This document shows positions 1 to 64,000 of a DNA stretch of 64,000 nucleotides, piece after piece. Within the stretch, counting starts at the first letter, position 1. Each line of letters starts with the position of its first letter. The notes beneath the pieces are model-generated. The model saw only the letters and a list, made by a program, of their open reading frames with translations, was not told the origin of the DNA and made no database searches. The position numbers were made by a program, and so were the translations under genes. The stretch is from a virus: positions 108,011 through 172,010 of IMG/VR virus record IMGVR_UViG_3300021440_000014; one strand, written 5' to 3'.

Positions 1-473
1 AAGGAATAGAGCAAAAACCATTCCAAGGTAAAATAGAATATGATTATTTATTATGGGTAGACTCAGATAATATCCCTACTTATTCTGCATTAATTTCTCT
101 CCTTAATAGAAATGTTGATATTTGCGCCGGAATCTATAAAATGCAAGATGGAAGGTTCGCCACTGTGAAGGAATGGGATACGTCAAGCCTTATTGAGAAC
201 GGAGAAATGAAATTTTGTCAAGACATAGATCTCAAAGATAAAACAGATTTAATAGAAGTAGCTTATACTGGCATGGGTTTCATGCTTGTCAAGTTTGGAG
301 TATTTGAAAAAATGCGCTATCCTTGGTTTCAGCCGCTAAACCTTGACGTAGGCCGGATTAAGGATTTTGCTACAGAAGATATTTATTTCTGCCAGAAAAT
401 ACAGTCTCTTGGTTTTAAGGTTTTTGTAGATCCCACCGTTAAAATAGGGCATGAAAAATGTTTTGTTATTTAG
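1..473 (+). CDS. GT-A/GT2-like glycosyltransferase, C-terminal part (5' truncated by window)
   Basis: Frame open from window start (DYILWVDSD); motifs AYTGMGFMLV, TEDIYFC, DPTVKIGH. Confidence 0.75.
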   Translation, partial: GIEQKPFQGKIEYDYLLWVDSDNIPTYSALISLLNRNVDICAGIYKMQDGRFATVKEWDTSSLIENGEMKFCQDIDLKDKTDLIEVAYTGMGFMLVKFGVFEKMRYPWFQPLNLDVGRIKDFATEDIYFCQKIQSLGFKVFVDPTVKIGHEKCFVI

Positions 474-724
474 AATACTCTGAATAATTTAAGAAGTATA
501 ATACAAATAGTAATAACGAAAACTATCTCAGCTATCGCACCAGCTATGTTGTTGGCATTTTTATTATTCATAATTTTTTTTTGTTTCAATGTATTAAATC
601 TTCTTTAAAAGAGGGAATAGTTTTAAACAGTTTATTATTTAAATGAAGTCATTATTTTCAAAAATTAAGAATAATTGAATTATAAAATTCCCATATAATA
701 CAATTATCTGTAAATATAAATGCT

Positions 725-1432
725 ATGAGCAGACCTTGGACAAATGAGGATTCAGAAAGTCTAAAAAAACTTTACGGAACAATGCCCCTTAAAGAATTAG
801 CTTCTATTTTAAATAGACATGGAACATATTTATGTATCAAAGCTAAAAAACTTGGCATCCAATCTAGTAAATCAAAACTAACAATGGAACAGCTATTTCT
901 TAAGAAAAGCAATCAAAGAAGATGTTATAAATGTAAACAAATAATGCCTTTCATAAATGAATTTTTTTACGCTTCTAAAAGATGCTGTCGTAAATGTGAA
1001 AGAAAAATAGCAATTATTAATTTTTACAACTTAAAAAATAATCCAACTCTTCCTAAAGTAATGATGTCAAGGTTATATGCAAGTAAGTCTCGGGCAAGAT
1101 CTAAAAAAATAGATTTTAATCTTGACATAAGCTATCTTCTTGTTTTATGGACAAAGCAAGAAGGAAAATGTTTTTATTCAAAACTTCCAATGAAAATAAA
1201 AATAGAATCTCGCTATGAAAACACTGAAGTTCTTTCTATTGATAGAATCGATCCTGACAAAGGATACATTAAAGGCAACATTGTTCTTTGCTGTGATGCA
1301 GTTAATACAATGAAGAATAATATGTCTTTGGATAAATTCAAGACTTTTATAAAAATAATTAACGAAAATTTTCAAGAAATGGCAAATAAGCCTTTAAGCA
1401 CAACTCATTTGCAAAATTCAGATCAAATCTAG
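725..1432 (+). CDS. HNH-like homing endonuclease
   Basis: SIDRIDPDKGYIKGNIVLCC..VN.MK motif; CxxC pairs; antisense to neighbours. Confidence 0.8.
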   Translation: MSRPWTNEDSESLKKLYGTMPLKELASILNRHGTYLCIKAKKLGIQSSKSKLTMEQLFLKKSNQRRCYKCKQIMPFINEFFYASKRCCRKCERKIAIINFYNLKNNPTLPKVMMSRLYASKSRARSKKIDFNLDISYLLVLWTKQEGKCFYSKLPMKIKIESRYENTEVLSIDRIDPDKGYIKGNIVLCCDAVNTMKNNMSLDKFKTFIKIINENFQEMANKPLSTTHLQNSDQI

Positions 1433-2084
1433 TAATAAATGCTTTTTTCTCGTAAGCTTTCTTAAGTTTTATTTCGAATTCGTTTATCATTTTTATTAAA
1501 TCTTCAATCTTAAAATCTTCAGGGGCAAACTTTATTGATCGAAGTAATGAATAAATGCTTCTATCTTTATTTTTAATATTTGTTGGGAAAATTCCATATT
1601 CAAAATAGAACTGCCCCGCCCAAGAAAGCCTTATTAATTGGGTCACGTTTTTGGGAGAAAATTGATATTTGAGTATTTGTTCATGCCTTTTACATCCTGT
1701 TTTACTTTTTCTTTCTCCAAAGGCCAGTCTTTTTTCTCCCTGCATATAACCAAGAAGACATTTAAATAATCTTTCTGAATCTATAAGTTTGTGTCTATTT
1801 AATTGAGTCTCTTTCCAGATTTCACTTATTTCAATCCAATCCTCATTAAAAAGCAATTCAAAACTTTGAGTATTGCCCTGCCTAAGAAGACTTAGGGTAT
1901 GCCTGAATTCAGTATAGAGTTGATCGTCGTCTTTATCTTGCTTTAAGGCATGTTCGTTCTTTCCTAAGCCGATGATATCGTTGATATTATCATTTAGGAA
2001 TACTCCACGGTAGTCTACGTCGCTTTCTGGGCCATCTAGTCCATACATTTTAGATCCTCCAAGACACTTACAGATAATTTTCAT
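1359..2084 (-). CDS. Pol-beta superfamily nucleotidyltransferase (YcgL/RlaP-like)
   Basis: GSKMYGLDGPESDVDYRGVF (GS..YG....SD.D.RG) motif. Confidence 0.8.
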   Translation of the reverse strand: MKIICKCLGGSKMYGLDGPESDVDYRGVFLNDNINDIIGLGKNEHALKQDKDDDQLYTEFRHTLSLLRQGNTQSFELLFNEDWIEISEIWKETQLNRHKLIDSERLFKCLLGYMQGEKRLAFGERKSKTGCKRHEQILKYQFSPKNVTQLIRLSWAGQFYFEYGIFPTNIKNKDRSIYSLLRSIKFAPEDFKIEDLIKMINEFEIKLKKAYEKKAFITRFDLNFANELCLKAYLPFLENFR

Positions 2085-2535
2085 ATTCTAAGCGATTAAG
2101 CTCTTTAATATCTTCTTCAGTAACTTTCATACTTGTATAGTAACAGTTTTTTATTACTTGTCTACTCTTTGTTTTCTAACATTCCGCATGGGGAGCCGTC
2201 GATTTGCGTATATAAATCTAAAAATCTTTGACGACTAATCTCTTTAATGAAAGGGCCATCTGCAATAACAAAACTCGTATAGCCTGCGCTAATCACTTGA
2301 TACAGAGTGGAGCCATTTTTATCTTTTACATATTTCCCAATTGCCTCTTCCGGTAGCCAAGGGCGCAAACTCGGAGGAAGTTTCAAACGGTAAACTTGAT
2401 TAATATAAAAATTCGTTGTTATTTTTTTATACCAAGATTTCCCATTATCATCTGAAGCTTGAATATTTTCGATGCCATTTTCCATTGCATAACGATATAC
2501 CTCAATATTATCTAATTTTTGTTGTTCAGTCAATT

Positions 2536-2853
2536 TCATATTTTAATATTCTTTATTTTTGCCAAAGCAATTACCCGCTGTTGCCATGTGGCGTGAGAAG
2601 TAAGCCAGTCGTCATCTGTTCTGTTGTCAAGATAGTTTAAGTAATCGAGACGTTGGCCCATTGTTAACGTCTCCTCAATCAACCAACAAACGTGAAGAAG
2701 CTCTGTGTCACATACTCTTTTCGGTTGTATGGGATATCCACTTGGCATCCAGTATAAATGATATCCATTAGGAATTACTTTTTCCCTATAGATAAATTTC
2801 GGCAACATTTTCGCCAATGCCCGTTTTAATTGAGTGTCGGTGGGATTAGTCAT
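2536..2853 (-). CDS. hypothetical protein, paralog of 2897-3382
   Basis: Shared QLK.ALAKMLP, EL...CWLIE, A.WQQR.IALAKIKNI. Confidence 0.7.
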   Translation of the reverse strand: MTNPTDTQLKRALAKMLPKFIYREKVIPNGYHLYWMPSGYPIQPKRVCDTELLHVCWLIEETLTMGQRLDYLNYLDNRTDDDWLTSHATWQQRVIALAKIKNIKI

Positions 2854-2896
2854 AATAGATGCTTAATGCATGTTAGAATTGTCCAGATAATGTTTA

Positions 2897-3382
2897 CTAA
2901 AAGAGTTCCTGCGATAAAACCTTTGTTCCGTTCGTTAATATAATATCTATATTTTTAATTTTTGCAAGTGCAATCGTGCGTTGTTGCCAAGAGGCGTTAG
3001 TTAGCGCGAAATGGGTCATATACTTGCCCCCAAACTGACGAATTACATCCTCGTCAAGGGTTCGCACGTAATCTAATCTCTCTTCATCCCCTAAAATGCC
3101 CTCAATTAACCAACAAATGTAGGGAAGCTCACTATTCGTAACTTCTTTAGTATATGGAAATTTTTCTATTTTCCAAGACAAAAAATCAGAAACATCTTTA
3201 TTCCCTCCCCAATAAAGCTTGTCGGGTAACATCTTAGCTAGAGCTTGCTTAAGCTGCCCTTCCATATATGTAATATTTTGGAAATCACAATCTCCAGTTT
3301 GACAACAGCAATTAGAAAATCCTAGTTTTAGCAAACATCCTCCGATGCGTTGGCAAAATTGAGTTTCGGTTGGGGTGGTCAT
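2897..3382 (-). CDS. hypothetical protein, paralog of 2536-2853
   Basis: Same motifs plus a Cys-rich insertion. Confidence 0.7.
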   Translation of the reverse strand: MTTPTETQFCQRIGGCLLKLGFSNCCCQTGDCDFQNITYMEGQLKQALAKMLPDKLYWGGNKDVSDFLSWKIEKFPYTKEVTNSELPYICWLIEGILGDEERLDYVRTLDEDVIRQFGGKYMTHFALTNASWQQRTIALAKIKNIDIILTNGTKVLSQELF

Positions 3383-5401
3383 AAATTATTCTTGATCTTG
3401 CCACGTTCCGAATGAATAAAGGCTCTGGCAAATCTGATTATGGTTAAAAATTTGTTTCTTGTTTTCGCCGGTTTTAGCAATTATCTTCCCGCGCTCTTTC
3501 GTTTCTTCATTCCATTCCCAAACTATCGTCTCATTGTAAATGACCGGCGGAATAATTGCGGCGGATGATTCTCTTTCTATCGTAGAAACAAGGAACCATT
3601 TATCCTTGTATCGAACATAACTTTTGATTTGAGTTTCGTTATTCATATCTCCACCCCATGTGTGGTCATAGTTCTATCTTGTTTGTTGCGCGGAGTTTTT
3701 CTAGTGCTTTATCTAATTCAGTTTTCTCTTGCTCACTTGGTCTTACCCAAGTTGCCGCCCTCGCAACTTCTATTAATTCAACGAGAGGGATTGCTTCCAG
3801 AATATAGTGGTTAATTGAAGTTGTCGCACCTTCATCGTGACTCCACTCTATTGCAGCTTTTTCTGCAAGCTCTTCTGCAATTTGTTGGGAGGATTTCATA
3901 GTTTTTTTATTTCGATTTCAGCTTCACTATTAGAAGTTTTATATCCATCTAGCTTATGATTTGATATACTATTTTTCTTGGCTCTATAGTCGTCAATGCA
4001 CCATTTATCACTATCCGTTAGCCAATGGTTATCTCGAATTAGAAGAACACCGCATCGACAACACTCAGCTATATCAAAGTGTCCGAGTTTTTCAATATTA
4101 ATAGGCTTATGAAGCCCAAGCCAGCATAAAATTTTCATATTTCTTTAAAATTGTCTCGGGCGGTGAGGATTTTCTTACACATTAACTTGGCTCCATGTGG
4201 ATGCTGTAAAGAAAAATCGCTATGGATAGACTGCACATCCACCATTTCCCCCGCTCTTGTCATTCCCGCTTTGAAGGCGTCAAGTTGGATTGCTTTGATG
4301 TCACTAATAATTCCTTGTTTTGGAAATCCATCAAAGTGTTGATTTGCCCATTCTTCTGCTGTTTTCATGGCTTGATAAAGATAAAATTTTTTTCACCGTT
4401 TGTTGGATTGACTGTCCACTTGGCTACGCCTGCGGAGACACACTCTGCGCGATGGATTTTGATACCGCCCGTGCAGCCTCCAATTATTCCTATAACTAAT
4501 CCAATAATAAAAAATTCTACACTATTACTTATAGACAAAAGATTCACAACCCCTCTCCCTCTATAAATTCAATTTCTATTTCTTTGCGGGCTAGAATGTC
4601 ATTTTCCCCCTGAATTTGAGGCGTCATGGTTCCAATTACTGTATTCTCATAGATATTCACCCAATACTTAATTTTTCGCTTAACAGGAATATTTACAAGA
4701 TCAAACGGATCTTCGCCATGTTTATTTCTAAGTCCAGTTTCGGGCCATACACTAGCTAAACTCCAACCGCCCCAACTATTCTTAAAGGCGTAGGTAAGAA
4801 TCCCATTATCTACTCCAAGTATTTTGACATTTTCATTTCCGCTACGGGTTTTAACTGGTTTAGTATAGTCAAATTTCATATTAAAATCATTTTATGTTAT
4901 TTTTTCAGAAAATCAAGTCTTAAAGTGCTAATTTCTTTTAGCGGGAGGAATTGAGTTATAGAGATCAATAGCTTTACAAGTCCCACAAAGAGGATCTTTT
5001 CCCGGCCCATGACAGCATTCTCCGTGTTTCGCGAGTGTGGCGCAAGCTTTTCTTAGTTTATCATTTTCAATCTCTAGGTCAATTAGTTTATTAATATAAA
5101 TTGTATTGTCGAATTCCGAATCCGGTTTACATACATAAACCAAATAAGGATCTGGTTTGTCTGAGGTTTTCATTGTCCCTACAGTTAAACCTTTAGACTC
5201 AAGAAATGTTAATTGTTTTTGAGCTTTTTGCAATTTATCTCGATAATGGTCGCGCTCTGCCTGCATTTGAACAACAATCTCTTTTTGATTGTTTCTCTCT
5301 TGCTCTATTTTGTGGGCGAAGTCTCTAGCTTCCTCAAGTGTTTCCCATTGCGCACAGGCTGCGTCTGATTCTGACGTATTTGAGTTCATAAATTAAAAAG
5401 T

Positions 5402-5519
5402 TGAGCACGGCAGGATTTTAACCTGCAAATCCCTTGTACAAGGAATATTTATTGGGTTTCTCAGTTGTATCTAATAGGGCAAATCCCTCCCTTGCTTTTT
5501 ACATTCCGCCACGCGCTCA
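5402..5519 (-). ncRNA. tRNA-Leu-like shell RNA with expanded central arm
   Basis: Acceptor GAGCGCG/CGTGCTC, TGGCGGAA 5' motif, T-arm GCAGG-TTAAAAT-CCTGC. Confidence 0.6.
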
Positions 5520-5524
5520 TAAAT

Positions 5525-5673
5525 TGGTGCCCCGCTAGGAATCGAACCTAGTTTCTTCGCAATACTACTTTACCGCATAGGACGTTACTAAAGCCACGTT
5601 CGCTTGTTCTCGTTCCCTGTAGCGTTTCGCCTTGGCTACAGCAAGAATCTCACTTGCAGACCAATCTCGGGGC
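5525..5673 (-). ncRNA. tRNA-like RNA (acceptor, T-arm, ACCA) with multi-hairpin insert
   Basis: GCCCCG/CGGGGC-ACCA, CTAGG-TTCGATT-CCTAG; several internal hairpins. Confidence 0.6.
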
Positions 5674-5686
5674 TAAATTAAAGTTT

Positions 5687-5829
5687 TGGATACGGCAAGA
5701 TTTGATACTTGTAATTTATCTTGATAGGACTCGAACCTACAGTCCTTTTTCAATAGGAAGTCCTGTTTATACAGGTAGAGCGTCCCTACCACTCACAGCA
5801 AGATTGCGTCTACTTCCGCCACGTATCCA
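5687..5829 (-). ncRNA. tRNA-Leu-like shell RNA containing a nested second cloverleaf
   Basis: Outer GGATACG/CGTATCC and TGGCGGAAGTAGACGC; inner ATCTTG/CAAGAT with D, middle, variable and GTAGG-TTCGAGT-CCTAT arms. Confidence 0.65.
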
Positions 5830-5840
5830 TTAAAAGTGAA

Positions 5841-5923
5841 TTGACTGTAGTTGTCATTGAGTTCTTACATCCAGCATTATACTGGGCCACGCTCATATGT
5901 TTACATATTGCAACTACAGTCAA
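5841..5923. ncRNA. stem-closed small structured RNA candidate
   Basis: 13-bp perfect terminal stem ttgactgtagttg/caactacagtcaa with two internal hairpins. Confidence 0.4.
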
Positions 5924-7652
5924 ATTGAATTCCCCGCCGTGAGAGTCTGTCTTTCTTCGGTTTTAATGTGACAGTAACCGCTTCTATTGCTCTCTCACAC
6001 TTCTCTATCTTTAGACTCGTCTAAGTAGATTCTGCCAGCACAGGCACGGGGAAATATCAAAAATCAATCAAATTCATCGTAAGCATTATCACGGCTATAA
6101 ACCGAAAAAGTCACCGTAGGACCAATTCCGAAAGACTCTTCAAGACTACTAAAAACAATCGTATCGTCGGCAACTTGAGTAGCCTGAATTTGAGAGCGAG
6201 CCTGATCGGGATTGACTACGCTGAAGATAATAATACCTCCTTTCGGAATACGCAAGTCTTTAACTTTGCTAACGCCATTAAAAATTAAAACCCTACCAAC
6301 AAGTTTTGGCGCGAAATCAGAAGTAGCCGCCTGAGCCTGCCTGTTTTGGAAATGTGCGATACGTCTATCCGCGCCATTCAATTGATTTACTAGGAAAAAG
6401 GAGCCAACAATGGCAATAGCCGAAGAAATAAGAGCCAAGTTAAGAGTATTTTTATTGTTCATTTTTAATTATATTTTCGTTAATTTTTATTGATTGAGGC
6501 ATTTCTTCTGGATTAGTAGGAGTTTTTCCCGTATCCAAGAACTGCTTCAATATCTCATTTATAACAGCTATTTGCTTTTTGTCAAGACACATTCTGAAAG
6601 CGGGCTTCCCCTGCATATCAATATTCACGCCAAGCCAGAGAACTTCCGTCTCTTGAACTTTATCGGCCTGAAAAGAGCACTCGGCATTATTAATGTCCCA
6701 GAAAACTCCTATTTTGGCACCATTATGATCTATAAATTGGATTTTCATTTTATTTTAGTTAATGATACTTTAACATTATCTATGGAAGCTTTTGCTGCGA
6801 ACCACGGTGGACATCTATTAGAGTTAATAAAATCAAATACAATTGACTGAATAAAATGATTTTTGTATTTATGCAGTTTTAGCTCTGAAAATGTAATACA
6901 TAAATCATAATTCTCTACAGCTTCTACGCTCCATTTTTCTTCGTAAGAAAATTTAGAATCACTTACTTTGAATAAGAACTTCTCTTTCATATTAGCAGTC
7001 TATCCATCTTTTTTTATCGGAATCCTTCATCTGAACTTTAGCTTTTAAAAAATCTGCCTCAAGCGAAAATTCATCAAAATCGTCAGACATTGAATTATAT
7101 GCTTCCTGCGCTTCCTTTACGGTTTCCGCTTGAATTTCCATTACGGAAGTAAATACTATTCTAAATTTTCTTATACTAACTTAATAAATTAAATATGACG
7201 GATTTTCCTTCCTGCATTTTAAAATTTCTAAAGGAGTTACTTCTCTTTCCGCGTAAAAATAGTTAGCTAAAAAGGTTCCTAAAACCACTTTCCTACTTTT
7301 ATGAAAAGTAAAAACGAATCCGCGCTTACGTTTCCAAAAATTATTAACAAATCCAGTTAAATTTTCCAAACCCATTTGACAAACCGCATCTTGATCCCAA
7401 AGCATTAATACCTCTTTTACTGGAGTAAGGCTTCTGCATTTTCCTTTCAAAATTACTTTTTTGGGGTTCTCGTCATAAAATGAAATAGCGTCTTTTAATT
7501 CTCTAAAGACAAATACTTTTGAATTTTCAAATTTGGGATAATTCTTTTTAAACAAAAAATAATTTTGCTTACATTCCTTTGGAATGTCTCCAGCACTAAT
7601 AAAATTATTATTATTTTTGGCCACCACTTTATAAACAGTATATCTCATATAT

Positions 7653-7928
7653 TTAAATATCTAATTTTTCGCAAAGAGCTTTTACTTCTTCAAAAGTTCT
7701 GTTTTCATCATCGTTCCACGATGCTATTTTGTCTCCAATGTAACTCTTAACTTTAATAATAACCCTCCTCCTACTGTCCTCATCGCTATAACATTTATTT
7801 ATGGCTCCAAAAAGGCACCAGCAAGAAGCATTATTGTCGTTTATAGATACCCATTTACCGTTCTTATCTCTTGCTGAAGTTTTTTGCGTCCACTTTTCTT
7901 TTGTTGAGAAAAACTCTTTGATTTTCAT
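7653..7928 (-). CDS. DUF6197-like phage protein
   Basis: WTQ...ARD..G, CWCL.GAI, I..WND...RT..EV motifs. Confidence 0.6.
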   Translation of the reverse strand: MKIKEFFSTKEKWTQKTSARDKNGKWVSINDNNASCWCLFGAINKCYSDEDSRRRVIIKVKSYIGDKIASWNDDENRTFEEVKALCEKLDI

Positions 7929-8194
7929 ATTTAGAAGATAAAGTATTTTTACTAAATGTCAAGGGTTTAAAAACCACAAAGCTTTTTTAAGCGGCTCCGT
8001 AACGCATTTAATTCCTTCTTTTCTTCCCTGTCCATAAACGTCTACAACGATTCTCGTTAGAATACTACATAGCCAAGGATAATGCTTCTCTGGGTAATCT
8101 TTTACAGTAAAAGAATGTCTTACTCCATCCACTTCCAGAACAATTCTTGGAAAATTTTCATCACTTTTGTCTATTTCTGCACATTTTATATTCA

Positions 8195-8237
8195 TAAAAA
8201 AGATGACCCTAGCCGCTAACACGCGAATCTAGGGTCT
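8195..8237 (-). terminator. intrinsic terminator
   Basis: GACCCTAG/CTAGGGTC stem followed by ATCTTTTT. Confidence 0.6.
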
Positions 8238-8239
8238 TG

Positions 8240-8512
8240 TTTAATACAGGCTTTTAGCTTTATCGAACTAAGCCCAATCGTCTCTTAATCTAATCCCAAC
8301 GTTTTACCGCTAAACTAGCGGGGCTAAAAATTGATATGGTGCCCCGCGCCGGATTTGAACCAGCGTATTTGGTTTAATTAACGACTCTCTTATTTCGACT
8401 TCTGTATTGGGTTTTTCAGCTTAGGGTAATAACTTGACATTCAATTTTAACTTGACTGCCTTAGAAACAGTTTTTAACCTTAACCTGAGTGGCGGTTTCC
8501 CGCCTACCCTAA
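8240..8512 (-). ncRNA. ~270-nt structured RNA containing a circularly permuted tRNA (8296-8372)
   Basis: T-arm GCTGG-TTCAAAT-CCGGC, GCGGGGC-ACCA, linker, GCCCCGC, D-arm GTTT-AGCGGTA-AAAC; flanking stems TAGGGTA/TACCCTA and AATACAG/CTGTATT. Confidence 0.7.
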
Positions 8513-8513
8513 A

Positions 8514-9272
8514 TTACTTGCCAAAAACGTAACCAATAAGAGATTCTCCAATCTTGCGATCCTTATCAGTTTCCACTTCATTGGCGCGACTACGAGCCTT
8601 ACGAACTGCTCGGCCCAAAATTTCAATCCGGTTAAGAATATCAGACTTTTGCGCTGGAGTCAACAATCCGCTCCATTCCTGTTCTTCAATTTCGCCAATT
8701 TCAACGTCCTTATCGACTAATTGAGTTTGCGCAGGATGCTCTACCGTAGGAGGATGAAGAACAATAACGACCTTCTCCTTCTTCGTGCGCTTCTTCTTAA
8801 CTGAACGCGCAACGAAATACCCCTTGCCGCGAGCTTCATCAGGTCGGAATCCCTTTGCCGGATCAAGGGTAGGTGCCGCAGCAACGAGCGTTGCAAGTTC
8901 CGTAACGCGCTTTTCAAGTTCGAGAAGAGTTGTAGCGGGAACACCTGTTACCAACGTAACTCCATCTTCCGTAACAATATCGGCCCGCGCAATTGTATTG
9001 GCTTCGGCGATTTGATAGGAGGAGTCAATTGCCTTGATAAGGAAGGGTTTGATTGCCTGAAGTTCCTTCTCTACCGTAGTCTGAATATCTGATTGACTTT
9101 CAGTGACAGAAGATCCTTCTCCTGAAGGAGTAAATGTAACTCGCTTTTCCTCAAAAAGATGTCGCTTGCTCTCGAATGATTTCGTCAGATCAGCGCGAAC
9201 TTTTGAAGCCTGCGTCTCAAGCCCGCCATTAACCGCGAGCAATTCATGTAGTTTTGTCTTGTTATTTGCCAT
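8514..9272 (-). CDS. conserved coiled-coil protein of unknown function
   Basis: 252-aa ORF; KLHELLAV, VPAT.LL.LEK, PTLDP, T.EHPAQ, EWSG, A...AN motifs typical of a recurring bacterial/phage family. Confidence 0.7.
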   Translation of the reverse strand: MANNKTKLHELLAVNGGLETQASKVRADLTKSFESKRHLFEEKRVTFTPSGEGSSVTESQSDIQTTVEKELQAIKPFLIKAIDSSYQIAEANTIARADIVTEDGVTLVTGVPATTLLELEKRVTELATLVAAAPTLDPAKGFRPDEARGKGYFVARSVKKKRTKKEKVVIVLHPPTVEHPAQTQLVDKDVEIGEIEEQEWSGLLTPAQKSDILNRIEILGRAVRKARSRANEVETDKDRKIGESLIGYVFGK

Positions 9273-9317
9273 ATTATTTATATATTACTTGTTTTTTAAA
9301 AATGGTCAATACAAAAT

Positions 9318-9343
9318 AAAAACCCCGGTTTTAAGCCGGGGTA
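9318..9343. terminator. intrinsic terminator after TAXI gene
   Basis: accccgg/ccggggt stem, U-tract on - strand. Confidence 0.6.
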
Positions 9344-9360
9344 TGATAAACTATTATTCT

Positions 9361-10287
9361 TTACTTAGCTGGAGTCTCGTTAAGCTCCAAGTATGGCCAC
9401 CTGCCCTTTTCCTCTTCGCTAACTTCGCTCCACTTTTTATGATTACCGGGAGTTTCCTTAATCTCGTCAAGCTTTGAGAAAAATTGCTTTCGGAAAGAGG
9501 ATAGCTGATCTACAATTTTCTTAGTCTTATAAGTCTTACTAACGAGTAGACATTGCGCGGAAACCGTGCTTACAGAGTTTGGACTCATTTTATTGTAAGT
9601 AATCGAAGTGGGTTTGTAAACCTGCTTCAAACGATCTACTACTCCGCTAGGGAAACTAAGCAGCTTATAGTCGCGACCAAGCTCTTCAAGATTAGGCAGT
9701 GGCGCGGCACCGACAAATACGGCAGCATCAATAACCCCGCTATTAAGCGCATTCATTACATCTGCACCCTTCTCAAATTGTGTCACGTCATAGCCAATTT
9801 GAGATTGAAGCCTAATAACCTGTGCTGTTACATAGCTTCCTCCTGCTGCACCGACCTTCATTCCTTGAAGAGAAGAAACGTCATTGATAACAATAGGCTT
9901 CGCGCCGAAACCACCAAATCCACCAACAGCCCTCTTTGAAGTGCTCAAAGCTAGAAAATGAACATCTTCGCTAAAAAGAGCCAAGAGAGTCTTAAATCGG
10001 CTAAGATCCTCTGTCTGACCTCGAAAGTAGATCACATCAGAATGCATGAAAGCTGCATAAACTCGATTATTTACCAAAAGATCCAAATTTTCAATAGCTC
10101 CGTGACTTGGAACTTCCTTGAATACAATTCCAGAATCCGTAGTGACTGCTGAAATCTGCTTCAAGAACTGCTGATAAGTTCCAGAGGAAGACCCTGCCGC
10201 TACAAGAAACTCAGTCTGAGCGTGTGTATTTGCGCCGATAAACAGCAATGTGATAAGTGCGATTATGTTTTTCATTTTGTTTTTCAT
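9361..10287 (-). CDS. TAXI-family TRAP solute-binding protein
   Basis: Signal peptide; AAGSSSGTY, S.GA.ENL, L..L..E.VH motifs. Confidence 0.8.
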   Translation of the reverse strand: MKNKMKNIIALITLLFIGANTHAQTEFLVAAGSSSGTYQQFLKQISAVTTDSGIVFKEVPSHGAIENLDLLVNNRVYAAFMHSDVIYFRGQTEDLSRFKTLLALFSEDVHFLALSTSKRAVGGFGGFGAKPIVINDVSSLQGMKVGAAGGSYVTAQVIRLQSQIGYDVTQFEKGADVMNALNSGVIDAAVFVGAAPLPNLEELGRDYKLLSFPSGVVDRLKQVYKPTSITYNKMSPNSVSTVSAQCLLVSKTYKTKKIVDQLSSFRKQFFSKLDEIKETPGNHKKWSEVSEEEKGRWPYLELNETPAK

Positions 10288-10503
10288 AGATTATTGAATT
10301 TTAATGTTAAATTGGCTATTGTCTTGATATTGTTGAGTAGGCTGCTCTTGATCTCTGTTCATTATCAAAAACAAGATACCAAGAATTAGAATCAAAATTA
10401 ATGTAGCGATTACTCTAAATTTCATAGTCTCAGTATCGTGTATTTTTTAAAAAAGTCAAGAGGGCAAAATAAATTACTTGCCCCCTTTTGTTTTTTTTCA
10501 ATT

Positions 10504-11049
10504 TTAGAACGAAAGACCAATACCGACGTTATAGGTTAGCGGGCGATGACCTCTATCTCCAGTATAAATACTATAATTCAATCCAGCATAAATAAATGCA
10601 TTGTCAGAAGTATAAAACTGCAAGGAAGCCTCTGGTCCCGTTCGGAATAGCGGCGAAGAATGCAAGTCATACGAAATTCCGGCACTCCAACCAGTATTCA
10701 AATACAACTCCTTAAACAAATGAGTATTCCAGTCAGCGAACAAGTCTGTGGCACCCGAGAAACTCGGCTCCCAATAGACTCCTTGAGAGAGTCCAACCCA
10801 AACTTCCGGCCTAGACTCAAATGGATTACTAGACAAGGAAACATCCAGCCCTACGTTGTTTTTCCCGTTAATGTAACTTCCGCCGCCACCGAGAGTCAAT
10901 TCGTATCCCCCAAATTCCTTGGCACCAGAAGAATTCGTAGAAACGCATGTCGCACTAACAGTAGCATTAGTGTTCGTTGACGCAGACGCATTCAAATTAG
11001 CGAATGCAATCGCAACAGTGATGATTAATGTATTAATTGTATTTTTCAT
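10504..11049 (-). CDS. putative outer-membrane beta-barrel protein
   Basis: Signal peptide, amphipathic strands, C-terminal YNVGIGLSF. Confidence 0.6.
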   Translation of the reverse strand: MKNTINTLIITVAIAFANLNASASTNTNATVSATCVSTNSSGAKEFGGYELTLGGGGSYINGKNNVGLDVSLSSNPFESRPEVWVGLSQGVYWEPSFSGATDLFADWNTHLFKELYLNTGWSAGISYDLHSSPLFRTGPEASLQFYTSDNAFIYAGLNYSIYTGDRGHRPLTYNVGIGLSF

Positions 11050-11148
11050 AAGATCTCAATCCTATCATGTTTTTTAGAACAGTCAAACGAAAATAAAAAA
11101 ACCGTTTCCCTTTTGGAGGAAACGGCTAGTCTACTATATTTTATATAT

Positions 11149-12210
11149 TTAATCGCTATTCATCGGCACCACACAGCTAAACATAATAAGCTTAACAATC
11201 GCCATTACGTTAGGTTTAGGCAGACTATTACCTACTAGATCCACCTTCACTTTCGACGCAAGAGTCACGCCATTTCTAATAACGTCTTGATATACCATCG
11301 TTCCGGTAAGTGAAGCTACGCTATTATCAACCTCAAAAAACGATGACTCGTCCGCCCGCTTTCCTCCTTGAAAAACTTCGTTGCCATTCGCCAATGGTTC
11401 GTTATAGCGCAAATCAAACTCGTATCTTCCTTGACCATCAGTAGCTCTCTTTGGGGACTCTATCCAACGAATAACACCTGATACGCGATCACTCTTAACT
11501 GTTCCTGAAACATCCGTAAACTGAACAGTGACATTATTCCAATACCAAGCACTCTTATCGTAGTCGTAGAACAGATCCCCGTTAACTGTAACTGGTTGAT
11601 AAATTTGAGCAGGACCAGCAGCGATGATATGCTGGCGAAACTCCATCTTATCGTATTTATTAAGAACAGTTATATCAGCTTTTCCGTTAATCATTCTCAC
11701 AATGGGGATAGCCTCCTTCTTTAGTTTGTCAAGCCAGTCAGAGGGACGATTCAATGGCTTGCCATTTGCGTTACCAGAGAACTTGCTTGTAAAGCCACCA
11801 CTTCTACCAATAGGTAGGACATCAACGCTAAGGTTATTGAAGTTATAAACCCCCTCTTGAGAGATAGGAACAGTTCCCAGCATCTTGCCAACCATTCTTA
11901 CATCTTGTGCGTTTCTTGGATTCACTACGCCAAGAGCCATATCATATTTGAGCTTACGGTTCTGAGTAACGCTCTTAGAGAATGTTCCCTCAACGATTTG
12001 AGGATAGTCGTAAATGTTACCAATAAATACAACGCTGTTATCAACATTAATGTTAAAATGATAAACGTCATTGGTTCCCTTTTTGTCTGGAAACTGTTTT
12101 GTAAGATAGGAGATATTGATATCTCCATTTACTTTAACCGGCGCATTTGATTGAGAGAATCCAATTTGAATGAACAAATTAAGGATAATAATTGCAATTA
12201 TGTTTTTCAT
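11149..12210 (-). CDS. secreted beta-rich hypothetical protein
   Basis: Signal peptide; 353-aa ORF. Confidence 0.55.
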   Translation of the reverse strand: MKNIIAIIILNLFIQIGFSQSNAPVKVNGDINISYLTKQFPDKKGTNDVYHFNINVDNSVVFIGNIYDYPQIVEGTFSKSVTQNRKLKYDMALGVVNPRNAQDVRMVGKMLGTVPISQEGVYNFNNLSVDVLPIGRSGGFTSKFSGNANGKPLNRPSDWLDKLKKEAIPIVRMINGKADITVLNKYDKMEFRQHIIAAGPAQIYQPVTVNGDLFYDYDKSAWYWNNVTVQFTDVSGTVKSDRVSGVIRWIESPKRATDGQGRYEFDLRYNEPLANGNEVFQGGKRADESSFFEVDNSVASLTGTMVYQDVIRNGVTLASKVKVDLVGNSLPKPNVMAIVKLIMFSCVVPMNSD

Positions 12211-12334
12211 ATTTTATTGATTTTCTTCGATTTGATCTACGGAAACTTCTTCGCTTTTATTGCTAGTAAGGATAAACAATCCAAAAAGAATCACAACAAT
12301 AATCACTAAAGATATTACTTTGTATTTCATTTGA

Positions 12335-13072
12335 TTACAGGGACAAGGGTTTAAGAGAGCCGTCTTCGCTTGATTCCTTTTTCGAGATTTTAACCTCTTC
12401 CTTTTCGTCCGCTGGGGCGTTAAGGAGCGATGTTTCAAGCTCAGAGAATGCGCGATTCATCCCGTCCTGAATAGAGAGCAACGCGACATCGTTCATGATC
12501 TTCGTCTGGAATTCCTGACCAAGATCAAATAGCTCCTGAGCCTTGGCGAAAGACTTTGCAATCTCCCATTCCTGTCTTTTTTCTTCAATAGTCTGCTCAA
12601 AAATTTCCAACTCCTTTTTGGCACGTTTATAGGCGGCACTTCGGACATCAATCAATTGCTGAAGCTTGACAAGCTTTGGCTCGAAATGGCTAGGCTTTCC
12701 GGGGAACTTCTCCTTAAAGGTAGTAACCTGACCATGAACGTTCTGCAACACAACATACGTATCGCGAATATTAGTCTCTCTCGCAGCTAATTCCTCCTTA
12801 CGACGCTTCCATTCCGTTTCAAGTGTCTCAATAGGGTTTGCGGCAGCTTCGGCTTTCAGTGCTTTAATTCTCCAATTGCCGATCTTTACGGCGACCAATG
12901 GAGCAAATTGAATTGCTGCAAAAGCAATCACAAATGCTACAATAAGCCCAACCAAGCCTTTAATAGCAATGAAGACGAATGGGGCGACAACGAAGCCAAT
13001 TACTGAAAAAATCAGCAGCTTCACCAATGTTTCTGTTCTTTGTTTCTTTTGTTCAATAGATATAGTTTTCAT
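12335..13072 (-). CDS. two-TM membrane protein with PspA-like coiled coil
   Basis: Two hydrophobic helices followed by a long heptad region. Confidence 0.55.
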   Translation of the reverse strand: MKTISIEQKKQRTETLVKLLIFSVIGFVVAPFVFIAIKGLVGLIVAFVIAFAAIQFAPLVAVKIGNWRIKALKAEAAANPIETLETEWKRRKEELAARETNIRDTYVVLQNVHGQVTTFKEKFPGKPSHFEPKLVKLQQLIDVRSAAYKRAKKELEIFEQTIEEKRQEWEIAKSFAKAQELFDLGQEFQTKIMNDVALLSIQDGMNRAFSELETSLLNAPADEKEEVKISKKESSEDGSLKPLSL

Positions 13073-13120
13073 ATTTTTATCAGTTGCTATGTTATTTTAT
13101 TTTTTTGTTTTAGTCAATGT

Positions 13121-14116
13121 TTAATTTTCAATAGCAAAAGGCTCAGACAATATTTTAAAGCTCATTCTGCCACCTAAAACCTCGCTTTGTTGTTCTTTAC
13201 AAGGTCTGCATACTATACCCTCTGCGCTGACGCCCTTTAAATATTCTTGCTCGTTAGCCATATTAATAAGCTGCTCTAAGCTGAAATTAAATTTTCCTGC
13301 CCAAACTACAGGGACAAATGGTAAATTATTTTCAACACAAAATTCCATGAAAACATCAAAATCCGCATATTTACGATGCTTTATGCTAAAAAAGTTAAAC
13401 AATGCAAGACTTATTTTTTCGGCTTTCATTGGGTTCTTTTGGATTCCCGGTCCATAGACTTCACCTTGCACAGCATAGTCTCCGGGGAATTTAGCTCTAA
13501 AAGCTCTCAAAGCTTCTTCTATTTTATATTCTCTAGCAACTTTCCAAAAACCATTCCCCTCTTCTTCTTTTAATTCTAAATTTCTGGAGCAAACTCCGAA
13601 TTTTTCGTCTTTAAGATAGAAGGTTCCGCTACTTCCATCCATTTTTAATGTAATACAAGATTCCTTGCCTTGGAGTTCTTTTATTACATCTGGATAGGTT
13701 CTACCATTCAATTCGTCTGTCCTCTTTAAAAAAGATGGGAAACTACCTTCTACTTTTCCGGCTAATTGTGCGGGAACCGGCTTTTCATATTTCTGAATAC
13801 CAGTTTGCTCCGTAACGTCCATTCCTTCGACAATACTATCTTTGTCCAAGAGAATATTGATAGGTAACGCAAGTCCTTCGGAATACTGCCCCTTAAGGCG
13901 AATGGTTTTTAATCTAAAATTCTTATTTCTAAGAAATTCATATTCTGGTTTTTGTGGCAAAATAGTATCGGAATAGTGATAAACACATAAATCGTTTTCC
14001 TGAAACTCATTTTTCTTGACGACTACCTTATAACCAAGGATATCCGCAACCAAAATGTTATCTGCCCCTTCAATAGGGGAAAGCTTTTTTATTCTTTCTA
14101 TACTAGCTAATTTCAT
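13121..14116 (-). CDS. ATP-dependent RNA ligase, DRB0094/Rnl5 family
   Basis: N-terminal LASI..I..L.PIEGAD, KMDGSS adenylation motif, QGEVYG, EGIV, SFK. Confidence 0.9.
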   Translation of the reverse strand: MKLASIERIKKLSPIEGADNILVADILGYKVVVKKNEFQENDLCVYHYSDTILPQKPEYEFLRNKNFRLKTIRLKGQYSEGLALPINILLDKDSIVEGMDVTEQTGIQKYEKPVPAQLAGKVEGSFPSFLKRTDELNGRTYPDVIKELQGKESCITLKMDGSSGTFYLKDEKFGVCSRNLELKEEEGNGFWKVAREYKIEEALRAFRAKFPGDYAVQGEVYGPGIQKNPMKAEKISLALFNFFSIKHRKYADFDVFMEFCVENNLPFVPVVWAGKFNFSLEQLINMANEQEYLKGVSAEGIVCRPCKEQQSEVLGGRMSFKILSEPFAIEN

Positions 14117-14160
14117 ATATTATAATTATCGTTTTGATTAGTGAAATGTCAATTTAAAAT

Positions 14161-14880
14161 CTATTTTAATTGAAAATATGCATACCCTACATTTTCATAT
14201 TCTTCAAATTTTAATAGCCTATGACTTGTGAACTTATCCCTAATCCAACTTAGATTTACAATAGGTTTATGATATTCTATAACTATATACTTACATTTAC
14301 TTAAAAAATATGCTTCTAGAGGATCTGATAAAAGATCATACTCTGCCCCTTCTATATCTATTTTCAAAAGATCGCATGGTGTTGACATGAAAGTTGCCCA
14401 TGCATCGGAGATTCTAATTTTTTCTTCTCCTAATTCCGAGCCGTAAACTATTTTAGACTCTGGAGAATGACTGTTTTCTATAAATTTACCTCCGCTATAT
14501 CCAACTAAACCTTTTAAAACATATACATTATCGGTGGCAGAATTAAGCTTTAAATTTGATAGACACTTTTTTATAGCCGTATCGCTTGCGTCTACAGCCA
14601 TTCCTGAAATTTTATTCTTAATGTTATTACAAAGCCATAATAAAAATAAACCTTTATTACATCCTACGTCATATACATAATTAAAATCCCATTTAAGAAT
14701 TATATCTGAATAGCCTAATCCATTCTTAATTCCATCTTTATTTGATTTCCAATCTTCTAAATCATAATTAAGATATTTTATTTTACCATAACTATTCAAT
14801 TTAGGATATGTAAAACAATATTTGTTTATTTTCTTTACAATTTTTTTGTACAAGGAAGTTTTTTTGAATTTATTAATCAT
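14161..14880 (-). CDS. FkbM-family methyltransferase
   Basis: YDVGCNKG; DLLKIDIEGAEYDLL; IVIEYH. Confidence 0.85.
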   Translation of the reverse strand: MINKFKKTSLYKKIVKKINKYCFTYPKLNSYGKIKYLNYDLEDWKSNKDGIKNGLGYSDIILKWDFNYVYDVGCNKGLFLLWLCNNIKNKISGMAVDASDTAIKKCLSNLKLNSATDNVYVLKGLVGYSGGKFIENSHSPESKIVYGSELGEEKIRISDAWATFMSTPCDLLKIDIEGAEYDLLSDPLEAYFLSKCKYIVIEYHKPIVNLSWIRDKFTSHRLLKFEEYENVGYAYFQLK

Positions 14881-15689
14881 TTTGCTCCTGTGCAGTTTTT
14901 ACATATCGAATAAGGTGTGCCGCCATTCCTAAGCTCTTTTCTAGCCTTTTTCCATTTTTTATTCCCTCTCCAAATATCTAATATAGGCTCATGGATAACA
15001 TTTCCTTCTATGTTTTCATGTTTGTAATCGCAGCAGCAAATAGATATATCTCCGTTAATTCGTATCGGTAAAACTCTTTTTGGGCTATTACAGTATCCAA
15101 GCTTAGGATTATTAACTGCTACTACTCCAGCAATGTTCATTAATTCCTTCTTATCTATCTTTGAATAAGTGAAAATATATGGATATTTATCACAAATAAG
15201 CTTTATTCTTTCTTCCCATCCCGGTTTAAGCGGTGGATGCTGAGTAATAGCAACCCTTTCAACTCCAGATTTTACCAATCTGTCAGCCAGTTCCATCGTC
15301 AAAAGATCTCCATTCGTAAAAATAATAGGCATTGACTTCGGAAGTTCTCTTTTTGTTTTTTCAATAAAAAAACATATCTCTGGATTAAGAAGAGGCTCGT
15401 TTAAATAGTGATATCCAACTGGACCAGCCCAATTGATTTGTTTTAGTCTACTGATTATTATATTAAAAATACCAATACTTATAAATTCTGGTTTTATCGG
15501 CGCAACGCTATTTGGGCAGTAATAGCAAGCCCTATTACATTGCGTGGAAGTCTCTATCCAGATAGCTTGAGGAAAGCGAAAATCTCGATATTTTATAAAA
15601 TTATATACTGAAATATATAGTAATTTTAATTTAAAAATTAGACTAAAGTGATTGAATCTCCTTAAGAAAGAGAGAGCTATATTTCTCAT
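14877..15689 (-). CDS. radical SAM/SPASM-domain protein
   Basis: CNRACYYC; C-terminal C..P..., CC.D, C..C. Confidence 0.85.
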   Translation of the reverse strand: MRNIALSFLRRFNHFSLIFKLKLLYISVYNFIKYRDFRFPQAIWIETSTQCNRACYYCPNSVAPIKPEFISIGIFNIIISRLKQINWAGPVGYHYLNEPLLNPEICFFIEKTKRELPKSMPIIFTNGDLLTMELADRLVKSGVERVAITQHPPLKPGWEERIKLICDKYPYIFTYSKIDKKELMNIAGVVAVNNPKLGYCNSPKRVLPIRINGDISICCCDYKHENIEGNVIHEPILDIWRGNKKWKKARKELRNGGTPYSICKNCTGAK

Positions 15690-15966
15690 TTTATTAAACA
15701 GATGATTTGTCCTCTAAATCTGCCTTCAAAAACGCAACAGCGTAAATTAAAGGTATAAATATATAAAATTTATCTGTTTTGGCCATTAAATAAAAAGAAA
15801 ATGAACAAAATAAAATATCATATAAATTAATAGTTTTTCTGGCTAAAAAATTGTTTACTTTTGTCAAAACTGTTTTCATATATTCATATTATATCCTTTT
15901 TATAAAAAGACAATAAAAAAACCCAGAAATCTTTCGACTTCTGGGCTTGGCTATAGACTCCGCAAA

Positions 15967-16191
15967 TTACTTAGGTTGTTCTTCTTTTTCGCCGAACCTC
16001 TGGACAGTTTTACCGGCAACAGCCACGCCAAACATGGTTATAACACTTTCTGGCACGGGCTGCAAAGCTAGAGACTTAACTGATAGATAAATCCAAGGAA
16101 CAAGAATACCAAAAGCCCAAGCTATTAAAATTAACCTAGAACTACTTAGTCCACCGCTATTATCTTGAAAGAATTCTAATAATTTATTCAT
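15967..16191 (-). CDS. small two-TM protein (holin-like)
   Basis: G.LSS.R then two TM helices; start placed at the ATG 8 nt after GTGTAA. Confidence 0.5.
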   Translation of the reverse strand: MNKLLEFFQDNSGGLSSSRLILIAWAFGILVPWIYLSVKSLALQPVPESVITMFGVAVAGKTVQRFGEKEEQPK

Positions 16192-16258
16192 ATTATGATT
16201 TACACATAATATGGGCATTTTTTACCACTTTCTATCTTTTGAAGATAGATGTCAGCCA

Positions 16259-17098
16259 TTAGCCTAGTTTATTAATGATATCCATATAATCGCAGTCAAA
16301 TAGTATTAAAAACCCGCTTTGATGAATGAATTTTACTCCGTCTAAATTTTTACATACATTAAAATCAATTAATGGGTTTTTTCTGGTAAGTCTATATTTA
16401 CCATCTATTCTAGTATTTAAAGCTAAAGTAATATCAACTCCGTTTTTCTTTTCAAACTCAGAAGCGGGAATTGAATGTGTAGCCTCTACTTTTAAAGAAG
16501 TATAATCTGCAATAGTTAATCCATTCGTCAATTTAATAATTTTAGCCTTTTCATCTACTTCTTCTTTGTAAATTAAATATTCTTGATAGGAGTCTACTAT
16601 AAAATCACCAATTGATGTCATTATACTCCCCAAATTGCTGGTTCTTTCTACTTCTGTGTATCCAGAGAATATATCTATCATTGCTTTTTCCACGGGAGAA
16701 AATACAAAAGGAATAGATTCGTTTGGGCATTTTAAAAAATTAGCTAATTTTTCAGGACCGCAATGATCGTAAATTTCAGTAGCCTTAATCCAAGGAGTAG
16801 CATTATAATTTCTCATTCCTAGATAATCCAATAAAAGAGTAAAGGCACATTGTTCCCCTCCTTTAATTTGATGGTGATCAAAATTAAGAAGATCCTCAGA
16901 ATGTATTTTGCCAAAATCGCAAATTATACAATTTGGATCATTAAGCTCTTCGTCTGTCGGCCAAGTCTTTCTTTGAATCTTATCAACATTTGACAATGAT
17001 AAAATCAAACAAGCACAAAGGAAATCATCTAAATGAGCATACCCGTCATGAACTATAGCCTTGGTTACTCGATCTAAATTTGGAATTAATTTTTTCAT
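16259..17098 (-). CDS. MYG1-family (DHH-like) exonuclease
   Basis: VHDGYAHLDD, D.G, FDHHQ, FIH.SGF motifs. Confidence 0.75.
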   Translation of the reverse strand: MKKLIPNLDRVTKAIVHDGYAHLDDFLCACLILSLSNVDKIQRKTWPTDEELNDPNCIICDFGKIHSEDLLNFDHHQIKGGEQCAFTLLLDYLGMRNYNATPWIKATEIYDHCGPEKLANFLKCPNESIPFVFSPVEKAMIDIFSGYTEVERTSNLGSIMTSIGDFIVDSYQEYLIYKEEVDEKAKIIKLTNGLTIADYTSLKVEATHSIPASEFEKKNGVDITLALNTRIDGKYRLTRKNPLIDFNVCKNLDGVKFIHQSGFLILFDCDYMDIINKLG

Positions 17099-17250
17099 AT
17101 TTTTAATTGCAATTTATATTATTACAAATACCCCTACCCCTAGAAGTATAATTAAGGCGACCGTTGCATTTATAACAAAATCCAAAGAAAGCCCAAATTT
17201 TTCTCTTGTAGTAAATTCTTTTATATTCTAATTTTTGCCAGTTCACAAGC

Positions 17251-17889
17251 TTAATCTATATATTTGTTAGAGTTTTCGGACACTTTTTCTGGATCTATTC
17301 CTAGCAAAAATTGAGTTAAACAACCATTGCAAGCGTAGTAACCTTGATTCGCGTATTTAAACATTCTTCTAAGGCTTGCGACCGGATAAGTAATTTTATT
17401 GACAACTATTCTTTTGTTAGCAATATCCCATAGCGCGAAATCTGAACAGTAAAATTCCTCGCCATCTGTTGCTAGTTGACAAAGTGTAAAATCGAAAGAA
17501 TCCAGCAGCGATTCAACTTTATCGTAATATTGAATACTTATTAATTGATAAATAATACCTTCATAAAGGATACTTCCATCTTCCGCTAAAATATCAACAA
17601 CGAGTTTAAGATTGAACTCATTTTTAGTTTCTGACTTTATCTTAATATTCTTATCAGATTTAATTCCTACATAAAATTCATCGAACTTCTCTTTAGATCT
17701 GAAGAAAAAATCAAAATCTGAATCCATTTTAGCACCAGTAATCATACGTCTGAGTGCTCCTCCCGCTAACCAACCATATTCTTTAATTTCTGGAGTATAA
17801 GCCGTCATTACATCATTAAACAGATTAAATCCTTTTGTAGCTGTATTTACCCTTGTTTGTATAAAATTGCCTAATTTAAATGTTTGCAT
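17251..17889 (-). CDS. nucleotidyltransferase (CCA/poly(A) polymerase head-like)
   Basis: WLAGGALR, SDFDFFF, SFDFTLCQ motifs. Confidence 0.7.
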   Translation of the reverse strand: MQTFKLGNFIQTRVNTATKGFNLFNDVMTAYTPEIKEYGWLAGGALRRMITGAKMDSDFDFFFRSKEKFDEFYVGIKSDKNIKIKSETKNEFNLKLVVDILAEDGSILYEGIIYQLISIQYYDKVESLLDSFDFTLCQLATDGEEFYCSDFALWDIANKRIVVNKITYPVASLRRMFKYANQGYYACNGCLTQFLLGIDPEKVSENSNKYID

Positions 17890-18066
17890 AATTTTATCTT
17901 TTGATTTCGAAATCTTTGTTACAAATAGAGCATTTTATCACGTATTTTCCTCCGTATTCAACCTGAATGGGAGTATGGTGTCTGCAATGCCTCGACTTAC
18001 AGTAAGCCTCGCTTACACCTGTAACATCGCATAAAAATTTTAAAAAATTCCAAATAATATTCATGA

Positions 18067-18558
18067 TTAGCTTAAGTCCTGTTCTCTGGCGCAGATTAAA
18101 ACTCGAATTCCTGAATTTTCAAAAACCTCTTGAATCATCGTATTAACGATATTCCAGTTTCCTCCCGCCAAACCACATTGAAATTTATAAGGAATACCTA
18201 GCGTTTTACATCCATTAAATTTTACGCCAAAACTATTCCGAACGGCCTCAAGGACTCTGTATGTCGCTTCATAATTACAGGCGCGAATGTCAGTTCGCGG
18301 CTCAAACTGACAGTAACCATTTACCACATATTTGATTTTACATGGAGAATAGTTTGGCTTGGTTATTCTGGCAAAAGAATAAGTTCCTAATTTCTTTCTG
18401 TCGCCTGATTTAGTCGCTTCATCGGCAATAATCGCTTCTGGCAAAAGCTTCCTTATCTGCCCCGCAATGCCAGAATACATTGCATTGCAGCAATTAGCTC
18501 CATGAAGCAAGACATCTATATTCTGCTCAAAAATATCACCCGTAATAAGTTTTATCAT
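18067..18558 (-). CDS. macro domain (ADP-ribose/Appr-1-p processing) protein
   Basis: GDIF, HGANC..M..GIA, GIP....CGLAGGNW. Confidence 0.85.
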   Translation of the reverse strand: MIKLITGDIFEQNIDVLLHGANCCNAMYSGIAGQIRKLLPEAIIADEATKSGDRKKLGTYSFARITKPNYSPCKIKYVVNGYCQFEPRTDIRACNYEATYRVLEAVRNSFGVKFNGCKTLGIPYKFQCGLAGGNWNIVNTMIQEVFENSGIRVLICAREQDLS

Positions 18559-18615
18559 AAAAAAATCGTAGTATTTTTATCTACTACGATTATGTTACTC
18601 TTTCTTTTTCCAAAA

Positions 18616-19242
18616 TCAAGCCTTTTTAGTATAAATAAACGGAGTCCAATCTTTGTGCCTTATTTCTTCTGGAATAAAGCACAAAACAGGAGACGGCTCT
18701 TTTGGTTGCTTAATCAAATTAAGGCCGACTTCATGATTAAACTTGTCGCCTTTTTTTGAATTAATGTTTTTGTCAGCGAGAACAACGTTAGTCCAAGTAT
18801 CTTTTCCCCCCTTCGATTTAGGGACCACATGATCCAAGTTGCCCGTTGACTTTGTTAGTTTTTTACCAGTATATTGGCAGACTCCTCCGTCTCTCTCCCA
18901 AATTGCCTGAGCGGTAAATCTCTTCACCTTCTTAGGCACTTTGCTAAAGTTAACGGCAATTAAAACCGTAGGAACTCTAATAGTTCTTTTTGAGGTATTA
19001 ATAGACAAGTCCCCTTCGCGCACTGGAAGGTCTATCCACTTATCAAAAGTCAAAGGCTCGGCAAAAACAAGCTCATTTGGATCTTCTTTAGAAAACTCAA
19101 TATTCAATGCGAGCATTGGCGGTGAGCCTTCCTCTCCGCTACCACCACACATTGCTATCAATGCGTCTTTGACAGACTTTTGGCCGATTGCCTCCCAATG
19201 AGAGTTAAGCACCAAAACTATTTTGGCGTCAATTATGTTCAT
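18616..19242 (-). CDS. HNH endonuclease
   Basis: VLVLN, RDGGVCQYTG, DHVVPKSKGG, WTNVV..N..K. Confidence 0.9.
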   Translation of the reverse strand: MNIIDAKIVLVLNSHWEAIGQKSVKDALIAMCGGSGEEGSPPMLALNIEFSKEDPNELVFAEPLTFDKWIDLPVREGDLSINTSKRTIRVPTVLIAVNFSKVPKKVKRFTAQAIWERDGGVCQYTGKKLTKSTGNLDHVVPKSKGGKDTWTNVVLADKNINSKKGDKFNHEVGLNLIKQPKEPSPVLCFIPEEIRHKDWTPFIYTKKA

Positions 19243-19249
19243 TCTTCTT

Positions 19250-19627
19250 TTATACTACATTTTTAAAAGAAGTCAATAATTTCTCAATATTATACTTGCC
19301 TATTACGTTCATGCTATGAACATGGCATTCTGGAAGTTTAAATTTATTTTCCTTGCAAAATTCAATTAAAAATTCTGCGCAATGATATCCGGTTTCTTTA
19401 TCTATCTTAGAGTAGTCAAAACCTTTAAAGGAACTATTAGCATATATCTCATAGTGAGACGGAGTTAAATCATGATCAAATGAAACTATGCTCGGCAGTC
19501 CCGCCTTCTTTATTGTTTTTTTGAAGTCTTCATAATTTCTAACAATTACCCAATCAACTGGAGGAAGATCTAGCCATTTAACGTCGCTCGGTTTTCTTAC
19601 GTCGTCTAAAAATAGATTGTATTTCAT
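19250..19627 (-). CDS. cyclic-phosphate processing receiver-like domain protein
   Basis: LFLDDVR.P, VSFDHDL, TGY, VHSMN..G. Confidence 0.75.
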   Translation of the reverse strand: MKYNLFLDDVRKPSDVKWLDLPPVDWVIVRNYEDFKKTIKKAGLPSIVSFDHDLTPSHYEIYANSSFKGFDYSKIDKETGYHCAEFLIEFCKENKFKLPECHVHSMNVIGKYNIEKLLTSFKNVV

Positions 19628-19799
19628 TTTTTCTTTAGCGTCTTTTTGCCCTTACAGGCTGGGCATTCAGTTTTTTCGGCTACGATGAATCCGGTTCCGT
19701 TGCAATAAGAACATTTTTCGCTCCAATTTATTTCAGAGTAGTTATCTCTAAAATTCTTTGAGAAATTATTTCTGGGCCTAGAACCTTTTCCATTCATAA

Positions 19800-20624
19800 T
19801 TAAACAACAGATCTACCGGATTCTTTCCAAGAAGAGTCTGAATCTACCTCATTGTTTCTATCTATTGCAGATTTTATTATGTATGATTTCATGGAAACTT
19901 GCTCCATTTGATTCAACATAGAACTCATATCCTTTGGGAAGCATGTTCCGCCAAAACCAAATTTTCCTTTATTACCCGGAACTTTCGTATGGCTCGCCCC
20001 TATTCGGCTATCTTTGACTACAGCTTCAATTACTGAGTTATAATTAAGATACGTCTTTTGACAGAATTCATAAATTTCATTAAAAAATGAAACTTTTGTG
20101 GCTAAAAAGCAGTTTCTTGTTAGTTTTACAAGTTCGGCCTCAGAAGAAGTAAGAAAAGAGATTAGATTACTATCTATCTTGGACGCATCAAAAGCTAAAT
20201 TAATAAGTTGTTTTATCTCCTTTTCGTCTTTCTCATTTTTAGCCCCAATAATCCAATTTTGAGTATTTTTGAAGTCATTTTTCCAATTAGCTTCCGTAAG
20301 GAACTCAGGGAAAAAAGATACGTTTTTGCTGCTACAGAAACCTACAGGAACAGTAGATCTTACAAAGACAGAGCCTTTATAATTTAGCGACTTTAATGCC
20401 TCTATCGCATTAGAAACAATATCAACATGGCATTTTCCATCGCTTGACATTGGAGTCGGCAAACAAATGAAAACCACTTCGCATTCAAGTAGATCCAAAA
20501 GTGATGAAACCCCTTTTGAGCACTTTTCTTTATTTCTATCATAAATTAATACCTCTACGCTAGGACATTCAAATAATGCTGTCGCTCCACCCACAAAGCC
20601 ATTTCCCACGATTCCTATTTTCAT
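19800..20624 (-). CDS. UDP-glucose/GDP-mannose dehydrogenase family
   Basis: GIVGNGFVG, CLPTP, RSTVP, PEFL, GFGGTCFPKD. Confidence 0.9.
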   Translation of the reverse strand: MKIGIVGNGFVGGATALFECPSVEVLIYDRNKEKCSKGVSSLLDLLECEVVFICLPTPMSSDGKCHVDIVSNAIEALKSLNYKGSVFVRSTVPVGFCSSKNVSFFPEFLTEANWKNDFKNTQNWIIGAKNEKDEKEIKQLINLAFDASKIDSNLISFLTSSEAELVKLTRNCFLATKVSFFNEIYEFCQKTYLNYNSVIEAVVKDSRIGASHTKVPGNKGKFGFGGTCFPKDMSSMLNQMEQVSMKSYIIKSAIDRNNEVDSDSSWKESGRSVV

Positions 20625-20666
20625 TATATATTATTATATTGAATCCTTATGGAAAATCAAGTTTTT

Positions 20667-21932
20667 TCAAGGACTATTTACTAAAATAGTATTGCTACTG
20701 TCTGACTCAAGAGAATTTAATGCTTTTATTTTAATGTAATAAAAAGTCTCTTCTGGATTAAAAACGCTAAAAGCTGCATTTTGCCACGGATACTTTAAAA
20801 AAGATACAGAAGTAAACTTTGCGTAAGTTTTATTACTTGCATAGAGTGTCGCACCATCTATTTCGCTAATAGGTATGACATTATTCGATATTGAGTTTAA
20901 TACGAATGATATGGAAATAGGCTGTGGCGGGAGCGGAATTGGCATAGTTAATGTAGCGGCTACTATGTCAGCGTAATCGCTAAAATTACCATTTACATCT
21001 TTAGCTCTTACTTTGTAATAGTAAAAAGTATTAGCAAGAAGAGAGGGATCGGTATAGTCTGAGTTAGCCGTAAAAGCTAATACAGAATAAGATAGTCCAT
21101 TATTCACGCTTCTGCTTATCTCGTAGCCAGCAACACCTTCATTATCTGTGCTATTATCCCATTTTAAACTTACTGAGTTAGTCGTTGATGAAATAACAAA
21201 GTTAACAGGCAAAGTAGGTGGGACCGTCTCTGGAGCCACTAATGGAGTAGAATAGTCTGACGTTATCTTGGCTGAAGTTATAACTTCATCATAGACTCTC
21301 ATTTCATCTATAAAACCTTTAAAAAACCCATAGGGACCGGCACCATCATCACCAATTAAAAATGGATTAGGCTTACTTACAAAAGATGTCGCCACGGCTA
21401 CTGTTTTAGCAAGAGTAGAATTAACATAGAACCTTACATTGGAGCCATCATGAGTAACAGTTAAATGTGTCCAAGCTGCTGTCGTTATTTTTGGCCCATT
21501 ACAGATGAAAGCAGAGGAAGAATTGGCTATGTAAAATACTATCCCTCCTGAATAATGAATCACAGCGTATTGATACCAAGGATACGCACCCGTTGTATTA
21601 AAAGCCTTAGAGATTATAGTTCTTCCATTACTCGAAGAATCGTCTGGTTTAAGCCACGCAGAAAATGTAAATTTTTCTGTGCTTGAGATATCCAATGAGG
21701 AACTATTTGGAATGCTTAAAGAAGAGGTTCCATTAAAATAAATGGCATTGCCGAACTTTCCGCTACTCCATACTGTTGAACCAGTTTTTAGAGTAGCATC
21801 ATTTTTGAATGGTGAAACATCTTTGGCTATAAGCCCAGAATTTTCATTAAAACTTAATCCTAAAACAAGCCCAGCTTTTGAGCTAAAAACGCAAAATACA
21901 CATACAAATAAAATTAATAACATCTTTTTCAT
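20667..21932 (-). CDS. LamG-like and fibronectin type III domain secreted/virion protein
   Basis: Signal peptide from MKKMLL; GKFG.A..F.G, WTHL.VT.DG, G.IDE.RVY; FN3 DN.GV.GY, Y.VRA.D..GN. Confidence 0.8.
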   Translation of the reverse strand: MKKMLLILFVCVFCVFSSKAGLVLGLSFNENSGLIAKDVSPFKNDATLKTGSTVWSSGKFGNAIYFNGTSSLSIPNSSSLDISSTEKFTFSAWLKPDDSSSNGRTIISKAFNTTGAYPWYQYAVIHYSGGIVFYIANSSSAFICNGPKITTAAWTHLTVTHDGSNVRFYVNSTLAKTVAVATSFVSKPNPFLIGDDGAGPYGFFKGFIDEMRVYDEVITSAKITSDYSTPLVAPETVPPTLPVNFVISSTTNSVSLKWDNSTDNEGVAGYEISRSVNNGLSYSVLAFTANSDYTDPSLLANTFYYYKVRAKDVNGNFSDYADIVAATLTMPIPLPPQPISISFVLNSISNNVIPISEIDGATLYASNKTYAKFTSVSFLKYPWQNAAFSVFNPEETFYYIKIKALNSLESDSSNTILVNSP

Positions 21933-22131
21933 ATCAGTATTTACACGGAAGAATAATTTGGGAGACACGAAAAGACCCAAGTTTTTTAAGGGACTCTTGG
22001 GTCTTTCTGAGGAATTTCGCTTCCTCCGCTAGTCAGTAACACATCAGTTAATTCAATAACCTACTCGGTTGTCTAACAAAGAGTTTTTGTTGAACTCTAT
22101 TTAATAGATAATGTCCCTAAAATAATATACA

Positions 22132-22635
22132 CTATATCTTTCTAACTTTCAAGAACTTTTCAATAGGTATCAAATCTTTGATCTCTACATTAAAACAATC
22201 TGCCTTAAATCTCCAGCCTAATCTTGACTTTGAATCAACTTCACCCTCTTTGCAAAACCTAGCTTTTTGAAAGAATAATTTCCTAGAAATTGCGCCTAAA
22301 ATCCAAGCCTTCTTCATTTCGTCATGGACTCTTACAAAGACGTAATAATCACAGTCCTGCTTTGCGTTTGCGGCTGAAACAGAACATTCATATTCTTTCT
22401 TTGGGGGACTTGAGCAACTTTTCGTTTTTATCTCTAATTTTGTATCATTCTTTACTAGATCAAAGTCAAAGCTGTGGATTTTTTTAGCTTTTAAATAGTC
22501 TGAAACAATAATTTCACCAATCATTCCATAGACGTTGCCTTTCCCTCTCAAAATAGAGTTGCGCAATGGACGAATTTTCTTGGCTTGTAACTGCGCTTTT
22601 CTTTTTACAGAATAAGGAACGTCTACTTCTATCAT
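22132..22635 (-). CDS. PD-(D/E)xK-like nuclease-fold protein
   Basis: G.IGE, FDL....LEIKTK, DYYVF. Confidence 0.5.
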   Translation of the reverse strand: MIEVDVPYSVKRKAQLQAKKIRPLRNSILRGKGNVYGMIGEIIVSDYLKAKKIHSFDFDLVKNDTKLEIKTKSCSSPPKKEYECSVSAANAKQDCDYYVFVRVHDEMKKAWILGAISRKLFFQKARFCKEGEVDSKSRLGWRFKADCFNVEIKDLIPIEKFLKVRKI

Positions 22636-22638
22636 ATA

Positions 22639-23667
22639 TTATGAACGTATGCCATTATACAGTAGATCTTTCCAAATAGTCAAACTTTTTTCGTTGTATT
22701 TCTTTAAATTTATTTCATTTAAATACTGAAGATTAATATTATCACCGTAATAAGCAGTCTCTAGTTTAGCTATTATATCCTTGGATGAGGTAGGATGAGC
22801 TTGAAACCAAGAATGTATCCATTCGATTTCCTTTGAGCCGACAAGGGGAATGCCATGATTAACGAAATCAGCGGCAACAATATTAAACGTCTCAGTAAAA
22901 GAGCACTGCATTCCTATATCCATCCCTGCCACTACGTTAAGAAATTCAGGATGATTCATCCATTCGTGTTCTACTAGCTTATGATCCGTATCTTTAAATA
23001 AATTCCTTAAGTTTTTCAAAATCGATTCTCCTTGATTTTCGAATCTTGAAGAATTTATATGAAATTTTAACTTCTTATGAATTTTTTCTGCAAATAAGAT
23101 AGCTGAAACAGCCTGCTCAAGCTGATTTTTCAAAGGTCTTAATGCGCCAAAACACGCTATATTTACAAAGCCCTTTTCTTTGAAACTTATAGGTTTTTCT
23201 GCTTTTTTAGCATTATAAACGTTTGGAGTATAATATACTTCAGATTTTATAAGATTATTTAGCTCCCAATTCAAAAGCTTACTATTGCAGGATATATGAA
23301 AATTCTTATTCTCTTTGGATATTTTATCGTATTCTTTTATCCATTCAAGCGCAACTCCTTCGTGCGCCAAAAATGGAGTATTACTATGTATCCTTACAAA
23401 CCATTGGACTTTTTCATATCTAGATATGTCAAGTAACTCTCTAATCTTATCTGGAGTTACCCAAATAGCTTCTAGGAATACATGGGTAGGCTTGTAGTCA
23501 TAGACTTCCTTATCTATAGAGTTTCCATCAACTACCTCTACTATCTTAGACTCTACTCTAATCTTATTGAATGCCCTTACTAAAAAATCGCATGAATTGA
23601 CTAATCCATAACTTATTCCGTAATTTACTCTTTTCCTGATTAAAAACAATACTTTTGGTTTATCCAT
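22639..23667 (-). CDS. GT-B (GT4-like) glycosyltransferase
   Basis: FGA.RPLKN, S..ETFNIVAAD. Confidence 0.75.
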   Translation of the reverse strand: MDKPKVLFLIRKRVNYGISYGLVNSCDFLVRAFNKIRVESKIVEVVDGNSIDKEVYDYKPTHVFLEAIWVTPDKIRELLDISRYEKVQWFVRIHSNTPFLAHEGVALEWIKEYDKISKENKNFHISCNSKLLNWELNNLIKSEVYYTPNVYNAKKAEKPISFKEKGFVNIACFGALRPLKNQLEQAVSAILFAEKIHKKLKFHINSSRFENQGESILKNLRNLFKDTDHKLVEHEWMNHPEFLNVVAGMDIGMQCSFTETFNIVAADFVNHGIPLVGSKEIEWIHSWFQAHPTSSKDIIAKLETAYYGDNINLQYLNEINLKKYNEKSLTIWKDLLYNGIRS

Positions 23668-23965
23668 AAACTTTAAAAATAATTAGTGCCAGTAAACATC
23701 TGCGCGGGCAGATATCCAGATCTTATAATAGACGTAGCTTTTTTAGCTAGAAGTCTTTGGTTTGCGAACTTAGAGCCGGAAATTTTCCACTGCCCCGTGT
23801 AAGTATATCCCTCTAATTCAAACTTATCCAAATCCAAACCTGAAGTAGGAAGTTGGTTGAGTCTTACTGCGTAATCTGAAACATTACCTGAGATATACAT
23901 AATCTAACTTATTTTACACGGATAAACAAAAAAACCCCAAGGTTTTTAGCCTTGAGGTTATTATT

Positions 23966-24550
23966 TTAAACTGTGCAAATTATTTTATCATGCTGCAAAA
24001 ATGAAAGTGTTAATTCTCTCATTGGTTTAAAAAACTCCATCATTTGATCCCGAGAAAAACCATTTTTAGCGTAATTGACAGAAAGGCAAACGAATTCTAC
24101 GTTACCTTCTATATATCCTTTATTAGCATCTATTCTGTCTAAACTCGCTTTGATAGGATTACCTTTTATATGATGCCCTTGGGTGTTTTTAGGTATCTCC
24201 ATCTTCTTATAGGTATAAGGACATATACCTTTTTGAGCTTCCCAAACTTTTTTTAAATAATCTACAGTTAGATTTGTCGGTCCATAGTTTCTAATTCTTT
24301 CTTTTGAGTTTGCTTTATTGACATAATACCGAAAAGAACTAAATTCGTCCTGCCTATTATTTGCTTTTAAATATTTAACATTTCCAGAGTTAGGATGTTC
24401 TTTATTCCTTTTAGTTGCGACACAACTCCTAGAACACGCAATGCTGTATTTATTTTTTTGGCCACGCTTATACTCTTTTAAAAGTCTATTAAAAATTTTC
24501 CCGCAAGTTTCGCATTTAAGCTCCACAAATTGTTTAGCGTTTTTTCTCAT
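23966..24550 (-). CDS. HNH-like homing endonuclease next to the tmRNA 3' end
   Basis: C..CGK.F, CS..C, SLDRIDANKGYIEGNVEFVC; ATG at 24550 follows GTGTAA-N8. Confidence 0.8.
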   Translation of the reverse strand: MRKNAKQFVELKCETCGKIFNRLLKEYKRGQKNKYSIACSRSCVATKRNKEHPNSGNVKYLKANNRQDEFSSFRYYVNKANSKERIRNYGPTNLTVDYLKKVWEAQKGICPYTYKKMEIPKNTQGHHIKGNPIKASLDRIDANKGYIEGNVEFVCLSVNYAKNGFSRDQMMEFFKPMRELTLSFLQHDKIICTV

Positions 24551-24589
24551 ACTTGAGATTACACTAAAACGGTGGAAGTGAGAAGAAAT

Positions 24590-25028
24590 TGGTGGAAGTG
24601 AGGGAAGTCGAATCCCTGTCTCTAACAATCAACTACTTACGTTTACATGCTTATATCAGTTTAATTTTCTGTAACAAAAACTGATCAAATTTTATTACAG
24701 AGTTTACTATTTAGCCTTTAGTTAAGAAACAAGTAACTTACTTGCTAAAAGTCCTGAAAATTCGCAACTTGACCTATCAGGAGTCAATCGAGTTGCGGGT
24801 AACAGCGATTAGGCTGCTACGGCTTGGTTAAAATCAACTGCTTCAACATTTCCCAAATATGAATCTGGGTTATTGAAGATCTCTTCGGCTTGCGCCAAGA
24901 GAGCATTGATTTCTGCATCATTTTCGTCAGCATTTATTTTTTGATTACATATTTATAGACGCCAAGCAATCTTCGTCTGCATGTAGTATTAATAGACCAA
25001 TTTTTAGATCGATACCATTTACACTCCC
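24590..25028 (-). ncRNA. ssrA: tmRNA
   Basis: GGGAGTG/CACTTCC-ACCA with G3.U70; ATCGA and GCATG..GAC elements; T-arm; AAATAAAT-GCT resume; tag ending AVAA*. Confidence 0.9.
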
Positions 25029-25038
25029 AAAATTTAAA

Positions 25039-25262
25039 TAGCGCGGCAGGATTTAATACCTGCAAGAGACTGTAAGATAATGGGGTATAACCGCCAACCC
25101 ATCTACCATGAGAGAACCGTTACTACGCTGTATATTTATATACTGACCGGCTTGGAGTCGCGTAACTGGCCTATCATTCCACTCCTTATGGGAGTAGCCA
25201 GTTTTGTTCTTCGTCTCAATGTCTCATACGTATCGCATTGCGTCTTATTCCGCCACGCGCTA
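25039..25262 (-). ncRNA. tRNA-Leu-like shell RNA with ~170-nt insert
   Basis: TAGCGCG/CGCGCTA, TGGCGGAATAAGACGC, GCAGG-TATTAAAT-CCTGC. Confidence 0.65.
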
Positions 25263-26048
25263 TAGGGCAACGGTTTTAATCGCCGCCTCCACCACTGGCA
25301 TTAGCCAGAAACTCTTTTCTTACAAACAATTCAAAACATTTTTCATTACAGAAATTTTTATAAATTTTTATATATTGAGATTCTCGACAGCATTCACAGA
25401 ATTTACCTTTTGTATATACTAAAGATACTGAAGTCTCTTCAAGGTTTGTGGTGCAATCGTTTTTGCATCCATCACATTTAACTATTTTAAACATATTTAA
25501 AATATCCCGAATTCTAACGCCCGCCTCAATCAATCAACCTATTCCTTAATCGAAGGATAGGATGATAAAACCTTACCATAATTACATAAATAAAACAAGT
25601 AAGAAAACATGCTATTAAATACTTTAAATCTTCTAAAACTTTCTTCAAACTGTCTCTATTAACCTGCTCTCTCTCAAAACAGCAAAAATTCTTGATTTGA
25701 ATATTATACCATACGTTATTTTTCCTAACGTGTATCGTTTCGTGATCCTTTCTTAGGAAAGGGAAATCATAAACTTCATACCATTCATTCCAGTATTTAT
25801 TATATCCTTTTAATTTCATTATTAGTTAAATTTTTAAAAACCCCGAGATTAACTACAGGGTCAACTACATCCTCCATTGGAGGATAAGATAAATTATTTC
25901 TTATAAACTTTTAAATAAAATTCATTTGGATGTTTTTCTTTATAACAATTAAAGCATAAAGGGTAAAAATATTCATCATTTTTACATAAATTAGAATCAC
26001 ACTCAAAACATCTATCGCTAATCAATCTAATTAATTTTAGAAAAAACA

Positions 26049-26411
26049 TCATAATTTTTTTACTGAATAATAATCCCAAGCACTTAATCCAGAATCGCTA
26101 ATATATACCTTTTCAAAATCATTATATTTATAATAAGAATAAGTATTTTTCTTTAGATAGTTCATTTTTTCCGGCATAACCCTAACATATCTTTTCCTAT
26201 TAGAAAGAGATACTTTTAAACCCATTAAAATTAAATTTTTCCAACTATCAGTACTTAATATGTTATTTAAATGATGCTCGGATTTGACTTCTTCTAGATC
26301 CTCTATTCCTAACATTAACCTTTTAGGTTGGCGACTTAGAGGATTTCTCCTATGGAATTCGTCTATTTTAGATGTTATTTTATCTAATATTTTCATGCTA
26401 TTAAGAGGCAA
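26049..26411 (-). CDS. hypothetical protein, paralog of 26401-26679
   Basis: Shared I..F, RL..G.ED, LG/MGL, S.RKRY.R. Confidence 0.6.
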   Translation of the reverse strand: MPLNSMKILDKITSKIDEFHRRNPLSRQPKRLMLGIEDLEEVKSEHHLNNILSTDSWKNLILMGLKVSLSNRKRYVRVMPEKMNYLKKNTYSYYKYNDFEKVYISDSGLSAWDYYSVKKL

Positions 26412-26679
26412 TATATTTTTTACTAAATTTATGATATTTAGTATTTTTTGATATAATCCTAATATACCTTTTTCTTCTACTGACTGTAATTTCTAATCCA
26501 AGAAAAATTATTTTACCATTAAAATGCTCCCTCAAAGAGGAGCCTCCATTATCTAATTCTAGTTTTAGATCTGAAAAATCTTCGCATCCTATAATTAATC
26601 TTTCTGCTTTTATGCAACGCCAAGGCTTAGTCGAATTAAATTTATGAATTCTTTTTGTAATTTCAGATCTTATATTCAT
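26401..26679 (-). CDS. hypothetical protein, paralog of 26049-26411
   Basis: Same motifs as 26049-26411. Confidence 0.6.
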   Translation of the reverse strand: MNIRSEITKRIHKFNSTKPWRCIKAERLIIGCEDFSDLKLELDNGGSSLREHFNGKIIFLGLEITVSRRKRYIRIISKNTKYHKFSKKYIAS

Positions 26680-27357
26680 TTTTATATTAAATCCCGAATT
26701 CTAACGCATCGGGCGGCGTTATTAGAGTCACCCCATCCTCTAACAGGCTACTTACAGGTTTACTTTCCTCTGCACATAGCTTAACGCTACTAAGCGTTGA
26801 GGTAAAATTTATAATATTGAAAAACTTTTACCTATTAGGTAATCGACTGTTCTAAACCAAGCTTTTTTAGACAGTAAAGATTTTTTACCTTCGCAATACT
26901 CTAGCAAATGTAAAGGCACTAACTTCGGTTTACTACCATTTATTTCGTCTTTAAAAATTACAACAGTTTGAACTCTTTCAAATCCTAAAGACGGAACATC
27001 AAGTATGTCTCCTTCTTTTAGTTTTTCTATGTAATAATTTTCCATAAAATATAATAGCCAAGTCACCCCACCTTGGCTTGGATACTTTTGCGCTAGGTTT
27101 TATAATGAACTCCATTTAAGGAATTCGGCTGGACGTATCTTTACCTAAAACCGAAAGGGGAAATTAAAACGCTTTACTGTATTTTCCTAATACATCTTTA
27201 TCTTCTGCATTTGGCGCAGCTAAAAAATCCGCCAAATCTCTCAAAAATTCTATCAACTCTTGATTATTTTCTGGAACCTTTTCTACTGAGAGGCCCATCA
27301 TCATTTTACCATCTACAGTAAGTTCTATTCTTTTCGCATTTAATATTTTGTCCATAA

Positions 27358-27645
27358 TTAATTTTCATCCAACCACGCTTTAACTACTTCTAAATGACAA
27401 GGCAAAGGAGAGCAGAAACAACCTAGTTTCTTACCTTTATAAGTTTTAAGCAGGCTGATAAAATCTGCGTCTCTCAAGAGAAAATAAAACCATTCTCTAT
27501 ATCTCTCGATAACTTCTTCTCTTGTTCCGTCTCTGCCTATTACGTAGGGATTTCCTAGTATAGAGCCGCGCCCGCCATACTTATCGCAAGACTCATTCCT
27601 AACATTAACTACTTTAGTTATTTCCTCTGTGTCCATAATTTTCAA
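27358..27645 (-). CDS. DUF4326-family protein
   Basis: GRGS.LGNPY, R.EVI..Y, GKKLGCFCSP.PCH. Confidence 0.85.
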   Translation of the reverse strand: MKIMDTEEITKVVNVRNESCDKYGGRGSILGNPYVIGRDGTREEVIERYREWFYFLLRDADFISLLKTYKGKKLGCFCSPLPCHLEVVKAWLDEN

Positions 27646-28039
27646 GATAATATCTCACAGAAGGCATAAGTTTTAGTTTTAATGCTTCTTCTTTAGTAAA
27701 GAGTTTCCAGTCTGATTGTTTATCTGGCTCCCTATTTTCGACATTAGAATAATGATATTTATTATACTTCATTTCAAATATAAAACTTTTAATTTTTTTA
27801 TCTTCGAATATGAAACAGTCAATAAAATTAAACTTTGCTCCCCACGGCTCCATTCCGCTTTCTTCCATTACCTCTCTAAAAGCCGCCTCAGATGGAATTT
27901 CTCCTTTTTCCATTTTCCCACCGGGATCTTGCCAATATCCTTTAAACGGGTCGCCTTCCTCAATTCTCTCAGAGAGAAGGACTAGATCATCAAACCACAT
28001 TATACAATGGACGACCTTTTTGTAATCGTTAGGATTCAT
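27614..28039 (-). CDS. NUDIX hydrolase
   Basis: PGGKMEKGE....AAFREVMEESG Nudix box. Confidence 0.9.
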   Translation of the reverse strand: MNPNDYKKVVHCIMWFDDLVLLSERIEEGDPFKGYWQDPGGKMEKGEIPSEAAFREVMEESGMEPWGAKFNFIDCFIFEDKKIKSFIFEMKYNKYHYSNVENREPDKQSDWKLFTKEEALKLKLMPSVRYYLENYGHRGNN

Positions 28040-29186
28040 TTTTGTTTAAAATTTTGCTTAATAAAATTGTCAAGAATCTTGTCTGAAATTTTCTGATATG
28101 TATTCTTCACCAAATCAAATACTAATTCTACAAAATCATGAGAGAAATTCCACAGCAAACTATATGGCCAAAAAATTATCCATCCTGTTATCTCAGATTT
28201 AATCCTTCCGGGTTCGAATAAGTATCTTACTTCATTTAACTCGTCTAGATTTTTAATTCTATGCTTGGTTATTTCTTGTTTTACCCACGCTCTCCAACGC
28301 CAAATTGACCAAACGACACCAATGATAAAGTAAAGAAATCCAAATATCAGATAATTCTTAATGTAAGTGGGCTTAAAATATTCCAAATTCGAAAGTAATA
28401 AGACAAACCCCACTACTGACGGGAAAAGGAAATATTGTTTTTCTGCGGCGAAAAATGCTAAAATGCTAAAAAGCAAAAATAACAACCAAAAACTAAACGA
28501 CCATAATTCAAATAATCCAAAAATGTAACTCATATTTAAGATGATACTCTCTTTTTAAGATTTGTCAAACTCTCTCTCTTTCCTGTATTTTTTAGGACGG
28601 TCAAATATCCGACTTGCTGCAAGGAATTTAAGTATCCCACATATTCTAAATAACCATACATACTCCAAAACAATGCCGAAGCTTTCTTTGCGTAAGATAC
28701 TTGATCTTTAGGTTCTCCAAGTCTATAAAAACACAAATACTTCTGACTTTCTGGCAGAAGAAAATTTAATACAAATGATGCGTCTTTCTCGCACATTTTT
28801 TTATAAAATTCTGTCATTTCGTCGTAAAATTTTCTATCTACTTCAGAGCATCCTTTAAGACGCTCTTCTTTTATTTCGTCGGGCTGTATTTTTTGCGCGG
28901 CTGAATCTAAATCTTCTTGCTGCTTTTCTGTTAGTTTTTCTTTCATGGTTGTTCTTGTTACGTTTATTTGTAAATCAGCTAATTTAATTTGACTATTTCC
29001 TTCAGAGTTAAATAAGTAAGCATAACTGCAAATCTCTGAAAGGGCGTCTATAGTACAATGAGCACAAACAAAGTCATGCTCCTTAAAACCCATCTTACTC
29101 CATAACTCATCAGATGTCCATAAGAATATATTGGCTCCGCGCTCTTCCCCACATTTTTTACAATGAAAATTATCCATAAAAATTAG

Positions 29187-29258
29187 TGCCTCCAATCAGA
29201 CTCGCACTGATATATTACGACTTATGAGATCGTCCCATTAACATTATGGTATAGAGGC
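29187..29258 (-). tRNA. tRNA-Met/Ile2 (CAT)
   Basis: Cloverleaf; ACGAT-CTCATAA-GTCGT; no encoded CCA. Confidence 0.75.
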
Positions 29259-29266
29259 TTCTATAA

Positions 29267-29845
29267 TCAATTTGGGTTAGTATGATGATCGTTTAATTCC
29301 GGTATAGAGCAATTAATAGGTTTAGCATCCATAATTGTCTTTATTTCCTCAAAAGAGTAAGGCTCGAAACTGTTTCCATCGACACCAACATCTAAAATTT
29401 TACCTAAAACCTTACCTTCCTTGCGGACTCCCGCCATTCCATAGTGGCTGTGTCCGCACAAGCACCATGCGGAATGATGTTTTTTGTTCCATGTAACTTG
29501 AGCATAATGGTTTAAAGTTATGTCTTGATCGTTAATTTTAATCTCATGATATCCTTTATGGGCTGAATAAAACTTATGACGATTCCTCCAAGTCAATTTA
29601 TCATGATTGCCTGAGACTAAAACAATCAAACCGTTCAGTCTTTGAAAGAACATGTCAAACTCCATATCGTTTCTTCCAAAGACAAAATCCCCCAAAAAAT
29701 ATGCTAAATCTTGTTTACCTACTTTTTTATTCCATCTTTCTATAATTGCTTCATTCATTTCTACAACATTCTTGAAGGGACGGTTAGAATAGCGCAAAAT
29801 GTTACTATGATTAAAATGGAAATCCGAACTGAAAAACACTTTCAT
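29267..29845 (-). CDS. calcineurin-like metallophosphoesterase
   Basis: SDFHFNH, LGDF, GNHD, GHSH, DVGVD. Confidence 0.9.
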   Translation of the reverse strand: MKVFFSSDFHFNHSNILRYSNRPFKNVVEMNEAIIERWNKKVGKQDLAYFLGDFVFGRNDMEFDMFFQRLNGLIVLVSGNHDKLTWRNRHKFYSAHKGYHEIKINDQDITLNHYAQVTWNKKHHSAWCLCGHSHYGMAGVRKEGKVLGKILDVGVDGNSFEPYSFEEIKTIMDAKPINCSIPELNDHHTNPN

Positions 29846-29893
29846 ATATATAATTCCATCTTAACATATTTTTATTTTCTGTCAAAGAAAATC

Positions 29894-30063
29894 AAGATAC
29901 TTTCAATTTATACGGTATTTTATTCCTCCGCTCTATTTTTATGTCTTCACGACTCGCTATGACAGACGTTTTTATAGCGGGCATCGCCGCTCCCTTTTAT
30001 CAGGTTTTGTTCGCCTTATTTGGCTTCATGTGTTAATTATGTTATTGCTGCTGTAAGTATCTT
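29894..30063 (-). ncRNA. AGA-N6-CAG scaffold RNA, copy 1
   Basis: AAGATACTT/AAGTATCTT stem, ACAGCAGCAA; starts 8 nt after GTGTAA. Confidence 0.7.
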
Positions 30064-30083
30064 ACTCTTAATTACACTAAAAC

Positions 30084-30182
30084 TAGAAGCTGATTTACAG
30101 TTTACTCTGGGCACTTTTTGTGTGATTACCGTCACGATGAAGCCGGATTACCGGCGTTTATTTTTTTTGCTGTAAGCTTCTA
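30084..30182 (-). ncRNA. AGA-N6-CAG scaffold RNA, copy 2
   Basis: TAGAAGCT/AGCTTCTA stem, ACAGCAAAA. Confidence 0.7.
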
Positions 30183-30188
30183 AAAATC

Positions 30189-30263
30189 TGGAAGCACGTA
30201 TCAGAATTGCACTGATCTATTCGATTTTGCAGATCGACGCCTAATCTACTCGGCCAACGCGCT
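30189..30263 (-). tRNA. tRNA-Cys (GCA)
   Basis: TCGAT-CTGCAAA-ATCGA; TCCA end. Confidence 0.85.
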
Positions 30264-30368
30264 ATTAAATTGGTGACTAATAAATCATTATAGCTGCTAC
30301 CACACCCCAATATTAAAGTGTTTTTGCCTTATTTAAAGTGTCCTACACTCACTATAACTTACTTAAGT

Positions 30369-30442
30369 TGGTATCCCTTGACGGTTTTGCGCCGTCGTCT
30401 CGGACTTGAGAGGCCCGCGATTTACTATTAATCTAAAGGGAC
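30369..30442 (-). tRNA. tRNA-Glu (CTC)
   Basis: CGGGC-CTCTCAA-GTCCG; ACCA. Confidence 0.85.
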
Positions 30443-30808
30443 ATTAAAATGTCAATTTTCCCAAAATTTGTTTTCGTAATTTTCCATCTCTTTTCTCCAA
30501 TTCTGTTCGATTATAGCCATTTTATCGTCTAACTCTTTATTTCTTTTAACTATAATTTCAGGAGTTAGAGTTTTTGCGAATTTTACTGTTTCATTAAAAT
30601 CTAAACTTAGATAAGGATGCATTGCATCACTAAGTCTAGGATCTCCTGTAAAGAAAATTCCACTTCTAAAGAGTGCCCATTTGTCTTTCTCTTTGAATTT
30701 ATACTCTATACAGTAATATTTTGCATTGTAATGACTTACTCTTACTCTAAATTTATCTTGTATATTCTCTGGCTTTGCTTTGAATTTTTTAAAAAATTTG
30801 AACATAAA

Positions 30809-30883
30809 TGGTCAGGTGGGTCGGTTACGCTCCGACTCAATTTCATTCACAGTGAAAGAGGCTACTATTACATCACGCACTTG
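30809..30883 (-). tRNA. tRNA-His (GTG), mismatched acceptor stem
   Basis: TTTCA-CTGTGAA-TGAAA; CCA. Confidence 0.7.
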
Positions 30884-32349
30884 TTTTTAATTATAAAACT
30901 CTACTTCAACCCCAAGCTTCTTAAAATTGTTCTTAATGGCTTTTTCTTTTTGTTCATCTGAGGTATTCTCGTTATCATTAATTTCCATTAAACGATTTGC
31001 AATTTTCGAATTTCCATTTAGACTGCACAGTTCAGGAAGCATATAAGCTTCGTTCTCTTTAACTAGGTCCGAAGGCTCGTATTTATTTTCAATATATTTT
31101 TTATTAATTCCTCGCGCCAATGAGTAAAACCCAAGGCAGCATTTCATACCTTTGCAGTCCAACAGTTCCGCTTCATAGCTAAAATCAGTATGCTTACCTT
31201 TTTGGAAGCGCATCCACTCTTTACGGTTAATTCTAAATTTCTTAATTGGAGATTTTTTCATATAGTAGAGATTAACACATTTTTGAAGAATGTCAATTCG
31301 ATTCTCTATAGGGCGCAAACTGTAATTTGTTAGATTCAAATTTTAAATAATTAGAGTATTTTGAAATACCCAAATCAACAGTAACAGAATTAAAAGTATT
31401 GGCAGTTTCTTTACTTTCTAAAACTTCCATTCTTTTTTCCATTTCCCTAATTAAAGCCTTATTTATCCAATTCATTTCTATTAAAATGTAGGTAGAAGAA
31501 GCAAAAACTAATAAAGCCATTAAACTTAATGAAGTTTCGTATTTTATCATATTGACATTATCTATATTTTATCCATAAAGTCAATAAAAAACGGCAGATT
31601 TCTCTGCCGTTCGCTAATATAATTGAATTTGCTATTATCTAAATTTATAATCTACATTAATCGCAATATAATTATTTTTGCCTGTTACGTTTTGCGGCGT
31701 ATTGTAATTAATAAATGGAGAATCACTATATCCAGTATAAGAAATAAATCTCATTCTTGGCGAAGCGGCAGTGTTTAAATGAGAGCCGGAATGTAGAATT
31801 TTAGTTCCTATCTCGAAAAAGAGAGAATCTCCATCATTCGCCATTCCTGTTCCTACAATCCCATTAAAGTATTGTAGTCTATAGCCCTGAGAATCATATT
31901 TTGAAAAATGAGAGGTATCACTCTGATCGCCAGAATACAAAACTTTTCTTAAATTTCCGCTCTGGTCGCAAACTTTAATAACTAAAGAATTACAGTGCCC
32001 GCTATTTATACCTGTTGGGCCTTTTGGAATGAAATATCCAGTAAAAATACCAGAATTCAAAAATTGAGAGCCGCTAAATACTTTATTGTATTTAAATACT
32101 GATGCAATTATCCTTTTATTAATGTCCTGCCCTGTATTTACAGGATGAAAAATTAACCTCTCAACTCCCGTTGTCGTCGATGGACTTGAATAGCAATCGT
32201 ATTTTAAGTTTGCTCCACCTGTGTAATACCAAAAGCTGTTTGGCGCAGAATAATTTTCATTTCCGCTTATTAGATTTTCGGAAAAATATATTTTAGTGCT
32301 CATATCACTAATTAATACACTAACTCTTGAGTTTTATTCGTTTTTTTAA

Positions 32350-32424
32350 TGGCAGGCATGAAAGGACTTGCACCTTTTTATAATCGCTTCAGAGGCGATC
32401 CGATAACTATTCTCGCACATGCCA
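32350..32424 (-). tRNA. tRNA-Gln (CTG)
   Basis: ATCGC-CTCTGAA-GCGAT; GCCA. Confidence 0.85.
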
Positions 32425-34160
32425 ATCAAAAATTCTTCAAATAAGGTTTAATATGTTTTGGTGTTTTCTGGTTTATTAATTTAGGATTCGTTTCCAAAAT
32501 TAACTTTTGCCCACTTTTAGTTTTCTTGAGCTTTTTAAGAATTACTTCTGCTGTTAAATCGCACCCATCAATATGGATTTTACTTCCCTTTCTGTCGCTC
32601 GGATCTAATAACTGCATTGTTCGGGCGGCTCTATACAATTGATTCATCGCCCAATTTAGTAATTCTTCGTCATTCATAATTCACCTCAATATATTTAACA
32701 CCAATCCGTTTTCCCTGTCAGCATATCCTTTAGTCTTTTCGCTGACTCTGCCGCGTCTTCTCTGGTTGGAATCCTTAGTCCAGCAAAGATACTTCCCTCT
32801 GGAAATGGCGTTAATCCTTCGTAAGGATTTTCTTCTGGAATATGAATCGGCTCCTTAGTAACCGAATCAATAAGTATTGTCTTATGTGTTTTCATTTTTA
32901 CTCTCTATTTTAACGCATTCGTATTTGTCTGTTAGTAAGCTAGTTATATTTGAAATTAACTCTGAGCGAACAACCCATTCATCAATTTCAATTCCGCTAG
33001 GTGGGTTTTTTATAAAGTCTGCCTCAACAATCTGCGCAGCCTCAATAACAGAATCCGCCAAGATTCTATAATTCATTCTCTCTATCTTGCTTATATCTTT
33101 AGAACATATTTTATCTGTTTCCACGATATATAACCCAAAACTTTTGCTATATTTATATTCTTTCGTAAATCAAATACTATAATCTTCTCCTTTAAATTGG
33201 TAATCTTTAATAAACTCAACCACTGAAGGTTCCAGTTCTACTCTATGACATATAGGATAAGAATACTCTATATTATGAGATTTTACCCCATTGAATACTA
33301 ATTTTTTTCCCTTGTCATTAGTTTTCATGTATCTATAGATTTCGTTTATCCATCTTTTACATCTTTCGACTTTATCAGAAGAATTCGCAAACTGAATCCA
33401 ATTTTCCCCATGATTTACTCCATAACCCTCGGAAAGGCATTCAAACACTCCTTGTAAATACGCGATTTTCTTTTCAATCGTATCGAAAAACTCTTCTTTG
33501 AGTTTACCAGTTATACGTCCTGCCGTAAATCCTTCTCGGCCCGGTGGACTCCAATTAAATATATCGTAGTAATCTGGCTTTTCTTTACTGTTATCATGGA
33601 AAGGAGTATCGTAAAAATCTCCCGCCTGAGCCGCTGATTTGATTGCTTTGACATTCATAAATTAGAAACACCCAACCTTAATCACGTTTAATAAGGTAGT
33701 CAGTCATTTCTGCTTCGGTGGTGCGGCTGTTAGAGTCCCGTCCGGGGTAGTTGTTAAACTTAGTCTTCATTCTAAATATATCATATTGAAGAAAGCCAAT
33801 TATTAGCCACATTATGATTAATAAAATTACTAATACTTTAAATTTTAGATCTTTCATGTTAAATTAATTACCAAACATTCGTCGCCGCATATTTTCTATA
33901 TTGTTATTCAAGCGGTTGCGGTTTCTCGCATTCTTGTCCACCCTCAACAGGGGATTGTTTGGTAAAATTACTTTTTATTGCCTCCTCCCAAAAACAACAA
34001 TAAAATTTATTTAAATCCTTTTTAAAAGGATCTCTATGGTTAATTATTCCCATGTCACATGCGTTTGTTCCGTTTTTGAAATAAACCCTAAACTTGCAAT
34101 TAGTGCAATTCTTGTCCATTAATTTAATATAGATTATATTTTATATATGTCAAGTTAAAT

Positions 34161-34241
34161 TGGCCCCGGCGATAGGATTTTCACCTACATTTTCAGATAA
34201 TTACGATTAAAACCTTCAAAGGGTTCCTCGTCTACACCGGA
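34161..34241 (-). tRNA. rewired tRNA-Gln (TTG), D-arm displaced
   Basis: TCCGGTG/CGCCGGG-GCCA; GAACC-CTTTGAA-GGTTT; T-arm. Confidence 0.7.
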
Positions 34242-34310
34242 TTTGATCATTCGCCCTGCTCACACACGTAAACTTACAAACTGGCAATACAGCTTAGGGC
34301 TACTAAAATG

Positions 34311-34382
34311 TGGGTTAGTTCGGTACTGCCCCGAACTCTCTCAGCTTAAGAGGCTGGACTTCGCTTTCAAAGTTTCTAACCC
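34311..34382 (-). tRNA. tRNA-Lys (CTT)
   Basis: CAGC-CTCTTAA-GCTG; GGGTTAG/CTAACCC. Confidence 0.8.
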
Positions 34383-34414
34383 ATGAAAAAATTAGTGAGA
34401 GGAATTGAAAAATC

Positions 34415-34465
34415 AAGATGCTATTCCGCCCCCTCTCAGGGATTTTTATTAACTGTAGGCGTCTT
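34415..34465 (-). ncRNA. AGA-N6-CAG scaffold RNA, copy 3
   Basis: AAGACGC/GCATCTT stem, ACAGT. Confidence 0.6.
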
Positions 34466-34470
34466 TAAAG

Positions 34471-34551
34471 TGGTGGGCAAGGAGGGATTTGAACCCTCAT
34501 TTTATTCCAATTATGCACCCATCGCTTAGAAGGCGCGGCCATTACAAGCCC
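34471..34551 (-). tRNA. rewired tRNA-Arg (TCT), D-arm displaced
   Basis: CGC-CTTCTAA-GCG; AATTGGA after the anticodon arm; TTCAAAT T-loop; ACCA. Confidence 0.7.
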
Positions 34552-34606
34552 AAAATTATGTAACTCATTTACTATGTCTTCTTTTTCTAAAATGTCAAAT
34601 TCTAAA

Positions 34607-34828
34607 AACTAGAACCAATTCTAGGTCAGCCCTGCGCTATGGGTGCCTTGTATTGCAATACCGCTTAGTTCCCCATAGACTACTTATTAAAAAATAAGTA
34701 ATACGGGCATTCCGCCCGCCATCGGATTCTCGCACCGACCCAATCGATTTTCAACCATAATTTTCAGTCTTTCGGCTTTCGCTTCCTGATCCGTTGTGGT
34801 CTGGTCTACTCCTTTTTTGATTCTAGTT
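34607..34828 (-). ncRNA. ~220-nt structured RNA candidate
   Basis: 12-bp terminal stem AACTAGAATCAA/TTGGTTCTAGTT; several internal GC hairpins. Confidence 0.55.
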
Positions 34829-34833
34829 AAAAT

Positions 34834-34909
34834 TGGTGCTGCCGAAAGGAATCTCACCTTCAGTCTTCTCCTTCGTAGGGAGTGGCTTTAATAATTTAGC
34901 TACGACAGC
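34834..34909 (-). tRNA. tRNA-Arg (ACG)
   Basis: CTCC-CTACGAA-GGAG; ACCA. Confidence 0.85.
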
Positions 34910-34923
34910 ATTAAATAGTTTTC

Positions 34924-35018
34924 TGAGGATTTCACAAGGCGATATCCAACGGGGTTCTACCGTCTTTTAAGCTCGCTCAGTTCCCCTTTTTCCTGCGGTA
35001 ATTAAGGAGTCTATCTCA
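34924..35018 (-). ncRNA. ATAGAC...GTGAAATC motif RNA, copy A
   Basis: TGAG-ATAGAC ... GTGAAATC-CTCA. Confidence 0.55.
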
Positions 35019-35257
35019 TTCCACTAGGTTAACCGAAATTTTATTATTGACTTATCATCCAATCTGGTATTGAATCTTCATTTGTCATTAGCCAAGCAAA
35101 ATCCTCTTCAAAAGAGTATAGGTAATTTTGATTTAATGTCCTGTGCTTGGCTCTAAAAACTGTTCTTCCTTTATGTAAAAACGGCTTACCTCTAAACTCA
35201 AGACAGAGGAACCTTTGTTTTATTTCCTCTGAGATGTTATTGTTCATAAATTTAAAT

Positions 35258-35337
35258 TGGTGCATCTGATAGGATTTGAACCTACATTATTCCAATTATA
35301 CGCTAAACTCTTTAGGAAAGAGTGCTATTACAGATGC
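35258..35337 (-). tRNA. rewired tRNA-Arg (CCT), D-arm displaced
   Basis: GCATCTG/CAGATGC-ACCA; ACTCT-TTCCTAA-AGAGT; AATTGGA after the anticodon arm. Confidence 0.75.
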
Positions 35338-35341
35338 ATTT

Positions 35342-35418
35342 TGGTTCGGGATACACAGCCTTTCACTGTTGCACAACGTAGTCATGAGCTACGGCGTCTA
35401 TACTTGCGCCAATCCCAA
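35342..35418 (-). tRNA. atypical tRNA (CAT)
   Basis: CGTAG-CTCATGA-CTACG; irregular T-arm; ACCA. Confidence 0.55.
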
Positions 35419-35842
35419 ATTATTTTAAACTATTATGCAAAGATTTTTCTACCCATTTAGGAGAAGCATCTAATACGTCTTGTATTTCGCTTTTCACTAA
35501 GAGTTCATCTTTTATATCCTCGCTCCACATTTTGATAGTTAGATTAACTAAACTTTTGCCCCATATAGCCCTTTGAACTGTTATAGGATCTTTGCAGGTA
35601 ACTTCTTTTACTACAGACCTACCGTAAGTATCATAAAGATAATAACATTCTTTTGGATCAAGTCCATTAGAATCTAACTTAAAGTAACACATGCATAGAT
35701 AATGTCTTACTTCTTTCTCTGTATATTTCATTAAATAGTTCCACTCTTCTTCAAATTTTTGAGAGAACTCTTTTGGTATTTTTATATTGCGTTTAGCTGT
35801 GTCATATTTTCTTACTCCTGTTTTTTTTTGTTTTTACTAAAT

Positions 35843-35930
35843 TGGTGGTGCCGGTTGGATCTGCCCCAACTATTCCATAAGAATTACGAGATTTACAGTC
35901 TCGCGCCTGATCTAATTTGGCTTCGTCACC
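35843..35930 (-). tRNA. tRNA-Tyr (GTA)
   Basis: CGAGA-CTGTAAA-TCTCG; long variable arm; ACCA. Confidence 0.85.
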
Positions 35931-36265
35931 TTAAAATAAATTCGAACAAGAAACCCCTCTGATGTCCATAGGCGTAATGTCACATACTCATTTCTTGTTC
36001 TCAACACTTAACTTCTCCATTCTTACTCCCGCCACTTCAGTTTGGCCCTATTTAAGTGTTTTAAATTACTTGGAAATCTAAATGCATTTTAAAGGATACT
36101 TTTAGTTCCGTAGGTATCCAACCATCTAATACTTTAATTTGAGATAAAGAATACGTTGTATAAAAAACTTCTCCATAAGTTAGAAAAGATTTGTCTTCCA
36201 CTATTTTTCCTGTTAAAGTTTTGAATTTATTGTCTTTTTTTAGAGTATACCACATATTTTTAAAA

Positions 36266-36333
36266 TGGAGCCACACACGATATCGCAATCGTCACGCCTT
36301 ATTACGAGTAAGGACTAGGTGCTTACGTGCGGC
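36266..36333 (-). tRNA. degenerate tRNA-Thr (CGT)
   Basis: CCTTA-CTCGTAA-TAAGG; poor D-arm; TCCA. Confidence 0.55.
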
Positions 36334-36399
36334 AGAAGAGGATCTGAAAATTAATTCAGTTTACAATGATTGGACCCATGTTTTCTTGACCTCTTTAAA

Positions 36400-36475
36400 T
36401 GGCGAGCTATGAGGGAGTCCCACCCTCTTAATTTCCGCAGACAACGGAATGATTCCAGTCTTCATCTTATAGCCC
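36400..36475 (-). tRNA. tRNA-Asp (GTC)
   Basis: TTCCG-TTGTCTG-CGGAA; GCCA. Confidence 0.8.
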
Positions 36476-37120
36476 ATAAATTTTATTACTTAACTAACTA
36501 ATCTCAAGTGTTTTAAAGTCATAAAAACAAAATGTAACGTCTTTAACCTCATCAATAGACGTTAGATGATGATAAAACCTTTTATCTGATTCTTTTGATT
36601 TTTCTCTTACATAATTTAGATGAAAGACCTTTCCGCATACGGTATATATTTCCGTAACTAAATCTTCTCTCCATATTATGTTTTTAACTTCATACTTCAT
36701 ACATATTAGATTATCTAATCGCTTTTTGCCTCACGTTATTGTTAACGTCTATATCCATTCGCGTTTTGGATTCGATGTAAATTATTCTTTATCTAAAATA
36801 AAACTCTCTTCTTCGTTTTTACCAACAAACTCAATACAATCATTCAGTAATTCAATTAGTTGCTCTTTCTTAAGCTTTAATGTAACCCATCCATTCAAAT
36901 GTTTTGTATCTATGGCTAATACTGTTATTTTACAGCCGTCTTGCTCTTCGAAATCTAATAAAGCCGCCGTTACGAATCCAGATAAACCAAAGCTTTTAGA
37001 ATTTTTATTAAATAATAAACCCATTCCTCTCAATTGCTCGAAGCTCTCAAAAGAGTTGATTATATCTGATATTTTCTTTTTTTTCATGTAAAAGATTACT
37101 ACATTTTTTTAAAAAAATCA

Positions 37121-37224
37121 AGAGGATTTCACACGTAGTTCCTAATTCAGCGTCCGGTTACGCTCCGAATCTTCTGAGCCGCGCCAGCTTGCTTCTATCA
37201 CAACCCGCTAGTTAGTCTATCTCT
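37121..37224 (-). ncRNA. ATAGAC...GTGAAATC motif RNA, copy B (tRNA-like cargo)
   Basis: AGAG-ATAGAC ... GTGAAATC-CTCT; internal TTCGG-AGCGTAA-CCGGA T-arm. Confidence 0.55.
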
Positions 37225-37490
37225 CATTTCTAGAAATATTCCTGCGCTGTTTTTACGCCGACAGGTAGCGGCTTGGGATCACTTCTACCAAGCTCATGGA
37301 CTTCATGAATATTACATTGTCCACTTTTTCAACCGATTTCACGGTTAAGATTTTTAAATTCTATTAGACAGATGGACCTCGAACCCATTTCGACACATAT
37401 CGAACAGCCAGCCTTGCTGTCTAAAATTAATTTGCTCCTCAGTGCTTGCTTTTGCACGTTGCCGCTTTTGACTTGGAGCATTTAGCTAAA

Positions 37491-37577
37491 TGGCGGATAA
37501 GTTAGGTGCTGCCCCCAATTCCCGTAGGAACGATGAGTTTTCAAGACTCTCACGAAAGCTGTTTCGTTTACTTATCC
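37491..37577 (-). tRNA. tRNA-Ser (TGA)
   Basis: GAGT-CTTGAAA-ACTC; long variable arm; GCCA. Confidence 0.85.
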
Positions 37578-38332
37578 TTTAAAATTTTATATCTTTTTTG
37601 CCAAAAGCCGGGATAAAACCATTTTATACCAAGACTTTTTAAATGCTTTCTTAATCCTGTATGGCTACAACCTAATTCATCCTTTATTTTTTCCAAGGAT
37701 TTTTCTTGAACCATTTTTTCTAAAATTTCCTTATCTGGCCAATTAATAATCTTTTGAATTTTACGAGTCTCTATCCCTTCGGCTATTAATCTTTTCATAA
37801 CTCCAGAAGGAGAACATCCAACAATTTTCGCAATTTGTATGGTAGATTTCTTTTGTATTAAATATAAATCTTTAAGATCAAATTTAGACCAATCGTATTT
37901 GCCTTTCAAACTCAAAGCGCAAAACGTAGAACAAGTTTTATTCCAAAAAGGTTTTTCTTTATTACAAATAGGACAATTATTTATCATTGACTTAGATTTA
38001 TCAATTAATTCTATCCTTTTGTAGTCTACAAAAGATTCATTAAATCTACTTATGGAATCTGGAATAATTCTTAAATTATCGTGGACTTCTCTATGACAAT
38101 TAGAACATAATAATACGCATTTTCTTAATTCTATTACTAAATCTTGCCAATTTTTAGGGTTTGCTCTTATAGAACCAAAGCTAAACTCTTTTTCGCTGGG
38201 ATCTAAATGATGTAGTTCTAATGCGTTATTACATTTATTATAATCACAAGTTCCGCATTTACCGCCAAATGCATCTATTATTCTTTGTTTGCTTCTTTTA
38301 CGCCAATTTTTAACATCTTCCGCTCTGCTCAT
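37568..38332 (-). CDS. HNH endonuclease inserted in the tRNA array
   Basis: GGKC..C.Y, ALELHHLDP, KCVLLCSNCHREVH; C-terminal HTH-like repeats. Confidence 0.85.
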   Translation of the reverse strand: MSRAEDVKNWRKRSKQRIIDAFGGKCGTCDYNKCNNALELHHLDPSEKEFSFGSIRANPKNWQDLVIELRKCVLLCSNCHREVHDNLRIIPDSISRFNESFVDYKRIELIDKSKSMINNCPICNKEKPFWNKTCSTFCALSLKGKYDWSKFDLKDLYLIQKKSTIQIAKIVGCSPSGVMKRLIAEGIETRKIQKIINWPDKEILEKMVQEKSLEKIKDELGCSHTGLRKHLKSLGIKWFYPGFWQKRYKILKDK

Positions 38333-38368
38333 ACTTTATGTTACACTTATCATGTAACATATAGAAAT

Positions 38369-38444
38369 TGGCTGCTAGAACTGGATTCAAACCAGTATCG
38401 ACGATCTTAACAGGATCGGGAATTATCAATTATTCGATCTAGCA
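38369..38444 (-). tRNA. tRNA-Asn (GTT)
   Basis: CGATC-CTGTTAA-GATCG; GCCA. Confidence 0.85.
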
Positions 38445-38451
38445 TTTAAAT

Positions 38452-38531
38452 TGGTGCAAGTGGTGGGTAACGCTCCCACACGAATAGTCTGGTTAAAAGC
38501 CAGTTGGACGTACTTTGGTACCTTCACTTGC
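38452..38531 (-). tRNA. tRNA-Lys (TTT)
   Basis: CTGG-CTTTTAA-CCAG; GCAAGTG/CACTTGC-ACCA. Confidence 0.8.
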
Positions 38532-38600
38532 ATAAATAACATGAATGTTTTGAAGTCCGTCTAAACTTCGTCGGACGGGACACATTATCATTCACTAAAA

Positions 38601-38674
38601 TGGTAGCCTATGCCGGTAACGCTCCGACGAAGCAATCTTATCAGGATTGTATTATACTTTTTAATTAATAGGCT
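38601..38674 (-). tRNA. tRNA-Ile (GAT)
   Basis: CAATC-CTGATAA-GATTG; ACCA. Confidence 0.85.
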
Positions 38675-38788
38675 ATAAAAATTAATTGAGCACTAAAGCG
38701 AATACCCAAAAGGTCTAACTTTAGAATATTCAATTGGAGAGACTCGTCCTTCATTAGCCGCCGCCTTCGATGGGCACGTTGCTCAAAT

Positions 38789-38874
38789 TGGTAGCCGTAA
38801 AAGGACTTGCACCTTCAAGTATTAGAAGATTTTAAGTCTCCCGGTTCTTCGTTTCCCTTTCAATACATACGGCC
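38789..38874 (-). tRNA. rewired tRNA-Leu (TAA)
   Basis: GGAGA-CTTAAAA-TCTTC; 5' insert GTATTG pairs with TAATAC in the variable region. Confidence 0.75.
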
Positions 38875-39086
38875 ATTAAAGATCTAAAAGTTTCAAAGCT
38901 TTAAGAAGTAACTTACTTCCCTTTTTCTTTTTCTCTCTATCAGTCAGACTTTCTTTTAGTTTCGACTTAGGAAGATATTCGTCTCCAGCCCAATTATAAA
39001 TTTTTGCCTTTTCCCAATTTGTAGCTTCTTCTTTTAATATTTCTATAACAATCTTTTTTATTTTAACTTCTAGTTGGTTCATAAAA

Positions 39087-39170
39087 TGGTCGCCATGACA
39101 GGAATCGCACCTGCAAAACTTCAGTTTTTGAAACTGGATGCTGTCCTATTCGCAATTAAGTCACATGGCG
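39087..39170 (-). tRNA. rewired tRNA-Leu (CAA)
   Basis: CAGT-TTCAAAA-ACTG; 5' insert GACTT pairs with AAGTT. Confidence 0.75.
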
Positions 39171-39177
39171 TTTTAAA

Positions 39178-39252
39178 TGGTAGGGTTAGCCGGATCTGCC
39201 CCGCGCCTCTATAGGATGAAAGCCTATTATGCTTCTACTGCACCATAACCCC
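39178..39252 (-). tRNA. tRNA-Glu (TTC)
   Basis: ATAGG-CTTTCAT-CCTAT; ACCA. Confidence 0.8.
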
Positions 39253-39260
39253 TGAAAAAC

Positions 39261-39380
39261 TAGATACATTTTTTTGCTTGTCGGACGTTTTGCCACTAAA
39301 CTACCCACGTCAATGACGTGGACACGAATCGAACGTGCGCTTTCCGATTGGATTTGCTTTTTGTCTGCTGGATGTATCTA
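39261..39380 (-). ncRNA. AGA-N6-CAG scaffold RNA, copy 4, with YrlA-like permuted tRNA module
   Basis: TAGATACAT/ATGTATCTA; TCGGA, GCACG-TTCGATT-CGTGT, CCACGTC-ATT-GACGTGG, GTTT-AGTGGCA-AAAC, TCCGA. Confidence 0.8.
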
Positions 39381-39384
39381 AAAA

Positions 39385-39459
39385 TGGTAGCCCGTGAAGG
39401 AATCGCACCCTCTCTTCTTCCTTGTAAGGGAAGCTCGCTCCTGTTACAATCAACGGGCT
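39385..39459 (-). tRNA. tRNA-Val (TAC)
   Basis: CTTCC-CTTACAA-GGAAG; ACCA. Confidence 0.85.
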
Positions 39460-39464
39460 ATAAA

Positions 39465-39539
39465 TGGTCAGCACGAAAGGTAACGCTCCTTCTTGAACTT
39501 GATCCCAAATCAAGTGCCTCACTTTTAGGCTACGTGCTG
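39465..39539 (-). tRNA. tRNA-Pro (TGG)
   Basis: CTTGA-TTTGGGA-TCAAG; ACCA. Confidence 0.85.
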
Positions 39540-39684
39540 TATAAAGTTTCAGGTCTTTCCTTGTGTCAATCATCATCGGGTTGGTTTCCAACTTACGGAG
39601 CGATTTGCCGCTAGATGTTCTAAATTATTAGAGTATGCAGCGATTATGCTATCATACCCTTCTAAGAGTTTTTATTACTCAAGA

Positions 39685-39756
39685 TGGTGGACCTGTCGGA
39701 TACTGCCTCCGAACGAAAATCTTGCAAGGATTCCCTTATGCCTTCATAACAAGCCC
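39685..39756 (-). tRNA. tRNA-Ala (TGC)
   Basis: GAATC-CTTGCAA-GATTT; G3.U70; ACCA. Confidence 0.8.
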
Positions 39757-40064
39757 ATAAATTACTTATAACTATTTCCCAACTTCTCCCTCCAATTTTC
39801 ATTATAATTTTGATGCGCTTCACATTGAGCTTTTGCTTGCTCTAAAGTGATAGCTGGCTGTTTTTTGACAGCCTCCATTGTATCAATTAACCATTTAGGA
39901 GGAGGAGGAATCCTATTCATTAACTCTTTAAATCTTCTAAGATGTTTTCTTTTTCTTTTTTCGAAATTGATCATAAATTGTGGACTGGAAGGATACCCTA
40001 AATCCTTATTCTAGGCTTCGTAGGATTACTACGTCCTCGCTTTGGTGCAGCCCCATAAAAATTC

Positions 40065-40150
40065 GTTGGATTTCACTTTCGATGGCTCAATTGATTTCGC
40101 GTTACTCCCGCGCACCATCTGCGTTCCCTGTAGCTCTCAGGTCTATCAAC
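40065..40150 (-). ncRNA. ATAGAC...GTGAAATC motif RNA, copy C
   Basis: GTTG-ATAGAC ... GTGAAATC-CAAC. Confidence 0.55.
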
Positions 40151-40170
40151 AAGAACAAAACCTACTTCGT

Positions 40171-40239
40171 CAACAAATTGGATTTGCGCCAACTTCCTCG
40201 GCGTTTGCCGATGCTTTACTACATAAGCTATTTATGTTG
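40171..40239 (-). ncRNA. tRNA-like RNA with a 4-nt loop in place of the anticodon loop
   Basis: D-arm GCTT-ATGTAGTA-AAGC, TCGGC-AAAC-GCCGA, T-arm GTTGG-CGCAAAT-CCAAT; no CCA. Confidence 0.55.
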
Positions 40240-40331
40240 CCTTCTGTTTTTATTCTCTAAAATTGGTGGACCTTATCGCCGCCCTTGCGTCCGAATTTCA
40301 CGGAGTCTCCCCGAAGGAAGTCCTTATTAAA

Positions 40332-40422
40332 TGGCGGAAGCATAGAGAATTGCACTCCAACCGGCTTTTGACCGGACAATTTTAGCAAAATTGCGTAACA
40401 ATCTAATATTTACCTTACTTCC
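40332..40422 (-). tRNA. tRNA-Ser (GCT)
   Basis: CAATT-TTGCTAA-AATTG; long variable arm; GCCA. Confidence 0.85.
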
Positions 40423-40432
40423 AATTAAATAA

Positions 40433-40519
40433 TGGAGCCAACGACAGGTATCGCGCCTGCATACACCTTTCGGTTCTCGCTTTACAAAAGCGGTGAATTA
40501 CTTGTCTATCCACGTTGGC
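40433..40519 (-). tRNA. tRNA-Thr (TGT) with long variable arm
   Basis: CGCT-TTTGTAA-AGCG; ACC-GAAA-GGT extra arm; TCCA. Confidence 0.8.
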
Positions 40520-40526
40520 ATCAAAT

Positions 40527-40608
40527 TGGTGCTCCAACCCCGACTTGCACAGGGACGCTTTCGCACGAAGTTCTAAGCTTCGCATGTCTTCTATTTCATC
40601 ATTGGAGC
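40527..40608 (-). tRNA. tRNA-Leu (TAG)
   Basis: CGAAG-CTTAGAA-CTTCG; ACCA. Confidence 0.85.
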
Positions 40609-40615
40609 TAAAAAT

Positions 40616-40688
40616 TGGTTGCGGTCGCGAGAATTAAACTCGTCCTTAAGCTTATGAAACTTACGTGCAATCATTACACTTCCCCGCA
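40616..40688 (-). tRNA. tRNA-Met (CAT), initiator-like acceptor
   Basis: TGCGGGG 5' end; TAAGT-TTCATAA-GCTTA; AACCA. Confidence 0.75.
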
Positions 40689-40703
40689 TTTTAAAATTAA
40701 AGC

Positions 40704-40765
40704 TAGATAGTTGGGATTTTCAATTCCCTATTTTGTGAAAATAAATTTTATACTGCACCTATCTA
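40704..40765 (-). ncRNA. AGA-N6-CAG scaffold RNA, copy 5
   Basis: TAGATAG/CTATCTA, GCAGT; two hairpins with loops TTCACAA and TTGAAAA. Confidence 0.65.
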
Positions 40766-40778
40766 AACTATGAAAACC

Positions 40779-40836
40779 TAGATCCATTTTTTGTCATTTG
40801 AATAATGAGTTTTTTAATTTTTGCTGTTCGGATCTA
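40779..40836 (-). ncRNA. AGA-N6-CAG scaffold RNA, copy 6
   Basis: TAGATCC/GGATCTA, ACAGCAAAA; TCAT-TATTCAA-ATGA. Confidence 0.7.
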
Positions 40837-40841
40837 TAAAA

Positions 40842-40916
40842 TGGCCCGACAAGTTGGTAACGCTCCAACCTCCACTGTTCTTCAGACAGTTGCTAATCTA
40901 TCTCAGCTATTGGCGG
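40842..40916 (-). tRNA. tRNA-Phe (GAA)
   Basis: ACTGT-CTGAAGA-ACAGT; CCA. Confidence 0.8.
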
Positions 40917-40920
40917 AAAA

Positions 40921-40995
40921 TGGAGCACACGGAGGATTTTGAAACCTCGACGTTCACGTTGGAAGCGTGACATTCTGCCTCTGAATTACGTGTGC
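40921..40995 (-). tRNA. tRNA-Gly (TCC)
   Basis: TCACG-CTTCCAA-CGTGA; TCCA. Confidence 0.9.
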
Positions 40996-41005
40996 TTAAA
41001 TTGAC

Positions 41006-41055
41006 TAGATACGCTTTTTTCCATAAACAAGGATTTTGACTGCTGCACGTATCTA
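41006..41055 (-). ncRNA. AGA-N6-CAG scaffold RNA, copy 7
   Basis: TAGATACG/CGTATCTA, GCAGCAG. Confidence 0.7.
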
Positions 41056-41065
41056 AAAACTTTTC

Positions 41066-41434
41066 TTAAATATTTTTTGGCGTTCTGTGTGATAGTGTAA
41101 AAAAAGCTTTTCTCACCAAGCCTTCCCTTACTTCTACTTCACAAGTTCCAATAAACTCATAAGATTTATAACCTGATTGCGAAGATCCGTCAATATCTAA
41201 AAACGTCCCTTTCGCATAAATTTTTGTTAAACCTGTTTTTTTAGGATTTACAGTTACATTATAATTTGAACCATCAAAATTTGACGATAGTATTTCTATT
41301 ACTTCTTCGTCTTCTACTGTCCAAATGGCATTCTCATTTTCATTAATGAAAACTATATCGTTTTCGGCTGTCATGAATTTTACTTGCAAAACTGCCGTTT
41401 CATCCTTGGCGATTGTAAACTTTTGAATATCCAT
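41066..41434 (-). CDS. Ig-like (beta-sandwich) domain protein, putative
   Basis: W...D.EV, G.T.I.A, CEVEV pattern. Confidence 0.45.
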   Translation of the reverse strand: MDIQKFTIAKDETAVLQVKFMTAENDIVFINENENAIWTVEDEEVIEILSSNFDGSNYNVTVNPKKTGLTKIYAKGTFLDIDGSSQSGYKSYEFIGTCEVEVREGLVRKAFFTLSHRTPKNI

Positions 41435-41458
41435 GTAATATATTACACTTTAAATAAC

Positions 41459-41516
41459 TAGATACTTATTTTTCCTTTAACAGAGGAGTTTTTTTATTTT
41501 TTGCTGTTCGTATCTA
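41459..41516 (-). ncRNA. AGA-N6-CAG scaffold RNA, copy 8
   Basis: TAGATAC/GTATCTA, ACAGCAAAA; TCCT-CTGTTAA-AGGA. Confidence 0.7.
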
Positions 41517-41519
41517 AAA

Positions 41520-41596
41520 TGGCACGGCGAACGAGAGTCGAACTCGTCTATTGCTGGTTTGGAATCAGTTGCTTCACTCTACTTAGCTATCGCCGT
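41520..41596 (-). tRNA. tRNA-Trp (CCA)
   Basis: TTCCAAA loop; ACGGCGA/TCGCCGT-GCCA. Confidence 0.85.
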
Positions 41597-41603
41597 ATAA
41601 AAT

Positions 41604-41678
41604 TGGAGCGGGTAGCGGAATTTGCGTCCGCTTTGAAAAATTGGCAATTTCTCGTAATACTACATATACCATACCCGC
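41604..41678 (-). tRNA. tRNA-Gly (GCC)
   Basis: GCGGGTA/TACCCGC-TCCA; TTGCCAA loop. Confidence 0.85.
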
Positions 41679-41874
41679 ATAAAATCAAATAAATTAAATG
41701 GAGATAAAAACCTCAACATCTATCCTTATGGATTAGGGTTTTTTAACCTTCGTTGGTAGCATTCTTATTCCTAAGATTACCGGCGTCTCCGCTTCCCTAC
41801 GGCTCGCCTCTACGGTTTTGATAACGCTCAAAATTTCTAAAAGCAAAATTTAAACTCGTTCTTACTACTCTTCC

Positions 41875-41902
41875 ATCTTACCAAGTTTTTCGTTTTTGTC
41901 AA
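41875..41902 (-). promoter_or_regulatory. sigma70-type promoter heading the tRNA array
   Basis: TTGACA ... TGG-TAAGAT. Confidence 0.55.
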
Positions 41903-41919
41903 CTCTCTATTTTTCCAAC

Positions 41920-41951
41920 AAAAAACCGCCCTTCTTTTCAGAAAAGGCGGT
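41920..41951 (-). terminator. intrinsic terminator
   Basis: CCGCC...GGCGG followed by TTTTTT. Confidence 0.65.
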
Positions 41952-42193
41952 TAATTCCCCACGAATTTCCCACCCTCCCTAGCAAAAATCTCCATTTGTC
42001 GCTTGGAGGCGACTTGCTTTAACGGACGGTTCTGAAACCCAATATCTCATATCTCTAATAGAATATACACTCTATTTTAAAAAATGTCAAATATTTTTAA
42101 AACTTTCTTCTAAATTCGCTCTACCTTTATCAAGATATAGCAAAAAGGGGCAGTTTTTAGCTGCCTCCCGTTAATTATTTATTGTTTTCTAGA

Positions 42194-43195
42194 TTATTTC
42201 ATTAAAATAAACTTTGTTCCAGCGATAAGCTTTCTATTCGTTGACGTAGACTGTAGAAAGATATCATATTTATTGTTTGTGGCGGGATCTACTTGAACTT
42301 CATGATCTGGTAATCCAAGCAATTGTCTTGCTTCCGCGCCCGCATAAACCTTGCCATTAAGTTTGTCCTGTAAGCAAACCTGCTTATATCCTTGAACCTT
42401 TTCTTTCTTTGTCAATTGATAGAATCCGCTTCCAATTCTATAGGTTTCTTTTGGATTCCAGCTTTCAACGAAATCCTTGATAGGCTTGTCCTTATGAACA
42501 GAGTAAACACTATAATCGCTAGGATTAAGCTCTACAAGAGTAGATTTAACCGTGCTACTATTTAACGCCGCTGTATCAAGTTGGAAAAGATTTTTCGTAG
42601 ATCTTAATCCTTTTGATCTAGAAGTCATAAAAGTGGACGTAACCGTATTTATTTTTTTGCTTGCCTCTTCCAGACCTCTAGAAGAAGTCTCCCAAATTTG
42701 AATGTTTCCAACTGGAAAACCAAATTTTTTACATTCGTGAACTCCATTTTGGTTTGGAACTAAAACAGCCACAGTGTAGTTCTCTGGAAGTGAATTAATC
42801 GTCTCTTTCAGCTTTTTAGCTAAATGGCTATTGATGTTATTCTCTCCATCGGTTTGAACTATAATTAAATTGCTATGATCTCCATATAATTCGGGATTCT
42901 TTTTAAGATCCTCTATAGACTTATAGACTGCATCAATTAATGCAGTCATCCCCCTTGGCTCATAGTGATCTTTTATACTAGGCAGTCTGCATACATCTTG
43001 ATCGTATAACAAACACTTTACTGAATCAGAGAAAACGTAAATAGAAACTCTTGTTTCTTGATCTAATTCTATAGATCTTTGCTTAAGGTGTTCTATTTGT
43101 CTGTCAAATGCTAAAATAGTTTCTTTTTTAAAAATCGACATAGAAGAACTTGCATCTAACACGAAAGAGATATGGTTTATATATTTTTGTATCAT
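42194..43195 (-). CDS. vWA-domain protein with conserved C-terminal domain
   Basis: MIDAS LDASSSM, G.TAL.DA, TDGENN; C-terminal G..FYQLTK, QSTS.NRKL..GT. Confidence 0.85.
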   Translation of the reverse strand: MIQKYINHISFVLDASSSMSIFKKETILAFDRQIEHLKQRSIELDQETRVSIYVFSDSVKCLLYDQDVCRLPSIKDHYEPRGMTALIDAVYKSIEDLKKNPELYGDHSNLIIVQTDGENNINSHLAKKLKETINSLPENYTVAVLVPNQNGVHECKKFGFPVGNIQIWETSSRGLEEASKKINTVTSTFMTSRSKGLRSTKNLFQLDTAALNSSTVKSTLVELNPSDYSVYSVHKDKPIKDFVESWNPKETYRIGSGFYQLTKKEKVQGYKQVCLQDKLNGKVYAGAEARQLLGLPDHEVQVDPATNNKYDIFLQSTSTNRKLIAGTKFILMK

Positions 43196-43277
43196 ATATA
43201 TATAATATAATCTGTTCTTTTTGAAAAATCAAGCAAATATCGTCAATCCTTCTAATTATGTGTAATATAATATTGAA

Positions 43278-44237
43278 ATGAAAAAAGAAAAAATATGTAA
43301 AAAATGCAATAATAATTTTATTATTAATTTCAAAATAAATGACAAAAATATATGTCTCTCTAACCGAAGTTTTTGCTTATTATGTAAACCTAAAAGACAA
43401 AAAATATCGAAAGATGCTATAGAAAATATAATAAAAGAATATAATTTAATTGGAGCAGAAGAATGCCAAAAGAAATTTAAAATATCAAAAAATCAAATTA
43501 CATATATTGCTTCTAAATATAAATTAAAATTAAATCCAAAAACTCATAGTAAAATAAAATCTAAAAGTAAAATAGAGATAGATCCTTTTAAATACAAAGT
43601 TAATCATCTTTCATTCAGTAATATAAATAATTCAATATGCGCTTATATATTAGGGCTAATTTGGACAGATGGACATATTAATTCAAGAAATAACTCGATT
43701 ATATTTTCAACCACATATCCTGATTCCGAATATTTTTCTAAAGAATTCTTAAAAACAGGTTCATGGAACATTTATAGATATAAGTCTAATAAAAATCACA
43801 AAGATAAAATATCAATAATAACTACTAATAAATTCCTAAAAGAAACATTAGTATCTTTGGGTTTTTTAGAAAAAATAAAAGGGTTAGAAAAAGTTTATGA
43901 ACATATACCAGAAAATCTAAAACATTATTTTATTCGGGGGCTAATAGATGGAGACGGATGCTTTTATGTTAATAAAAAGAAATCGATTTATCGTTTTTCT
44001 CTATGCTCCTGTTTAAATCAAAACTGGAACTGCATACAAAAACTACTAGATTCACTTAGCATAAAGTATAAAATAGAAAACTCTACTACAAAAAATGGAT
44101 CTTATAGCAAAATACATATTAGTGGCATACCTAATGTAAAAAAATTTGGCGACTTCGTTTATAGAAATCGCCAAGATGACTTTATTGGATTAGATCGTAA
44201 ATATAAAAAATATTTAGAAGTTCAATTTAAAACCTAA
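43278..44237 (+). CDS. LAGLIDADG homing endonuclease
   Basis: AYILGLIWTDG and YFIRGLIDGDG motifs. Confidence 0.9.
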   Translation: MKKEKICKKCNNNFIINFKINDKNICLSNRSFCLLCKPKRQKISKDAIENIIKEYNLIGAEECQKKFKISKNQITYIASKYKLKLNPKTHSKIKSKSKIEIDPFKYKVNHLSFSNINNSICAYILGLIWTDGHINSRNNSIIFSTTYPDSEYFSKEFLKTGSWNIYRYKSNKNHKDKISIITTNKFLKETLVSLGFLEKIKGLEKVYEHIPENLKHYFIRGLIDGDGCFYVNKKKSIYRFSLCSCLNQNWNCIQKLLDSLSIKYKIENSTTKNGSYSKIHISGIPNVKKFGDFVYRNRQDDFIGLDRKYKKYLEVQFKT

Positions 44238-45807
44238 CATTCGCATATCTCTCCGAAGAAAGGATCTTAACCATTTCGTCGTAAGGATTCGTGATTTTTC
44301 CGCCAAGAATGAACTTTATAGTGCTTGGCGAACTTCCGCTGACAAGCATCACTCCGTCCTCATTCATCTTAGCAGGACTATTATCTTCTCTCGCGTTAAG
44401 ATTCCAGAAGATTATTTCTGGCATTTTATACTTCGCGGCCTTATATTTAGACTTAATAACCTCAAGGTTAGTAAGCTTATTAGACTTGCAAGCTGTATTG
44501 AATTCCATGTCAGAAAAGACAATAAGCTTCTTAGGCATATCGGACTGCTTCACTTTTCTTGCTTTGGCGGACTCAAGAATTAACTCAAATGCCGCTTGCA
44601 AATTAGTGCTTCCACCCCAAGATGCTTTTCTGATATTATTAATCTTTTCGTATACTGTGCTTCCGTTAACAGTCTGCAATTTAGGACTCTCTTCAAAGGT
44701 TATAAACCAATTTTTGAATGGACCGTTATTTCTTTCTGAAACGTAAAGACCCAATCCAATTGAAGAATACATAGGAGGAACACTTGCTCCACCGCTTAAC
44801 ATCGAGCTTGACACGTCAATCAATGGAATCATTGAACACTCACTTCCCTCAAAGAAATCAGGCAAATTATTCCACATAACATCAACTGATGAAGTTGCAT
44901 CTCCACTTAGAACGCTTCTAACTATGTCGTAAGGATAAAGTCCAGAAGTATTGATTTTAACTTCTCCCTTAGCCGCCTTATCTAAGAAGGCTGCATATCT
45001 CTCGTTGTCATTACGAGCAAAAGCCTTTCTATAAAGAAAACCGGCTCTGGAAGGAATCTTATCGTAACTAATAGAACTCCAGTCCTTTTTGCACATGGCC
45101 TGCTCTACAAGAGAAATTTTCTTTCTGAGAAAAGACAAAATCCTACGATAGTTTCTCTCTGAAAGACTCATGAAAGAGGCAAACTTTAGCCCCATCTTTC
45201 GGCTCTCAAGCGAAGAGGCATTGGTCGAAGGCATCCATTTGGCAATAAGCGATGGATTCTCACTGCTGAGATCCGCGTGAAGCTTGTTGTTGATAAATGT
45301 CATCATCTGCTTCTCACACTGCGTTCCAACTAACTCAAAGAGATCGTCAGTTCTTCCATAAAAAAGAATATTCTCAAAGTTGGCTGTAACCACATTAGGA
45401 TAGTTGGAGGCAAGCCATCTTAGGCAAGTTCTAAATGTCTTTCTTTCGCCTTGCCCGCCACGTATATCTCTAATATAAAAAAGAGCCTTCATAGCAAGGT
45501 CGCTATTTTCGAACAATGCCTTTTTAAAGGCGTCCACAACTACGGCTTCAGTTTGAGATCTAAACGCTCCAGCCTTGGAAAAGAAATCCAAGACCTTATC
45601 TCCAGTAGACTTGTTAGTAAGTGCTCCATTAGCAGTAAAAACCTTAGCCTTGGAAGTATCCTCTAAAACCATCGCTTTGAGCAATGGATTAATATTACTA
45701 GAAGGTAGTGCGTTGGCTTTGAAAGAAGCTTGGCTTACGCTCTTTGAGTCTGAAACCTTCTTCTTCGCCTTTGGTAGCTTATTTAACTGTTCGTTAATGT
45801 TTTTCAT
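44227..45807 (-). CDS. DUF2828-family protein (TROVE/Ro60-like helical region plus vWA)
   Basis: T.NGA.T..ST, LDFF, RDIRGGQGER, GR.DD, AKWMP, LYPY.IV, DVSSSM, WGGSTN, FSDMEF, IFWN. Confidence 0.85.
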   Translation of the reverse strand: MKNINEQLNKLPKAKKKVSDSKSVSQASFKANALPSSNINPLLKAMVLEDTSKAKVFTANGALTNKSTGDKVLDFFSKAGAFRSQTEAVVVDAFKKALFENSDLAMKALFYIRDIRGGQGERKTFRTCLRWLASNYPNVVTANFENILFYGRTDDLFELVGTQCEKQMMTFINNKLHADLSSENPSLIAKWMPSTNASSLESRKMGLKFASFMSLSERNYRRILSFLRKKISLVEQAMCKKDWSSISYDKIPSRAGFLYRKAFARNDNERYAAFLDKAAKGEVKINTSGLYPYDIVRSVLSGDATSSVDVMWNNLPDFFEGSECSMIPLIDVSSSMLSGGASVPPMYSSIGLGLYVSERNNGPFKNWFITFEESPKLQTVNGSTVYEKINNIRKASWGGSTNLQAAFELILESAKARKVKQSDMPKKLIVFSDMEFNTACKSNKLTNLEVIKSKYKAAKYKMPEIIFWNLNAREDNSPAKMNEDGVMLVSGSSPSTIKFILGGKITNPYDEMVKILSSERYANVRF

Positions 45808-46201
45808 AGTATTAATATGTTAGTATATTTTTTATGATTTGTCAAATTTTTTCTAGAATTTTCATTTCTTTAGCCAAATACCACATACCCCCCTGATACT
45901 TTGGTTTCTGCAAACTTTCAAAATTCCTTATCTTAACCTTATACCAATGTCTGTCTCTTTCTGACAAATGCGGGGCTACAGGACTTTTTACTGTATGCCA
46001 CCCATTTCTTACCTTGAACCCTTCGGTTGGATGTTTCTTGGATTTTATCCATTTATTTTTAGTTAATTTAGCTTTTCTATTAATAAAAATAGAACCTAAA
46101 GTTCCATCTTTTCTTTCTCTAAAAAGTTTATAAACTATTTTAGTTTTCATCTTCTATAAATAAATCTGGAATTTTATTTTTACTTAAAATAGATCTAGTA
46201 A

Positions 46202-46588
46202 TTATTCTATTTCTAGTTTTCCATTTTCAATTTTAATTCTGATACTCTCAGAATACCCGCCAAATATATTTTCATAAAAATCTAAAACGTCAAAATCTTC
46301 GAATAATTTAACTAATCCTTCTCTGGCTTCTTTTATCTCTTTAGATACATTTTTCTCGTATCCAGAAAATTCACCTTCATCACCATATTCGACTACTAGA
46401 TCATCGTAATACAAACCGAAATACGTTGCGTCTCCATCATTGAACTCATGATTATTTATATTAATTCTTACTGAATTTATAATAGAGTTAGACTTTAGAT
46501 ACTCTTTTAAAGTTTCTCTAAACTTAGACTCCATCTCCTTGAGAAGGGAGTTGATTTCTTTCTGCAATTGTAGTATTTTTTCTTTCAT
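46202..46588 (-). CDS. hypothetical protein (neighbour of DUF6915-like gene)
   Basis: FNDGD motif; adjacent to 46592-47071. Confidence 0.5.
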   Translation of the reverse strand: MKEKILQLQKEINSLLKEMESKFRETLKEYLKSNSIINSVRININNHEFNDGDATYFGLYYDDLVVEYGDEGEFSGYEKNVSKEIKEAREGLVKLFEDFDVLDFYENIFGGYSESIRIKIENGKLEIE

Positions 46589-46591
46589 AAA

Positions 46592-47071
46592 TTAATCTAG
46601 TTTTACGTCTCTAACAAATCTAAGTTCGTCTAAATTAGGTTTTCCGATGAATCCGACAGAAGATCCATCAACTGTGACATTTTCTGTGTTAAACTTAGAC
46701 TTTCTTTTTTCTTCTATTTTCTTATAAGAATTTGGAATTCCGGTCCTTCCATTACTCATCCACTCTTGATATTCCATTCCTTCTAAATAGTCTTGAGGAG
46801 TGGGTATAAATTTATTGCCGAAATCTTCTAATACGTGCTGCTCGCCAATATCGCGAACTGAGACTTTTATGCCATCGCTATTAGTAATAGTATCGCCAAA
46901 AACTTGGGCACACAAAAAAATCCCAAAAGAAGAATGCAAAATTGCGCGATGCCTATTATCTGGAACAAATGCTTTCGTTTGATCGAACCATTGGTGGATT
47001 TTAAGATAGTCTTCTGGCTTTCCCTTGAATCTTTTGGCTGAACTTACTGCATGAATATGAGGTTTTGACAT
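46592..47071 (-). CDS. DUF6915-like protein
   Basis: P..HA.SSAK.F.G, IH.W.D, RHRA..H, R..GEQHV.ED. Confidence 0.75.
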   Translation of the reverse strand: MSKPHIHAVSSAKRFKGKPEDYLKIHQWFDQTKAFVPDNRHRAILHSSFGIFLCAQVFGDTITNSDGIKVSVRDIGEQHVLEDFGNKFIPTPQDYLEGMEYQEWMSNGRTGIPNSYKKIEEKRKSKFNTENVTVDGSSVGFIGKPNLDELRFVRDVKLD

Positions 47072-48240
47072 AAATTAATTAAAAAGGAAGTTCTTCTCCA
47101 CTAGAAAACTCGTCGATTTTTATAACATTTTCAGAATTTATTTTAACAAAACTGTAAACGTCTTTAAATCTTATAGTGAGAATTATTTTTGTTTTTTCGT
47201 TTAGTAGAACTGGAGGCTCCGCGTCTTCTCCTGAATAATAATAACCGTTATCTCTTTTGCCTATTTTATGATATTTTTTATCTGACACTGTTCCTTCGAT
47301 ATTCAGTAAATTTGGAGAATCTTCTTCGAAGATTTGGCGAATATTTCCTCCCCACTTTTTCTTTTTCAATATATGAAAAGCAAGGGCGTCTTTTATTTCT
47401 TCTTTAGTTTCTTCTATCCTTCCAGTATCTCTAAAATCAAAATGAAGCAATTTTCCTTCTTCTGGGGTTTCCCGCGTCGCCCCCAAAATAAAGCTATAAA
47501 TTTCTGCATCTATTCCATTAAGAAACTCATCTTTAACTATTTGCTTATTAAGCGGGTAGCCACACCTGACGAATATCTTAGGTATAACAATTTTTACTTT
47601 GTCACCAACCCTAATGACATCTTTTTTATTTTTTCTTGTTCTCATAGTTTTCAATTTCCATACTGAACCACAACGGTAAAAGCCCAAGACCGAATATATA
47701 CCAATAAAAAGCTTCCAGATATGAAATATGATAATTAACTATATCACTTTTTGAATTTAAGTAAATCCAAATAAATCTATATAATGAAAAAAGCACTAAA
47801 AATCTTATTCTATACATGATTTTCAGTAATTCCGTATTTATGCTCTATATTTTTTAAAGCGTCTTTCAGACGTTCCCAATTAGTTGTTCTAGTAAGAAAA
47901 GTAGCCCGCTGTTCTATATCTGTTTTCAGAAGGCTCACTGAATTTAATAATCGTATTAAATCAGAATTATTTTTAATATTTTCCAAAACTATATCATTTA
48001 TTATTTCTTCAGTGAATTTAATTAATTTTAAATTAAGAGTATTTTCGCAAGAAAGATTGTAGCTATAACATATATCCATTGTTTGTTTTTTAACTAAATT
48101 TTCTAGTCGTTTTGTCATATTTTGTGTAAATTATTTTAGCGTATAGTAGAGATATTAACATTTTTTTCGCCTTTGTCAAGGTAGAACCTTGTATTTGGAA
48201 TCCCTCCGACTATACGCGCAAGGGCGATTTTTTATTTATT

Positions 48241-48870
48241 ATGAAACAAAATTGGACCAAAGAGCATTTGGAATTTTTAATAAAAAATTTCCCGGCAAAC
48301 GGAACTAAATATTGCTCTAAATTTTTGCCATTCACTAACAGAGAGATCAGCATTAAAGCGGATCAGATGAAGATAAAAAGAATAAAAATTTGTAGAAATG
48401 ATCCTCATGGATATAAAACCTGTGAAAAATGCTATAAAACACTAGCGTATAATTTTTATAAAAAAGCAAAATACGGGATATATGGTTTATGTAATATTTG
48501 CAAACCTTGCTTTAATAAACACGAACAAAACAGAAAAAGAACTGATTTAAACTATTCTATCTTAAGTAGATTGCGAAGGAGACAAGGCAAGTTCTTAAGG
48601 AGACTTAAATTAATTAGAAAATCATCTTCTTTAAAATATTTGGGATGCTCAAAAGAGCGTTTTATGGAATATTTTCAATCTAAATTCAGAGAAAAAATGA
48701 GTTGGGAAGAGTATTTTAAAGGAAATATACATTTAGATCATATTAGACCATTAATTTCCTTCGATTTAACCAAAGAAAAAGACAGGAAAGAAGCTTTTCA
48801 TTATACTAATCTTCAACCTTTATGGGCTAAAGAAAACCTAGCTAAAAGCGATAAATATTATAACCAATAA
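48241..48870 (+). CDS. HNH/endonuclease VII-like homing endonuclease
   Basis: YLGCS, MSW, HLDHIRP...FDL, FHYTNLQPLWA.ENL.K. Confidence 0.85.
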   Translation: MKQNWTKEHLEFLIKNFPANGTKYCSKFLPFTNREISIKADQMKIKRIKICRNDPHGYKTCEKCYKTLAYNFYKKAKYGIYGLCNICKPCFNKHEQNRKRTDLNYSILSRLRRRQGKFLRRLKLIRKSSSLKYLGCSKERFMEYFQSKFREKMSWEEYFKGNIHLDHIRPLISFDLTKEKDRKEAFHYTNLQPLWAKENLAKSDKYYNQ

Positions 48871-49448
48871 ATTCCCGTATGCTCACTACCCCAATACATC
48901 CAACAATATTCAGTAGAATCACTACTTCCAGAAGTAATTTTGCCATTACAATTCGGGCAACATTTAGGTTTAGGTAATTCAATTGGTATTAATTGCTTAA
49001 ATCCGCAGTGTTTTTTATTCTGGCATTTAATAGATCTAACAAAATTAGGTCTTTCGCTTAATATAAATAAAGCATTAGGCGGATTTTTGCGCCACCATTC
49101 TCGACGCTCTTGAGAGCCTAAGAAATTTAAACGCACAAGCATATAGACTTCCTCCGATAAATCCAAAGCATGAGTTATAAAAGCTTTAGCAATAGAAAAT
49201 GGAGGATTTGTCAAAATCACATCTCTTTTAGTTTTATCTTTTAAAAAATCGTAGCCATAGCTTAAATCGTTTCCATTTGACTTTAACCCATATTCATTCA
49301 TTCTTTTAACTAATCTTAGATCCCCGCACGCAGGTTCCCATATTTCTTTTCCTTTTGGAAGATACGGAAGTAATGGATTAAAAGACTTTAACGGCGTAAA
49401 GTACGCATCTTGACTTATTTTAGTTGTTCCTCGTCCTGTTGATGACAT
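48858..49448 (-). CDS. N6-adenine DNA methyltransferase-like protein
   Basis: D.Y.TP, WEPACG, TNPPF. Confidence 0.75.
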   Translation of the reverse strand: MSSTGRGTTKISQDAYFTPLKSFNPLLPYLPKGKEIWEPACGDLRLVKRMNEYGLKSNGNDLSYGYDFLKDKTKRDVILTNPPFSIAKAFITHALDLSEEVYMLVRLNFLGSQERREWWRKNPPNALFILSERPNFVRSIKCQNKKHCGFKQLIPIELPKPKCCPNCNGKITSGSSDSTEYCWMYWGSEHTGIYWL

Positions 49449-49813
49449 ATATTATAGATATTACCAACTATTTTTAAAGAGTCAATTCTAAAATTTAAAT
49501 CATTCGCAGCAAACGATCTTCCTCTATCAAAATAAAAAATTCCCTCCGCAAAGAAAACCTCTCCCCTATCCGTTTCTATTCCATTTTCGCCTGAATCGAA
49601 TTGATATTCTACAATATCTCCCTCATATATTTCATTACCGTTCTTATCATTTATACTTGTATACTGTTGTAAAACATAATTATCTCTTAATTTTACTCCC
49701 GTTTCATAGTATAGATTTCCAAAATTATCAGTTTGAAGCCAATACATATTGGCGCATGGTTTATAATGGGTCTTAAACTGTTTGTCCCAAATCCTAAATT
49801 TAATTTTTCTCAT
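49415..49813 (-). CDS. YopX-family protein
   Basis: IKFRIWD, QYT...DKNG.EIYEGDIV, VGNIY. Confidence 0.9.
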   Translation of the reverse strand: MRKIKFRIWDKQFKTHYKPCANMYWLQTDNFGNLYYETGVKLRDNYVLQQYTSINDKNGNEIYEGDIVEYQFDSGENGIETDRGEVFFAEGIFYFDRGRSFAANDLNFRIDSLKIVGNIYNICHQQDEEQLK

Positions 49814-50513
49814 TGTTTTCTTGCCTAATCGCTTCAGCTAATAAAACCAATGCATTTCTTACTTTTAGACTCTTGCCGCCTCCAAAATAACTTCTAAACC
49901 GAAGAGGCTTGGATTCGTCTATGGATATATAAACATCTCCCATTACATCTATAGAAATGTATAAATTACCGTCATCTTCTCCATCAGTATCGTCATGTTG
50001 AATAGACAAGCATTGATTTGCATTTAAATTTTCGGGCCAAAATGCGCTATTTAATACTTTGTCAATATCTTTTTGTTTTATCATCTTACTGTTTTCTCCT
50101 AATTCTTTCCAGAAATCTAGAATACCATTTTCCATCTCTAGTTCCACCGGGGTATAGGATATTATTTCTACAAGTGCGACACATTAGAACACCAGAATGT
50201 CTAGGATCAGAGCTAGTCATTAATCTTATCATGAATTTTTCCGAGAAAATCCTACCGCATTTGGTGCATTCAGTCTTTTTTGCGAATATCATATTTAATT
50301 TTCTTTTCAAAAATTAATTCATCGAAAGTATTGTCTTCTTTGCTTTTAAATACTGAAATAGTTAACGCTTTTGCGCCAAGCCTAAGCGAAACAGCTACCT
50401 CGTTCCCTTCGTCTATTAAATCTAATATGTTTTTATCCTCACTCTGCTCAAAATCATTGTCAAGACTCCATCCCGGCAATTTTTCGATTTTTAACTTATC
50501 GTAGCCCCTAATT

Positions 50514-51812
50514 TTAATTACTTTTTTCATAAAAATTCAAACATTCTTTATTAACAATAATTTTATCTTTAGAGAATGGTTTAACGGAAAGACTCTCTAA
50601 ATTTCTTACTCTAGACAACGCTACGTATACCTGACCAGTAGCGAAAGCTTCATTCAAATCAAGCTCGACTCTGTCTAACGTAGATCCCTGACATTTATGA
50701 ACAGTAGAGGCCCATGCTAATTTCAAAGGAATTTGTTCTCTAGTAGCTATTTTTTTATAGAATGTTTTCTTGTCAAAACCTATCGCTTGCTCCTTTATGC
50801 TCCACTCATCTATTTCTACAATAGCTTTTCCAGCCGAAAATTTTACTTCAACTCCTGCCGTGCAAAAAGATTCTACTTTACCTATCGAACCATTAACTAA
50901 CCCCCTATCTAAGTCTATATTCTTTAAAAGCATTACTTGGGCACCCTTTTTCAGTTCTAAAATCTTTGGCGCGGGACAATTCCTATCAAAAAACTTTATA
51001 TGATGTTCACTGCCATTGTCAATCGAGTGAAAATGCCTTGACTCTTCTTTAATTTTCAAAAGCTCTTGCTTGTTAAATGTATCAACGTCAACATTTTTGC
51101 AATAAATTTTTATAGGTTGAATTCCGTCGTTTGGGAATTTCGCGTCTACCCTAGACTGTAATACAGATAGAGAATCTGTCTTTCCGAGTCTTATATCGTT
51201 TAGCATTCTCGCGAAATCGGAACTGTTATCTTGCCTCATTACGGTTTTAAGAACAACGTTCTTAATTTTGGCATTCTTCCATGAAGAGGACTCAAAACAA
51301 AAACCTTTCTGATTGACAGTTTTGAAAACTGGAGGAAGCTGCAAGAAATCTCCAACAAAAATCATTTGCATCCCGCCGAATGGAGACATGTCGAATCGAA
51401 AATACTGCAACACTTCATTTAGTTTGTCTAAGAAATCGGCGGATAGCATAGATATTTCATCTATAATAAGGATTTTTGAATCTCTTATCCTTGCCCGAGC
51501 CTTCTTATTTCTATTAACGGAATTATTGATTATTGAATCTACGCTTTCATCTGCAAGACCCATTCCAGCCCAAGAATGGATAGTTAAACCGTCTACGTTA
51601 AGCGCGGCTACTCCCGTAGAAGCGGCGATTCCATAAGGAATTCCTTCTTGGTTTAAAAAGTCCTTCAATATTTTAGTGCAAAAACTTTTACCGCTCCCTG
51701 CCTCTCCAGTAAGAAATATATTATTACCAGCAGCTACTTCTTTAAAGAAAGCCATTTGCTCTTTATTTAAAGAGCTTGAAAGGCTGCTCTTTTCAAAATT
51801 TTTATAATTCAT
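50514..51812 (-). CDS. Pif1-family SF1B DNA helicase
   Basis: GEAGSGKS, DEISM, PFGG.Q....GDFLQLPPV, LAWA.TVHKCQG, YVALSR. Confidence 0.9.
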   Translation of the reverse strand: MNYKNFEKSSLSSSLNKEQMAFFKEVAAGNNIFLTGEAGSGKSFCTKILKDFLNQEGIPYGIAASTGVAALNVDGLTIHSWAGMGLADESVDSIINNSVNRNKKARARIRDSKILIIDEISMLSADFLDKLNEVLQYFRFDMSPFGGMQMIFVGDFLQLPPVFKTVNQKGFCFESSSWKNAKIKNVVLKTVMRQDNSSDFARMLNDIRLGKTDSLSVLQSRVDAKFPNDGIQPIKIYCKNVDVDTFNKQELLKIKEESRHFHSIDNGSEHHIKFFDRNCPAPKILELKKGAQVMLLKNIDLDRGLVNGSIGKVESFCTAGVEVKFSAGKAIVEIDEWSIKEQAIGFDKKTFYKKIATREQIPLKLAWASTVHKCQGSTLDRVELDLNEAFATGQVYVALSRVRNLESLSVKPFSKDKIIVNKECLNFYEKSN

Positions 51813-52000
51813 TTATATTGACCTAATGATATTTTTCTTTTAATTGTAGAATCCCAAAGTTCGGTGCAAAAATCTTTAGTTCTTGTAGAGAACGTTTCAA
51901 TATCGCAACACTTCAAGTAAAAATACTTGATCCTTTGATTTCCGTCAATCATTCTTCTAAAGAATTTAGGTTTTTTACCACAAATGCATTTTTCCATATT

Positions 52001-52990
52001 TTATCTATTTTTAGGCGGCAATGAATTTCTTTTTACCTCAAAAAGACCAGTTCCAATTACTTCTGTTAATGTATTCCCTCCAGAATATGACACAAAGCTC
52101 CTAATTCCACCATTTAAATCGTCTACAAGCTTTTTTAATGGAACTAAATTAGTTTTAGGAGATAAAATCTTACCTTCGCTAGTTTTTCCTGCTTGCTTAA
52201 TTATCTCTAACTGTTTTTCGCTTGCCCCGCCCCAATAGGAGCCATCTCCAGATATATTTGTTTCTGCTTCCTCGGCTTGACTAAAATATCCACCAATTAT
52301 TACGTATTTAGCTCCAGCGGCAAAAGCTTTACAGGCATAAGCTGGTTTACTTATTCCTCCATCTGCCGCCGTAGATACGTGTGGTGTATCCCAAATAGAG
52401 CACTCCATTATTTCTGTTATATTCCCACGATTAACTCCTGTCATATCAGAGGTTGAACATGGAGAACCGCCACCTATTCCTACTCTTACTATCAATTCTC
52501 TACTTATACATGGGAATGTCCTATAAATGTTTTTATAACCCCATTCATCATGAACGTTCCCAACGTAAAACCTATCTAAAGTCCCTTCTTTCATATAGGA
52601 CGCCAATGTTACTAAATTCAAATAACCATTAGCTATATCTAATCCCATGTTATTAACTTTATTTTTTCTGAAAAATTCATAATCTTGTTTAAAATCTTTT
52701 ACTCCAAGCGATACGCAACAAAACTGATTCTTATTCGCAGCGTTTTTATAAAAACTCCTGAATCTATCTAACTGCCATTCTCTTCCCAAGAACCTTGGTA
52801 GGAATACTGATATTCCAAGTCTAGCCGCTTCTATCACAAATTTTTCACCAACTACAGCCTGCATTGGAGAGGCTATTATTCTCCAGCTTTCATTTGGAAT
52901 ATCATTTCTAGATATAAAATAATCATGCTTCTTCGCAATGATATTCACATCATTGTAGTATAAGCTCTCTTTATTGGTAAATGTTGCCAT
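52001..52990 (-). CDS. GMP reductase/IMP dehydrogenase family protein
   Basis: DIANG, VGIGGGSPCST, ADGGI, SEG, GGIRS..SY. Confidence 0.8.
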   Translation of the reverse strand: MATFTNKESLYYNDVNIIAKKHDYFISRNDIPNESWRIIASPMQAVVGEKFVIEAARLGISVFLPRFLGREWQLDRFRSFYKNAANKNQFCCVSLGVKDFKQDYEFFRKNKVNNMGLDIANGYLNLVTLASYMKEGTLDRFYVGNVHDEWGYKNIYRTFPCISRELIVRVGIGGGSPCSTSDMTGVNRGNITEIMECSIWDTPHVSTAADGGISKPAYACKAFAAGAKYVIIGGYFSQAEEAETNISGDGSYWGGASEKQLEIIKQAGKTSEGKILSPKTNLVPLKKLVDDLNGGIRSFVSYSGGNTLTEVIGTGLFEVKRNSLPPKNR

Positions 52991-52991
52991 G

Positions 52992-54113
52992 TTATTTTTT
53001 TATGCAATTATTAATGTCTACTCTCGCAAAATTAGGAACACCTAATCCAGTTAGGTCATTATAAAGGAAAGTTACCTCTTTTCCTATCCATTTCTTTTTA
53101 TCACGCAAAAATTCAACAGCTTGCTCATATTCGCCCTTGAAAGTAGCGTTAAACTCCTTATCTTTCCATTTAAGTCTGATTACTTTTCCTGTGCCAGCCC
53201 AATTTCCATCTCCCTCTAATATATCTAAAATAATACCTTCTGAGTCAAACTCAGGTTTGACTTTAAGTAAGTATTTAGATCTTTTATTTTCGTATGGTTT
53301 TTTAAGAATACGAATCATCGCTCCTTCGTGACCTTCTTCAAGGAAAGACTTGTAAAGTTTTTCGAACTCTTCTTGAGAGTTAACGTTAAAAGTTGGGACT
53401 TTCTCTACTACCCCATCTCCATACGTAGGGCCAAAAATAGAGTCTATGGCATATTTCCTTCCAAGATAATCAACTGACATGTCCTCAATTATCCCATCGT
53501 AAATGTAAAATCTTACTTTTTCTCTACTTTTCTTTAAATCTTCTTCAGTAATATTAACTGTTTTCCTAACTATACTCATCAGTTCATTTAACTGTGATCT
53601 TAATTTAAAATTAAAAAGTTCCCCATCTAAAATAGATTTCGGACGTGCTTTAAAAAATGGCTGGAAATACTCTTCTATATGAGGAACAGATAAGTATCTT
53701 TCTCCTTTTCTAGTAAAAATACCCTCTTTTCTTACAATGGCTCGGCTACCATTGTATTTTATTTGAACTGCGACTCCATCACTCCAATCTATTTTATCCT
53801 TGTAGTCATTAAAATTTTTAGCGAGCATCGGCTCAAAGTAAGTCTCATTATCTATTTCGTTAACACTTTCAAAATACCCTGTTTTTATCTTCTTATCCCA
53901 ATGCGCCTTAGCTTCTAAAACAGCTTGTTGTTCTGCCGTTGTTTCATTTTTCTTACCTACATTTTTGGGCTTACATACAGTATATTCACTTATCACCTTC
54001 TCTCCATTAATAAGACCAGAAATGGTCCTATACGAGTTCCCTTGGACTTCAATTTTCCATTCCCTAACCTTACCTTTACTATCTCTTGAGTATAATCTGT
54101 TATATATATTCAT
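52992..54113 (-). CDS. ATP-dependent DNA ligase
   Basis: PMLA, KYNG.R, LDGEL, EG.M.R, Y..KRS..LLK.K. Confidence 0.9.
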   Translation of the reverse strand: MNIYNRLYSRDSKGKVREWKIEVQGNSYRTISGLINGEKVISEYTVCKPKNVGKKNETTAEQQAVLEAKAHWDKKIKTGYFESVNEIDNETYFEPMLAKNFNDYKDKIDWSDGVAVQIKYNGSRAIVRKEGIFTRKGERYLSVPHIEEYFQPFFKARPKSILDGELFNFKLRSQLNELMSIVRKTVNITEEDLKKSREKVRFYIYDGIIEDMSVDYLGRKYAIDSIFGPTYGDGVVEKVPTFNVNSQEEFEKLYKSFLEEGHEGAMIRILKKPYENKRSKYLLKVKPEFDSEGIILDILEGDGNWAGTGKVIRLKWKDKEFNATFKGEYEQAVEFLRDKKKWIGKEVTFLYNDLTGLGVPNFARVDINNCIKK

Positions 54114-54186
54114 TTTTTTATTTTATAAAAAACTCTTATTGCGTATACGCCTATTAAAGCTAGTAATAATACTTTTTGCATAAAAA

Positions 54187-54591
54187 TTAAACATTCGGCC
54201 AAATATATTCAATTTTTGGCAACTCTTCCCAATTAAATTGACTATAATGCTGTAGATTTTTAAAAAGAAGTGCTGCTCTATGAGAGCTATGAAAATTTTC
54301 ATCACCTACAAAAGATGGTTTGCCAGTATCTTCAAATTGCTCAAGATATTTTTGAAATGTTAAAAAATGGTGAGGATATTCTCTGCCACGTCTTTTTAGC
54401 TCTTCAAGACCTTCTAAAGAATATTTGGCAAGAGAATGCTTGTGTTTAGCCCACATTTTAGAAACAGGGTGATTTGGCCACCCGCCTCTTATTAAAGTCA
54501 GGCATTCTCTATAAATTTGATTGCCTAACCGTTTATTGTCGAGAACTGATACTGATTTTTTATAATCAGCAAAAGGGAGGAATACTTGCAT
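54187..54591 (-). CDS. pyrimidine-dimer DNA glycosylase/EndoV-like (MSMEG_6728 family)
   Basis: MQ.FLP, LD.KRLG.Q..E, NHP...MW, H.SHR..LL.K, Y.WP. Confidence 0.85.
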   Translation of the reverse strand: MQVFLPFADYKKSVSVLDNKRLGNQIYRECLTLIRGGWPNHPVSKMWAKHKHSLAKYSLEGLEELKRRGREYPHHFLTFQKYLEQFEDTGKPSFVGDENFHSSHRAALLFKNLQHYSQFNWEELPKIEYIWPNV

Positions 54592-54775
54592 AATTATCTT
54601 GTTTTAATAATGTCAAACAAACTTACTTCATGTAGGATATTTTCCTCTTTAACCATTACGGTATATTCGTCCTTAACGCTAACTACTTCTCCGACCCATT
54701 CGTCATTGCCTTCTTTGACTATGACTGTTTTATTTATCAATTTATTTAATACTTCCAGTTTACTAGACATGTTAT

Positions 54776-55771
54776 TTATATGTTTATTTTACTATTTGGA
54801 TTATAGAATGAACAATTCTGGCACGTTTTTGGCCTTTTGCCAAGCTTAAAATCGTTTATTAATTTTCTTCTATTTAGCTCTATATCTTTCCATTCGTCGC
54901 TTAAACTGCCAATAACTAAATCATCGTTATCAGTCTCAATAAACCTGCACCCACACGCCCTTATTTTCCCATCAAATAATACAGCTACAGAAGAAAGCCC
55001 GAGACAAGGAGTTTTAAGCGATGATAATACGGGCTTCATTTTCATATCTTTTGGAAGATTTTTAATAGTTCCTCCCCAATTATCAAAATTAGCAGTAAAA
55101 TTAAAAGATACGTTTTTATTTAAATTTGGTTTGATGAAATCTTGAAAAAACTTAGATTTTATGATTTTTGAAGGTGATATTTTGTTCCTAAATCTCAAAT
55201 GAACATGTAATTTATTACTTTTTTTATTTAGAAGCTCGGCTAATCCGTGTTTTAATAAATCACAATAATCTACTCCATATACCTCTTTATAATCTTCATT
55301 ATCGAACGAAGGCAAAGATATGAATATCTGATCGAGTTTTGAATCTATTATATTCTGGAAATATTTATAAAGAAGAATTCCATTTGTAGTTAAAACTACA
55401 TTTAAATTTAAATCTTTGCTTAATCCTATCTTTTCAAAAAGATTCATGTCTATCAACGGATCTCCAACCGTAGGAGTTAAATCTATTGTTTTAAGATCTT
55501 TGCAATTCCATAAAACTTTTGCCAATGCCTTTTTAAAGGTTTCATATTTCATTACTCCCTTTTTCATTTTAGAAATTGGGTAGGCGCAAAAAATGCAGGA
55601 AGCGTTACATATATTAGCGACTTGAAAACTTGCTATATTTGGACTATTTTCATTCGTGTTTGGAAAAAAATTTTTAATAAAAACCAGCAATGGCCACGTC
55701 TGTCTAACTATTATCTGAAATAAATCAGCGGTAAATGGCAGAAAGCAAAAAATTTTATTTATTAGTTTCAT
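54776..55771 (-). CDS. radical SAM/SPASM-domain protein
   Basis: CNASCIFC; C-terminal PC, ACGC, C..C. Confidence 0.85.
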   Translation of the reverse strand: MKLINKIFCFLPFTADLFQIIVRQTWPLLVFIKNFFPNTNENSPNIASFQVANICNASCIFCAYPISKMKKGVMKYETFKKALAKVLWNCKDLKTIDLTPTVGDPLIDMNLFEKIGLSKDLNLNVVLTTNGILLYKYFQNIIDSKLDQIFISLPSFDNEDYKEVYGVDYCDLLKHGLAELLNKKSNKLHVHLRFRNKISPSKIIKSKFFQDFIKPNLNKNVSFNFTANFDNWGGTIKNLPKDMKMKPVLSSLKTPCLGLSSVAVLFDGKIRACGCRFIETDNDDLVIGSLSDEWKDIELNRRKLINDFKLGKRPKTCQNCSFYNPNSKINI

Positions 55772-56124
55772 TTATAGAAATAAATGAGCAGTAGCTCACG
55801 GAGCAATTGCTCGAATTAAAAATAGTCCCGTAGCTTCCATAAGGGATAATAAAAACACAGTTACTTACTGCCATCCCTCCTTTATCTAAAATTAATGGAC
55901 CTACAAATACTCTTTTTTCTTTTACGGCAGAATAAAAATTACGAATATAGTCTTTACCCATTTCTTGAAAATACTCAATATTATTTAACTTAGATTGTAA
56001 ATTATTTAAATATTCATCTTTTTTACTTAGCATTACTGCTGTGAATAAAAGAATGAAAAATATTGCTATATTAGCAAAAATCATTGAGTTAACGTAAAAG
56101 TCTTTATTTTCTTCAGCTTTCATT

Positions 56125-57063
56125 TTACTTCTTCTTTACTCTGCTATCTCTCAAGTTTTCGTCTTTAAAGAACTTACGATACTGCTTAAATCCTCTGAAG
56201 TTGCCAATATATTCGCTAGAATCCATAGCCTGAGCGACATGTTCAGTTGGACTAAGGTGCCTTGGAATTGAGCCAAATAATCTATCGCATAATTTGATGT
56301 CGGCTTCATAATCGTCTTTACCTTCGTAGTTTAAATATGAAACGCGGGCGCAACGAGCAATTGCTATTTTCGTCTTTAGTTCATCAATAAATCTAAGCGT
56401 ATCTCGTGATAATTCGTGTGCCGCTCCTTCTGTAATATTTTCCCACGCCTCCGTATTAATTAATCTATCTACGTTTATTTTATCTCCAAAAGGAATGTGC
56501 CACTCGCCTGCTTTCAATTCTTTTGGAGTTGATTTATTATATTCTTCAAGCATCAATTTAGCTAAGGCTTGGAATTCCGGTTGCGCGTCTTCATGAGCAC
56601 GAAGAGCAAAAAAATTCTCGAAATCTGTACCAGAAAGGATAATTCTAATGTTAAACCAAGGCTCAAGAATACGATTACAGATTTGCTTGTGTAAACCTAT
56701 TACATTCAACTTTAAAACTCTTTCAATTGCTATATCTCTAGACTTTAACCAAGACCTCCTACAATACTCTTTAGGAGAAATTAAGCTACCATCATCTACC
56801 AATACTGCTGGTTCGTTACTAAGTTCTTCTTTGGCTTGCATTCCACTTTGGTTCTTCCCCCACCAAACAGGCATTGCAGGATTATCAATAACCTGCTGAA
56901 TCATTTTCTCAATAGGTATTGCGCGGGAACTAGCAGCATTTTTAGAGAACATCCTATGCGTCATTACCTCCGCATGAATAAATCTTGGGTATTCTAATAA
57001 AAATGTTGTCAATCGACATCCTACAGGATTGATAGAATCTTGAATTATTTCTGCTTTTATCAT
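56125..57063 (-). CDS. thyX: flavin-dependent thymidylate synthase
   Basis: RFIHAE.MTHRMFSKNAASSRAIP, HKQ..NR.LEP, H.SP.EH.A. Confidence 0.85.
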   Translation of the reverse strand: MIKAEIIQDSINPVGCRLTTFLLEYPRFIHAEVMTHRMFSKNAASSRAIPIEKMIQQVIDNPAMPVWWGKNQSGMQAKEELSNEPAVLVDDGSLISPKEYCRRSWLKSRDIAIERVLKLNVIGLHKQICNRILEPWFNIRIILSGTDFENFFALRAHEDAQPEFQALAKLMLEEYNKSTPKELKAGEWHIPFGDKINVDRLINTEAWENITEGAAHELSRDTLRFIDELKTKIAIARCARVSYLNYEGKDDYEADIKLCDRLFGSIPRHLSPTEHVAQAMDSSEYIGNFRGFKQYRKFFKDENLRDSRVKKK

Positions 57064-57226
57064 ATTTTTATTAGTTTTTCTTGAAAGGATTTAATATAAA
57101 GATTATTAAAAATATTAGCCCAATAATAAAAAGTAAATTTGTAAAATTACCTATTATCACAAATTTAATTGTAAATAATAGATAAACTAAAATTCCGAGC
57201 AAAACTAGAAGTGCTACGTTCATATT

Positions 57227-57715
57227 TTATCTTCCGGTGCTTCCAAAGCCGCCCTCTTTTCTTTCCGTATCAGAAAGCTCACCCTCTTCAAATTCCGCTT
57301 CGTGGCATTCCTCGAAAACTATTTGAGCAATTTTGTCTCCTGCTTTAATTTTAAAACCCTCTTTTCTCGGAAAACAAGAAGCCATAGGATGTCCTATTAT
57401 CGAGTTTGTTTGTGGTGGCTCAGTTAAATTAATTAATATTACTCCTACTTCTCCTCTATACGTCGCGTCTACCACTCCAGCTAGAACGTCTATGCCTGCT
57501 TTGAGCGCAGAACCGCTCCTTGGAGCTATTCTTCCGTAATAACCTTCAGGAATCTCTATTTTTAATCCTATTTTATTACATAGCCTCTGCATGGGAAAAA
57601 TCTCAGCATCTTCAACTGCATATAAATCATATCCAGCATCACCTTTTCTCTTTGTAGGAATCTTGGCTAAAGGATGAATCAGCTTATACTTTATCTTAAT
57701 CTTATGGGTATCCAT
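57227..57715 (-). CDS. dut: trimeric dUTPase
   Basis: AGYDL, PRSG, GVVD..YRGE, IAQ, R..GGFGSTG. Confidence 0.95.
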   Translation of the reverse strand: MDTHKIKIKYKLIHPLAKIPTKRKGDAGYDLYAVEDAEIFPMQRLCNKIGLKIEIPEGYYGRIAPRSGSALKAGIDVLAGVVDATYRGEVGVILINLTEPPQTNSIIGHPMASCFPRKEGFKIKAGDKIAQIVFEECHEAEFEEGELSDTERKEGGFGSTGR

Positions 57716-57819
57716 ATATAATATATCTTATCTTCTTATGTTCTCACATTTTTAGAAAAAATACAAGTTTTTAAAAAAATAATTTGAAAAATTCAAACTT
57801 TCAGTTTACTATACTGAAA

Positions 57820-58266
57820 ATGACTATAGTTAACGCAAATCAAAAACTCTTTGAATATTTGAAGACGAACGATTCTGTTTATCTATCAAATACCAAGAAA
57901 AAGGATGATTTTTTAAAAATAGTCACTTTATCGGACTCAGAAGAGAGGGACCGTGTTGCTCTGCTTTTATCCTTAAGAGGGTTTGAGGAGAGAGGCATTC
58001 TAAAGAAAAGCGACAATGAAGAACTTTGGATTTTGGTTAAACCTCTGGAATCGTATGAACAGCAAATTACGCTAGACTATGATTCTGTCGCTTCTATTTC
58101 TGGGATTATTAATAAATTCTGTGAGTCTAATGCTAATAAAACAGATGTTTGTGATATACTCGACATTAGGCAAAAAGATATTAAAAATTTAATTTTAATT
58201 ACTTTGCATTTTATCGATAGGGTAAATTCACAAAAACCAGATCAAAATTCTGTAGACGAAGAATAA
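57820..58266 (+). CDS. hypothetical protein, first gene after the strand switch
   Basis: ORF; ATG at 57820 after a TTGAAA...TATACT promoter-like sequence. Confidence 0.6.
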   Translation: MTIVNANQKLFEYLKTNDSVYLSNTKKKDDFLKIVTLSDSEERDRVALLLSLRGFEERGILKKSDNEELWILVKPLESYEQQITLDYDSVASISGIINKFCESNANKTDVCDILDIRQKDIKNLILITLHFIDRVNSQKPDQNSVDEE

Positions 58267-58760
58267 ACATAGCTCCCGTTGAGCAAAGGTGTGCCACACG
58301 CCCCGGATCATTAGGTTGAAGTGGTAGTAAAGCTGCTATAAAAAAAATTAAGCGGGCAACGCGCCGAGAGATGCGACCCGGAAACGATATGCTCTTGCAG
58401 TAAAAAGACCCTCTTTTCGAAGAGGAAATACATACGAAGGCATTATATCGGAGAGTAGTTATGGGCTAAATACGATTTTCAGGGGTGGAAACTACCTTAC
58501 ACCCGTTAAGTATTTAGGGGGAGAGACACTCCATGTTCCTATTGGAAGAGATAACGCAGTGGAGCTTGCGATAACCTTTTTGGGTTTTTCTTTTTGAAAA
58601 AACTGAAAGGGAAATCTCTCATTTCATTCGAGTTTTAGTCGAAGCCATTTGGAAGTCATACAAATAAATGAAGTTTACTGAAGTATGAATTATGTCTATA
58701 TATGTTGTTAGCGGAATTTATTGAAGTTTACAATATGTGTTTATTAAGTATAATTTATAT

Positions 58761-59417
58761 ATGATCATTAGTAATTTAGATAGTTTGATAGGTATTACAG
58801 GTGTAGCTACATGTGGTAAAGATACGTTTTATAGATTATTTAGTAGAAGAGTTTATGAATTATGTAATTGTAAAACACAAAGGTTTGCTTTAGCTGATGA
58901 ATTAAAAGAAGAAGTTAGAGATTTTTTAATTAAAGATTATGGAGTAGATATTCTTAATTGTAGCCCAGAACAGAAAGAATCAGTTAGACCTTATTTGGTA
59001 TTTTATGGAAATTTTAAAAGATTTCAGTCAAATGGAAGTCTTTGGTGGGAGAAGGTTAAAAAGAAAATGGAGAGTCAACCGTTCGATCCTTCTTTATTAA
59101 CATTAATTACTGATATCAGATATTCCCAATACCAAAAAGATGATTTATATTTCATAATGTCTAATAGTGGATATTTAATTCATATTTCTAGACTAGATAA
59201 AAATAACAATATAGTTCCTCCCGCCAACATAAATGAAAAGACCTACGATCCTATAATGCGCAAAAATGCAAATATTTGCATAAAATGGCCAACTACTTCA
59301 GATGAATCTATCCTTCTTGAGTATGTTGATAAAGTTATAGATGATTATATCATTTTTAGAGGTTATAATAATATTTCCACCTATATAAAAAGAAAAATTA
59401 GAAATGTTAATGTCTAA
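58761..59417 (+). CDS. deoxynucleoside monophosphate kinase
   Basis: GITGVATCGKDT, FALADELK, ITDIRY. Confidence 0.8.
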   Translation: MIISNLDSLIGITGVATCGKDTFYRLFSRRVYELCNCKTQRFALADELKEEVRDFLIKDYGVDILNCSPEQKESVRPYLVFYGNFKRFQSNGSLWWEKVKKKMESQPFDPSLLTLITDIRYSQYQKDDLYFIMSNSGYLIHISRLDKNNNIVPPANINEKTYDPIMRKNANICIKWPTTSDESILLEYVDKVIDDYIIFRGYNNISTYIKRKIRNVNV

Positions 59418-59435
59418 TTACTATAATCTATATTA

Positions 59436-60017
59436 ATGGAAAAATTAACAGATCTAGAGCTAATCGAGAAAGTCAAAGTAGACAATGATAGCGACAGTTT
59501 TGTAGAGCTATCTAGGAGGCATACCCCTCTTTGTAAGAATATCTATAATAGATATCAATCTTCTATTACTTCGTCAGGGCTTTGTTTTGAAGATGTTAAA
59601 GATGAAAAAGATAATGTAATATACAAAGCTTTAATGAGTTATCAGCCTGATAAAAATGTTAAATTCTCAACTTGGCTGGGTAATTCAGTTAAATATCACT
59701 GTCTTAATAGCATAAATTCCAATGGCAGAACCATTGCTATGGAAGAAAAAGATTTAGTAAAAGTATCTGATAGCCAAGATCTTGTAAAGGCTAATGAGAA
59801 CATAGAAATAGAGCAAAAAGAATACGTTTATAATATCTTGAACCAACTTTCTGATGAACGAATTAGAAAGATTTTTATGCTTAGATTTTTCTCAAATTCA
59901 CCTAAAAAGAAATCTTGGAGCAAAATAGGAGAAGAGATTGGCGTTAGCACTCAAACTGCTCTAAACCTTTACAGAAAAGGACTTAAAATTCTGAAAATAA
60001 AAGTTAAAAATAGTTGA
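59436..60017 (+). CDS. phage sigma70-family sigma factor
   Basis: TD.ELI, region 2 KFSTWL...V, region 4 HTH SWSKIGEEIGVS. Confidence 0.8.
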   Translation: MEKLTDLELIEKVKVDNDSDSFVELSRRHTPLCKNIYNRYQSSITSSGLCFEDVKDEKDNVIYKALMSYQPDKNVKFSTWLGNSVKYHCLNSINSNGRTIAMEEKDLVKVSDSQDLVKANENIEIEQKEYVYNILNQLSDERIRKIFMLRFFSNSPKKKSWSKIGEEIGVSTQTALNLYRKGLKILKIKVKNS

Positions 60018-60054
60018 CATTTTTCTAAAAACAATATAAGATTATCATATAAAT

Positions 60055-60366
60055 ATGAGCGAATTCAATAATAAACTAATTGGTGGCCTTTATATCAAAA
60101 AAAGTAAAAAGGGAACCACATACCTTGGTGGTAAAATAAACGATGTCCCTGTTTTGATTTTTAAGACTAAAAACAAGAAAACAGACAAAAGCCCAGATTA
60201 TACAGTTTACGAATCTGCACCGCAGCAAGGACAGGAACAGCAGCCAGCACCTAGGACCGCACAGCCACAGAAAAGAACCGCTCCATCCCCGCAAAGAAAG
60301 CCTACTAATCCAGCAGTAGTTGATGATTTTGAAGAACCGACAGCTCCAGACGGTGATGTTTGGTAA
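60055..60366 (+). CDS. putative ssDNA-binding protein (DUF736-like)
   Basis: IG.L..K.SK.G..YL.G, KSPDY; P/Q linker; acidic tail. Confidence 0.55.
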   Translation: MSEFNNKLIGGLYIKKSKKGTTYLGGKINDVPVLIFKTKNKKTDKSPDYTVYESAPQQGQEQQPAPRTAQPQKRTAPSPQRKPTNPAVVDDFEEPTAPDGDVW

Positions 60367-60455
60367 TCTCTCGTACTAAACACGTAACTTCAAATAAAGG
60401 GCAACGAAAGTTGCTCTTTTTTTTTTATAATTTTTATTTATAGCTTATAATAGAT

Positions 60456-61541
60456 ATGAATTATACATTAAATGTTCCGATTAATAGTGTTTCTTTTGGA
60501 CAATGCTCCTTTGCGATATTAAGAGAATTTTATAAAAAAAACATACAACCATGTATTTTCCCAATAGGCCAAGTAGATGGTTCTTCTCAAAAAATAGATC
60601 CTGATTTCGGTAATTGGATAAATAGCTGCATAAACAAATCAATGTCGATTCACAATCGAAGAAACCCCACGTTTAAATTATGGCATATAAATGGATCTTT
60701 GGAGTCTTTAGGGGAAAAACAAACTCTATTTACGTTTTATGAACTAGATAATCCTACTGAACAGGAAGTTAATATTTTGAATAACCAAGATAAGGTTATA
60801 GTATCTTCAGATTACTCTAAAAGAATTTTCGAAGAAAATGGAGTTAAAAATGTTAATTATATTCCATTAGGTTTTGACTCATATAATTTTAATAAAAAAG
60901 AAAAAAAATATTTTAATGATAATAGAGTTGTTTTTAATGTATTGGGCAAATATGAACCAGTTAGAAAAAGACATGAAAAAGTTATAAAATCTTGGATAAA
61001 AAAATACGGCAACAATCCTGAATTTTTTCTGCAATGTGCAATTTATAATCCATTTTTCTCCCAGCAAGAGAACGAAGAGATAGTAAGAAATTTACTCGAA
61101 AATAAAAATTATTTTAATGTTCAGTTTTTGGGTTTTATGCCTCAAAATGAACTTTACAATGATTTCCTTAATTCTGGATCTATAGTAATAGATATGGGCA
61201 CAGAGGGTTGGTCATTGGGCAGCTTCCATTCTGTTGCTATTGGAAAACACGCCGTTCTATTAGATTGCGCTGGAATTAAAGGATGGGCAACGAATGATAA
61301 TAGCGTATTGGTTAAACCGTTTTCAAAAATCCCGGCTTATGACGGAAAATTTTTCTTCCAAGGTTCTCCGTTTAATCAAGGTAATGTATTTGATTTTAAA
61401 GAAGAAGAATTTTTATCAAGCTGCGATAAATGCATTAATCTTTTCAGGAAAAATCCAGTAAATTTAAAAGGACTTGAATTGCAAGAAAAATTTACATTTA
61501 CCAAAACAGTTGATTCAATACTAAATTTAATGAATAATTAA
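60456..61541 (+). CDS. GT-B glycosyltransferase
   Basis: PLGFD, GK.E..RK, EGW.L. Confidence 0.8.
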   Translation: MNYTLNVPINSVSFGQCSFAILREFYKKNIQPCIFPIGQVDGSSQKIDPDFGNWINSCINKSMSIHNRRNPTFKLWHINGSLESLGEKQTLFTFYELDNPTEQEVNILNNQDKVIVSSDYSKRIFEENGVKNVNYIPLGFDSYNFNKKEKKYFNDNRVVFNVLGKYEPVRKRHEKVIKSWIKKYGNNPEFFLQCAIYNPFFSQQENEEIVRNLLENKNYFNVQFLGFMPQNELYNDFLNSGSIVIDMGTEGWSLGSFHSVAIGKHAVLLDCAGIKGWATNDNSVLVKPFSKIPAYDGKFFFQGSPFNQGNVFDFKEEEFLSSCDKCINLFRKNPVNLKGLELQEKFTFTKTVDSILNLMNN

Positions 61542-61549
61542 TTCTAATT

Positions 61550-61906
61550 ATGCCAATCTATTCTTACAGAAATCCTAAAACTGGAAAAATTGTAGACGTA
61601 ATCCAGACGATGAAAGAAAATCATGTCTATTCTGAGAATGGAGTAGAATTTGAAAGAGTTTTTTCATCTCCAAACGCTTCTATAGATACTAAAATAAATC
61701 CATTTTCTTCAAAAGATTTTTCAGCTAAATTGGCTAATAAAAAAGAAACTATTGGCTCTATGTGGGATAGAAGCAAAGAGCTATCCGAGAAGAGAACCCA
61801 AAAGGAAGGTCTTGATACCGTAAAGGAAAAATATTACGAAAATTACTCAAAAAGAAGAAGAGGTAAGAAACATCAAGATAAAATTAATACAACATACACC
61901 ATATAA
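61550..61906 (+). CDS. FmdB-like small protein
   Basis: MPIYSY...G...D, ERVFS.P; lacks the Zn-ribbon cysteines. Confidence 0.5.
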   Translation: MPIYSYRNPKTGKIVDVIQTMKENHVYSENGVEFERVFSSPNASIDTKINPFSSKDFSAKLANKKETIGSMWDRSKELSEKRTQKEGLDTVKEKYYENYSKRRRGKKHQDKINTTYTI

Positions 61907-61992
61907 AAGTTTTATTTTTGTAAAACTTTTCTATTATGTTTTTTGTTGAAAAAGATTCAAAACTGCTGTAAACTCTATTTGCATAGACGTTT

Positions 61993-62970
61993 ATGAGAAA
62001 AAAGTTATTTGACGAGCAGATTGCTAGAAAGCCTGATTTATACCCTTGGACTGAACAATTTATGAGGGCGATGTGGGAGGGCCACTGGACTGATAAGGAA
62101 TTTAACTTTCAAAGCGATATTCAGGACTTCAAAGTAAAACTTTCCCCTGAGCAAAAGGAAATAATAGTAAGAACTCTATCTGCAATAGGGCAGATAGAAA
62201 TAGCCGTTAAAACATTCTGGGCTAAATTAGGAGATAACCTTCCCCATCCATCTCTTAGAGACTTAGGATATGTTATGGCTAACGTCGAGGTAATCCATAA
62301 TAATGCCTACGAGAGACTTTTAAAGGTTCTTGGCCTAGAGAACGTGTTTGAGGAAAATCTTAAACTCGAATGGATTCAGGGGAGAGTAAACTATTTAAGA
62401 AAATATACTCACAAATACTATAGCGATAGCCATAAACAATTTATTTATGCTATTATTCTATTTACTCTGTTTGTTGAGAACGTTTCATTATTTAGTCAAT
62501 TCTATGTAATCAATTGGTTTGGAAGAAAAAACCTGCTCAAAGACACTAATCAACAGACTAATTATACCCTAAAAGAAGAGACAATTCATGCTTTGGTTGG
62601 TATAAAGATAATAAACGTCCTCAAAGAGGAGTATCCAGAACTTTTTGATGCAGAGCTAGAAGAGAAAATTCTCTCAGAGGCAAAGAATGCGTTTGACTGC
62701 GAATCTAAGATTATCGATTGGATGGTCAATGGAATAGACGAACCTAGTTTATCTGCGGATTTACTTAAAGAATTCGTAAAGAAACGAATTAATGACTCTT
62801 TATCACAAATAGGTTATAAGAAAATATTTGAAATAGACGAAGAAAAAATCGCTAAAACAAAATGGTTTGAAGAAGAAATTCATGGGAATGGAATGACAGA
62901 TTTCTTTTATAGCAGACCTACAGAGTATTCTAAAAAGGATAAAAGTTTTACTGGCGAAGATTTATTTTAA
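61993..62970 (+). CDS. nrdB: ribonucleotide reductase class I beta subunit
   Basis: Y.W, E..H...Y, ENVSLFSQF, EE..H, DFF..R...YSK. Confidence 0.9.
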   Translation: MRKKLFDEQIARKPDLYPWTEQFMRAMWEGHWTDKEFNFQSDIQDFKVKLSPEQKEIIVRTLSAIGQIEIAVKTFWAKLGDNLPHPSLRDLGYVMANVEVIHNNAYERLLKVLGLENVFEENLKLEWIQGRVNYLRKYTHKYYSDSHKQFIYAIILFTLFVENVSLFSQFYVINWFGRKNLLKDTNQQTNYTLKEETIHALVGIKIINVLKEEYPELFDAELEEKILSEAKNAFDCESKIIDWMVNGIDEPSLSADLLKEFVKKRINDSLSQIGYKKIFEIDEEKIAKTKWFEEEIHGNGMTDFFYSRPTEYSKKDKSFTGEDLF

Positions 62971-62983
62971 TAAATAAGATATT

Positions 62984-64000
62984 ATGGCGAAAAATTTAGA
63001 TTACTATTGGTTAAATGAAGATTCTAGAACGTTTTTAAGCAGGGGATATTTATCCGAAAATCAAACTCCAGAACAAAGAATAAGAGAAATAGCTGATAAG
63101 GCTGAATCTTATTTAGGAATTAAGGGTTTTGCTGACAAATTTGAGTATTATTGCTCAAAGGGTTACTACAGTTTATCCACTCCTGTATGGGTCAACTATG
63201 GAAATAATAGAGGACTTCCCGTTAGCTGTTTTAACAGTTTCGTGTCCGATAGCATGGAATCAATACTTGAAAAAGTTTCAGAAATAGGGACTCAGACAAA
63301 GATGGGAGGCGGAACGTCAGCTTATTTTGGAGCTTTAAGACATAGGGGAACAAAAATTTCGGTAGGAGGAGAATCAAGTGGTCCAGTTCATTTCATGGAA
63401 ATTTTTGATAAAGTTGCAAGTGTTATTTCCCAAGGTTCAGCTAGAAGAGGAACTCTTGCCGCTTACCTTCCCGTGGAGCACCCTGATATAAAAGAATTTT
63501 TAGCTATAAGAACAGACGGTCATCCAATCCAAAATCTAAATATTGGAGTATGTATTACTAACGAATGGATGAATAGCATGATTAGCGGAGACTCTGCTAA
63601 AAGAGATATTTGGGCAAAAATTATAAAGAAAAGATTTGAAACTGGATATCCTTATGTATTTTTTACGGATAACGTAAATGATAACAAGCCTCAAGTTTAC
63701 AAAGACAAGGGATATAAAATACATAGTTCAAATGTGTGTTCCGAGATAATGCTTCCATCTTCGGATAAGGAGTCTTTTGTATGCGTTTTATCTTCTATTA
63801 ATTTACTGCATTGGGATGAAATAAAAGATACAGATGCCATCGAGACACTTACTTATTTCTTGGATACAGTAAATGAAGAGTTTGTTAGGAAAACAAAAGG
63901 AATGAAGTTTATGGAAGCCCCACATGAATTTGCCAAAAATCATAGAGCTTTGGGAGTTGGAATTCTTGGATGGCATTCATTTTTGCAAAGTAAAATGATA
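62984..64000 (+). CDS. nrdA: ribonucleotide reductase class I alpha subunit (3' truncated)
   Basis: My translation: STPVW.NYG..RGLPVSCF, GGGTS, QG..RRG, TGYPY, SNVCSEI, FVCVLSS, RALGVG. Confidence 0.9.
   Translation, partial: MAKNLDYYWLNEDSRTFLSRGYLSENQTPEQRIREIADKAESYLGIKGFADKFEYYCSKGYYSLSTPVWVNYGNNRGLPVSCFNSFVSDSMESILEKVSEIGTQTKMGGGTSAYFGALRHRGTKISVGGESSGPVHFMEIFDKVASVISQGSARRGTLAAYLPVEHPDIKEFLAIRTDGHPIQNLNIGVCITNEWMNSMISGDSAKRDIWAKIIKKRFETGYPYVFFTDNVNDNKPQVYKDKGYKIHSSNVCSEIMLPSSDKESFVCVLSSINLLHWDEIKDTDAIETLTYFLDTVNEEFVRKTKGMKFMEAPHEFAKNHRALGVGILGWHSFLQSKMI

What the first reader, a model, noticed from the sequence alone, without database searches (positions are those of the whole stretch)
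29894..45807. Candidate new RNP system: DUF2828 (Ro60-like) protein plus eight Y-like scaffold RNAs with swappable tRNA-mimic cargo
Seen: eight dispersed - strand elements (29894-30063, 30084-30182, 34415-34465, 39261-39380, 40704-40765, 40779-40836, 41006-41055, 41459-41516) share WAGA-N6-CAGY, an A-rich linker, variable cargo and a closing TCTWG. AGA-to-CAG spacing is exactly 6 nt in all eight. The terminal stem covaries (GATAC/GTATC, GAAGC/GCTTC, GATAG/CTATC, GATCC/GGATC). All lie in the tRNA array just downstream of a vWA gene and a DUF2828 gene. Known: Ro60/TROVE proteins bind a terminal-stem module of Y RNAs whose other module is an effector, tRNA-like in YrlA. Inference: the stem plus CAGC is the binding site of the DUF2828 protein, and these are a Y-RNA-analogous family with a different binding consensus, used to present tRNA mimics.
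Basis: partly seen in the sequence, partly recalled or inferred. Interest (0 to 1): 0.95.

Follow-up and report, generated by a model that had tools for sequence, protein, structure and literature searches.

The report
Phage Ro60-like protein with handle RNAs
A 172-kb phage carries, inside its tRNA gene cluster, seven or eight small RNA genes that share one conserved "handle", plus a gene for a ring protein shaped like the RNA-binding protein Ro60. The same RNA-protein pairing recurs in very different phages and I found no published description, so it looks like a second, undescribed kind of Ro60/Y-RNA particle.

Summary
Seven of the eight minus-strand elements have a perfect 7-9 bp terminal helix (UAGAnnn/nnnUCUA), unpaired (A)CAGCA 3 nt after the 5' strand, and a G after the 3' strand. 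The eighth (34465-34415) is a degenerate copy.

- **Protein:** the 526-aa DUF2828/DUF7788 protein is predicted to have the full-length Ro60 fold (Z 21, about 415 residues aligned).
- **RNA next to the gene:** a covariance model of the handle gave 136 significant hits in 80 distant DUF2828 loci. All 136 lie on the gene's strand, and 65 lie within 300 nt upstream of the gene.
- **Reverse test:** viral contigs found by the RNA pattern alone encode DUF2828 in 11 of 11 near-complete genomes.
- **Controls:** T4, T5, SPO1 and Bxz1 have neither the protein nor the RNA. KVP40 has both.
- **Databases:** Rfam has no matching family, and I found no paper on these RNAs.
- **Cargo:** only two of the eight bodies mimic tRNA here. 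One is a YrlA-like permuted tRNA; the other is an Asn-type anticodon loop.

Best reading: these are Y-RNA-like partner RNAs of a Ro60 paralogue, released from the tRNA operon. Expression and binding are untested. This scan has reported the same system before on other DNA.

The parts
44227..45807 (-). Gene for the 526-aa Ro60-like protein (DUF2828 + DUF7788/vWA). Homologues align from about residue 55. The MIDAS residues D331-x-S333-x-S335, T401 and D433 are invariant.
   Evidence: Pfam DUF7788 4e-52 and DUF2828 1e-34. PHROG 850 'RNA-binding protein'. AF2 model pLDDT 87.8. Ro60 structures are the top matches: Foldseek E 2e-9 and VIA-align Z 21.1 with 419 residues aligned. Invariant columns.
41459..41516 (-). 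Handle RNA 8 (58 nt). Starts 3 nt after tRNA-Trp. Its body is a 4-bp hairpin with the loop CUGUUAA, the same loop as the phage's own tRNA-Asn anticodon loop.
   Evidence: Model R1 54.2 bits, though it was a seed. Loop comparison.
41006..41055 (-). Handle RNA 7 (50 nt), 10 nt upstream of tRNA-Gly.
   Evidence: R1 37.5 bits, seed.
40779..40836 (-). Handle RNA 6 (58 nt), directly after a tRNA-like gene (40845-40916).
   Evidence: R1 53.5 bits, seed.
40704..40765 (-). Handle RNA 5 (62 nt), 13 nt after RNA 6. Motif variant CAGUA.
   Evidence: R1 31.0 bits, seed.
39261..39380 (-). Handle RNA 4 (120 nt). Its body is a circularly permuted tRNA mimic: T arm, capped acceptor-like hairpin, then D arm, as in YrlA.
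   Evidence: Rfam YrlA 22.9 bits over the full model, with high-confidence alignment of the T, acceptor and D arms but not of the Ro60-binding helix. Fold z-score -3.2.
34415..34465 (-). Doubtful or decayed handle RNA 3 (51 nt). One stem mismatch, and CAGUU in place of CAGCA.
   Evidence: Fold no better than shuffles. R1 12.3 bits, E 2.6.
30084..30182 (-). Handle RNA 2 (99 nt), 6 nt after tRNA-Cys. Handle reads CUUACAGCAA. The body has two hairpins that are not tRNA-like.
   Evidence: Fold z-score -3.6. R1 31.7 bits, E 2e-4, and it was not in the seed.
29894..30063 (-). Handle RNA 1 (170 nt), 20 nt after RNA 2. It has a 9-bp terminal helix, ACAGCAGCAA, and a long multi-hairpin body.
   Evidence: fold z-score -2.7. 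The body is too long for R1 to span.
41875..41902 (-). Promoter-like site (TTGACA, 16 nt, TG-TAAGAT) just after a terminator-like hairpin at 41924-41952. It probably starts the tRNA/handle-RNA operon.
   Evidence: Consensus scan only.
29186..41678 (-). tRNA array, about 17-19 tRNA and tRNA-like genes, in which all the handle RNAs are embedded.
   Evidence: ARAGORN found 10. Rfam tRNA hits added more.

Best explanation
The elements are genes for small non-coding RNAs transcribed as part of the phage's tRNA operon and probably cut out by the tRNA-processing machinery.

Each RNA has two parts. The first is a constant 'handle': a 7-9 bp helix joining its two ends, with a fixed G-C third pair, unpaired (A)CAGCA(A) about 3 nt after the 5' strand, an A-rich 3' side, and a G right after the helix. 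The second is a free-to-vary body.

The handle is the docking site for the phage's Ro60-like DUF2828-vWA ring protein. The phage therefore makes a set of Ro60/Y-RNA-like particles that differ only in the RNA body. Bodies that copy tRNA parts (a permuted whole tRNA in RNA 4, an Asn-type anticodon arm in RNA 8) would bring the particle to proteins that handle tRNA.

By analogy with Rsr-YrlA-PNPase/RtcB, the particles would act in one of two ways. They could survey or repair tRNA during infection, or they could act as decoys for host tRNA-cutting defence nucleases.

Shown here: the RNA family, its covarying helix, its two-way genomic link to DUF2828, and the Ro60 fold. Inferred: expression as discrete RNAs, direct binding, and the downstream function.
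For: 1. Fold. Ro60 structures are the top full-length matches: Z 21.1, 412-419 residues, rmsd about 4 A. vWA-only matches reach about Z 11.
2. Protein to RNA. Model R1 gives 136 hits at E<=0.01 in 1.49 Mb around 80 DUF2828 genes that are only 37-45% identical to this one. All 136 are on the gene's strand, in 65 loci, and 65 lie within 300 nt upstream of the gene. A plain pattern scan gave 248 hits on the gene strand, 58 on the other, and 24/21 in reversed sequence.
3. RNA to protein. Contigs found with the RNA pattern alone encode DUF2828 in 18 of 27 records, and in 11 of 11 records that are at least 90% complete. DUF2828 matches about 1.4% of phage records overall. A second pattern gave 108 stretches and its reversed control gave 0.
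4. Controls. T4, T5, SPO1 and Bxz1 (a canonical-Ro60 phage) have no DUF2828 and no R1 hit. KVP40, picked as a control, turned out to have both.
5. RNA-level helix. 95% of cells are paired, all 8 pairs show changes on both sides, and G-U pairs are present.
6. Cultured phages have the pairing too: Zakai, Listeria LP-048 (with RtcB 1.3 kb away) and Felixounavirus EC6.
7. tRNA-like bodies. Anticodon-type loops occur in 65 of 336 short elements against 6 in shuffles. T-loops occur in 71 against 1. YrlA aligns to RNA 4.
Against: - There are no expression or binding data of any kind.
- In this phage the RNAs are 2.7-14 kb from the gene rather than adjacent.
- Six of the eight bodies here show no tRNA likeness.
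- No RtcB or CCA-adding enzyme is encoded in this genome, so an RNA-repair role has no local support beyond one Rnl2-type ligase.
- The sequences used for the covariation counts were chosen or aligned with the helix in mind, so the helix statistics lean towards it. The enrichment, strand and control tests do not share this bias.
- Many contigs in the tests may be related phages, so the counts are not fully independent.
Confidence: 0.7

Rival explanations
1. The handles are cis-acting operator sites on the tRNA-operon or DUF2828 transcripts. The protein, or another factor, uses them to control processing, stability or translation. They are not stand-alone partner RNAs.
For: Nearly half of the family's members lie within 300 nt upstream of the DUF2828 gene on the same strand, where a leader or autoregulatory site would sit.
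Against: In this window no handle lies at the gene's 5' end. All copies sit in tRNA-sized slots between tRNAs, up to 14 kb away. Closed-ended modules that carry whole permuted tRNAs look like products, not operators.
Confidence: 0.12
2. The handle is punctuation for the tRNA operon: a mini-helix recognised by RNase P, RNase Z or RNase E, or a stabilising hairpin. It has no direct link to the DUF2828 protein, and the two merely travel together in tRNA-rich phages.
For: Every copy abuts a tRNA or another copy. The 7-bp helix followed by a single fixed base resembles an acceptor stem plus discriminator. In some relatives the helix takes the acceptor stem's place next to a T arm.
Against: Phages with tRNA genes but no DUF2828 (T4, T5, SPO1, Bxz1) lack it. 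All 11 near-complete genomes found by the motif have DUF2828. Many copies flank the gene where no tRNA is nearby, as in L003 and L006.
Confidence: 0.1
3. They are DNA-level repeats: miniature mobile elements with terminal inverted repeats, recombination sites or endonuclease targets.
For: They have terminal inverted repeats around variable cargo. Homing endonuclease genes lie in the same region: LAGLIDADG at 43278-44237 and HNH at 37568-38332.
Against: The strand bias is absolute, 136 to 0. G-U pairs in the helix would be A-C on the other strand. The arms covary rather than being conserved. No target-site duplications or identical copies were seen.
Confidence: 0.03

Closest known systems
Bacterial and mycobacteriophage Ro60 (Rsr, TROVE domain) with YrlA-type Y RNAs (Chen et al. 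2014, PMC4201824; Rfam RF02553)
   Same: Both have a ring-plus-vWA protein with the same overall fold. The small RNAs are encoded beside or near the gene and are modular: a terminal protein-binding helix plus an effector body. In RNA 4 the body is a permuted tRNA mimic (T arm, capped acceptor hairpin, D arm), as in YrlA. Some relatives are linked to RtcB.
   Different: The protein belongs to other Pfam families (DUF2828/DUF7788; no TROVE hit at E<=0.01) and is only about 10-14% identical to Ro60 structures. The handle (fixed G-C, unpaired CAGCAA, 3' G) is unlike the bulged Ro60-binding helix. YrlA scores 22.9 bits against a cut-off of 69. There are many RNAs per genome (8 here) with very varied bodies, most of them not tRNA-like.
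Thermus phage phiLo Ro60 with Yrl1/Yrl2 (PMC12135203; PDB 9KOP, 9L5Y)
   Same: A phage-encoded Ro60-fold protein with phage-encoded partner RNAs just upstream of its gene. It appears among the structural matches (Z 14-15).
   Different: phiLo Ro60 is a canonical TROVE protein. Its Yrl RNAs were picked by a CGAA motif in an internal loop, not by a CAGCAA handle.
Class I RNAs of Dictyostelium (Kjellin et al. 2021, PMC7919456; Rfam RF01414)
   Same: They are 42-65 nt RNAs with a short helix joining the two ends, the motif CCUUACAGCAA right after the 5' strand, a variable remainder and a 3'-terminal UG. RNA 2 of this window contains CUUACAGCAA exactly.
   Different: RF01414 does not score the window's elements (best 10.3 bits on RNA 8 against a cut-off of 41.5). 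In Class I RNAs the helix's fixed G lies 2 nt farther from CAGCAA. Their known binder is the RRM protein Rnp1A. Whether dictyostelids have a DUF2828 protein was not tested here.

Membership tests
Ro60 / TROVE protein family | Ring of helical repeats followed by a vWA domain with a MIDAS site (overall Ro60 fold) | tested here: met
   The AF2 model (pLDDT 87.8) matches 2I91, 1YVP and 1YVR at Z 21, with 412-419 residues aligned across model residues 52-507. DxSxS, T and D of the MIDAS site are invariant in 38 homologues.
Ro60 / TROVE protein family | Sequence match to the TROVE domain (Pfam PF05731) | tested here: not met
   Pfam hits at E<=0.01 are DUF7788, DUF2828 and VWA_2 only. A profile of 38 homologues reaches TROVE-domain chains in the PDB only at E 1.4.
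Ro60 / TROVE protein family | Binds Y RNAs on the outer ring surface and single-stranded RNA ends in the central hole | not testable with these tools
   Needs biochemistry or a structure of the complex.
YrlA (Rfam RF02553) | Score at or above the family's gathering threshold | tested here: not met
   Only element 39380-39261 matches, at 22.9 bits against 69.
YrlA (Rfam RF02553) | tRNA-like module with T arm, closed acceptor-like hairpin and D arm, in that order | tested here: met
   Met for element 39380-39261 only. The three arms align with high posterior probability.
YrlA (Rfam RF02553) | Conserved Ro60-binding terminal helix | tested here: not met
   The model's outer helices are deleted or unpaired in the alignment. 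The terminal helix here is the CAGCA handle.
Dictyostelium Class I RNA (Rfam RF01414) | Score at or above the family's gathering threshold | tested here: not met
   The best hit in the whole 172-kb genome is 17 bits against 41.5, and it is not at an element. RNA 8 scores 10.3 bits. No hit at E<=10 on RNAs 5, 6 or 8.
Dictyostelium Class I RNA (Rfam RF01414) | Short terminal helix, 11-nt motif ending in CAGCAA after the 5' strand, variable body | tested here: inconclusive
   The architecture and the CAGCAA core agree by eye with sequences in the paper's supplement. The register of the helix differs by 2 nt, and no alignment-based test was possible.
Handle-RNA family defined here (model R1) | 7-8 bp terminal helix with G-C third pair, N3, CAGCA(A), G after the 3' strand, on the strand of a DUF2828 gene in the same genome | tested here: met
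   Seven of eight elements meet all points. Element 34465-34415 meets them only loosely.

The most novel reading that the evidence does not exclude
The CAGCAA-handle RNAs and their DUF2828 Ro60-like partner may be one ancient RNA-protein system that reaches beyond phages into eukaryotes. On this reading the orphan Class I RNAs of Dictyostelium are members of the same RNA class, and their missing core partner would be a DUF2828-type protein. The shared features are a short terminal helix, CUUACAGCAA after the 5' strand, a variable body and a 3' UG.
Probability: 0.12. Interest if true: 0.9.

Novelty: new variant of a known kind. Interest (0 to 1): 0.8.

Why it matters
Ro60 and Y RNAs are a classic but still poorly understood RNA-surveillance particle. 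A second lineage appears here, with a different protein family, a different RNA handle and up to a dozen interchangeable RNA bodies per genome. It is present in easily handled phages (Felix O1-type, Listeria P100-type, KVP40, mycobacteriophages), which would give a tractable system for asking what such particles do.

The tRNA-shaped and anticodon-loop bodies make one specific idea testable: phages may use these particles to protect, repair or decoy tRNA during the fight with host tRNA-cutting defences. The finding would also assign a role to DUF2828. In the searches here it matched about 700 phage records and about 6,900 protein-cluster representatives at E<=0.001. Finally, it would explain unannotated gaps in phage tRNA clusters.

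Tried and rejected
- **Rfam.** No family reaches its threshold on the elements here or in seven related loci; only tRNA and tmRNA do.
- **Close relatives.** Megablast of the region against 50,697 phage records found nothing. The nearest DUF2828 proteins are below 50% identity.
- **Sequence search of the PDB.** This gave no significant match with the single protein or with a profile. Only the fold comparison showed Ro60.
- **Conserved protein partner.** The adjacent 333-aa vWA gene, the DUF6915 gene and other neighbours are not conserved beside DUF2828 (0-1 of 80 loci). RtcB is within 10 kb in 6 of 80.
- **Handle at the start codon.** A handle on the DUF2828 start codon, reported elsewhere by this scan, is absent here.
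- **Model limits.** R1 cannot span long bodies, so it misses the 170-nt element and scores the 120-nt one at 12 bits. It also misses a subgroup with 5-nt spacing.
- **Literature.** Searches for DUF2828, Ro-like phage proteins, phage Y-like RNAs, and Class I RNA with Ro60 found no description of these RNAs. Avesson et al. 2011, on the proteins bound to Class I RNA, is not held.
- **Protein atlas.** The look-up returned only bacterial and viral clusters. It therefore said nothing about eukaryotic DUF2828.


Full report
**Setting.** The window is the last 64 kb of a 172,010-bp virus record that CheckV rates as complete. Around the finding almost everything is on the minus strand. Going downstream there is a promoter-like site, then the 526-aa ORF at 45807-44227 and a terminator-like hairpin. 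Next come a LAGLIDADG endonuclease gene on the other strand, a 333-aa vWA gene and a second terminator-like hairpin. A TTGACA/TAAGAT promoter-like site at 41902-41875 follows. After that a 12-kb array of about 17-19 tRNA and tRNA-like genes runs to 29.2 kb. A tmRNA gene lies at 25028-24590.

**Observation.** I read all eight elements. WAGA-N6-CAGY occurs 16 times in the window. Only the eight reported sites also have a closing arm. Seven have a perfect complement of the 7-nt arm within 260 nt, and no other site does. All eight end in UCUWG, and the helices differ by compensatory changes.
- Predicted folds keep the terminal helix and leave CAGCA unpaired. Folding energies are 1.6 to 3.6 sd below shuffles for seven of them.
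- Element 34465-34415 is the exception. It has a stem mismatch, reads CAGUU, and folds no better than shuffles.
- Each element starts a few nucleotides after a tRNA or after another element, so the elements occupy tRNA-like slots in the operon.

**The protein.** Pfam gives DUF7788 and DUF2828, with no TROVE hit. PHROGs calls the family 'RNA-binding protein'.
- Homologues are abundant. About 6,900 cluster representatives match at E<=0.001. There are 704 phage records, including Felixounavirus, Listeria, Staphylococcus, Campylobacter, Vibrio and mycobacteriophages, where annotators already write 'Ro-like RNA binding protein'.
- An AlphaFold model built on 38 homologues (pLDDT 87.8) has Ro60 structures as its top twelve Foldseek matches (E about 1e-9).
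- With VIA-align it reaches Z 21 against Xenopus and human Ro60 over 412-419 residues, spanning the whole chain. Thermus phage phiLo Ro60 and Deinococcus Rsr reach Z 13-15. Matches to vWA domains alone reach about Z 11.
- The MIDAS residues are invariant in the 38 homologues. The fold is therefore Ro60's, although sequence methods do not see it.

**The RNA family elsewhere.** I fetched 80 viral loci around DUF2828 genes that are only 37-45% identical to this one.
- A plain scan (7-nt arm, N2-3, CAGCA, complementary arm within 260 nt) gave 248 hits on the gene's strand and 58 on the other. Reversed-sequence controls gave 24 and 21. Hits were present in 75 of 80 loci.
- Forty-five short copies align with an invariant G in the third pair of the helix, invariant C-A-G and A in CAGCA, an invariant partner C, and an invariant unpaired G after the helix.
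- A covariance model (R1) found 136 matches at E<=0.01 in these 1.49 Mb. All are on the gene's strand, in 65 loci, and 65 lie within 300 nt upstream of the gene.
- In that alignment 95% of helix cells pair, all eight pairs change on both sides, and G-U pairs occur. These counts lean on how the sequences were chosen. The strand, position and control results do not.
- In the window R1 recovers its four seeds plus the non-seed element 30182-30084 (31.7 bits). It finds nothing else in the 172-kb genome.

**Reverse test and controls.**
- Scanning 2.9 million viral contigs for UAGAUAC-N3-CAGCA-N20-50-GUAUCUAG gave 30 stretches. Of the 27 records held, 18 encode DUF2828, and all 11 that are at least 90% complete do. 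DUF2828 matches about 1.4% of phage records overall.
- A second stem variant gave 108 stretches, while its reversed pattern gave none.
- In whole genomes of T4, T5, SPO1 and Bxz1 (which has a canonical Ro60) there is no DUF2828 and no R1 match better than E 0.18. KVP40, chosen as a control, proved to have a DUF2828 gene and a 33-bit R1 match 7 kb away on the same strand.
- Cultured carriers show the same layout. Listeria phage LP-048 has three copies just upstream of the gene and an RtcB ligase 1.3 kb downstream. Mycobacteriophage Zakai has copies flanking a tRNA just after the gene. Felixounavirus EC6 has one weak copy.

**The bodies.**
- Element 39380-39261 holds a T arm, a closed acceptor-like hairpin and a D arm in the order seen in YrlA. 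Rfam YrlA aligns these arms with high confidence but deletes its own Ro60-binding helices (22.9 bits).
- Element 41516-41459 carries a hairpin whose loop CUGUUAA equals the anticodon loop of the phage's tRNA-Asn.
- The other six bodies show no tRNA likeness.
- Across the family, 65 of 336 short elements have an anticodon-type loop, against 6 in shuffles. The commonest triplets are GUU, UUU, UGA and GCU.
- T-loops occur in 71 bodies against 1 in reversed controls. They fall into two layouts: a permuted whole tRNA, or a body in which the handle helix takes the place of the acceptor stem.
- The bodies are therefore interchangeable. They are often built from tRNA parts, but by no means always.

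**Mechanism.** The simplest account is a Ro60/Y-RNA-like particle in which the handle docks on the ring and the body sets the partner.
- The position in the tRNA operon suggests release by tRNA-processing enzymes.
- No protein gene is conserved beside DUF2828. The neighbouring vWA gene recurs in 1 of 80 loci and RtcB in 6 of 80.
- This genome has no RtcB or CCA-adding enzyme, but it has an Rnl2-type ligase.
- What the particle does (tRNA surveillance or repair, or decoying host anticodon nucleases) is inference by analogy.
- The rivals are cis-acting operators, operon punctuation and DNA-level repeats. They are weighed in their own sections. The controls and the absolute strand bias count against the last two.

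**Known or new.**
- Canonical phage Ro60 with Y-like RNAs is published (PMC4201824, PMC12135203), and a review notes TROVE proteins in jumbo phages (PMC7824862).
- I found no paper on DUF2828-linked RNAs and no Rfam family.
- Earlier notes of this scan describe the same pairing in other phages, giant viruses and bacteria, so the scan has seen this system before on other DNA.
- Those notes also point to Dictyostelium Class I RNAs. The paper's supplement shows GUUGAC-CUUACAGCAA...GUCAAC-UG. That is the same design, with the same ten bases as element 30182-30084. However, RF01414 does not score the window's elements, the register differs by 2 nt, and I could not test the protein side. I treat this as a lead only.

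**Verdict.** It is untested for binding and overstated for tRNA-mimic cargo. It is a new variant of a known kind of system, of high interest.

Noticed in passing
window 27077-27141 (-): Possible ninth, decayed handle element in an intergenic gap. It reads AAGAUAC-GUC-CAGCC, with a closing GUAUCCAAG that gives only a 5-bp helix. It was not found by model R1.
   Followed up: partly
window 39560-40330 (-): About 770 nt between tRNA-Pro and tRNA-Ser have no convincing long ORF. Several stretches end in GGUCCACCA-like tRNA 3' ends, and there is one weak alpha-tmRNA partial hit (39650-39712, 23 bits). These may be further structured RNAs of unknown kind.
   Followed up: no
window 24590-25028 (-): Phage-encoded tmRNA gene (Rfam 99.5 bits, full length) about 4 kb downstream of the tRNA array.
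   Followed up: no
window 43278-44237 (+) and 37568-38332 (-): A LAGLIDADG homing endonuclease gene is wedged, on the opposite strand, between the DUF2828 gene and the vWA gene. An HNH endonuclease gene sits inside the tRNA array.
   Followed up: no
window 13151-13660 (-): Rnl2-type RNA ligase domain (PF09414, 84.9 bits) in a 332-aa ORF. It is the only RNA-repair-type enzyme found in the genome among those searched.
   Followed up: partly
L236 record (Vibrio phage KVP40, AY283928) 168943-169677 (-) and 176662-176725 (-): KVP40, picked as a negative control, encodes a DUF2828 protein and a 33-bit handle RNA on the same strand 7 kb away. This makes it a well-studied phage in which the system could be tested.
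   Followed up: partly
L008 10274-10386, L036 9436-9552, L005 11747-11859 and others: Rfam 'tRNA' matches of 113-134 nt lie next to DUF2828 genes. They are too long for ordinary tRNAs, so they are probably tRNA-like bodies of handle RNAs or intron-bearing tRNAs.
   Followed up: no
PMC7919456, supplementary file 56: The Class I RNA model of that paper gave an Arabidopsis candidate (score 40) with a short terminal helix, AUUACAGCAA and a 3' UG. The authors discarded it for lack of the dictyostelid promoter. Plant papers mention DUF2828 proteins.
   Followed up: no

What the first reader, a model, noticed from the sequence alone, without database searches (positions are those of the whole stretch)
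34161..35337. Topologically rewired tRNAs: D-loop moved behind the anticodon arm, with covariation
Seen: Gln(TTG), Arg(TCT) and Arg(CCT) have only 7-8 nt between acceptor and anticodon stems. That strand pairs with a strand 3' of the anticodon arm (ACGA/TCGT, ATGGCC/GGTGCAT, ATAGC/GCGTAT), followed by a D-loop-like segment. Both Arg genes have AATT-GG-A with TTC T-loops, keeping the Arg identity base A20. The Gln gene has AATT-AT with a TGA T-loop, so the 19-56 pair switches from G-C to U-A. Inference: the L-shape is kept with altered backbone connectivity.
Basis: partly seen in the sequence, partly recalled or inferred. Interest (0 to 1): 0.75.

Follow-up and report, generated by a model that had tools for sequence, protein, structure and literature searches.

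The report
Three rewired phage tRNA genes
Three genes in this phage's tRNA cluster encode two arginine tRNAs and one glutamine tRNA whose D-arm parts come in a different order from the universal cloverleaf; the arginine ones belong to a widespread, mostly unannotated phage family, and the glutamine one carries matched changes in the two loops that form the tRNA elbow.

Summary
On the minus strand lie tRNA-like genes for Gln(UUG) 34241-34161, Arg(UCU) 34551-34471 and Arg(CCU) 35337-35258. Each has a 7-bp acceptor stem, a T arm, a 7-nt anticodon loop and an encoded CCA, but no D hairpin. After U8-A9 a 10-nt strand runs straight into the anticodon loop. Its first bases pair with the strand just before an A14-A15...G18-G19-like segment that lies 3' of the anticodon arm.

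The two Arg genes belong to a large phage family: 38 members from one search and 31 from an independent one, including cultured Alishewanella, Pseudomonas, Streptomyces and E. coli phages. The displaced helix covaries perfectly (62 of 62 Watson-Crick pairs in an alignment-free test; 0 of 10,000 shuffles reach this). The base after GG is A in all Arg members and U in Ile and Met-type members.

The Gln gene has no homologue. It has the same layout and pairs AU in the displaced loop with UGA in the T loop, a combination also seen in a canonical tRNA of this genome.

Charging and 3D shape are untested. This scan has reported the Arg/Ile class before on other DNA. I found no paper describing it.

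The parts
34161..34241 (-). tRNA-Gln(UUG), rewired layout, 81 nt including the encoded CCA. Acceptor 34241-34235 / 34171-34165 (U1.G72), discriminator G 34164, CCA 34163-34161.
   Evidence: With acceptor and T stems fixed, the minimum-energy fold gives exactly the proposed structure. R2 30.6 bits. Rfam tRNA 21.8 bits.
34228..34231 (-). Gln: 5' strand ACGA of the displaced D-stem-like helix, after the connector U8-A9-G.
   Evidence: Pairs with UCGU at 34206-34203. Four Watson-Crick pairs at the register seen in the family.
34209..34227 (-). Gln: anticodon arm. The stem is GGAACC/GGUUUU, the loop CUUUGAA, the anticodon UUG at 34219-34217.
   Evidence: The loop context C32 U33 ... A37 A38 is the same as in the canonical Gln(CUG) gene at 32350-32424.
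34189..34206 (-). Gln: 3' strand UCGU (34206-34203), then the displaced D-loop-like segment AAUUAUCUGAAAAU (34202-34189), ending in U48.
   Evidence: AAUUAU is also the D-loop core of the canonical Arg(ACG) gene at 34834-34909. That gene shares the UGA-type T loop.
34172..34188 (-). Gln: T arm GUAGG-UGAAAAU-CCUAU.
   Evidence: Identical to the T arm of Arg(CCU) except at loop positions 55 and 56 (U-C becomes G-A).
34471..34551 (-). tRNA-Arg(UCU), rewired layout, 81 nt including CCA. 5' strand 34542-34533, anticodon 34530-34528, 3' strand with three single-base bulges 34525-34513, D-loop-like AAUUGGAAUAAAAU 34512-34499, T arm 34498-34482.
   Evidence: R2 80.1 bits. 82-83% identical to genes in Alishewanella phages Slicko01 and Slickus01. 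Its acceptor stem has two U.U mismatches, at 5-68 and 6-67.
35258..35337 (-). tRNA-Arg(CCU), rewired layout, 80 nt including CCA. 5' strand 35328-35319, anticodon 35316-35314, 3' strand 35311-35298 (UUA bulge and G bulge), D-loop-like AAUUGGAAUAAU 35297-35286, T arm 35285-35269.
   Evidence: R2 85.5 bits. Rfam tRNA 34.5 bits, with the D arm deleted and 18 nt inserted after the anticodon arm. The homologue L130:4379-4454 has AUG/CAU where this gene has AUA/UAU.

Best explanation
These are three working phage tRNAs, reading AGA, AGG and CAA, built on a non-cloverleaf core.

In a normal tRNA the order is acceptor, U8-A9, D-stem strand 10-13, D loop 14-21, D-stem strand 22-25, anticodon arm, variable loop, T arm. 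Here U8-A9 runs directly into a 10-nt strand that plays the part of positions 22-31. The anticodon loop follows. The returning strand then first closes the anticodon stem and next pairs as '10-13'. Only after that come the D-loop bases A14, R15, G18, G19 and position 20, then U48 and the T arm. The D stem therefore closes around the anticodon arm instead of forming its own hairpin.

Inferred: the D-stem/anticodon-stem stack of about 10 layers and the D-loop/T-loop elbow are rebuilt with different backbone connections. If so, RNase P, EF-Tu, the ribosome and the host ArgRS (through A20 and C35) or the host Gln enzyme would still accept the RNA.

Shown: the genes, their layout, family-wide covariation, and isotype-specific conservation. 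Inferred: transcription within the minus-strand tRNA array, charging by host enzymes, and decoding. Why phages favour this design is unknown. Escape from host nucleases or enzymes that read the ordinary D arm is my speculation.
For: 1. Family and spread. BLAST and pattern scans find the Arg(UCU) form in several places. These are Alishewanella phages (annotated tRNA-Ser), Pseudomonas phage M1 (unannotated), Streptomyces phages (Mildred21 'tRNA-OTHER', others unannotated), E. coli phage Bas94 (unannotated), a 635-kb uncultured phage, and 20 IMG/VR loci.

2. A family model separates the two layouts. Covariance model R2 scores rewired genes at 41.7 bits or more and canonical tRNAs at 37.5 bits or less across 23 phage records.

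3. Covariation on 37 distinct members. The acceptor stem, the T stem and three anticodon-stem pairs covary. The two core pairs of the displaced helix are paired in 72 of 72 cells, with 20 double changes. Shuffles give 65.6% paired and 3.4 double changes; 0 of 500 reach the observed values.

4. Independent, alignment-free sample. It was anchored only on U13-A14..G19 plus the T arm and gave 31 distinct genes. All 62 pairs are Watson-Crick, in 8 dinucleotide combinations. Shuffles give 26.2 +/- 3.6; 0 of 10,000 reach 62.

5. Core nucleotides are kept. U8-A9 occurs in 37 of 37 members. A14-R15, GG and U48 are conserved. One member has G15 together with C48, which fits the Levitt pair.

6. Identity base. 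The base after GG is A in all 35 Arg members of the first sample (33 on the automatic tally, 2 read by hand) and in 16 of 16 Arg members of the second. It is U in 2 of 2 and in 14 of 15 Ile/Met-type members. A20 is the main ArgRS determinant in bacteria (PMC9976931).

7. Length. The 5' strand is exactly 10 nt in 34 of 37 members, equal to canonical positions 22-31.

8. Codon use. AGA is 63% and AGG 18% of the phage's Arg codons, and CAA is 64% of its Gln codons. The phage encodes no ArgRS or GlnRS.

9. The Gln gene. It has the same layout, with U1.G72, G73 and the same anticodon-loop context as the canonical Gln(CUG) gene. Its T arm matches that of Arg(CCU) except U55-C56 to G55-A56. Its displaced loop has A-U where Arg has G-G. 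Across this genome, D-loop GG goes with T-loop UUC, AG with NGC, AU with UGA, and GA with UUU.
Against: Thermodynamic folding recovers the short displaced helix in only 2 of 37 members. RNAalifold does not predict it. The case for the helix rests on covariation alone.

The middle of the long helix is irregular, and its bulges differ between subfamilies.

The window's Arg(UCU) copy has two U.U mismatches in the acceptor stem. It also duplicates a canonical Arg(UCU) gene at genome 88677-88753, so it could be decaying.

The Gln gene is a singleton. No homologue turned up in phages, IMG/VR or metagenomes. Its R2 score of 30.6 bits lies within the range of ordinary tRNAs. The elbow argument for it therefore rests on one gene plus a within-genome rule that has one exception (Trp, AG with UUC).
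Confidence: 0.75

Rival explanations
1. These are mitochondria-style D-armless tRNAs. The connector simply lengthens the anticodon stem, the segment after it is a passive linker, and there is no D-loop/T-loop elbow. The RNA would be floppy or Y-shaped, like human mt-tRNA-Ser(GCU).
For: [quoted passage not shown] Rfam aligns Arg(CCU) as a tRNA with the D arm deleted.
Against: The 'linker' is the most conserved part outside the T loop. A14-R15, GG, an isotype-specific base after GG, and U48 are all kept, and the T loop stays canonical. The mitochondrial example has lost both features. G15/C48 and the Gln AU/UGA changes fit tertiary pairs.
Confidence: 0.08
2. These are tRNA mimics that are not used in translation, for example baits for host anticodon nucleases or ligands for the phage's Ro60-like protein. 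The same cluster is rich in tRNA-like non-coding RNAs.
For: The cluster holds a tmRNA, a DUF2828/vWA Ro-like gene and several non-tRNA structured RNAs (scan notes). The phage already has a canonical Arg(UCU) gene.
Against: The genes have full acceptor stems with a discriminator base and CCA, intact 7-nt anticodon loops with U33 and A37, and the ArgRS determinants A20 and C35. Their anticodons match the phage's commonest Arg and Gln codons. Gln(UUG) and Arg(CCU) are the only phage genes for their anticodons.
Confidence: 0.08
3. One or more of the three window genes are decaying copies that merely descend from the rewired family. The candidates are the Arg(UCU) copy and the Gln singleton.
For: The Arg(UCU) acceptor stem has two U.U mismatches, and a canonical Arg(UCU) gene exists elsewhere in the genome. 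The Gln gene has no known homologue.
Against: The U6.U67 mismatch recurs in the Alishewanella and Pseudomonas phage homologues, so it is tolerated or selected. Arg(UCU) scores 80 bits on the family model. Every helix of the Gln gene is intact, and its two elbow changes are matched rather than random.
Confidence: 0.06
4. The D arm has been moved as an intact hairpin into the variable-arm position (stem CAU...AUG with the GG loop), and the 5' connector stays single-stranded.
For: CAU before the GG segment and AUG before the T stem can pair in 84% of cells.
Against: That 84% equals the shuffled expectation of 84.5%, so there is no covariation. When the C changes, its supposed partner G does not (11 of 36 unpaired). 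By contrast, the partner in the 5' connector always changes with it. This hairpin would also consume the first T-stem pair.
Confidence: 0.03

Closest known systems
Canonical class I bacterial and phage tRNA-Arg and tRNA-Gln (Rfam RF00005), for example this phage's own Arg(UCU) at genome 88677-88753 and Gln(CUG) at window 32350-32424
   Same: Shared features are a 7-bp acceptor stem, a 5-bp T stem with a UUCRANU loop, a 7-nt anticodon loop, U8, A14, R15, G18-G19, A20 (in Arg), U48, the discriminator base and CCA. The D-loop sequence AAUUGGA is almost the same as in the canonical Arg(UCU) gene (AAUUGGAUA).
   Different: There is no D hairpin. The strand equivalent to positions 10-13 and the D loop lie 3' of the anticodon arm, so the anticodon arm is nested inside the D stem. 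The variable loop is replaced by bulges in the returning strand. ARAGORN misses the genes, and two of the three fall below the Rfam cut-off.
D-armless mitochondrial tRNAs, for example human mt-tRNA-Ser(GCU) (Kuhle et al. 2022, PMC9427863)
   Same: There is no D hairpin, and the connector after the acceptor stem pairs with bases 3' of the anticodon stem to give an extended anticodon helix.
   Different: The mitochondrial tRNA has lost the D-loop bases, has a remodelled T loop and has no tertiary core. The phage genes keep a canonical T loop and a full set of D-loop bases downstream. They occur in phages of bacteria, not in organelles.
Circularly permuted tRNA genes of the red alga Cyanidioschyzon merolae (Soma et al. 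2007; from my own knowledge, not checked here)
   Same: The order of tRNA segments in the gene differs from the textbook order.
   Different: In the alga the whole gene is permuted, and processing through a circular intermediate restores a normal cloverleaf. Here the 5' and 3' ends are normal, and the rearrangement is internal and would persist in the mature RNA.
Mitochondria-like suppressor tRNAs selected in E. coli (Bourdeau et al. 1998, PNAS; from my own knowledge, not checked here)
   Same: They show that bacterial translation can use tRNAs without a normal D arm and with extended anticodon stems.
   Different: Those are laboratory constructs without a displaced D loop. The phage genes are a natural, conserved family.

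Membership tests
Canonical tRNA (Rfam RF00005 cloverleaf) | 7-bp acceptor stem, with a 5-bp T stem and 7-nt T loop directly 5' of the acceptor 3' strand | tested here: met
   The Arg(UCU) acceptor stem has 5 of 7 pairs, with two U.U mismatches.
Canonical tRNA (Rfam RF00005 cloverleaf) | Anticodon arm with a 7-nt loop, U33 and a purine at position 37 | tested here: met
   The loops are CUUUGAA, CUUCUAA and UUCCUAA. The Arg(UCU) stem has only 3 contiguous pairs before a bulge.
Canonical tRNA (Rfam RF00005 cloverleaf) | D hairpin between position 9 and the anticodon stem | tested here: not met
   Only 7-9 nt lie between the two stems. Rfam deletes the D arm in its alignment. ARAGORN finds no gene.
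Canonical tRNA (Rfam RF00005 cloverleaf) | Score at or above the Rfam gathering threshold of 29 bits | tested here: inconclusive
   Arg(CCU) scores 34.5 bits and passes. Arg(UCU) at 26.8 and Gln at 21.8 do not.
Rewired phage tRNA class (as defined here by model R2 and the two samples) | U8-A9, then a 10-nt (rarely 11-nt) strand up to the anticodon loop | tested here: met
   The strand is 10 nt in both Arg genes and 11 nt in Gln, which has an extra G as in 3 of 37 family members.
Rewired phage tRNA class (as defined here by model R2 and the two samples) | Bases 2-3 of that strand are Watson-Crick paired with the two bases before U13-A14 | tested here: met
   The pairs are UG/CA in Arg-UCU, UA/UA in Arg-CCU and CG/CG in Gln. 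In the family 72 of 72 and 62 of 62 cells are paired.
Rewired phage tRNA class (as defined here by model R2 and the two samples) | A14-R15-(Y)Y-G18-G19 segment after the helix, U48 before the T stem, and a UUC T loop | tested here: inconclusive
   Both Arg genes meet this. Gln has A14-A15-U-U-A-U with a UGA T loop, a matched variant seen in no other member.
Rewired phage tRNA class (as defined here by model R2 and the two samples) | R2 score above the range of canonical tRNAs (over about 40 bits) | tested here: inconclusive
   Arg(CCU) scores 85.5 and Arg(UCU) 80.1, which meets the feature. Gln at 30.6 bits does not.
Mitochondrial-type D-armless tRNA | Loss of the D-loop/T-loop interaction bases and a non-canonical T loop | tested here: not met
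   GG (or AU matched to UGA) and a canonical T54...A58 loop are kept. Compare PMC9427863.
Permuted tRNA gene (whole-gene circular permutation) | The 3' half is encoded upstream of the 5' half, with the mature ends internal to the gene | tested here: not met
   The acceptor 5' and 3' strands flank the gene in the normal order, and CCA lies at the 3' end.
Functional (charged, decoding) tRNA | Mature RNA that is aminoacylated and used by the ribosome | not testable with these tools
Only indirect support is available: identity bases and codon use.

The most novel reading that the evidence does not exclude
Bacteriophages carry a natural, widespread tRNA architecture that is not a cloverleaf. It is a local permutation in which the D stem closes around the anticodon arm while every tertiary contact of the L-shape is preserved. 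The scaffold can be reassigned between amino acids: Arg, Ile, Met-type and, in this phage, Gln. It also co-evolves with the T loop: here G18-G19 with U55-C56 has become A18-U19 with G55-A56. It may exist because it escapes host enzymes or defence nucleases that read the ordinary D arm.
Probability: 0.55. Interest if true: 0.88.

Novelty: new variant of a known kind. Interest (0 to 1): 0.8.

Why it matters
Outside animal mitochondria, the cloverleaf is treated as universal for tRNAs, and gene finders are built on it. A conserved family of phage tRNAs with a re-threaded core would have several consequences.

- The L-shape could then be reached through a different backbone topology.
- Many phage genomes, including cultured model phages, would be under-annotated for Arg and Ile tRNAs.
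- It would give a natural test bed for what ArgRS, RNase P, EF-Tu, modification enzymes and anti-phage tRNA nucleases actually read.
- It would offer a new scaffold for orthogonal tRNA engineering.

This window adds the first Gln member I could find. It also adds a matched pair of changes in the displaced loop and the T loop, which is the most direct sequence evidence available for the elbow contact.

Tried and rejected
- My first IMG/VR pattern had the wrong fixed spacing, so its empty result says nothing. A corrected but narrow pattern also found nothing.
- Relatives of this phage found through DNA polymerase (45-58% identity, 19 records searched) carry only a few canonical tRNAs and no rewired ones.
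- Two neighbouring small proteins have no relatives in IMG/VR.
- Homologues of the 162-aa neighbouring protein from the large protein collection lie in unrelated contexts without tRNAs.
- The one IMG/VR phage with a related DUF2828 gene (316 kb) has only canonical tRNAs with GG/UUC elbows.
- A metagenome pattern for the Gln gene found nothing. BLAST of the Gln gene against cultured phages gave only a 21-nt chance match.
- Minimum-energy folding and RNAalifold do not predict the short displaced helix. I therefore do not use them as support.
- The alternative CAU...AUG hairpin was tested and rejected.
- Ten literature searches and look-ups found no description of a D-armless or re-threaded phage tRNA. 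Subscription and older papers were not searchable.
Full report
**Setting**

The window is bases 108011-172010 of a 172,010-bp IMG/VR phage record rated complete, with 34% G+C. Window positions 29,000-42,000 hold a dense minus-strand array of about 30 tRNA genes, nearly all with an encoded CCA. The array also holds a tmRNA and other structured RNAs. A second, small cluster of five textbook tRNAs lies outside the window at genome 88.5-93.6 kb. It includes a canonical Arg(UCU) gene.

**The observation**

Read on the minus strand, the three genes are Gln(UUG) 34241-34161, Arg(UCU) 34551-34471 and Arg(CCU) 35337-35258. Each has:
- a 7-bp acceptor stem (Arg-UCU has two U.U mismatches),
- U8-A9,
- a T arm placed directly before the acceptor 3' strand,
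- a discriminator base and CCA,
- a 7-nt anticodon loop with U33 and A37.

None has room for a D hairpin. After U8-A9 (U8-A9-G in Gln), 10 nt lead straight to the anticodon loop.

The returning strand pairs with all ten of these bases, with its extra bases bulged out:
- Gln: ACGA/UCGU, then an AA bulge, then GGAACC/GGUUUU.
- Arg(CCU): AUA/UAU, a G bulge, GC/GC, a UUA bulge, then ACUCU/AGAGU.
- Arg(UCU): AUG/CAU, a G bulge, GCC/GGU, then G.U and CGC/GCG, each preceded by a single-base bulge.

Directly after this helix come AAUUGGA... (both Arg) or AAUUAU... (Gln). A U stands before the T stem.

ARAGORN finds none of the three genes, even at its low threshold or in mitochondrial mode. The Rfam tRNA model gives 34.5, 26.8 and 21.8 bits against a cut-off of 29. 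It aligns Arg(CCU) with the D arm deleted and 18 nt inserted after the anticodon arm.

**The Arg genes belong to a large family**

BLAST of the region hit a gene in Alishewanella phages Slicko01 and Slickus01 that is annotated tRNA-Ser. It also hit an unannotated stretch in Pseudomonas phage M1. Further searches found the same design in:
- Streptomyces phages (Mildred21 'tRNA-OTHER'; MulchMansion, Daubenski and Moab unannotated),
- E. coli phage ManiMatter_Bas94,
- a 635-kb uncultured phage.

A core pattern found 20 loci in IMG/VR. The same pattern found only three in one genome each of 185,579 prokaryote species. All three are on 4-10-kb contigs of metagenome bins. My guess, untested, is that these are phage contigs placed in those bins.

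I built a covariance model from 28 members (R2). Across 23 phage records it scores rewired genes at 41.7-92 bits and ordinary tRNAs at 37.5 bits or less. It also found paralogues with other anticodons. The resulting alignment has 37 distinct members: UCU 26, UCG 4, ACG 3, CCU 2 and GAU 2.

**Test of the fold**

On that alignment the acceptor stem, the T stem and the three loop-proximal anticodon-stem pairs covary as expected. The two core pairs of the displaced helix show these types, with none unpaired:
- first pair: U-A 25, C-G 8, A-U 3;
- second pair: G-C 27, C-G 5, U-A 3, A-U 1.

Shuffles give 65.6% paired and 3.4 double changes, against 100% and 20 observed; 0 of 500 shuffles reach the observed values. 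Sliding the partner columns destroys the signal. The outermost position is usually a U.U mismatch (26 of 37).

That alignment was fitted to the model, so I drew a second sample with a pattern anchored only on U13-A14..G19 and the T arm. After removing ARAGORN-positive canonical tRNAs, 31 distinct genes remained with U8-A9. Their anticodons are UCU 10, GAU 8, UAU 6, ACG 4, CCU 1, CAU 1 and UCG 1.

Without any alignment, bases 11-12 pair with the two bases before U13 in 62 of 62 cases. All are Watson-Crick, in eight dinucleotide combinations. Shuffles give 26.2 +/- 3.6; 0 of 10,000 reach 62.

One of these genes, L130:4379-4454, is a homologue of the window's Arg(CCU). It has AUG/CAU where the window has AUA/UAU.

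The rival idea is a D-like hairpin, CAU...AUG, sitting in the variable-arm position. It pairs in 84% of cells, but the shuffled expectation is 84.5% and there is no covariation. I reject it.

As an honest limit, minimum-energy folding recovers the short helix in only 2 of 37 members, and RNAalifold does not predict it. For the Gln gene, folding with the acceptor and T stems fixed gives exactly the proposed structure.

**Why this looks like a re-threaded core rather than a lost D arm**

- The strand between A9 and the anticodon loop is 10 nt in 34 of 37 members. That is the number of canonical positions 22-31.
- U8-A9 is invariant.
- The segment after the helix starts A-A (35 of 37) and contains GG.
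- A U precedes the T stem.
- The single member with A-G at the start has C instead of that U. This is what the 15-48 Levitt pair predicts.
- The base after GG is A in every Arg member: all 35 in the first sample (33 on the automatic tally and 2 read by hand) and 16 of 16 in the second. It is U in 2 of 2 and in 14 of 15 Ile/Met-type members.

A20 is the main bacterial ArgRS determinant (Giege and Eriani 2023, PMC9976931). The displaced segment therefore behaves as a D loop that the synthetase reads.

Human mt-tRNA-Ser(GCU) also has an extended anticodon stem. But it has lost these bases and any tertiary core (PMC9427863).

From textbook tRNA geometry (my own knowledge, not computed), U8 sits next to the 13-22 pair, A21 sits next to the 15-48 layer, and positions 43-45 sit next to position 10. 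The new connections 9 to 22, 43 to 10 and 21 to 48 are therefore short.

**The Gln gene and the elbow**

This genome has an unusual rule linking the D loop to the T loop:
- D loops with GG go with UUC T loops. This holds for the five genes of the first cluster, Gly-UCC, and the two rewired Arg genes.
- D loops with AG go with NGC T loops. All 14 such genes whose D loop could be parsed contain AG and none contains GG.
- Asn has GA with UUU.
- The canonical Arg(ACG) gene at 34834-34909 has AAUUAU with UGAGAUU.
- Trp is the one exception (AG with UUC).

The rewired Gln gene has AAUUAU in its displaced segment and UGAAAAU in its T loop. Its T arm is otherwise identical to that of the rewired Arg(CCU) gene. 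Relative to its nearest paralogue it thus shows the double change G18-G19/U55-C56 to A18-U19/G55-A56.

This supports contact between the displaced loop and the T loop. It is one gene, and I found no homologue.

Its Gln assignment is supported by the UUG anticodon and by U1.G72 and G73. It also has the same C32-U33...A37-A38 loop context as the canonical Gln(CUG) gene.

**Function**

AGA and AGG make up 63% and 18% of the phage's Arg codons, and CAA makes up 64% of its Gln codons. Gln(UUG) and Arg(CCU) are the only phage genes for those anticodons. The phage encodes no ArgRS or GlnRS/GluRS, so charging would depend on host enzymes.

The most likely reading is that these are working tRNAs, co-transcribed with the array. 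Alternatives I cannot exclude are non-decoding mimics, and decay of the Arg(UCU) copy, which has a weakened acceptor stem and duplicates a canonical gene.

**Novelty**

Searches of the open literature found no description of such phage tRNAs. A 2020 review of non-canonical tRNAs does not mention phages at all. Public annotations either miss these genes or mislabel them.

Earlier notes of this scan describe the same Arg/Ile/Met-type class on other DNA many times. One of those notes is flagged as partly failing a later check, and I could not find out which part failed. I therefore limit my claims to what I tested here.

None of the notes that these look-ups returned mentions a Gln member or the matched elbow change.

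Noticed in passing
window 29186-41678, minus strand: About 19 tRNA genes of the cluster have G at T-loop position 55 (loops UGC, CGC, AGC or GGC instead of UUC), and AG instead of GG in the D loop. Asn has GA with UUU, and Arg(ACG) has AU with UGA. This looks like a genome-wide remodelling of the tRNA elbow, with 19-56 kept Watson-Crick.
   Followed up: partly
genome 88552-93635 (outside the window; L005): A second, plus-strand cluster holds five textbook tRNAs (Met, Arg-UCU, Leu-UAA, Lys-UUU, Ile-UAU) that score 56-71 bits on Rfam. This contrasts with the odd tRNAs of the main cluster. Its Arg(UCU) gene shares 25 of 28 bases of T arm plus acceptor 3' end with the rewired Arg(CCU) gene.
   Followed up: partly
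window 34310-34382 and 35342-35418, minus strand: Only ARAGORN's mitochondrial mode finds two further tRNA-like genes, Lys(CUU)-like with a GGCAGUA T loop and Met(CAU)-like. The Lys-like gene has no encoded CCA.
   Followed up: no
window 5402-5594 and 5712-5778, minus strand: More tRNA-like elements lie far from the main cluster. One is a 117-nt match to the Rfam tRNA model at 29.4 bits, which ARAGORN reads as Leu(GAG) with a 23-nt insert. Two more have UUCGAUU- or UUCGAGU-type T arms.
   Followed up: no
window 24590-25028, minus strand: A full-length tmRNA gene (Rfam 99.5 bits) is encoded by the phage.
   Followed up: no
window 42194-45807: A vWA-domain gene and a DUF2828/DUF7788 (Ro60-like) gene on the minus strand are separated by a LAGLIDADG homing-endonuclease gene on the opposite, plus strand.
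   Followed up: no
L068 (E. coli phage ManiMatter_Bas94, PQ850617.1 59419-59500) and L042 (Pseudomonas phage M1, OP714164.2 7398-7474): Unannotated rewired Arg(UCU) genes sit between annotated protein genes in cultured, laboratory-tractable phages. In Alishewanella phage Slicko01 the homologue is annotated tRNA-Ser.
   Followed up: partly
window 34551-34471; L041 3004-3082; L042 2966-3042: A U6.U67 mismatch in the acceptor stem recurs in the Arg(UCU) genes of three unrelated phages. This suggests it is tolerated or selected rather than accidental.
   Followed up: no
L099, L102, and many loci: The Ile(GAU), Ile(UAU) and CAU members of the class share a conserved UUGAAA or UAGAAA bulge between the anticodon stem and the displaced helix. 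The main Arg(UCU) family lacks it.
   Followed up: no

What the first reader, a model, noticed from the sequence alone, without database searches (positions are those of the whole stretch)
39261..39380. YrlA-type permuted tRNA module inside scaffold copy 4
Seen: the order is anticodon-stem 3' strand, T-arm (TTCGATT), acceptor stem closed by a 3-nt loop (CCACGTC-ATT-GACGTGG), D-arm with GG, then anticodon-stem 5' strand, all enclosed by the scaffold stem. Known: this T, acceptor, D order with the protein-binding stem in the anticodon position is the YrlA Y RNA layout. It is the strongest link between the repeat family and Ro/Y biology. The scaffold does not resemble the canonical Ro-binding helix sequence.
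Basis: partly seen in the sequence, partly recalled or inferred. Interest (0 to 1): 0.85.

Follow-up and report, generated by a model that had tools for sequence, protein, structure and literature searches.

The report
Phage Y-like RNA with tRNA-shaped module
The flagged 120 bases are a small RNA gene on the minus strand of a 172-kb phage: a tRNA body with its parts in rotated order and a sealed acceptor end, mounted on a conserved stem-plus-CAGCA "handle" that travels with a Ro60-shaped protein in hundreds of phages, so it works like a bacterial YrlA Y RNA without belonging to that family.

Summary
On the minus strand, 39380..39261 reads: 9-bp terminal stem, CAGCAG handle, connector-stem 3' strand, 4-nt variable loop, T arm, 7-bp acceptor hairpin closed by AUU, U8-A9, D arm, G26, connector-stem 5' strand, terminal stem. 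A covariance model built only from other phages finds it at E 1.5e-7. Rotated back, ARAGORN calls it a tRNA.

The YrlA layout reading holds. Membership does not:
- Rfam YrlA scores 22.9 bits against a cut-off of 69, and only the tRNA-like core aligns.
- The GNCGAA Ro-binding motif is absent.
- The genome has no TROVE-domain gene.

The partner is most likely a DUF2828+vWA protein 4.8 kb upstream on the same strand. Its predicted fold matches Ro60 over its whole length. The handle clusters beside DUF2828 genes (166 copies on the gene strand, 1 opposite). About a quarter of copies carry tRNA-like cargo, grafted on in several topologies. Homologous loci exist in cultured phages (Listeria P100/A511-like, Felix O1-like, mycobacteriophages). 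A 2025 paper reports very abundant unannotated RNAs just upstream of the Listeria phage orthologue.

The function is inferred, not shown: a tether or decoy for proteins that recognise tRNA shape. The scan has noted this RNA family before in at least 19 other genomes. Verdict: a new variant of a known kind.

The parts
39260..39380 (-). Whole small RNA gene (about 121 nt), 'scaffold copy 4'. It lies between two tRNA genes. The upstream tRNA's CCA is followed by UUUU, and UUUUUCA follows the RNA's 3' UAG before the next tRNA.
39372..39380 (-). Terminal stem, 5' strand (UAGAUACAU).
   Evidence: Pair probabilities 0.74-1.0. Stem positions covary across 153 distinct family members.
39261..39269 (-). 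Terminal stem, 3' strand (AUGUAUCUA), followed by G39260.
39365..39370 (-). Handle motif CAGCAG (family consensus CAGCAA), exactly 6 nt after AGA.
   Evidence: CAGC was required by the scan. The next two positions were free and are A in 146 and 137 of 153 copies.
39343..39347 (-). Connector stem, 3' strand UCGGA (tRNA positions 39-43).
   Evidence: Five Watson-Crick pairs with 39281-39285. The same register is seen in 7 of 20 modules with different sequences, against 2% in a mismatched-partner control.
39339..39342 (-). Variable loop AAGC. C48 is the partner of G15 (the Levitt pair).
39322..39338 (-). T arm GCACG-UUCGAUU-CGUGU, with G53-C61, U54, U55, C56 and A58 in place.
39305..39321 (-). 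Acceptor stem closed into a hairpin, CCACGUC-AUU-GACGUGG (7 bp, 3-nt loop, no CCA).
39302..39304 (-). Extra G, then U8 A9.
   Evidence: Sequence. U8 is invariant in 23 of 23 modules.
39287..39301 (-). D arm GUUU-AGUGGCA-AAAC, with A14, G15, G18, G19 and A21.
39281..39286 (-). G26 and connector stem 5' strand UCCGA (tRNA positions 27-31).
44227..45807 (-). Gene for the probable protein partner: DUF2828 + DUF7788/vWA, 526 aa, predicted Ro60-like ring.
   Evidence: Pfam. AlphaFold2 pLDDT 85.9. Foldseek top hits are Ro60/TROVE structures.
39389..39458 (-). Upstream flanking tRNA gene of the same array.
39181..39252 (-). Downstream flanking tRNA gene. RNase P cleavage at its 5' end would set the RNA's 3' trailer.
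   Evidence: the processing step is inferred.

Best explanation
The element is a non-coding RNA of about 121 nt. It is transcribed as part of the phage's minus-strand tRNA array and released by the tRNA-processing cuts on either side.

Its 5' and 3' ends pair into a short stem. That stem, together with the adjacent unpaired CAGCA(A/G) motif, forms a conserved handle. The handle is most likely the binding site for the phage's Ro60-shaped DUF2828/vWA protein, in the way the terminal stem of a Y RNA binds Ro60.

The variable cargo position of this copy holds a tRNA body in rotated order. It has an intact D/T elbow, an acceptor-T coaxial stack sealed by a 3-nt loop, and no anticodon loop or CCA end. 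It therefore cannot be charged or decode.

I propose that this L-shaped module presents tRNA shape to a protein that recognises the tRNA elbow or acceptor-T helix. Candidates are a tRNA-processing or tRNA-modifying enzyme, or a host tRNA-targeting nuclease or toxin. The module would hold such a protein on the ring or draw it away from real tRNAs, as Y RNAs tether PNPase to Rsr.

Shown by computation: the anatomy, the family, the covariation, the linkage to DUF2828 and the Ro60-like fold. Inferred: transcription and processing, binding to DUF2828, and the tether/decoy role.
For: Anatomy and tRNA geometry:
- establish the layout and its tRNA-like register.
- U8, A14, G15-C48, G18 G19, A21, G26, G53-C61, U54-A58, U55 and C56 are all in place by sequence.

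Family:
- Twenty distinct handle-embedded T/acceptor/D modules from other phage contigs pair in 309 of 320 stem cells. Each acceptor pair shows 3-6 pair types.
- The long-range 15-48 pair is G-C in 11 and A-U in 9 of 23.
- G-U pairs occur only in this strand sense, which argues for RNA rather than DNA structure.
- A connector stem in tRNA register occurs in 7 of 20 modules with different sequences, against 2% in the control.
- Relatives' modules hit Rfam YrlA at 38-44 bits, over the tRNA-like core only.

Handle and protein:
- 166 handle copies lie on the DUF2828 gene strand against 1 opposite.
- The flanking pair, which the search did not constrain, is A-U/U-A/G-C in 151 of 166.
- 51 of 109 copies lie within 1 kb upstream of the gene.
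- In the reverse test, 16 of 40 complete handles found by DNA pattern alone have a DUF2828 gene in the held locus, all on the same strand, against 2 of 71 incomplete matches.
- The DUF2828 model (pLDDT 85.9) matches Ro60 structures over the full length, including phage phiLo Ro60 (E 8e-9 to 7e-7, TM 0.5-0.58).

Expression in a cultured relative:
- Listeria phage LP-048 has three handle RNAs directly upstream of its DUF2828 gene.
- Phage cka15 is 97.6% identical there.
- PMC12282133 reports three very highly transcribed unannotated regions within 2 kb upstream of CKA15_055. That protein matches Rsr by HHpred and was detected in virions.
Against: - No transcript, processing or binding data exist for this phage.
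- The DUF2828 gene lies 4.8 kb from this copy, with a vWA gene, a LAGLIDADG endonuclease gene and tRNAs between. Most relatives have the RNAs within 1 kb.
- RNAfold does not favour the D stem or the connector stem (probability 0.01; target 4.8 kcal/mol above the MFE).
- An extra G sits between the acceptor stem and U8, which is unusual for tRNA.
- Covariation among modules could partly reflect independent capture of different tRNAs rather than selection after permutation.
- Nothing identifies the protein that would recognise the tRNA shape. T and D stem sequences vary in this family, unlike the near-invariant ones of YrlA.
Confidence: 0.6

Rival explanations
1. The tRNA-shaped module is only a compact, nuclease-resistant structural cap. 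It stabilises the handle RNA, or is a leftover of how new handle RNAs arise inside tRNA arrays, and has no ligand of its own.
For: Chen et al. 2014 offer nuclease protection as one role for the YrlA tRNA-like domain. In this family the T and D stem sequences are not conserved beyond the universal tRNA positions. Most handle RNAs carry simple hairpins instead (78 of 148 are 80 nt or shorter and lack a T arm).
Against: The elbow nucleotides, the 15-48 pair and the tRNA register of the connector stem are kept in many independent copies. tRNA bodies are grafted onto the handle in several different topologies. That fits selection for displaying tRNA shape better than selection for just any stable fold.
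Confidence: 0.17
2. It is a decoy that works without the DUF2828 protein. As a free tRNA look-alike, it would soak up a host defence enzyme that attacks tRNAs, or a tRNA-modifying enzyme.
For: Sibling copies in this window carry anticodon-arm-like hairpins, for example CCU-CUGUUAA-AGG at 41520..41455. The phage invests heavily in its own tRNAs, a tmRNA and an Rnl2-type RNA ligase.
Against: This copy has no anticodon loop and no free CCA end, which are the usual targets of known tRNA-directed toxins. The conserved handle and its tight linkage to DUF2828 are left unexplained.
Confidence: 0.13
3. It is a circularly permuted (or two-piece) tRNA gene. The transcript would be cut in the acceptor loop by RNase P, trimmed, given CCA, and used as a tRNA or a chargeable tRNA-like molecule, as happens to the acceptor stem of Mycobacterium smegmatis YrlA.
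For: The acceptor stem has 7 bp, the feature Chen et al. link to RNase P cleavage of M. smegmatis YrlA. A few relatives, and the other permuted module in this window (8364..8301), keep ACCA right after the acceptor 3' strand. ARAGORN accepts the un-rotated arms.
Against: There is no anticodon loop: the connector stem runs into a 24/11-nt internal loop and the handle. The acceptor loop is only AUU, which leaves almost no leader for RNase P and no CCA. Relatives close the same stem with UUCG, GUAA and other 3-5-nt loops, which points to a sealed hairpin. No bulge-helix-bulge motif or splicing endonuclease context is present.
Confidence: 0.05
4. It is a chance resemblance, or a decayed tRNA pseudogene with no function.
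For: The site lies in a dense tRNA array, where T-arm and D-arm-like sequences abound. Model R1 also gives many 25-45-bit hits at junctions between tandem tRNAs.
Against: The window hit has a perfect 7-bp acceptor hairpin with a 3-nt loop, which a tRNA-tRNA junction cannot give. It is enclosed by a covarying handle stem. The same design recurs in more than 20 phage contigs. No parent tRNA is found in the genome.
Confidence: 0.03

Closest known systems
YrlA (Y RNA-like A), Rfam RF02553, bound by bacterial and phage Ro60/Rsr (Chen et al. 2014, PMC4201824; Wang et al. 2018, bioRxiv 10.1101/312249)
   Same: The 5' and 3' ends pair into a protein-binding stem. The effector domain is a tRNA mimic in the order (V)-T-acceptor-D, with a closed acceptor, no free CCA, and a stem in the anticodon position. 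The tRNA tertiary nucleotides, including a covarying 15-48 pair, are present. The gene lies on the same strand as a Ro60-shaped protein gene, and more than one such RNA occurs per genome. Co-transcription with tRNAs is known for D. radiodurans Yrn1/Yrn2.
   Different: The score is far below the Rfam cut-off (22.9 against 69 bits). The GNCGAA(N)G motif is absent and a WAGAY-N5-CAGCAA handle takes its place. The partner is a DUF2828 protein that Pfam TROVE does not detect. T and D stem sequences vary instead of being nearly invariant. The same handle carries many other cargoes and several tRNA graft topologies. There is no RtcB/RtcR operon context in this phage.
Thermus phage phiLo Ro60 with Yrl1/Yrl2 (PMC12135203; PDB 9KOP, 9L5Y)
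   Same: A phage-encoded Ro60-shaped ring with vWA domain and phage-encoded partner RNAs next to the gene. 9KOP is the top Foldseek match of the window's protein model.
   Different: The phiLo RNAs were picked by a CGAA motif and stem-bulge-stem shape, and no tRNA-like module is reported. Sequence identity to the window's protein is about 12-13% in the structural alignment.
Putative Y RNAs of Listeria phage CKA15, P100-like (PMC12282133)
   Same: CKA15_055 is the orthologue of the DUF2828 protein (cka15 is 97.6% identical to LP-048 across the gene and the three upstream handle RNAs). The authors saw very abundant unannotated transcripts upstream of it and suggested they might be Y RNAs.
   Different: That paper defines no RNA motif, structure or family and mentions no tRNA-like module. 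I did not map its transcript coordinates onto the handles.
Dictyostelid Class I RNAs, Rfam RF01414 (Kjellin et al. 2021, PMC7919456)
   Same: About 60 nt long. [quoted passage not shown] The rest of the RNA is variable. Conserved ends are AAG... and ...CUGU, against phage WAG... and ...CUWG(U). RF01414 aligns a mycobacteriophage Zakai handle at 20.9 bits (cut-off 41.5).
   Different: The match is sub-threshold and was not reported on this window's copies. These are eukaryotic RNAs with their own promoter element, and their known binder is an RRM protein. No tRNA-like cargo is described. Whether dictyostelids have a DUF2828 protein was not tested.
Circularly permuted tRNA genes (Cyanidioschyzon merolae type) and two-piece permuted tmRNA genes (from my own knowledge)
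   Same: The 3' half of a tRNA body is encoded upstream of the 5' half, with a short linker between the acceptor strands.
   Different: Those precursors are processed into molecules with a free acceptor end, and permuted tRNAs regain a closed anticodon loop. Here there is no anticodon loop, no CCA and a 3-nt acceptor cap.

Membership tests
YrlA (Rfam RF02553) | Scores at or above the family's gathering threshold (69 bits). | tested here: not met
   22.9 bits, E 0.015 on a 461-nt search. Model positions for the Ro-binding stem do not pair. No hit at gathering threshold in the window. Relatives reach 21-44 bits.
YrlA (Rfam RF02553) | tRNA-like domain in the order V, T arm, acceptor-like stem-loop, D arm, with tRNA tertiary nucleotides (Chen et al. 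2014). | tested here: met
   U8, A14, G15-C48, G18 G19, G53-C61, U54-A58, U55 and C56 are read from the sequence. The 15-48 pair covaries in the family.
YrlA (Rfam RF02553) | GNCGAA(N0-1)G motif near the 5' end, the proposed Rsr contact (Chen et al. 2014). | tested here: not met
   The 121-nt sequence printed contains no CGAA. The 5' region reads UAGAUACAUCCAGCAGACAAAAAGC.
YrlA (Rfam RF02553) | Encoded within about 4 kb of a TROVE-domain Ro60 orthologue, on the same strand. | tested here: not met
   No PF05731 match in the complete 172-kb genome. The nearest Ro60-shaped gene is DUF2828/DUF7788, 4.8 kb upstream on the same strand. It is Ro60-like by predicted fold only.
YrlA (Rfam RF02553) | Bound by Ro60/Rsr; carries pseudouridine 55 and dihydrouridine made by tRNA enzymes. 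| not testable with these tools
   Needs immunoprecipitation and modification mapping.
DUF2828-associated handle RNAs (uncatalogued family defined here) | 5' WAGRY, a 6-9-bp stem closed by the 3' end, CAGC(A/G) exactly 6 nt after AGA, 3' end YCUWG, on the DUF2828 gene strand. | tested here: met
   UAGAUACAUCCAGCAG...AUGUAUCUAG. At least seven sibling copies lie on the same strand in the window.
Ro60/TROVE proteins (for the partner gene 44227-45807) | HEAT-repeat ring followed by a vWA domain. | tested here: inconclusive
   The predicted model matches Ro60 structures over 518-578 alignment columns (E 8e-9 to 7e-7, TM 0.5-0.58, rmsd 6-9 A), and a vWA domain is seen by Pfam. No sequence-level match to TROVE or to any PDB chain was found. 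No experimental structure exists.
Circularly permuted tRNA genes | After processing, a closed 7-nt anticodon loop and a free acceptor end with CCA. | tested here: not met
   No anticodon-loop nucleotides are present. The connector stem opens into a 24/11-nt internal loop. The acceptor is capped by AUU without CCA.
Dictyostelid Class I RNA (Rfam RF01414) | Scores at or above the gathering threshold (41.5 bits). | tested here: not met
   Not reported at E up to 10 on this copy or on four sibling copies. 20.9 bits on a mycobacteriophage member.

The most novel reading that the evidence does not exclude
Phages of many lineages, including Felix O1-like, P100/A511-like and mycobacteriophages, carry an undescribed ribonucleoprotein system. 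A Ro60-shaped DUF2828 ring, packaged in the virion in at least one phage, would bind a universal RNA handle. The handle's cargo slot is swappable and displays chosen parts of tRNAs: whole bodies in several rotations, elbow-only modules such as this one, or bare anticodon arms. These cargoes would act as baits or tethers against host enzymes that read or cut tRNAs. The same handle design in dictyostelid Class I RNAs would then point to a shared, ancient RNA-protein recognition module.
Probability: 0.25. Interest if true: 0.9.

Novelty: new variant of a known kind. Interest (0 to 1): 0.68.

Why it matters
Y RNAs with tRNA-like domains are known from bacteria and a few phages, but what the tRNA mimic does remains open. 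Here the same solution, a rotated and sealed tRNA body on a protein-binding stem, appears on a different handle with a different, Ro60-shaped protein family.

In this family the cargo is visibly modular. That makes the question testable in tractable phages (Felix O1-like, P100/A511-like, mycobacteriophages): swap or delete cargoes and see what binds.

It also explains mis-annotations. GenBank calls part of the Zakai RNA a tRNA-Thr. It may also explain the very abundant unannotated transcripts reported in Listeria phage CKA15.

Tried and rejected
- Plus-strand reading: rejected. All tRNAs, the T-loop motif and the G-U pairs make sense only on the minus strand.
- Rfam at gathering threshold: only tRNAs and a tmRNA in the window.
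- TROVE (PF05731) and RtcB (PF01139) in the genome: none. An Rnl2-type RNA ligase is present.
- Sequence search of the DUF2828 protein against PDB chains: no hit. Only the fold comparison links it to Ro60.
- Nucleotide search of the array against cultured phages: only tRNA-sized matches.
- Search for a parent tRNA of the module in the genome: none. The only similarity is 17 of 19 in the D arm with the other permuted module at 8364..8301.
- MAFFT alignment of full connector-stem modules (A5): not structure-consistent, so pair counts were made by script on the model-fitted alignment instead.
- R1 hits in tRNA arrays: many are junctions between tandem tRNAs (106 of the best 150 have fewer than 6 of 7 acceptor pairs). 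These were filtered out.
- Promoter and terminator scan: counts are not above shuffles. It only suggests a promoter-like site near 41902-41875 and no terminator-like site between there and the element.
- Literature: 'DUF2828' gives only unrelated plant and tardigrade papers. Burroughs and Aravind 2016 could not be fetched.
- Protein atlas: nearest clusters are phage and bacterial DUF2828. It gave no information on dictyostelids.

Full report
**Where and what**

The window is the last 64 kb of a 172,010-base virus record that CheckV rates complete. Positions 24.5-41.7 kb hold a minus-strand array with a tmRNA and at least 13 tRNA genes. The flagged stretch lies between two of these tRNAs, at 39389-39458 and 39181-39252. 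It makes sense only on the minus strand.

Read 5' to 3' it is:
- U39380-U39372, pairing with A39269-A39261 (9 bp).
- CAGCAG at 39370-39365, followed by an A-rich single strand.
- UCGGA, AAGC, and the T arm GCACG-UUCGAUU-CGUGU.
- The acceptor stem CCACGUC closed by AUU onto GACGUGG.
- One extra G, then U8 A9.
- The D arm GUUU-AGUGGCA-AAAC, then G26 and UCCGA, which pairs with UCGGA.
- An 11-nt A-rich strand and the closing stem.

**Is it more than chance?**

Three independent tests say yes.
- Rfam's YrlA model aligns the T arm, capped acceptor and D arm at 22.9 bits, E 0.015 for the 461-nt search.
- I built covariance model R1 from 14 T/acceptor/D modules found in other phage contigs, with none from this window. 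It scores this site at 34.8 bits, E 1.5e-7, over the window. It gives only three hits in the whole genome.
- I put the two halves back in tRNA order with any dummy 7-nt anticodon loop. ARAGORN then draws a normal cloverleaf.

By sequence, the nucleotides that build the tRNA elbow and core are all present: U8, A14, G15 with C48, G18 G19, A21, G26, G53-C61, U54-A58, U55 and C56.

There are two blemishes. An extra G sits between the acceptor stem and U8. Nearest-neighbour folding supports the terminal, T and acceptor stems but gives the AU-rich D stem and the connector stem a probability of only 0.01.

**The scaffold family**

At least seven other minus-strand elements in the window share WAGA-N6-CAG, an A-rich linker, a variable middle and a closing UCUWG. 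Most sit directly after a tRNA's CCA and a short U run, and before the next tRNA.

The gene at 44227-45807 on the same strand encodes a DUF2828 + DUF7788/vWA protein. I collected 80 IMG/VR loci around its homologues.
- A pattern with stem closure finds 166 handle copies on the gene strand against 1 on the other strand.
- The pair flanking the stem was not imposed by the search. It is A-U, U-A or G-C in 151 of 166 copies.
- The two bases after CAGC are A in 146 and 137 of 153 distinct copies.
- In loci with full flanks, 51 of 109 copies lie within 1 kb upstream of the gene and 12 within 1 kb downstream.

I also ran the reverse test, finding handles by DNA pattern alone. Of 40 complete handles, 16 have a DUF2828 gene in the few kilobases held, all on the same strand. 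Only 2 of 71 incomplete matches do.

**The protein**

The genome has no Pfam TROVE match and the protein has no sequence match in the PDB. An AlphaFold2 model (pLDDT 85.9, pTM 0.82) nevertheless has Ro60 structures as its top 12 Foldseek matches. The alignments run over essentially the whole length. They include Xenopus Ro60 with RNA, D. radiodurans Rsr and Thermus phage phiLo Ro60 (E 8e-9 to 3e-5; TM 0.5-0.58 for the best). The protein is therefore Ro60-shaped, but this is a prediction.

**The tRNA-like cargo across the family**

About a quarter of distinct handles (37 of 148) contain a T arm. Twenty distinct handle-embedded T/acceptor/D modules pair in 309 of 320 stem cells.
- Every acceptor pair shows 3-6 different pair types, including G-U pairs that exist only in this strand sense.
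- U8 and A14 are invariant.
- The long-range 15-48 pair is G-C in 11 and A-U in 9 of 23.
- The acceptor is closed by short caps such as UUCG, GUAA and UCCG. In the window the cap is AUU.

The graft point differs between copies.
- In 7 of 20, including this one, a 5-bp connector stem sits in exact tRNA register and has a different sequence in each. Mismatched-partner controls give this in 2% of cases.
- Others keep a closed anticodon hairpin before the variable loop or after the D arm.
- Some replace the acceptor stem with the handle.

The window's copy is thus the YrlA-like topology among several. Relatives' modules hit Rfam YrlA at 38 and 44 bits, again over the tRNA-like core only.

**Cultured relatives and expression**

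tblastn finds DUF2828 homologues in 704 GenBank phage records. They include Felix O1-like coliphages and Salmonella phages, Listeria P100/A511-like phages, and mycobacteriophages, where the gene is annotated 'Ro-like RNA binding protein'.
- Listeria phage LP-048 has three handles at 76-337 nt upstream of the gene and an RtcB-like ligase downstream.
- Phage cka15 is 97.6% identical over that stretch.
- The CKA15 multi-omics paper reports three very highly transcribed unannotated regions within 2 kb upstream of CKA15_055. HHpred matches that protein to Rsr, it was detected in purified virions, and the authors raise the Y RNA idea (PMC12282133). I did not map their coordinates onto the handles.
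- Mycobacteriophage Zakai has three handles just downstream of its gene. The middle one carries a T/acceptor/D module (R1 47.8 bits), and GenBank annotates part of it as tRNA-Thr.

**Comparison with the known**

Chen et al. 2014 define YrlA by four features: proximity to a TROVE Ro60 gene on the same strand, a 5' GNCGAA(N)G motif, the V-T-AS-D tRNA-like domain with tRNA tertiary pairs, and tRNA-type modifications. Wang et al. 2018 add that there is no free CCA and that a stem takes the anticodon position.

This element meets the domain criterion. It fails the motif, TROVE and Rfam-score criteria. Modifications and binding cannot be tested here. It works like a YrlA but is not a member of that family.

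The handle resembles the dictyostelid Class I RNA design instead: a short covarying terminal stem, an unpaired motif ending in CAGCAA, and a variable rest (PMC7919456). Rfam RF01414 aligns the Zakai handle at 20.9 bits, below its cut-off of 41.5. It does not report the window's copies.

**Mechanism and verdict**

The most likely reading (0.6) has four parts.
- The RNA is cut out of the tRNA-array transcript.
- Its handle binds the Ro60-shaped DUF2828 protein.
- Its sealed, anticodon-less tRNA body offers tRNA shape to an elbow- or acceptor/T-helix-reading protein.
- That protein is thereby tethered to the ring or diverted from real tRNAs.

Lesser rivals are a purely stabilising cap, a free decoy, a processed two-piece tRNA, and chance. 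They are set out with their tests in the rival explanations.

The scan has noted this handle family before in at least 19 other genomes, and a sibling report covers the anticodon-arm copies in this window. I found no paper that defines the RNA family. The nearest is the CKA15 suggestion.

Novelty: a new variant of a known kind.

Noticed in passing
window 8301-8364 (-): A second permuted tRNA-like core (T arm, acceptor 3' strand + ACCA + 12-nt linker + acceptor 5' strand, D arm) scores 42.9 bits with R1. Its D arm is 17 of 19 identical to the flagged module's, but its flanks lack the AGAY-N5-CAGC handle. The phage therefore uses the same rotated tRNA body on at least two different RNA scaffolds.
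   Followed up: partly
   Followed up: no
L018:10149-10375 and L040:11666-11894: A handle RNA nested inside the acceptor loop of a tRNA-like module that itself sits inside another handle RNA, a Russian-doll arrangement.
   Followed up: no
L196 (Mycobacterium phage Zakai) 5486-5610: GenBank annotates 5486-5556 as tRNA-Thr. It is the 5' part of a handle RNA carrying an anticodon-like hairpin (CCA-CUGGUAA-UGG), a T arm, a capped acceptor and a D arm. This is probably a mis-annotation shared by related SEA-PHAGES genomes.
   Followed up: partly
L195 (Listeria phage LP-048) 3637-3898 and 6825-8036: Three handle RNAs end in CCUGU, like the CUGU end of dictyostelid Class I RNAs. They sit directly upstream of the DUF2828 gene. 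An RtcB-like RNA ligase gene lies 1.3 kb downstream, recalling the rsr-yrlBA-rtcBA operon of Salmonella.
   Followed up: partly
window 43278-44237 (+) and 42194-43195 (-): A LAGLIDADG homing endonuclease gene on the opposite strand and a second, stand-alone vWA-domain gene lie between the DUF2828 gene and the RNA array.
   Followed up: no
window 13121-14116 (-) and 24590-25028 (-): The phage encodes an Rnl2-type RNA ligase (PF09414, 84.9 bits) and its own one-piece tmRNA (99.5 bits). Both fit a heavy investment in translation-RNA maintenance.
   Followed up: no
several loci, e.g. L062:1253-1303, L025:6427-6478: In some phage tRNA arrays, the acceptor 3' strand of one tRNA is 6 of 7 complementary to the acceptor 5' strand of the next, only 3-6 nt away and without an encoded CCA. 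This mimics a permuted module and inflates covariance-model hits.
   Followed up: no
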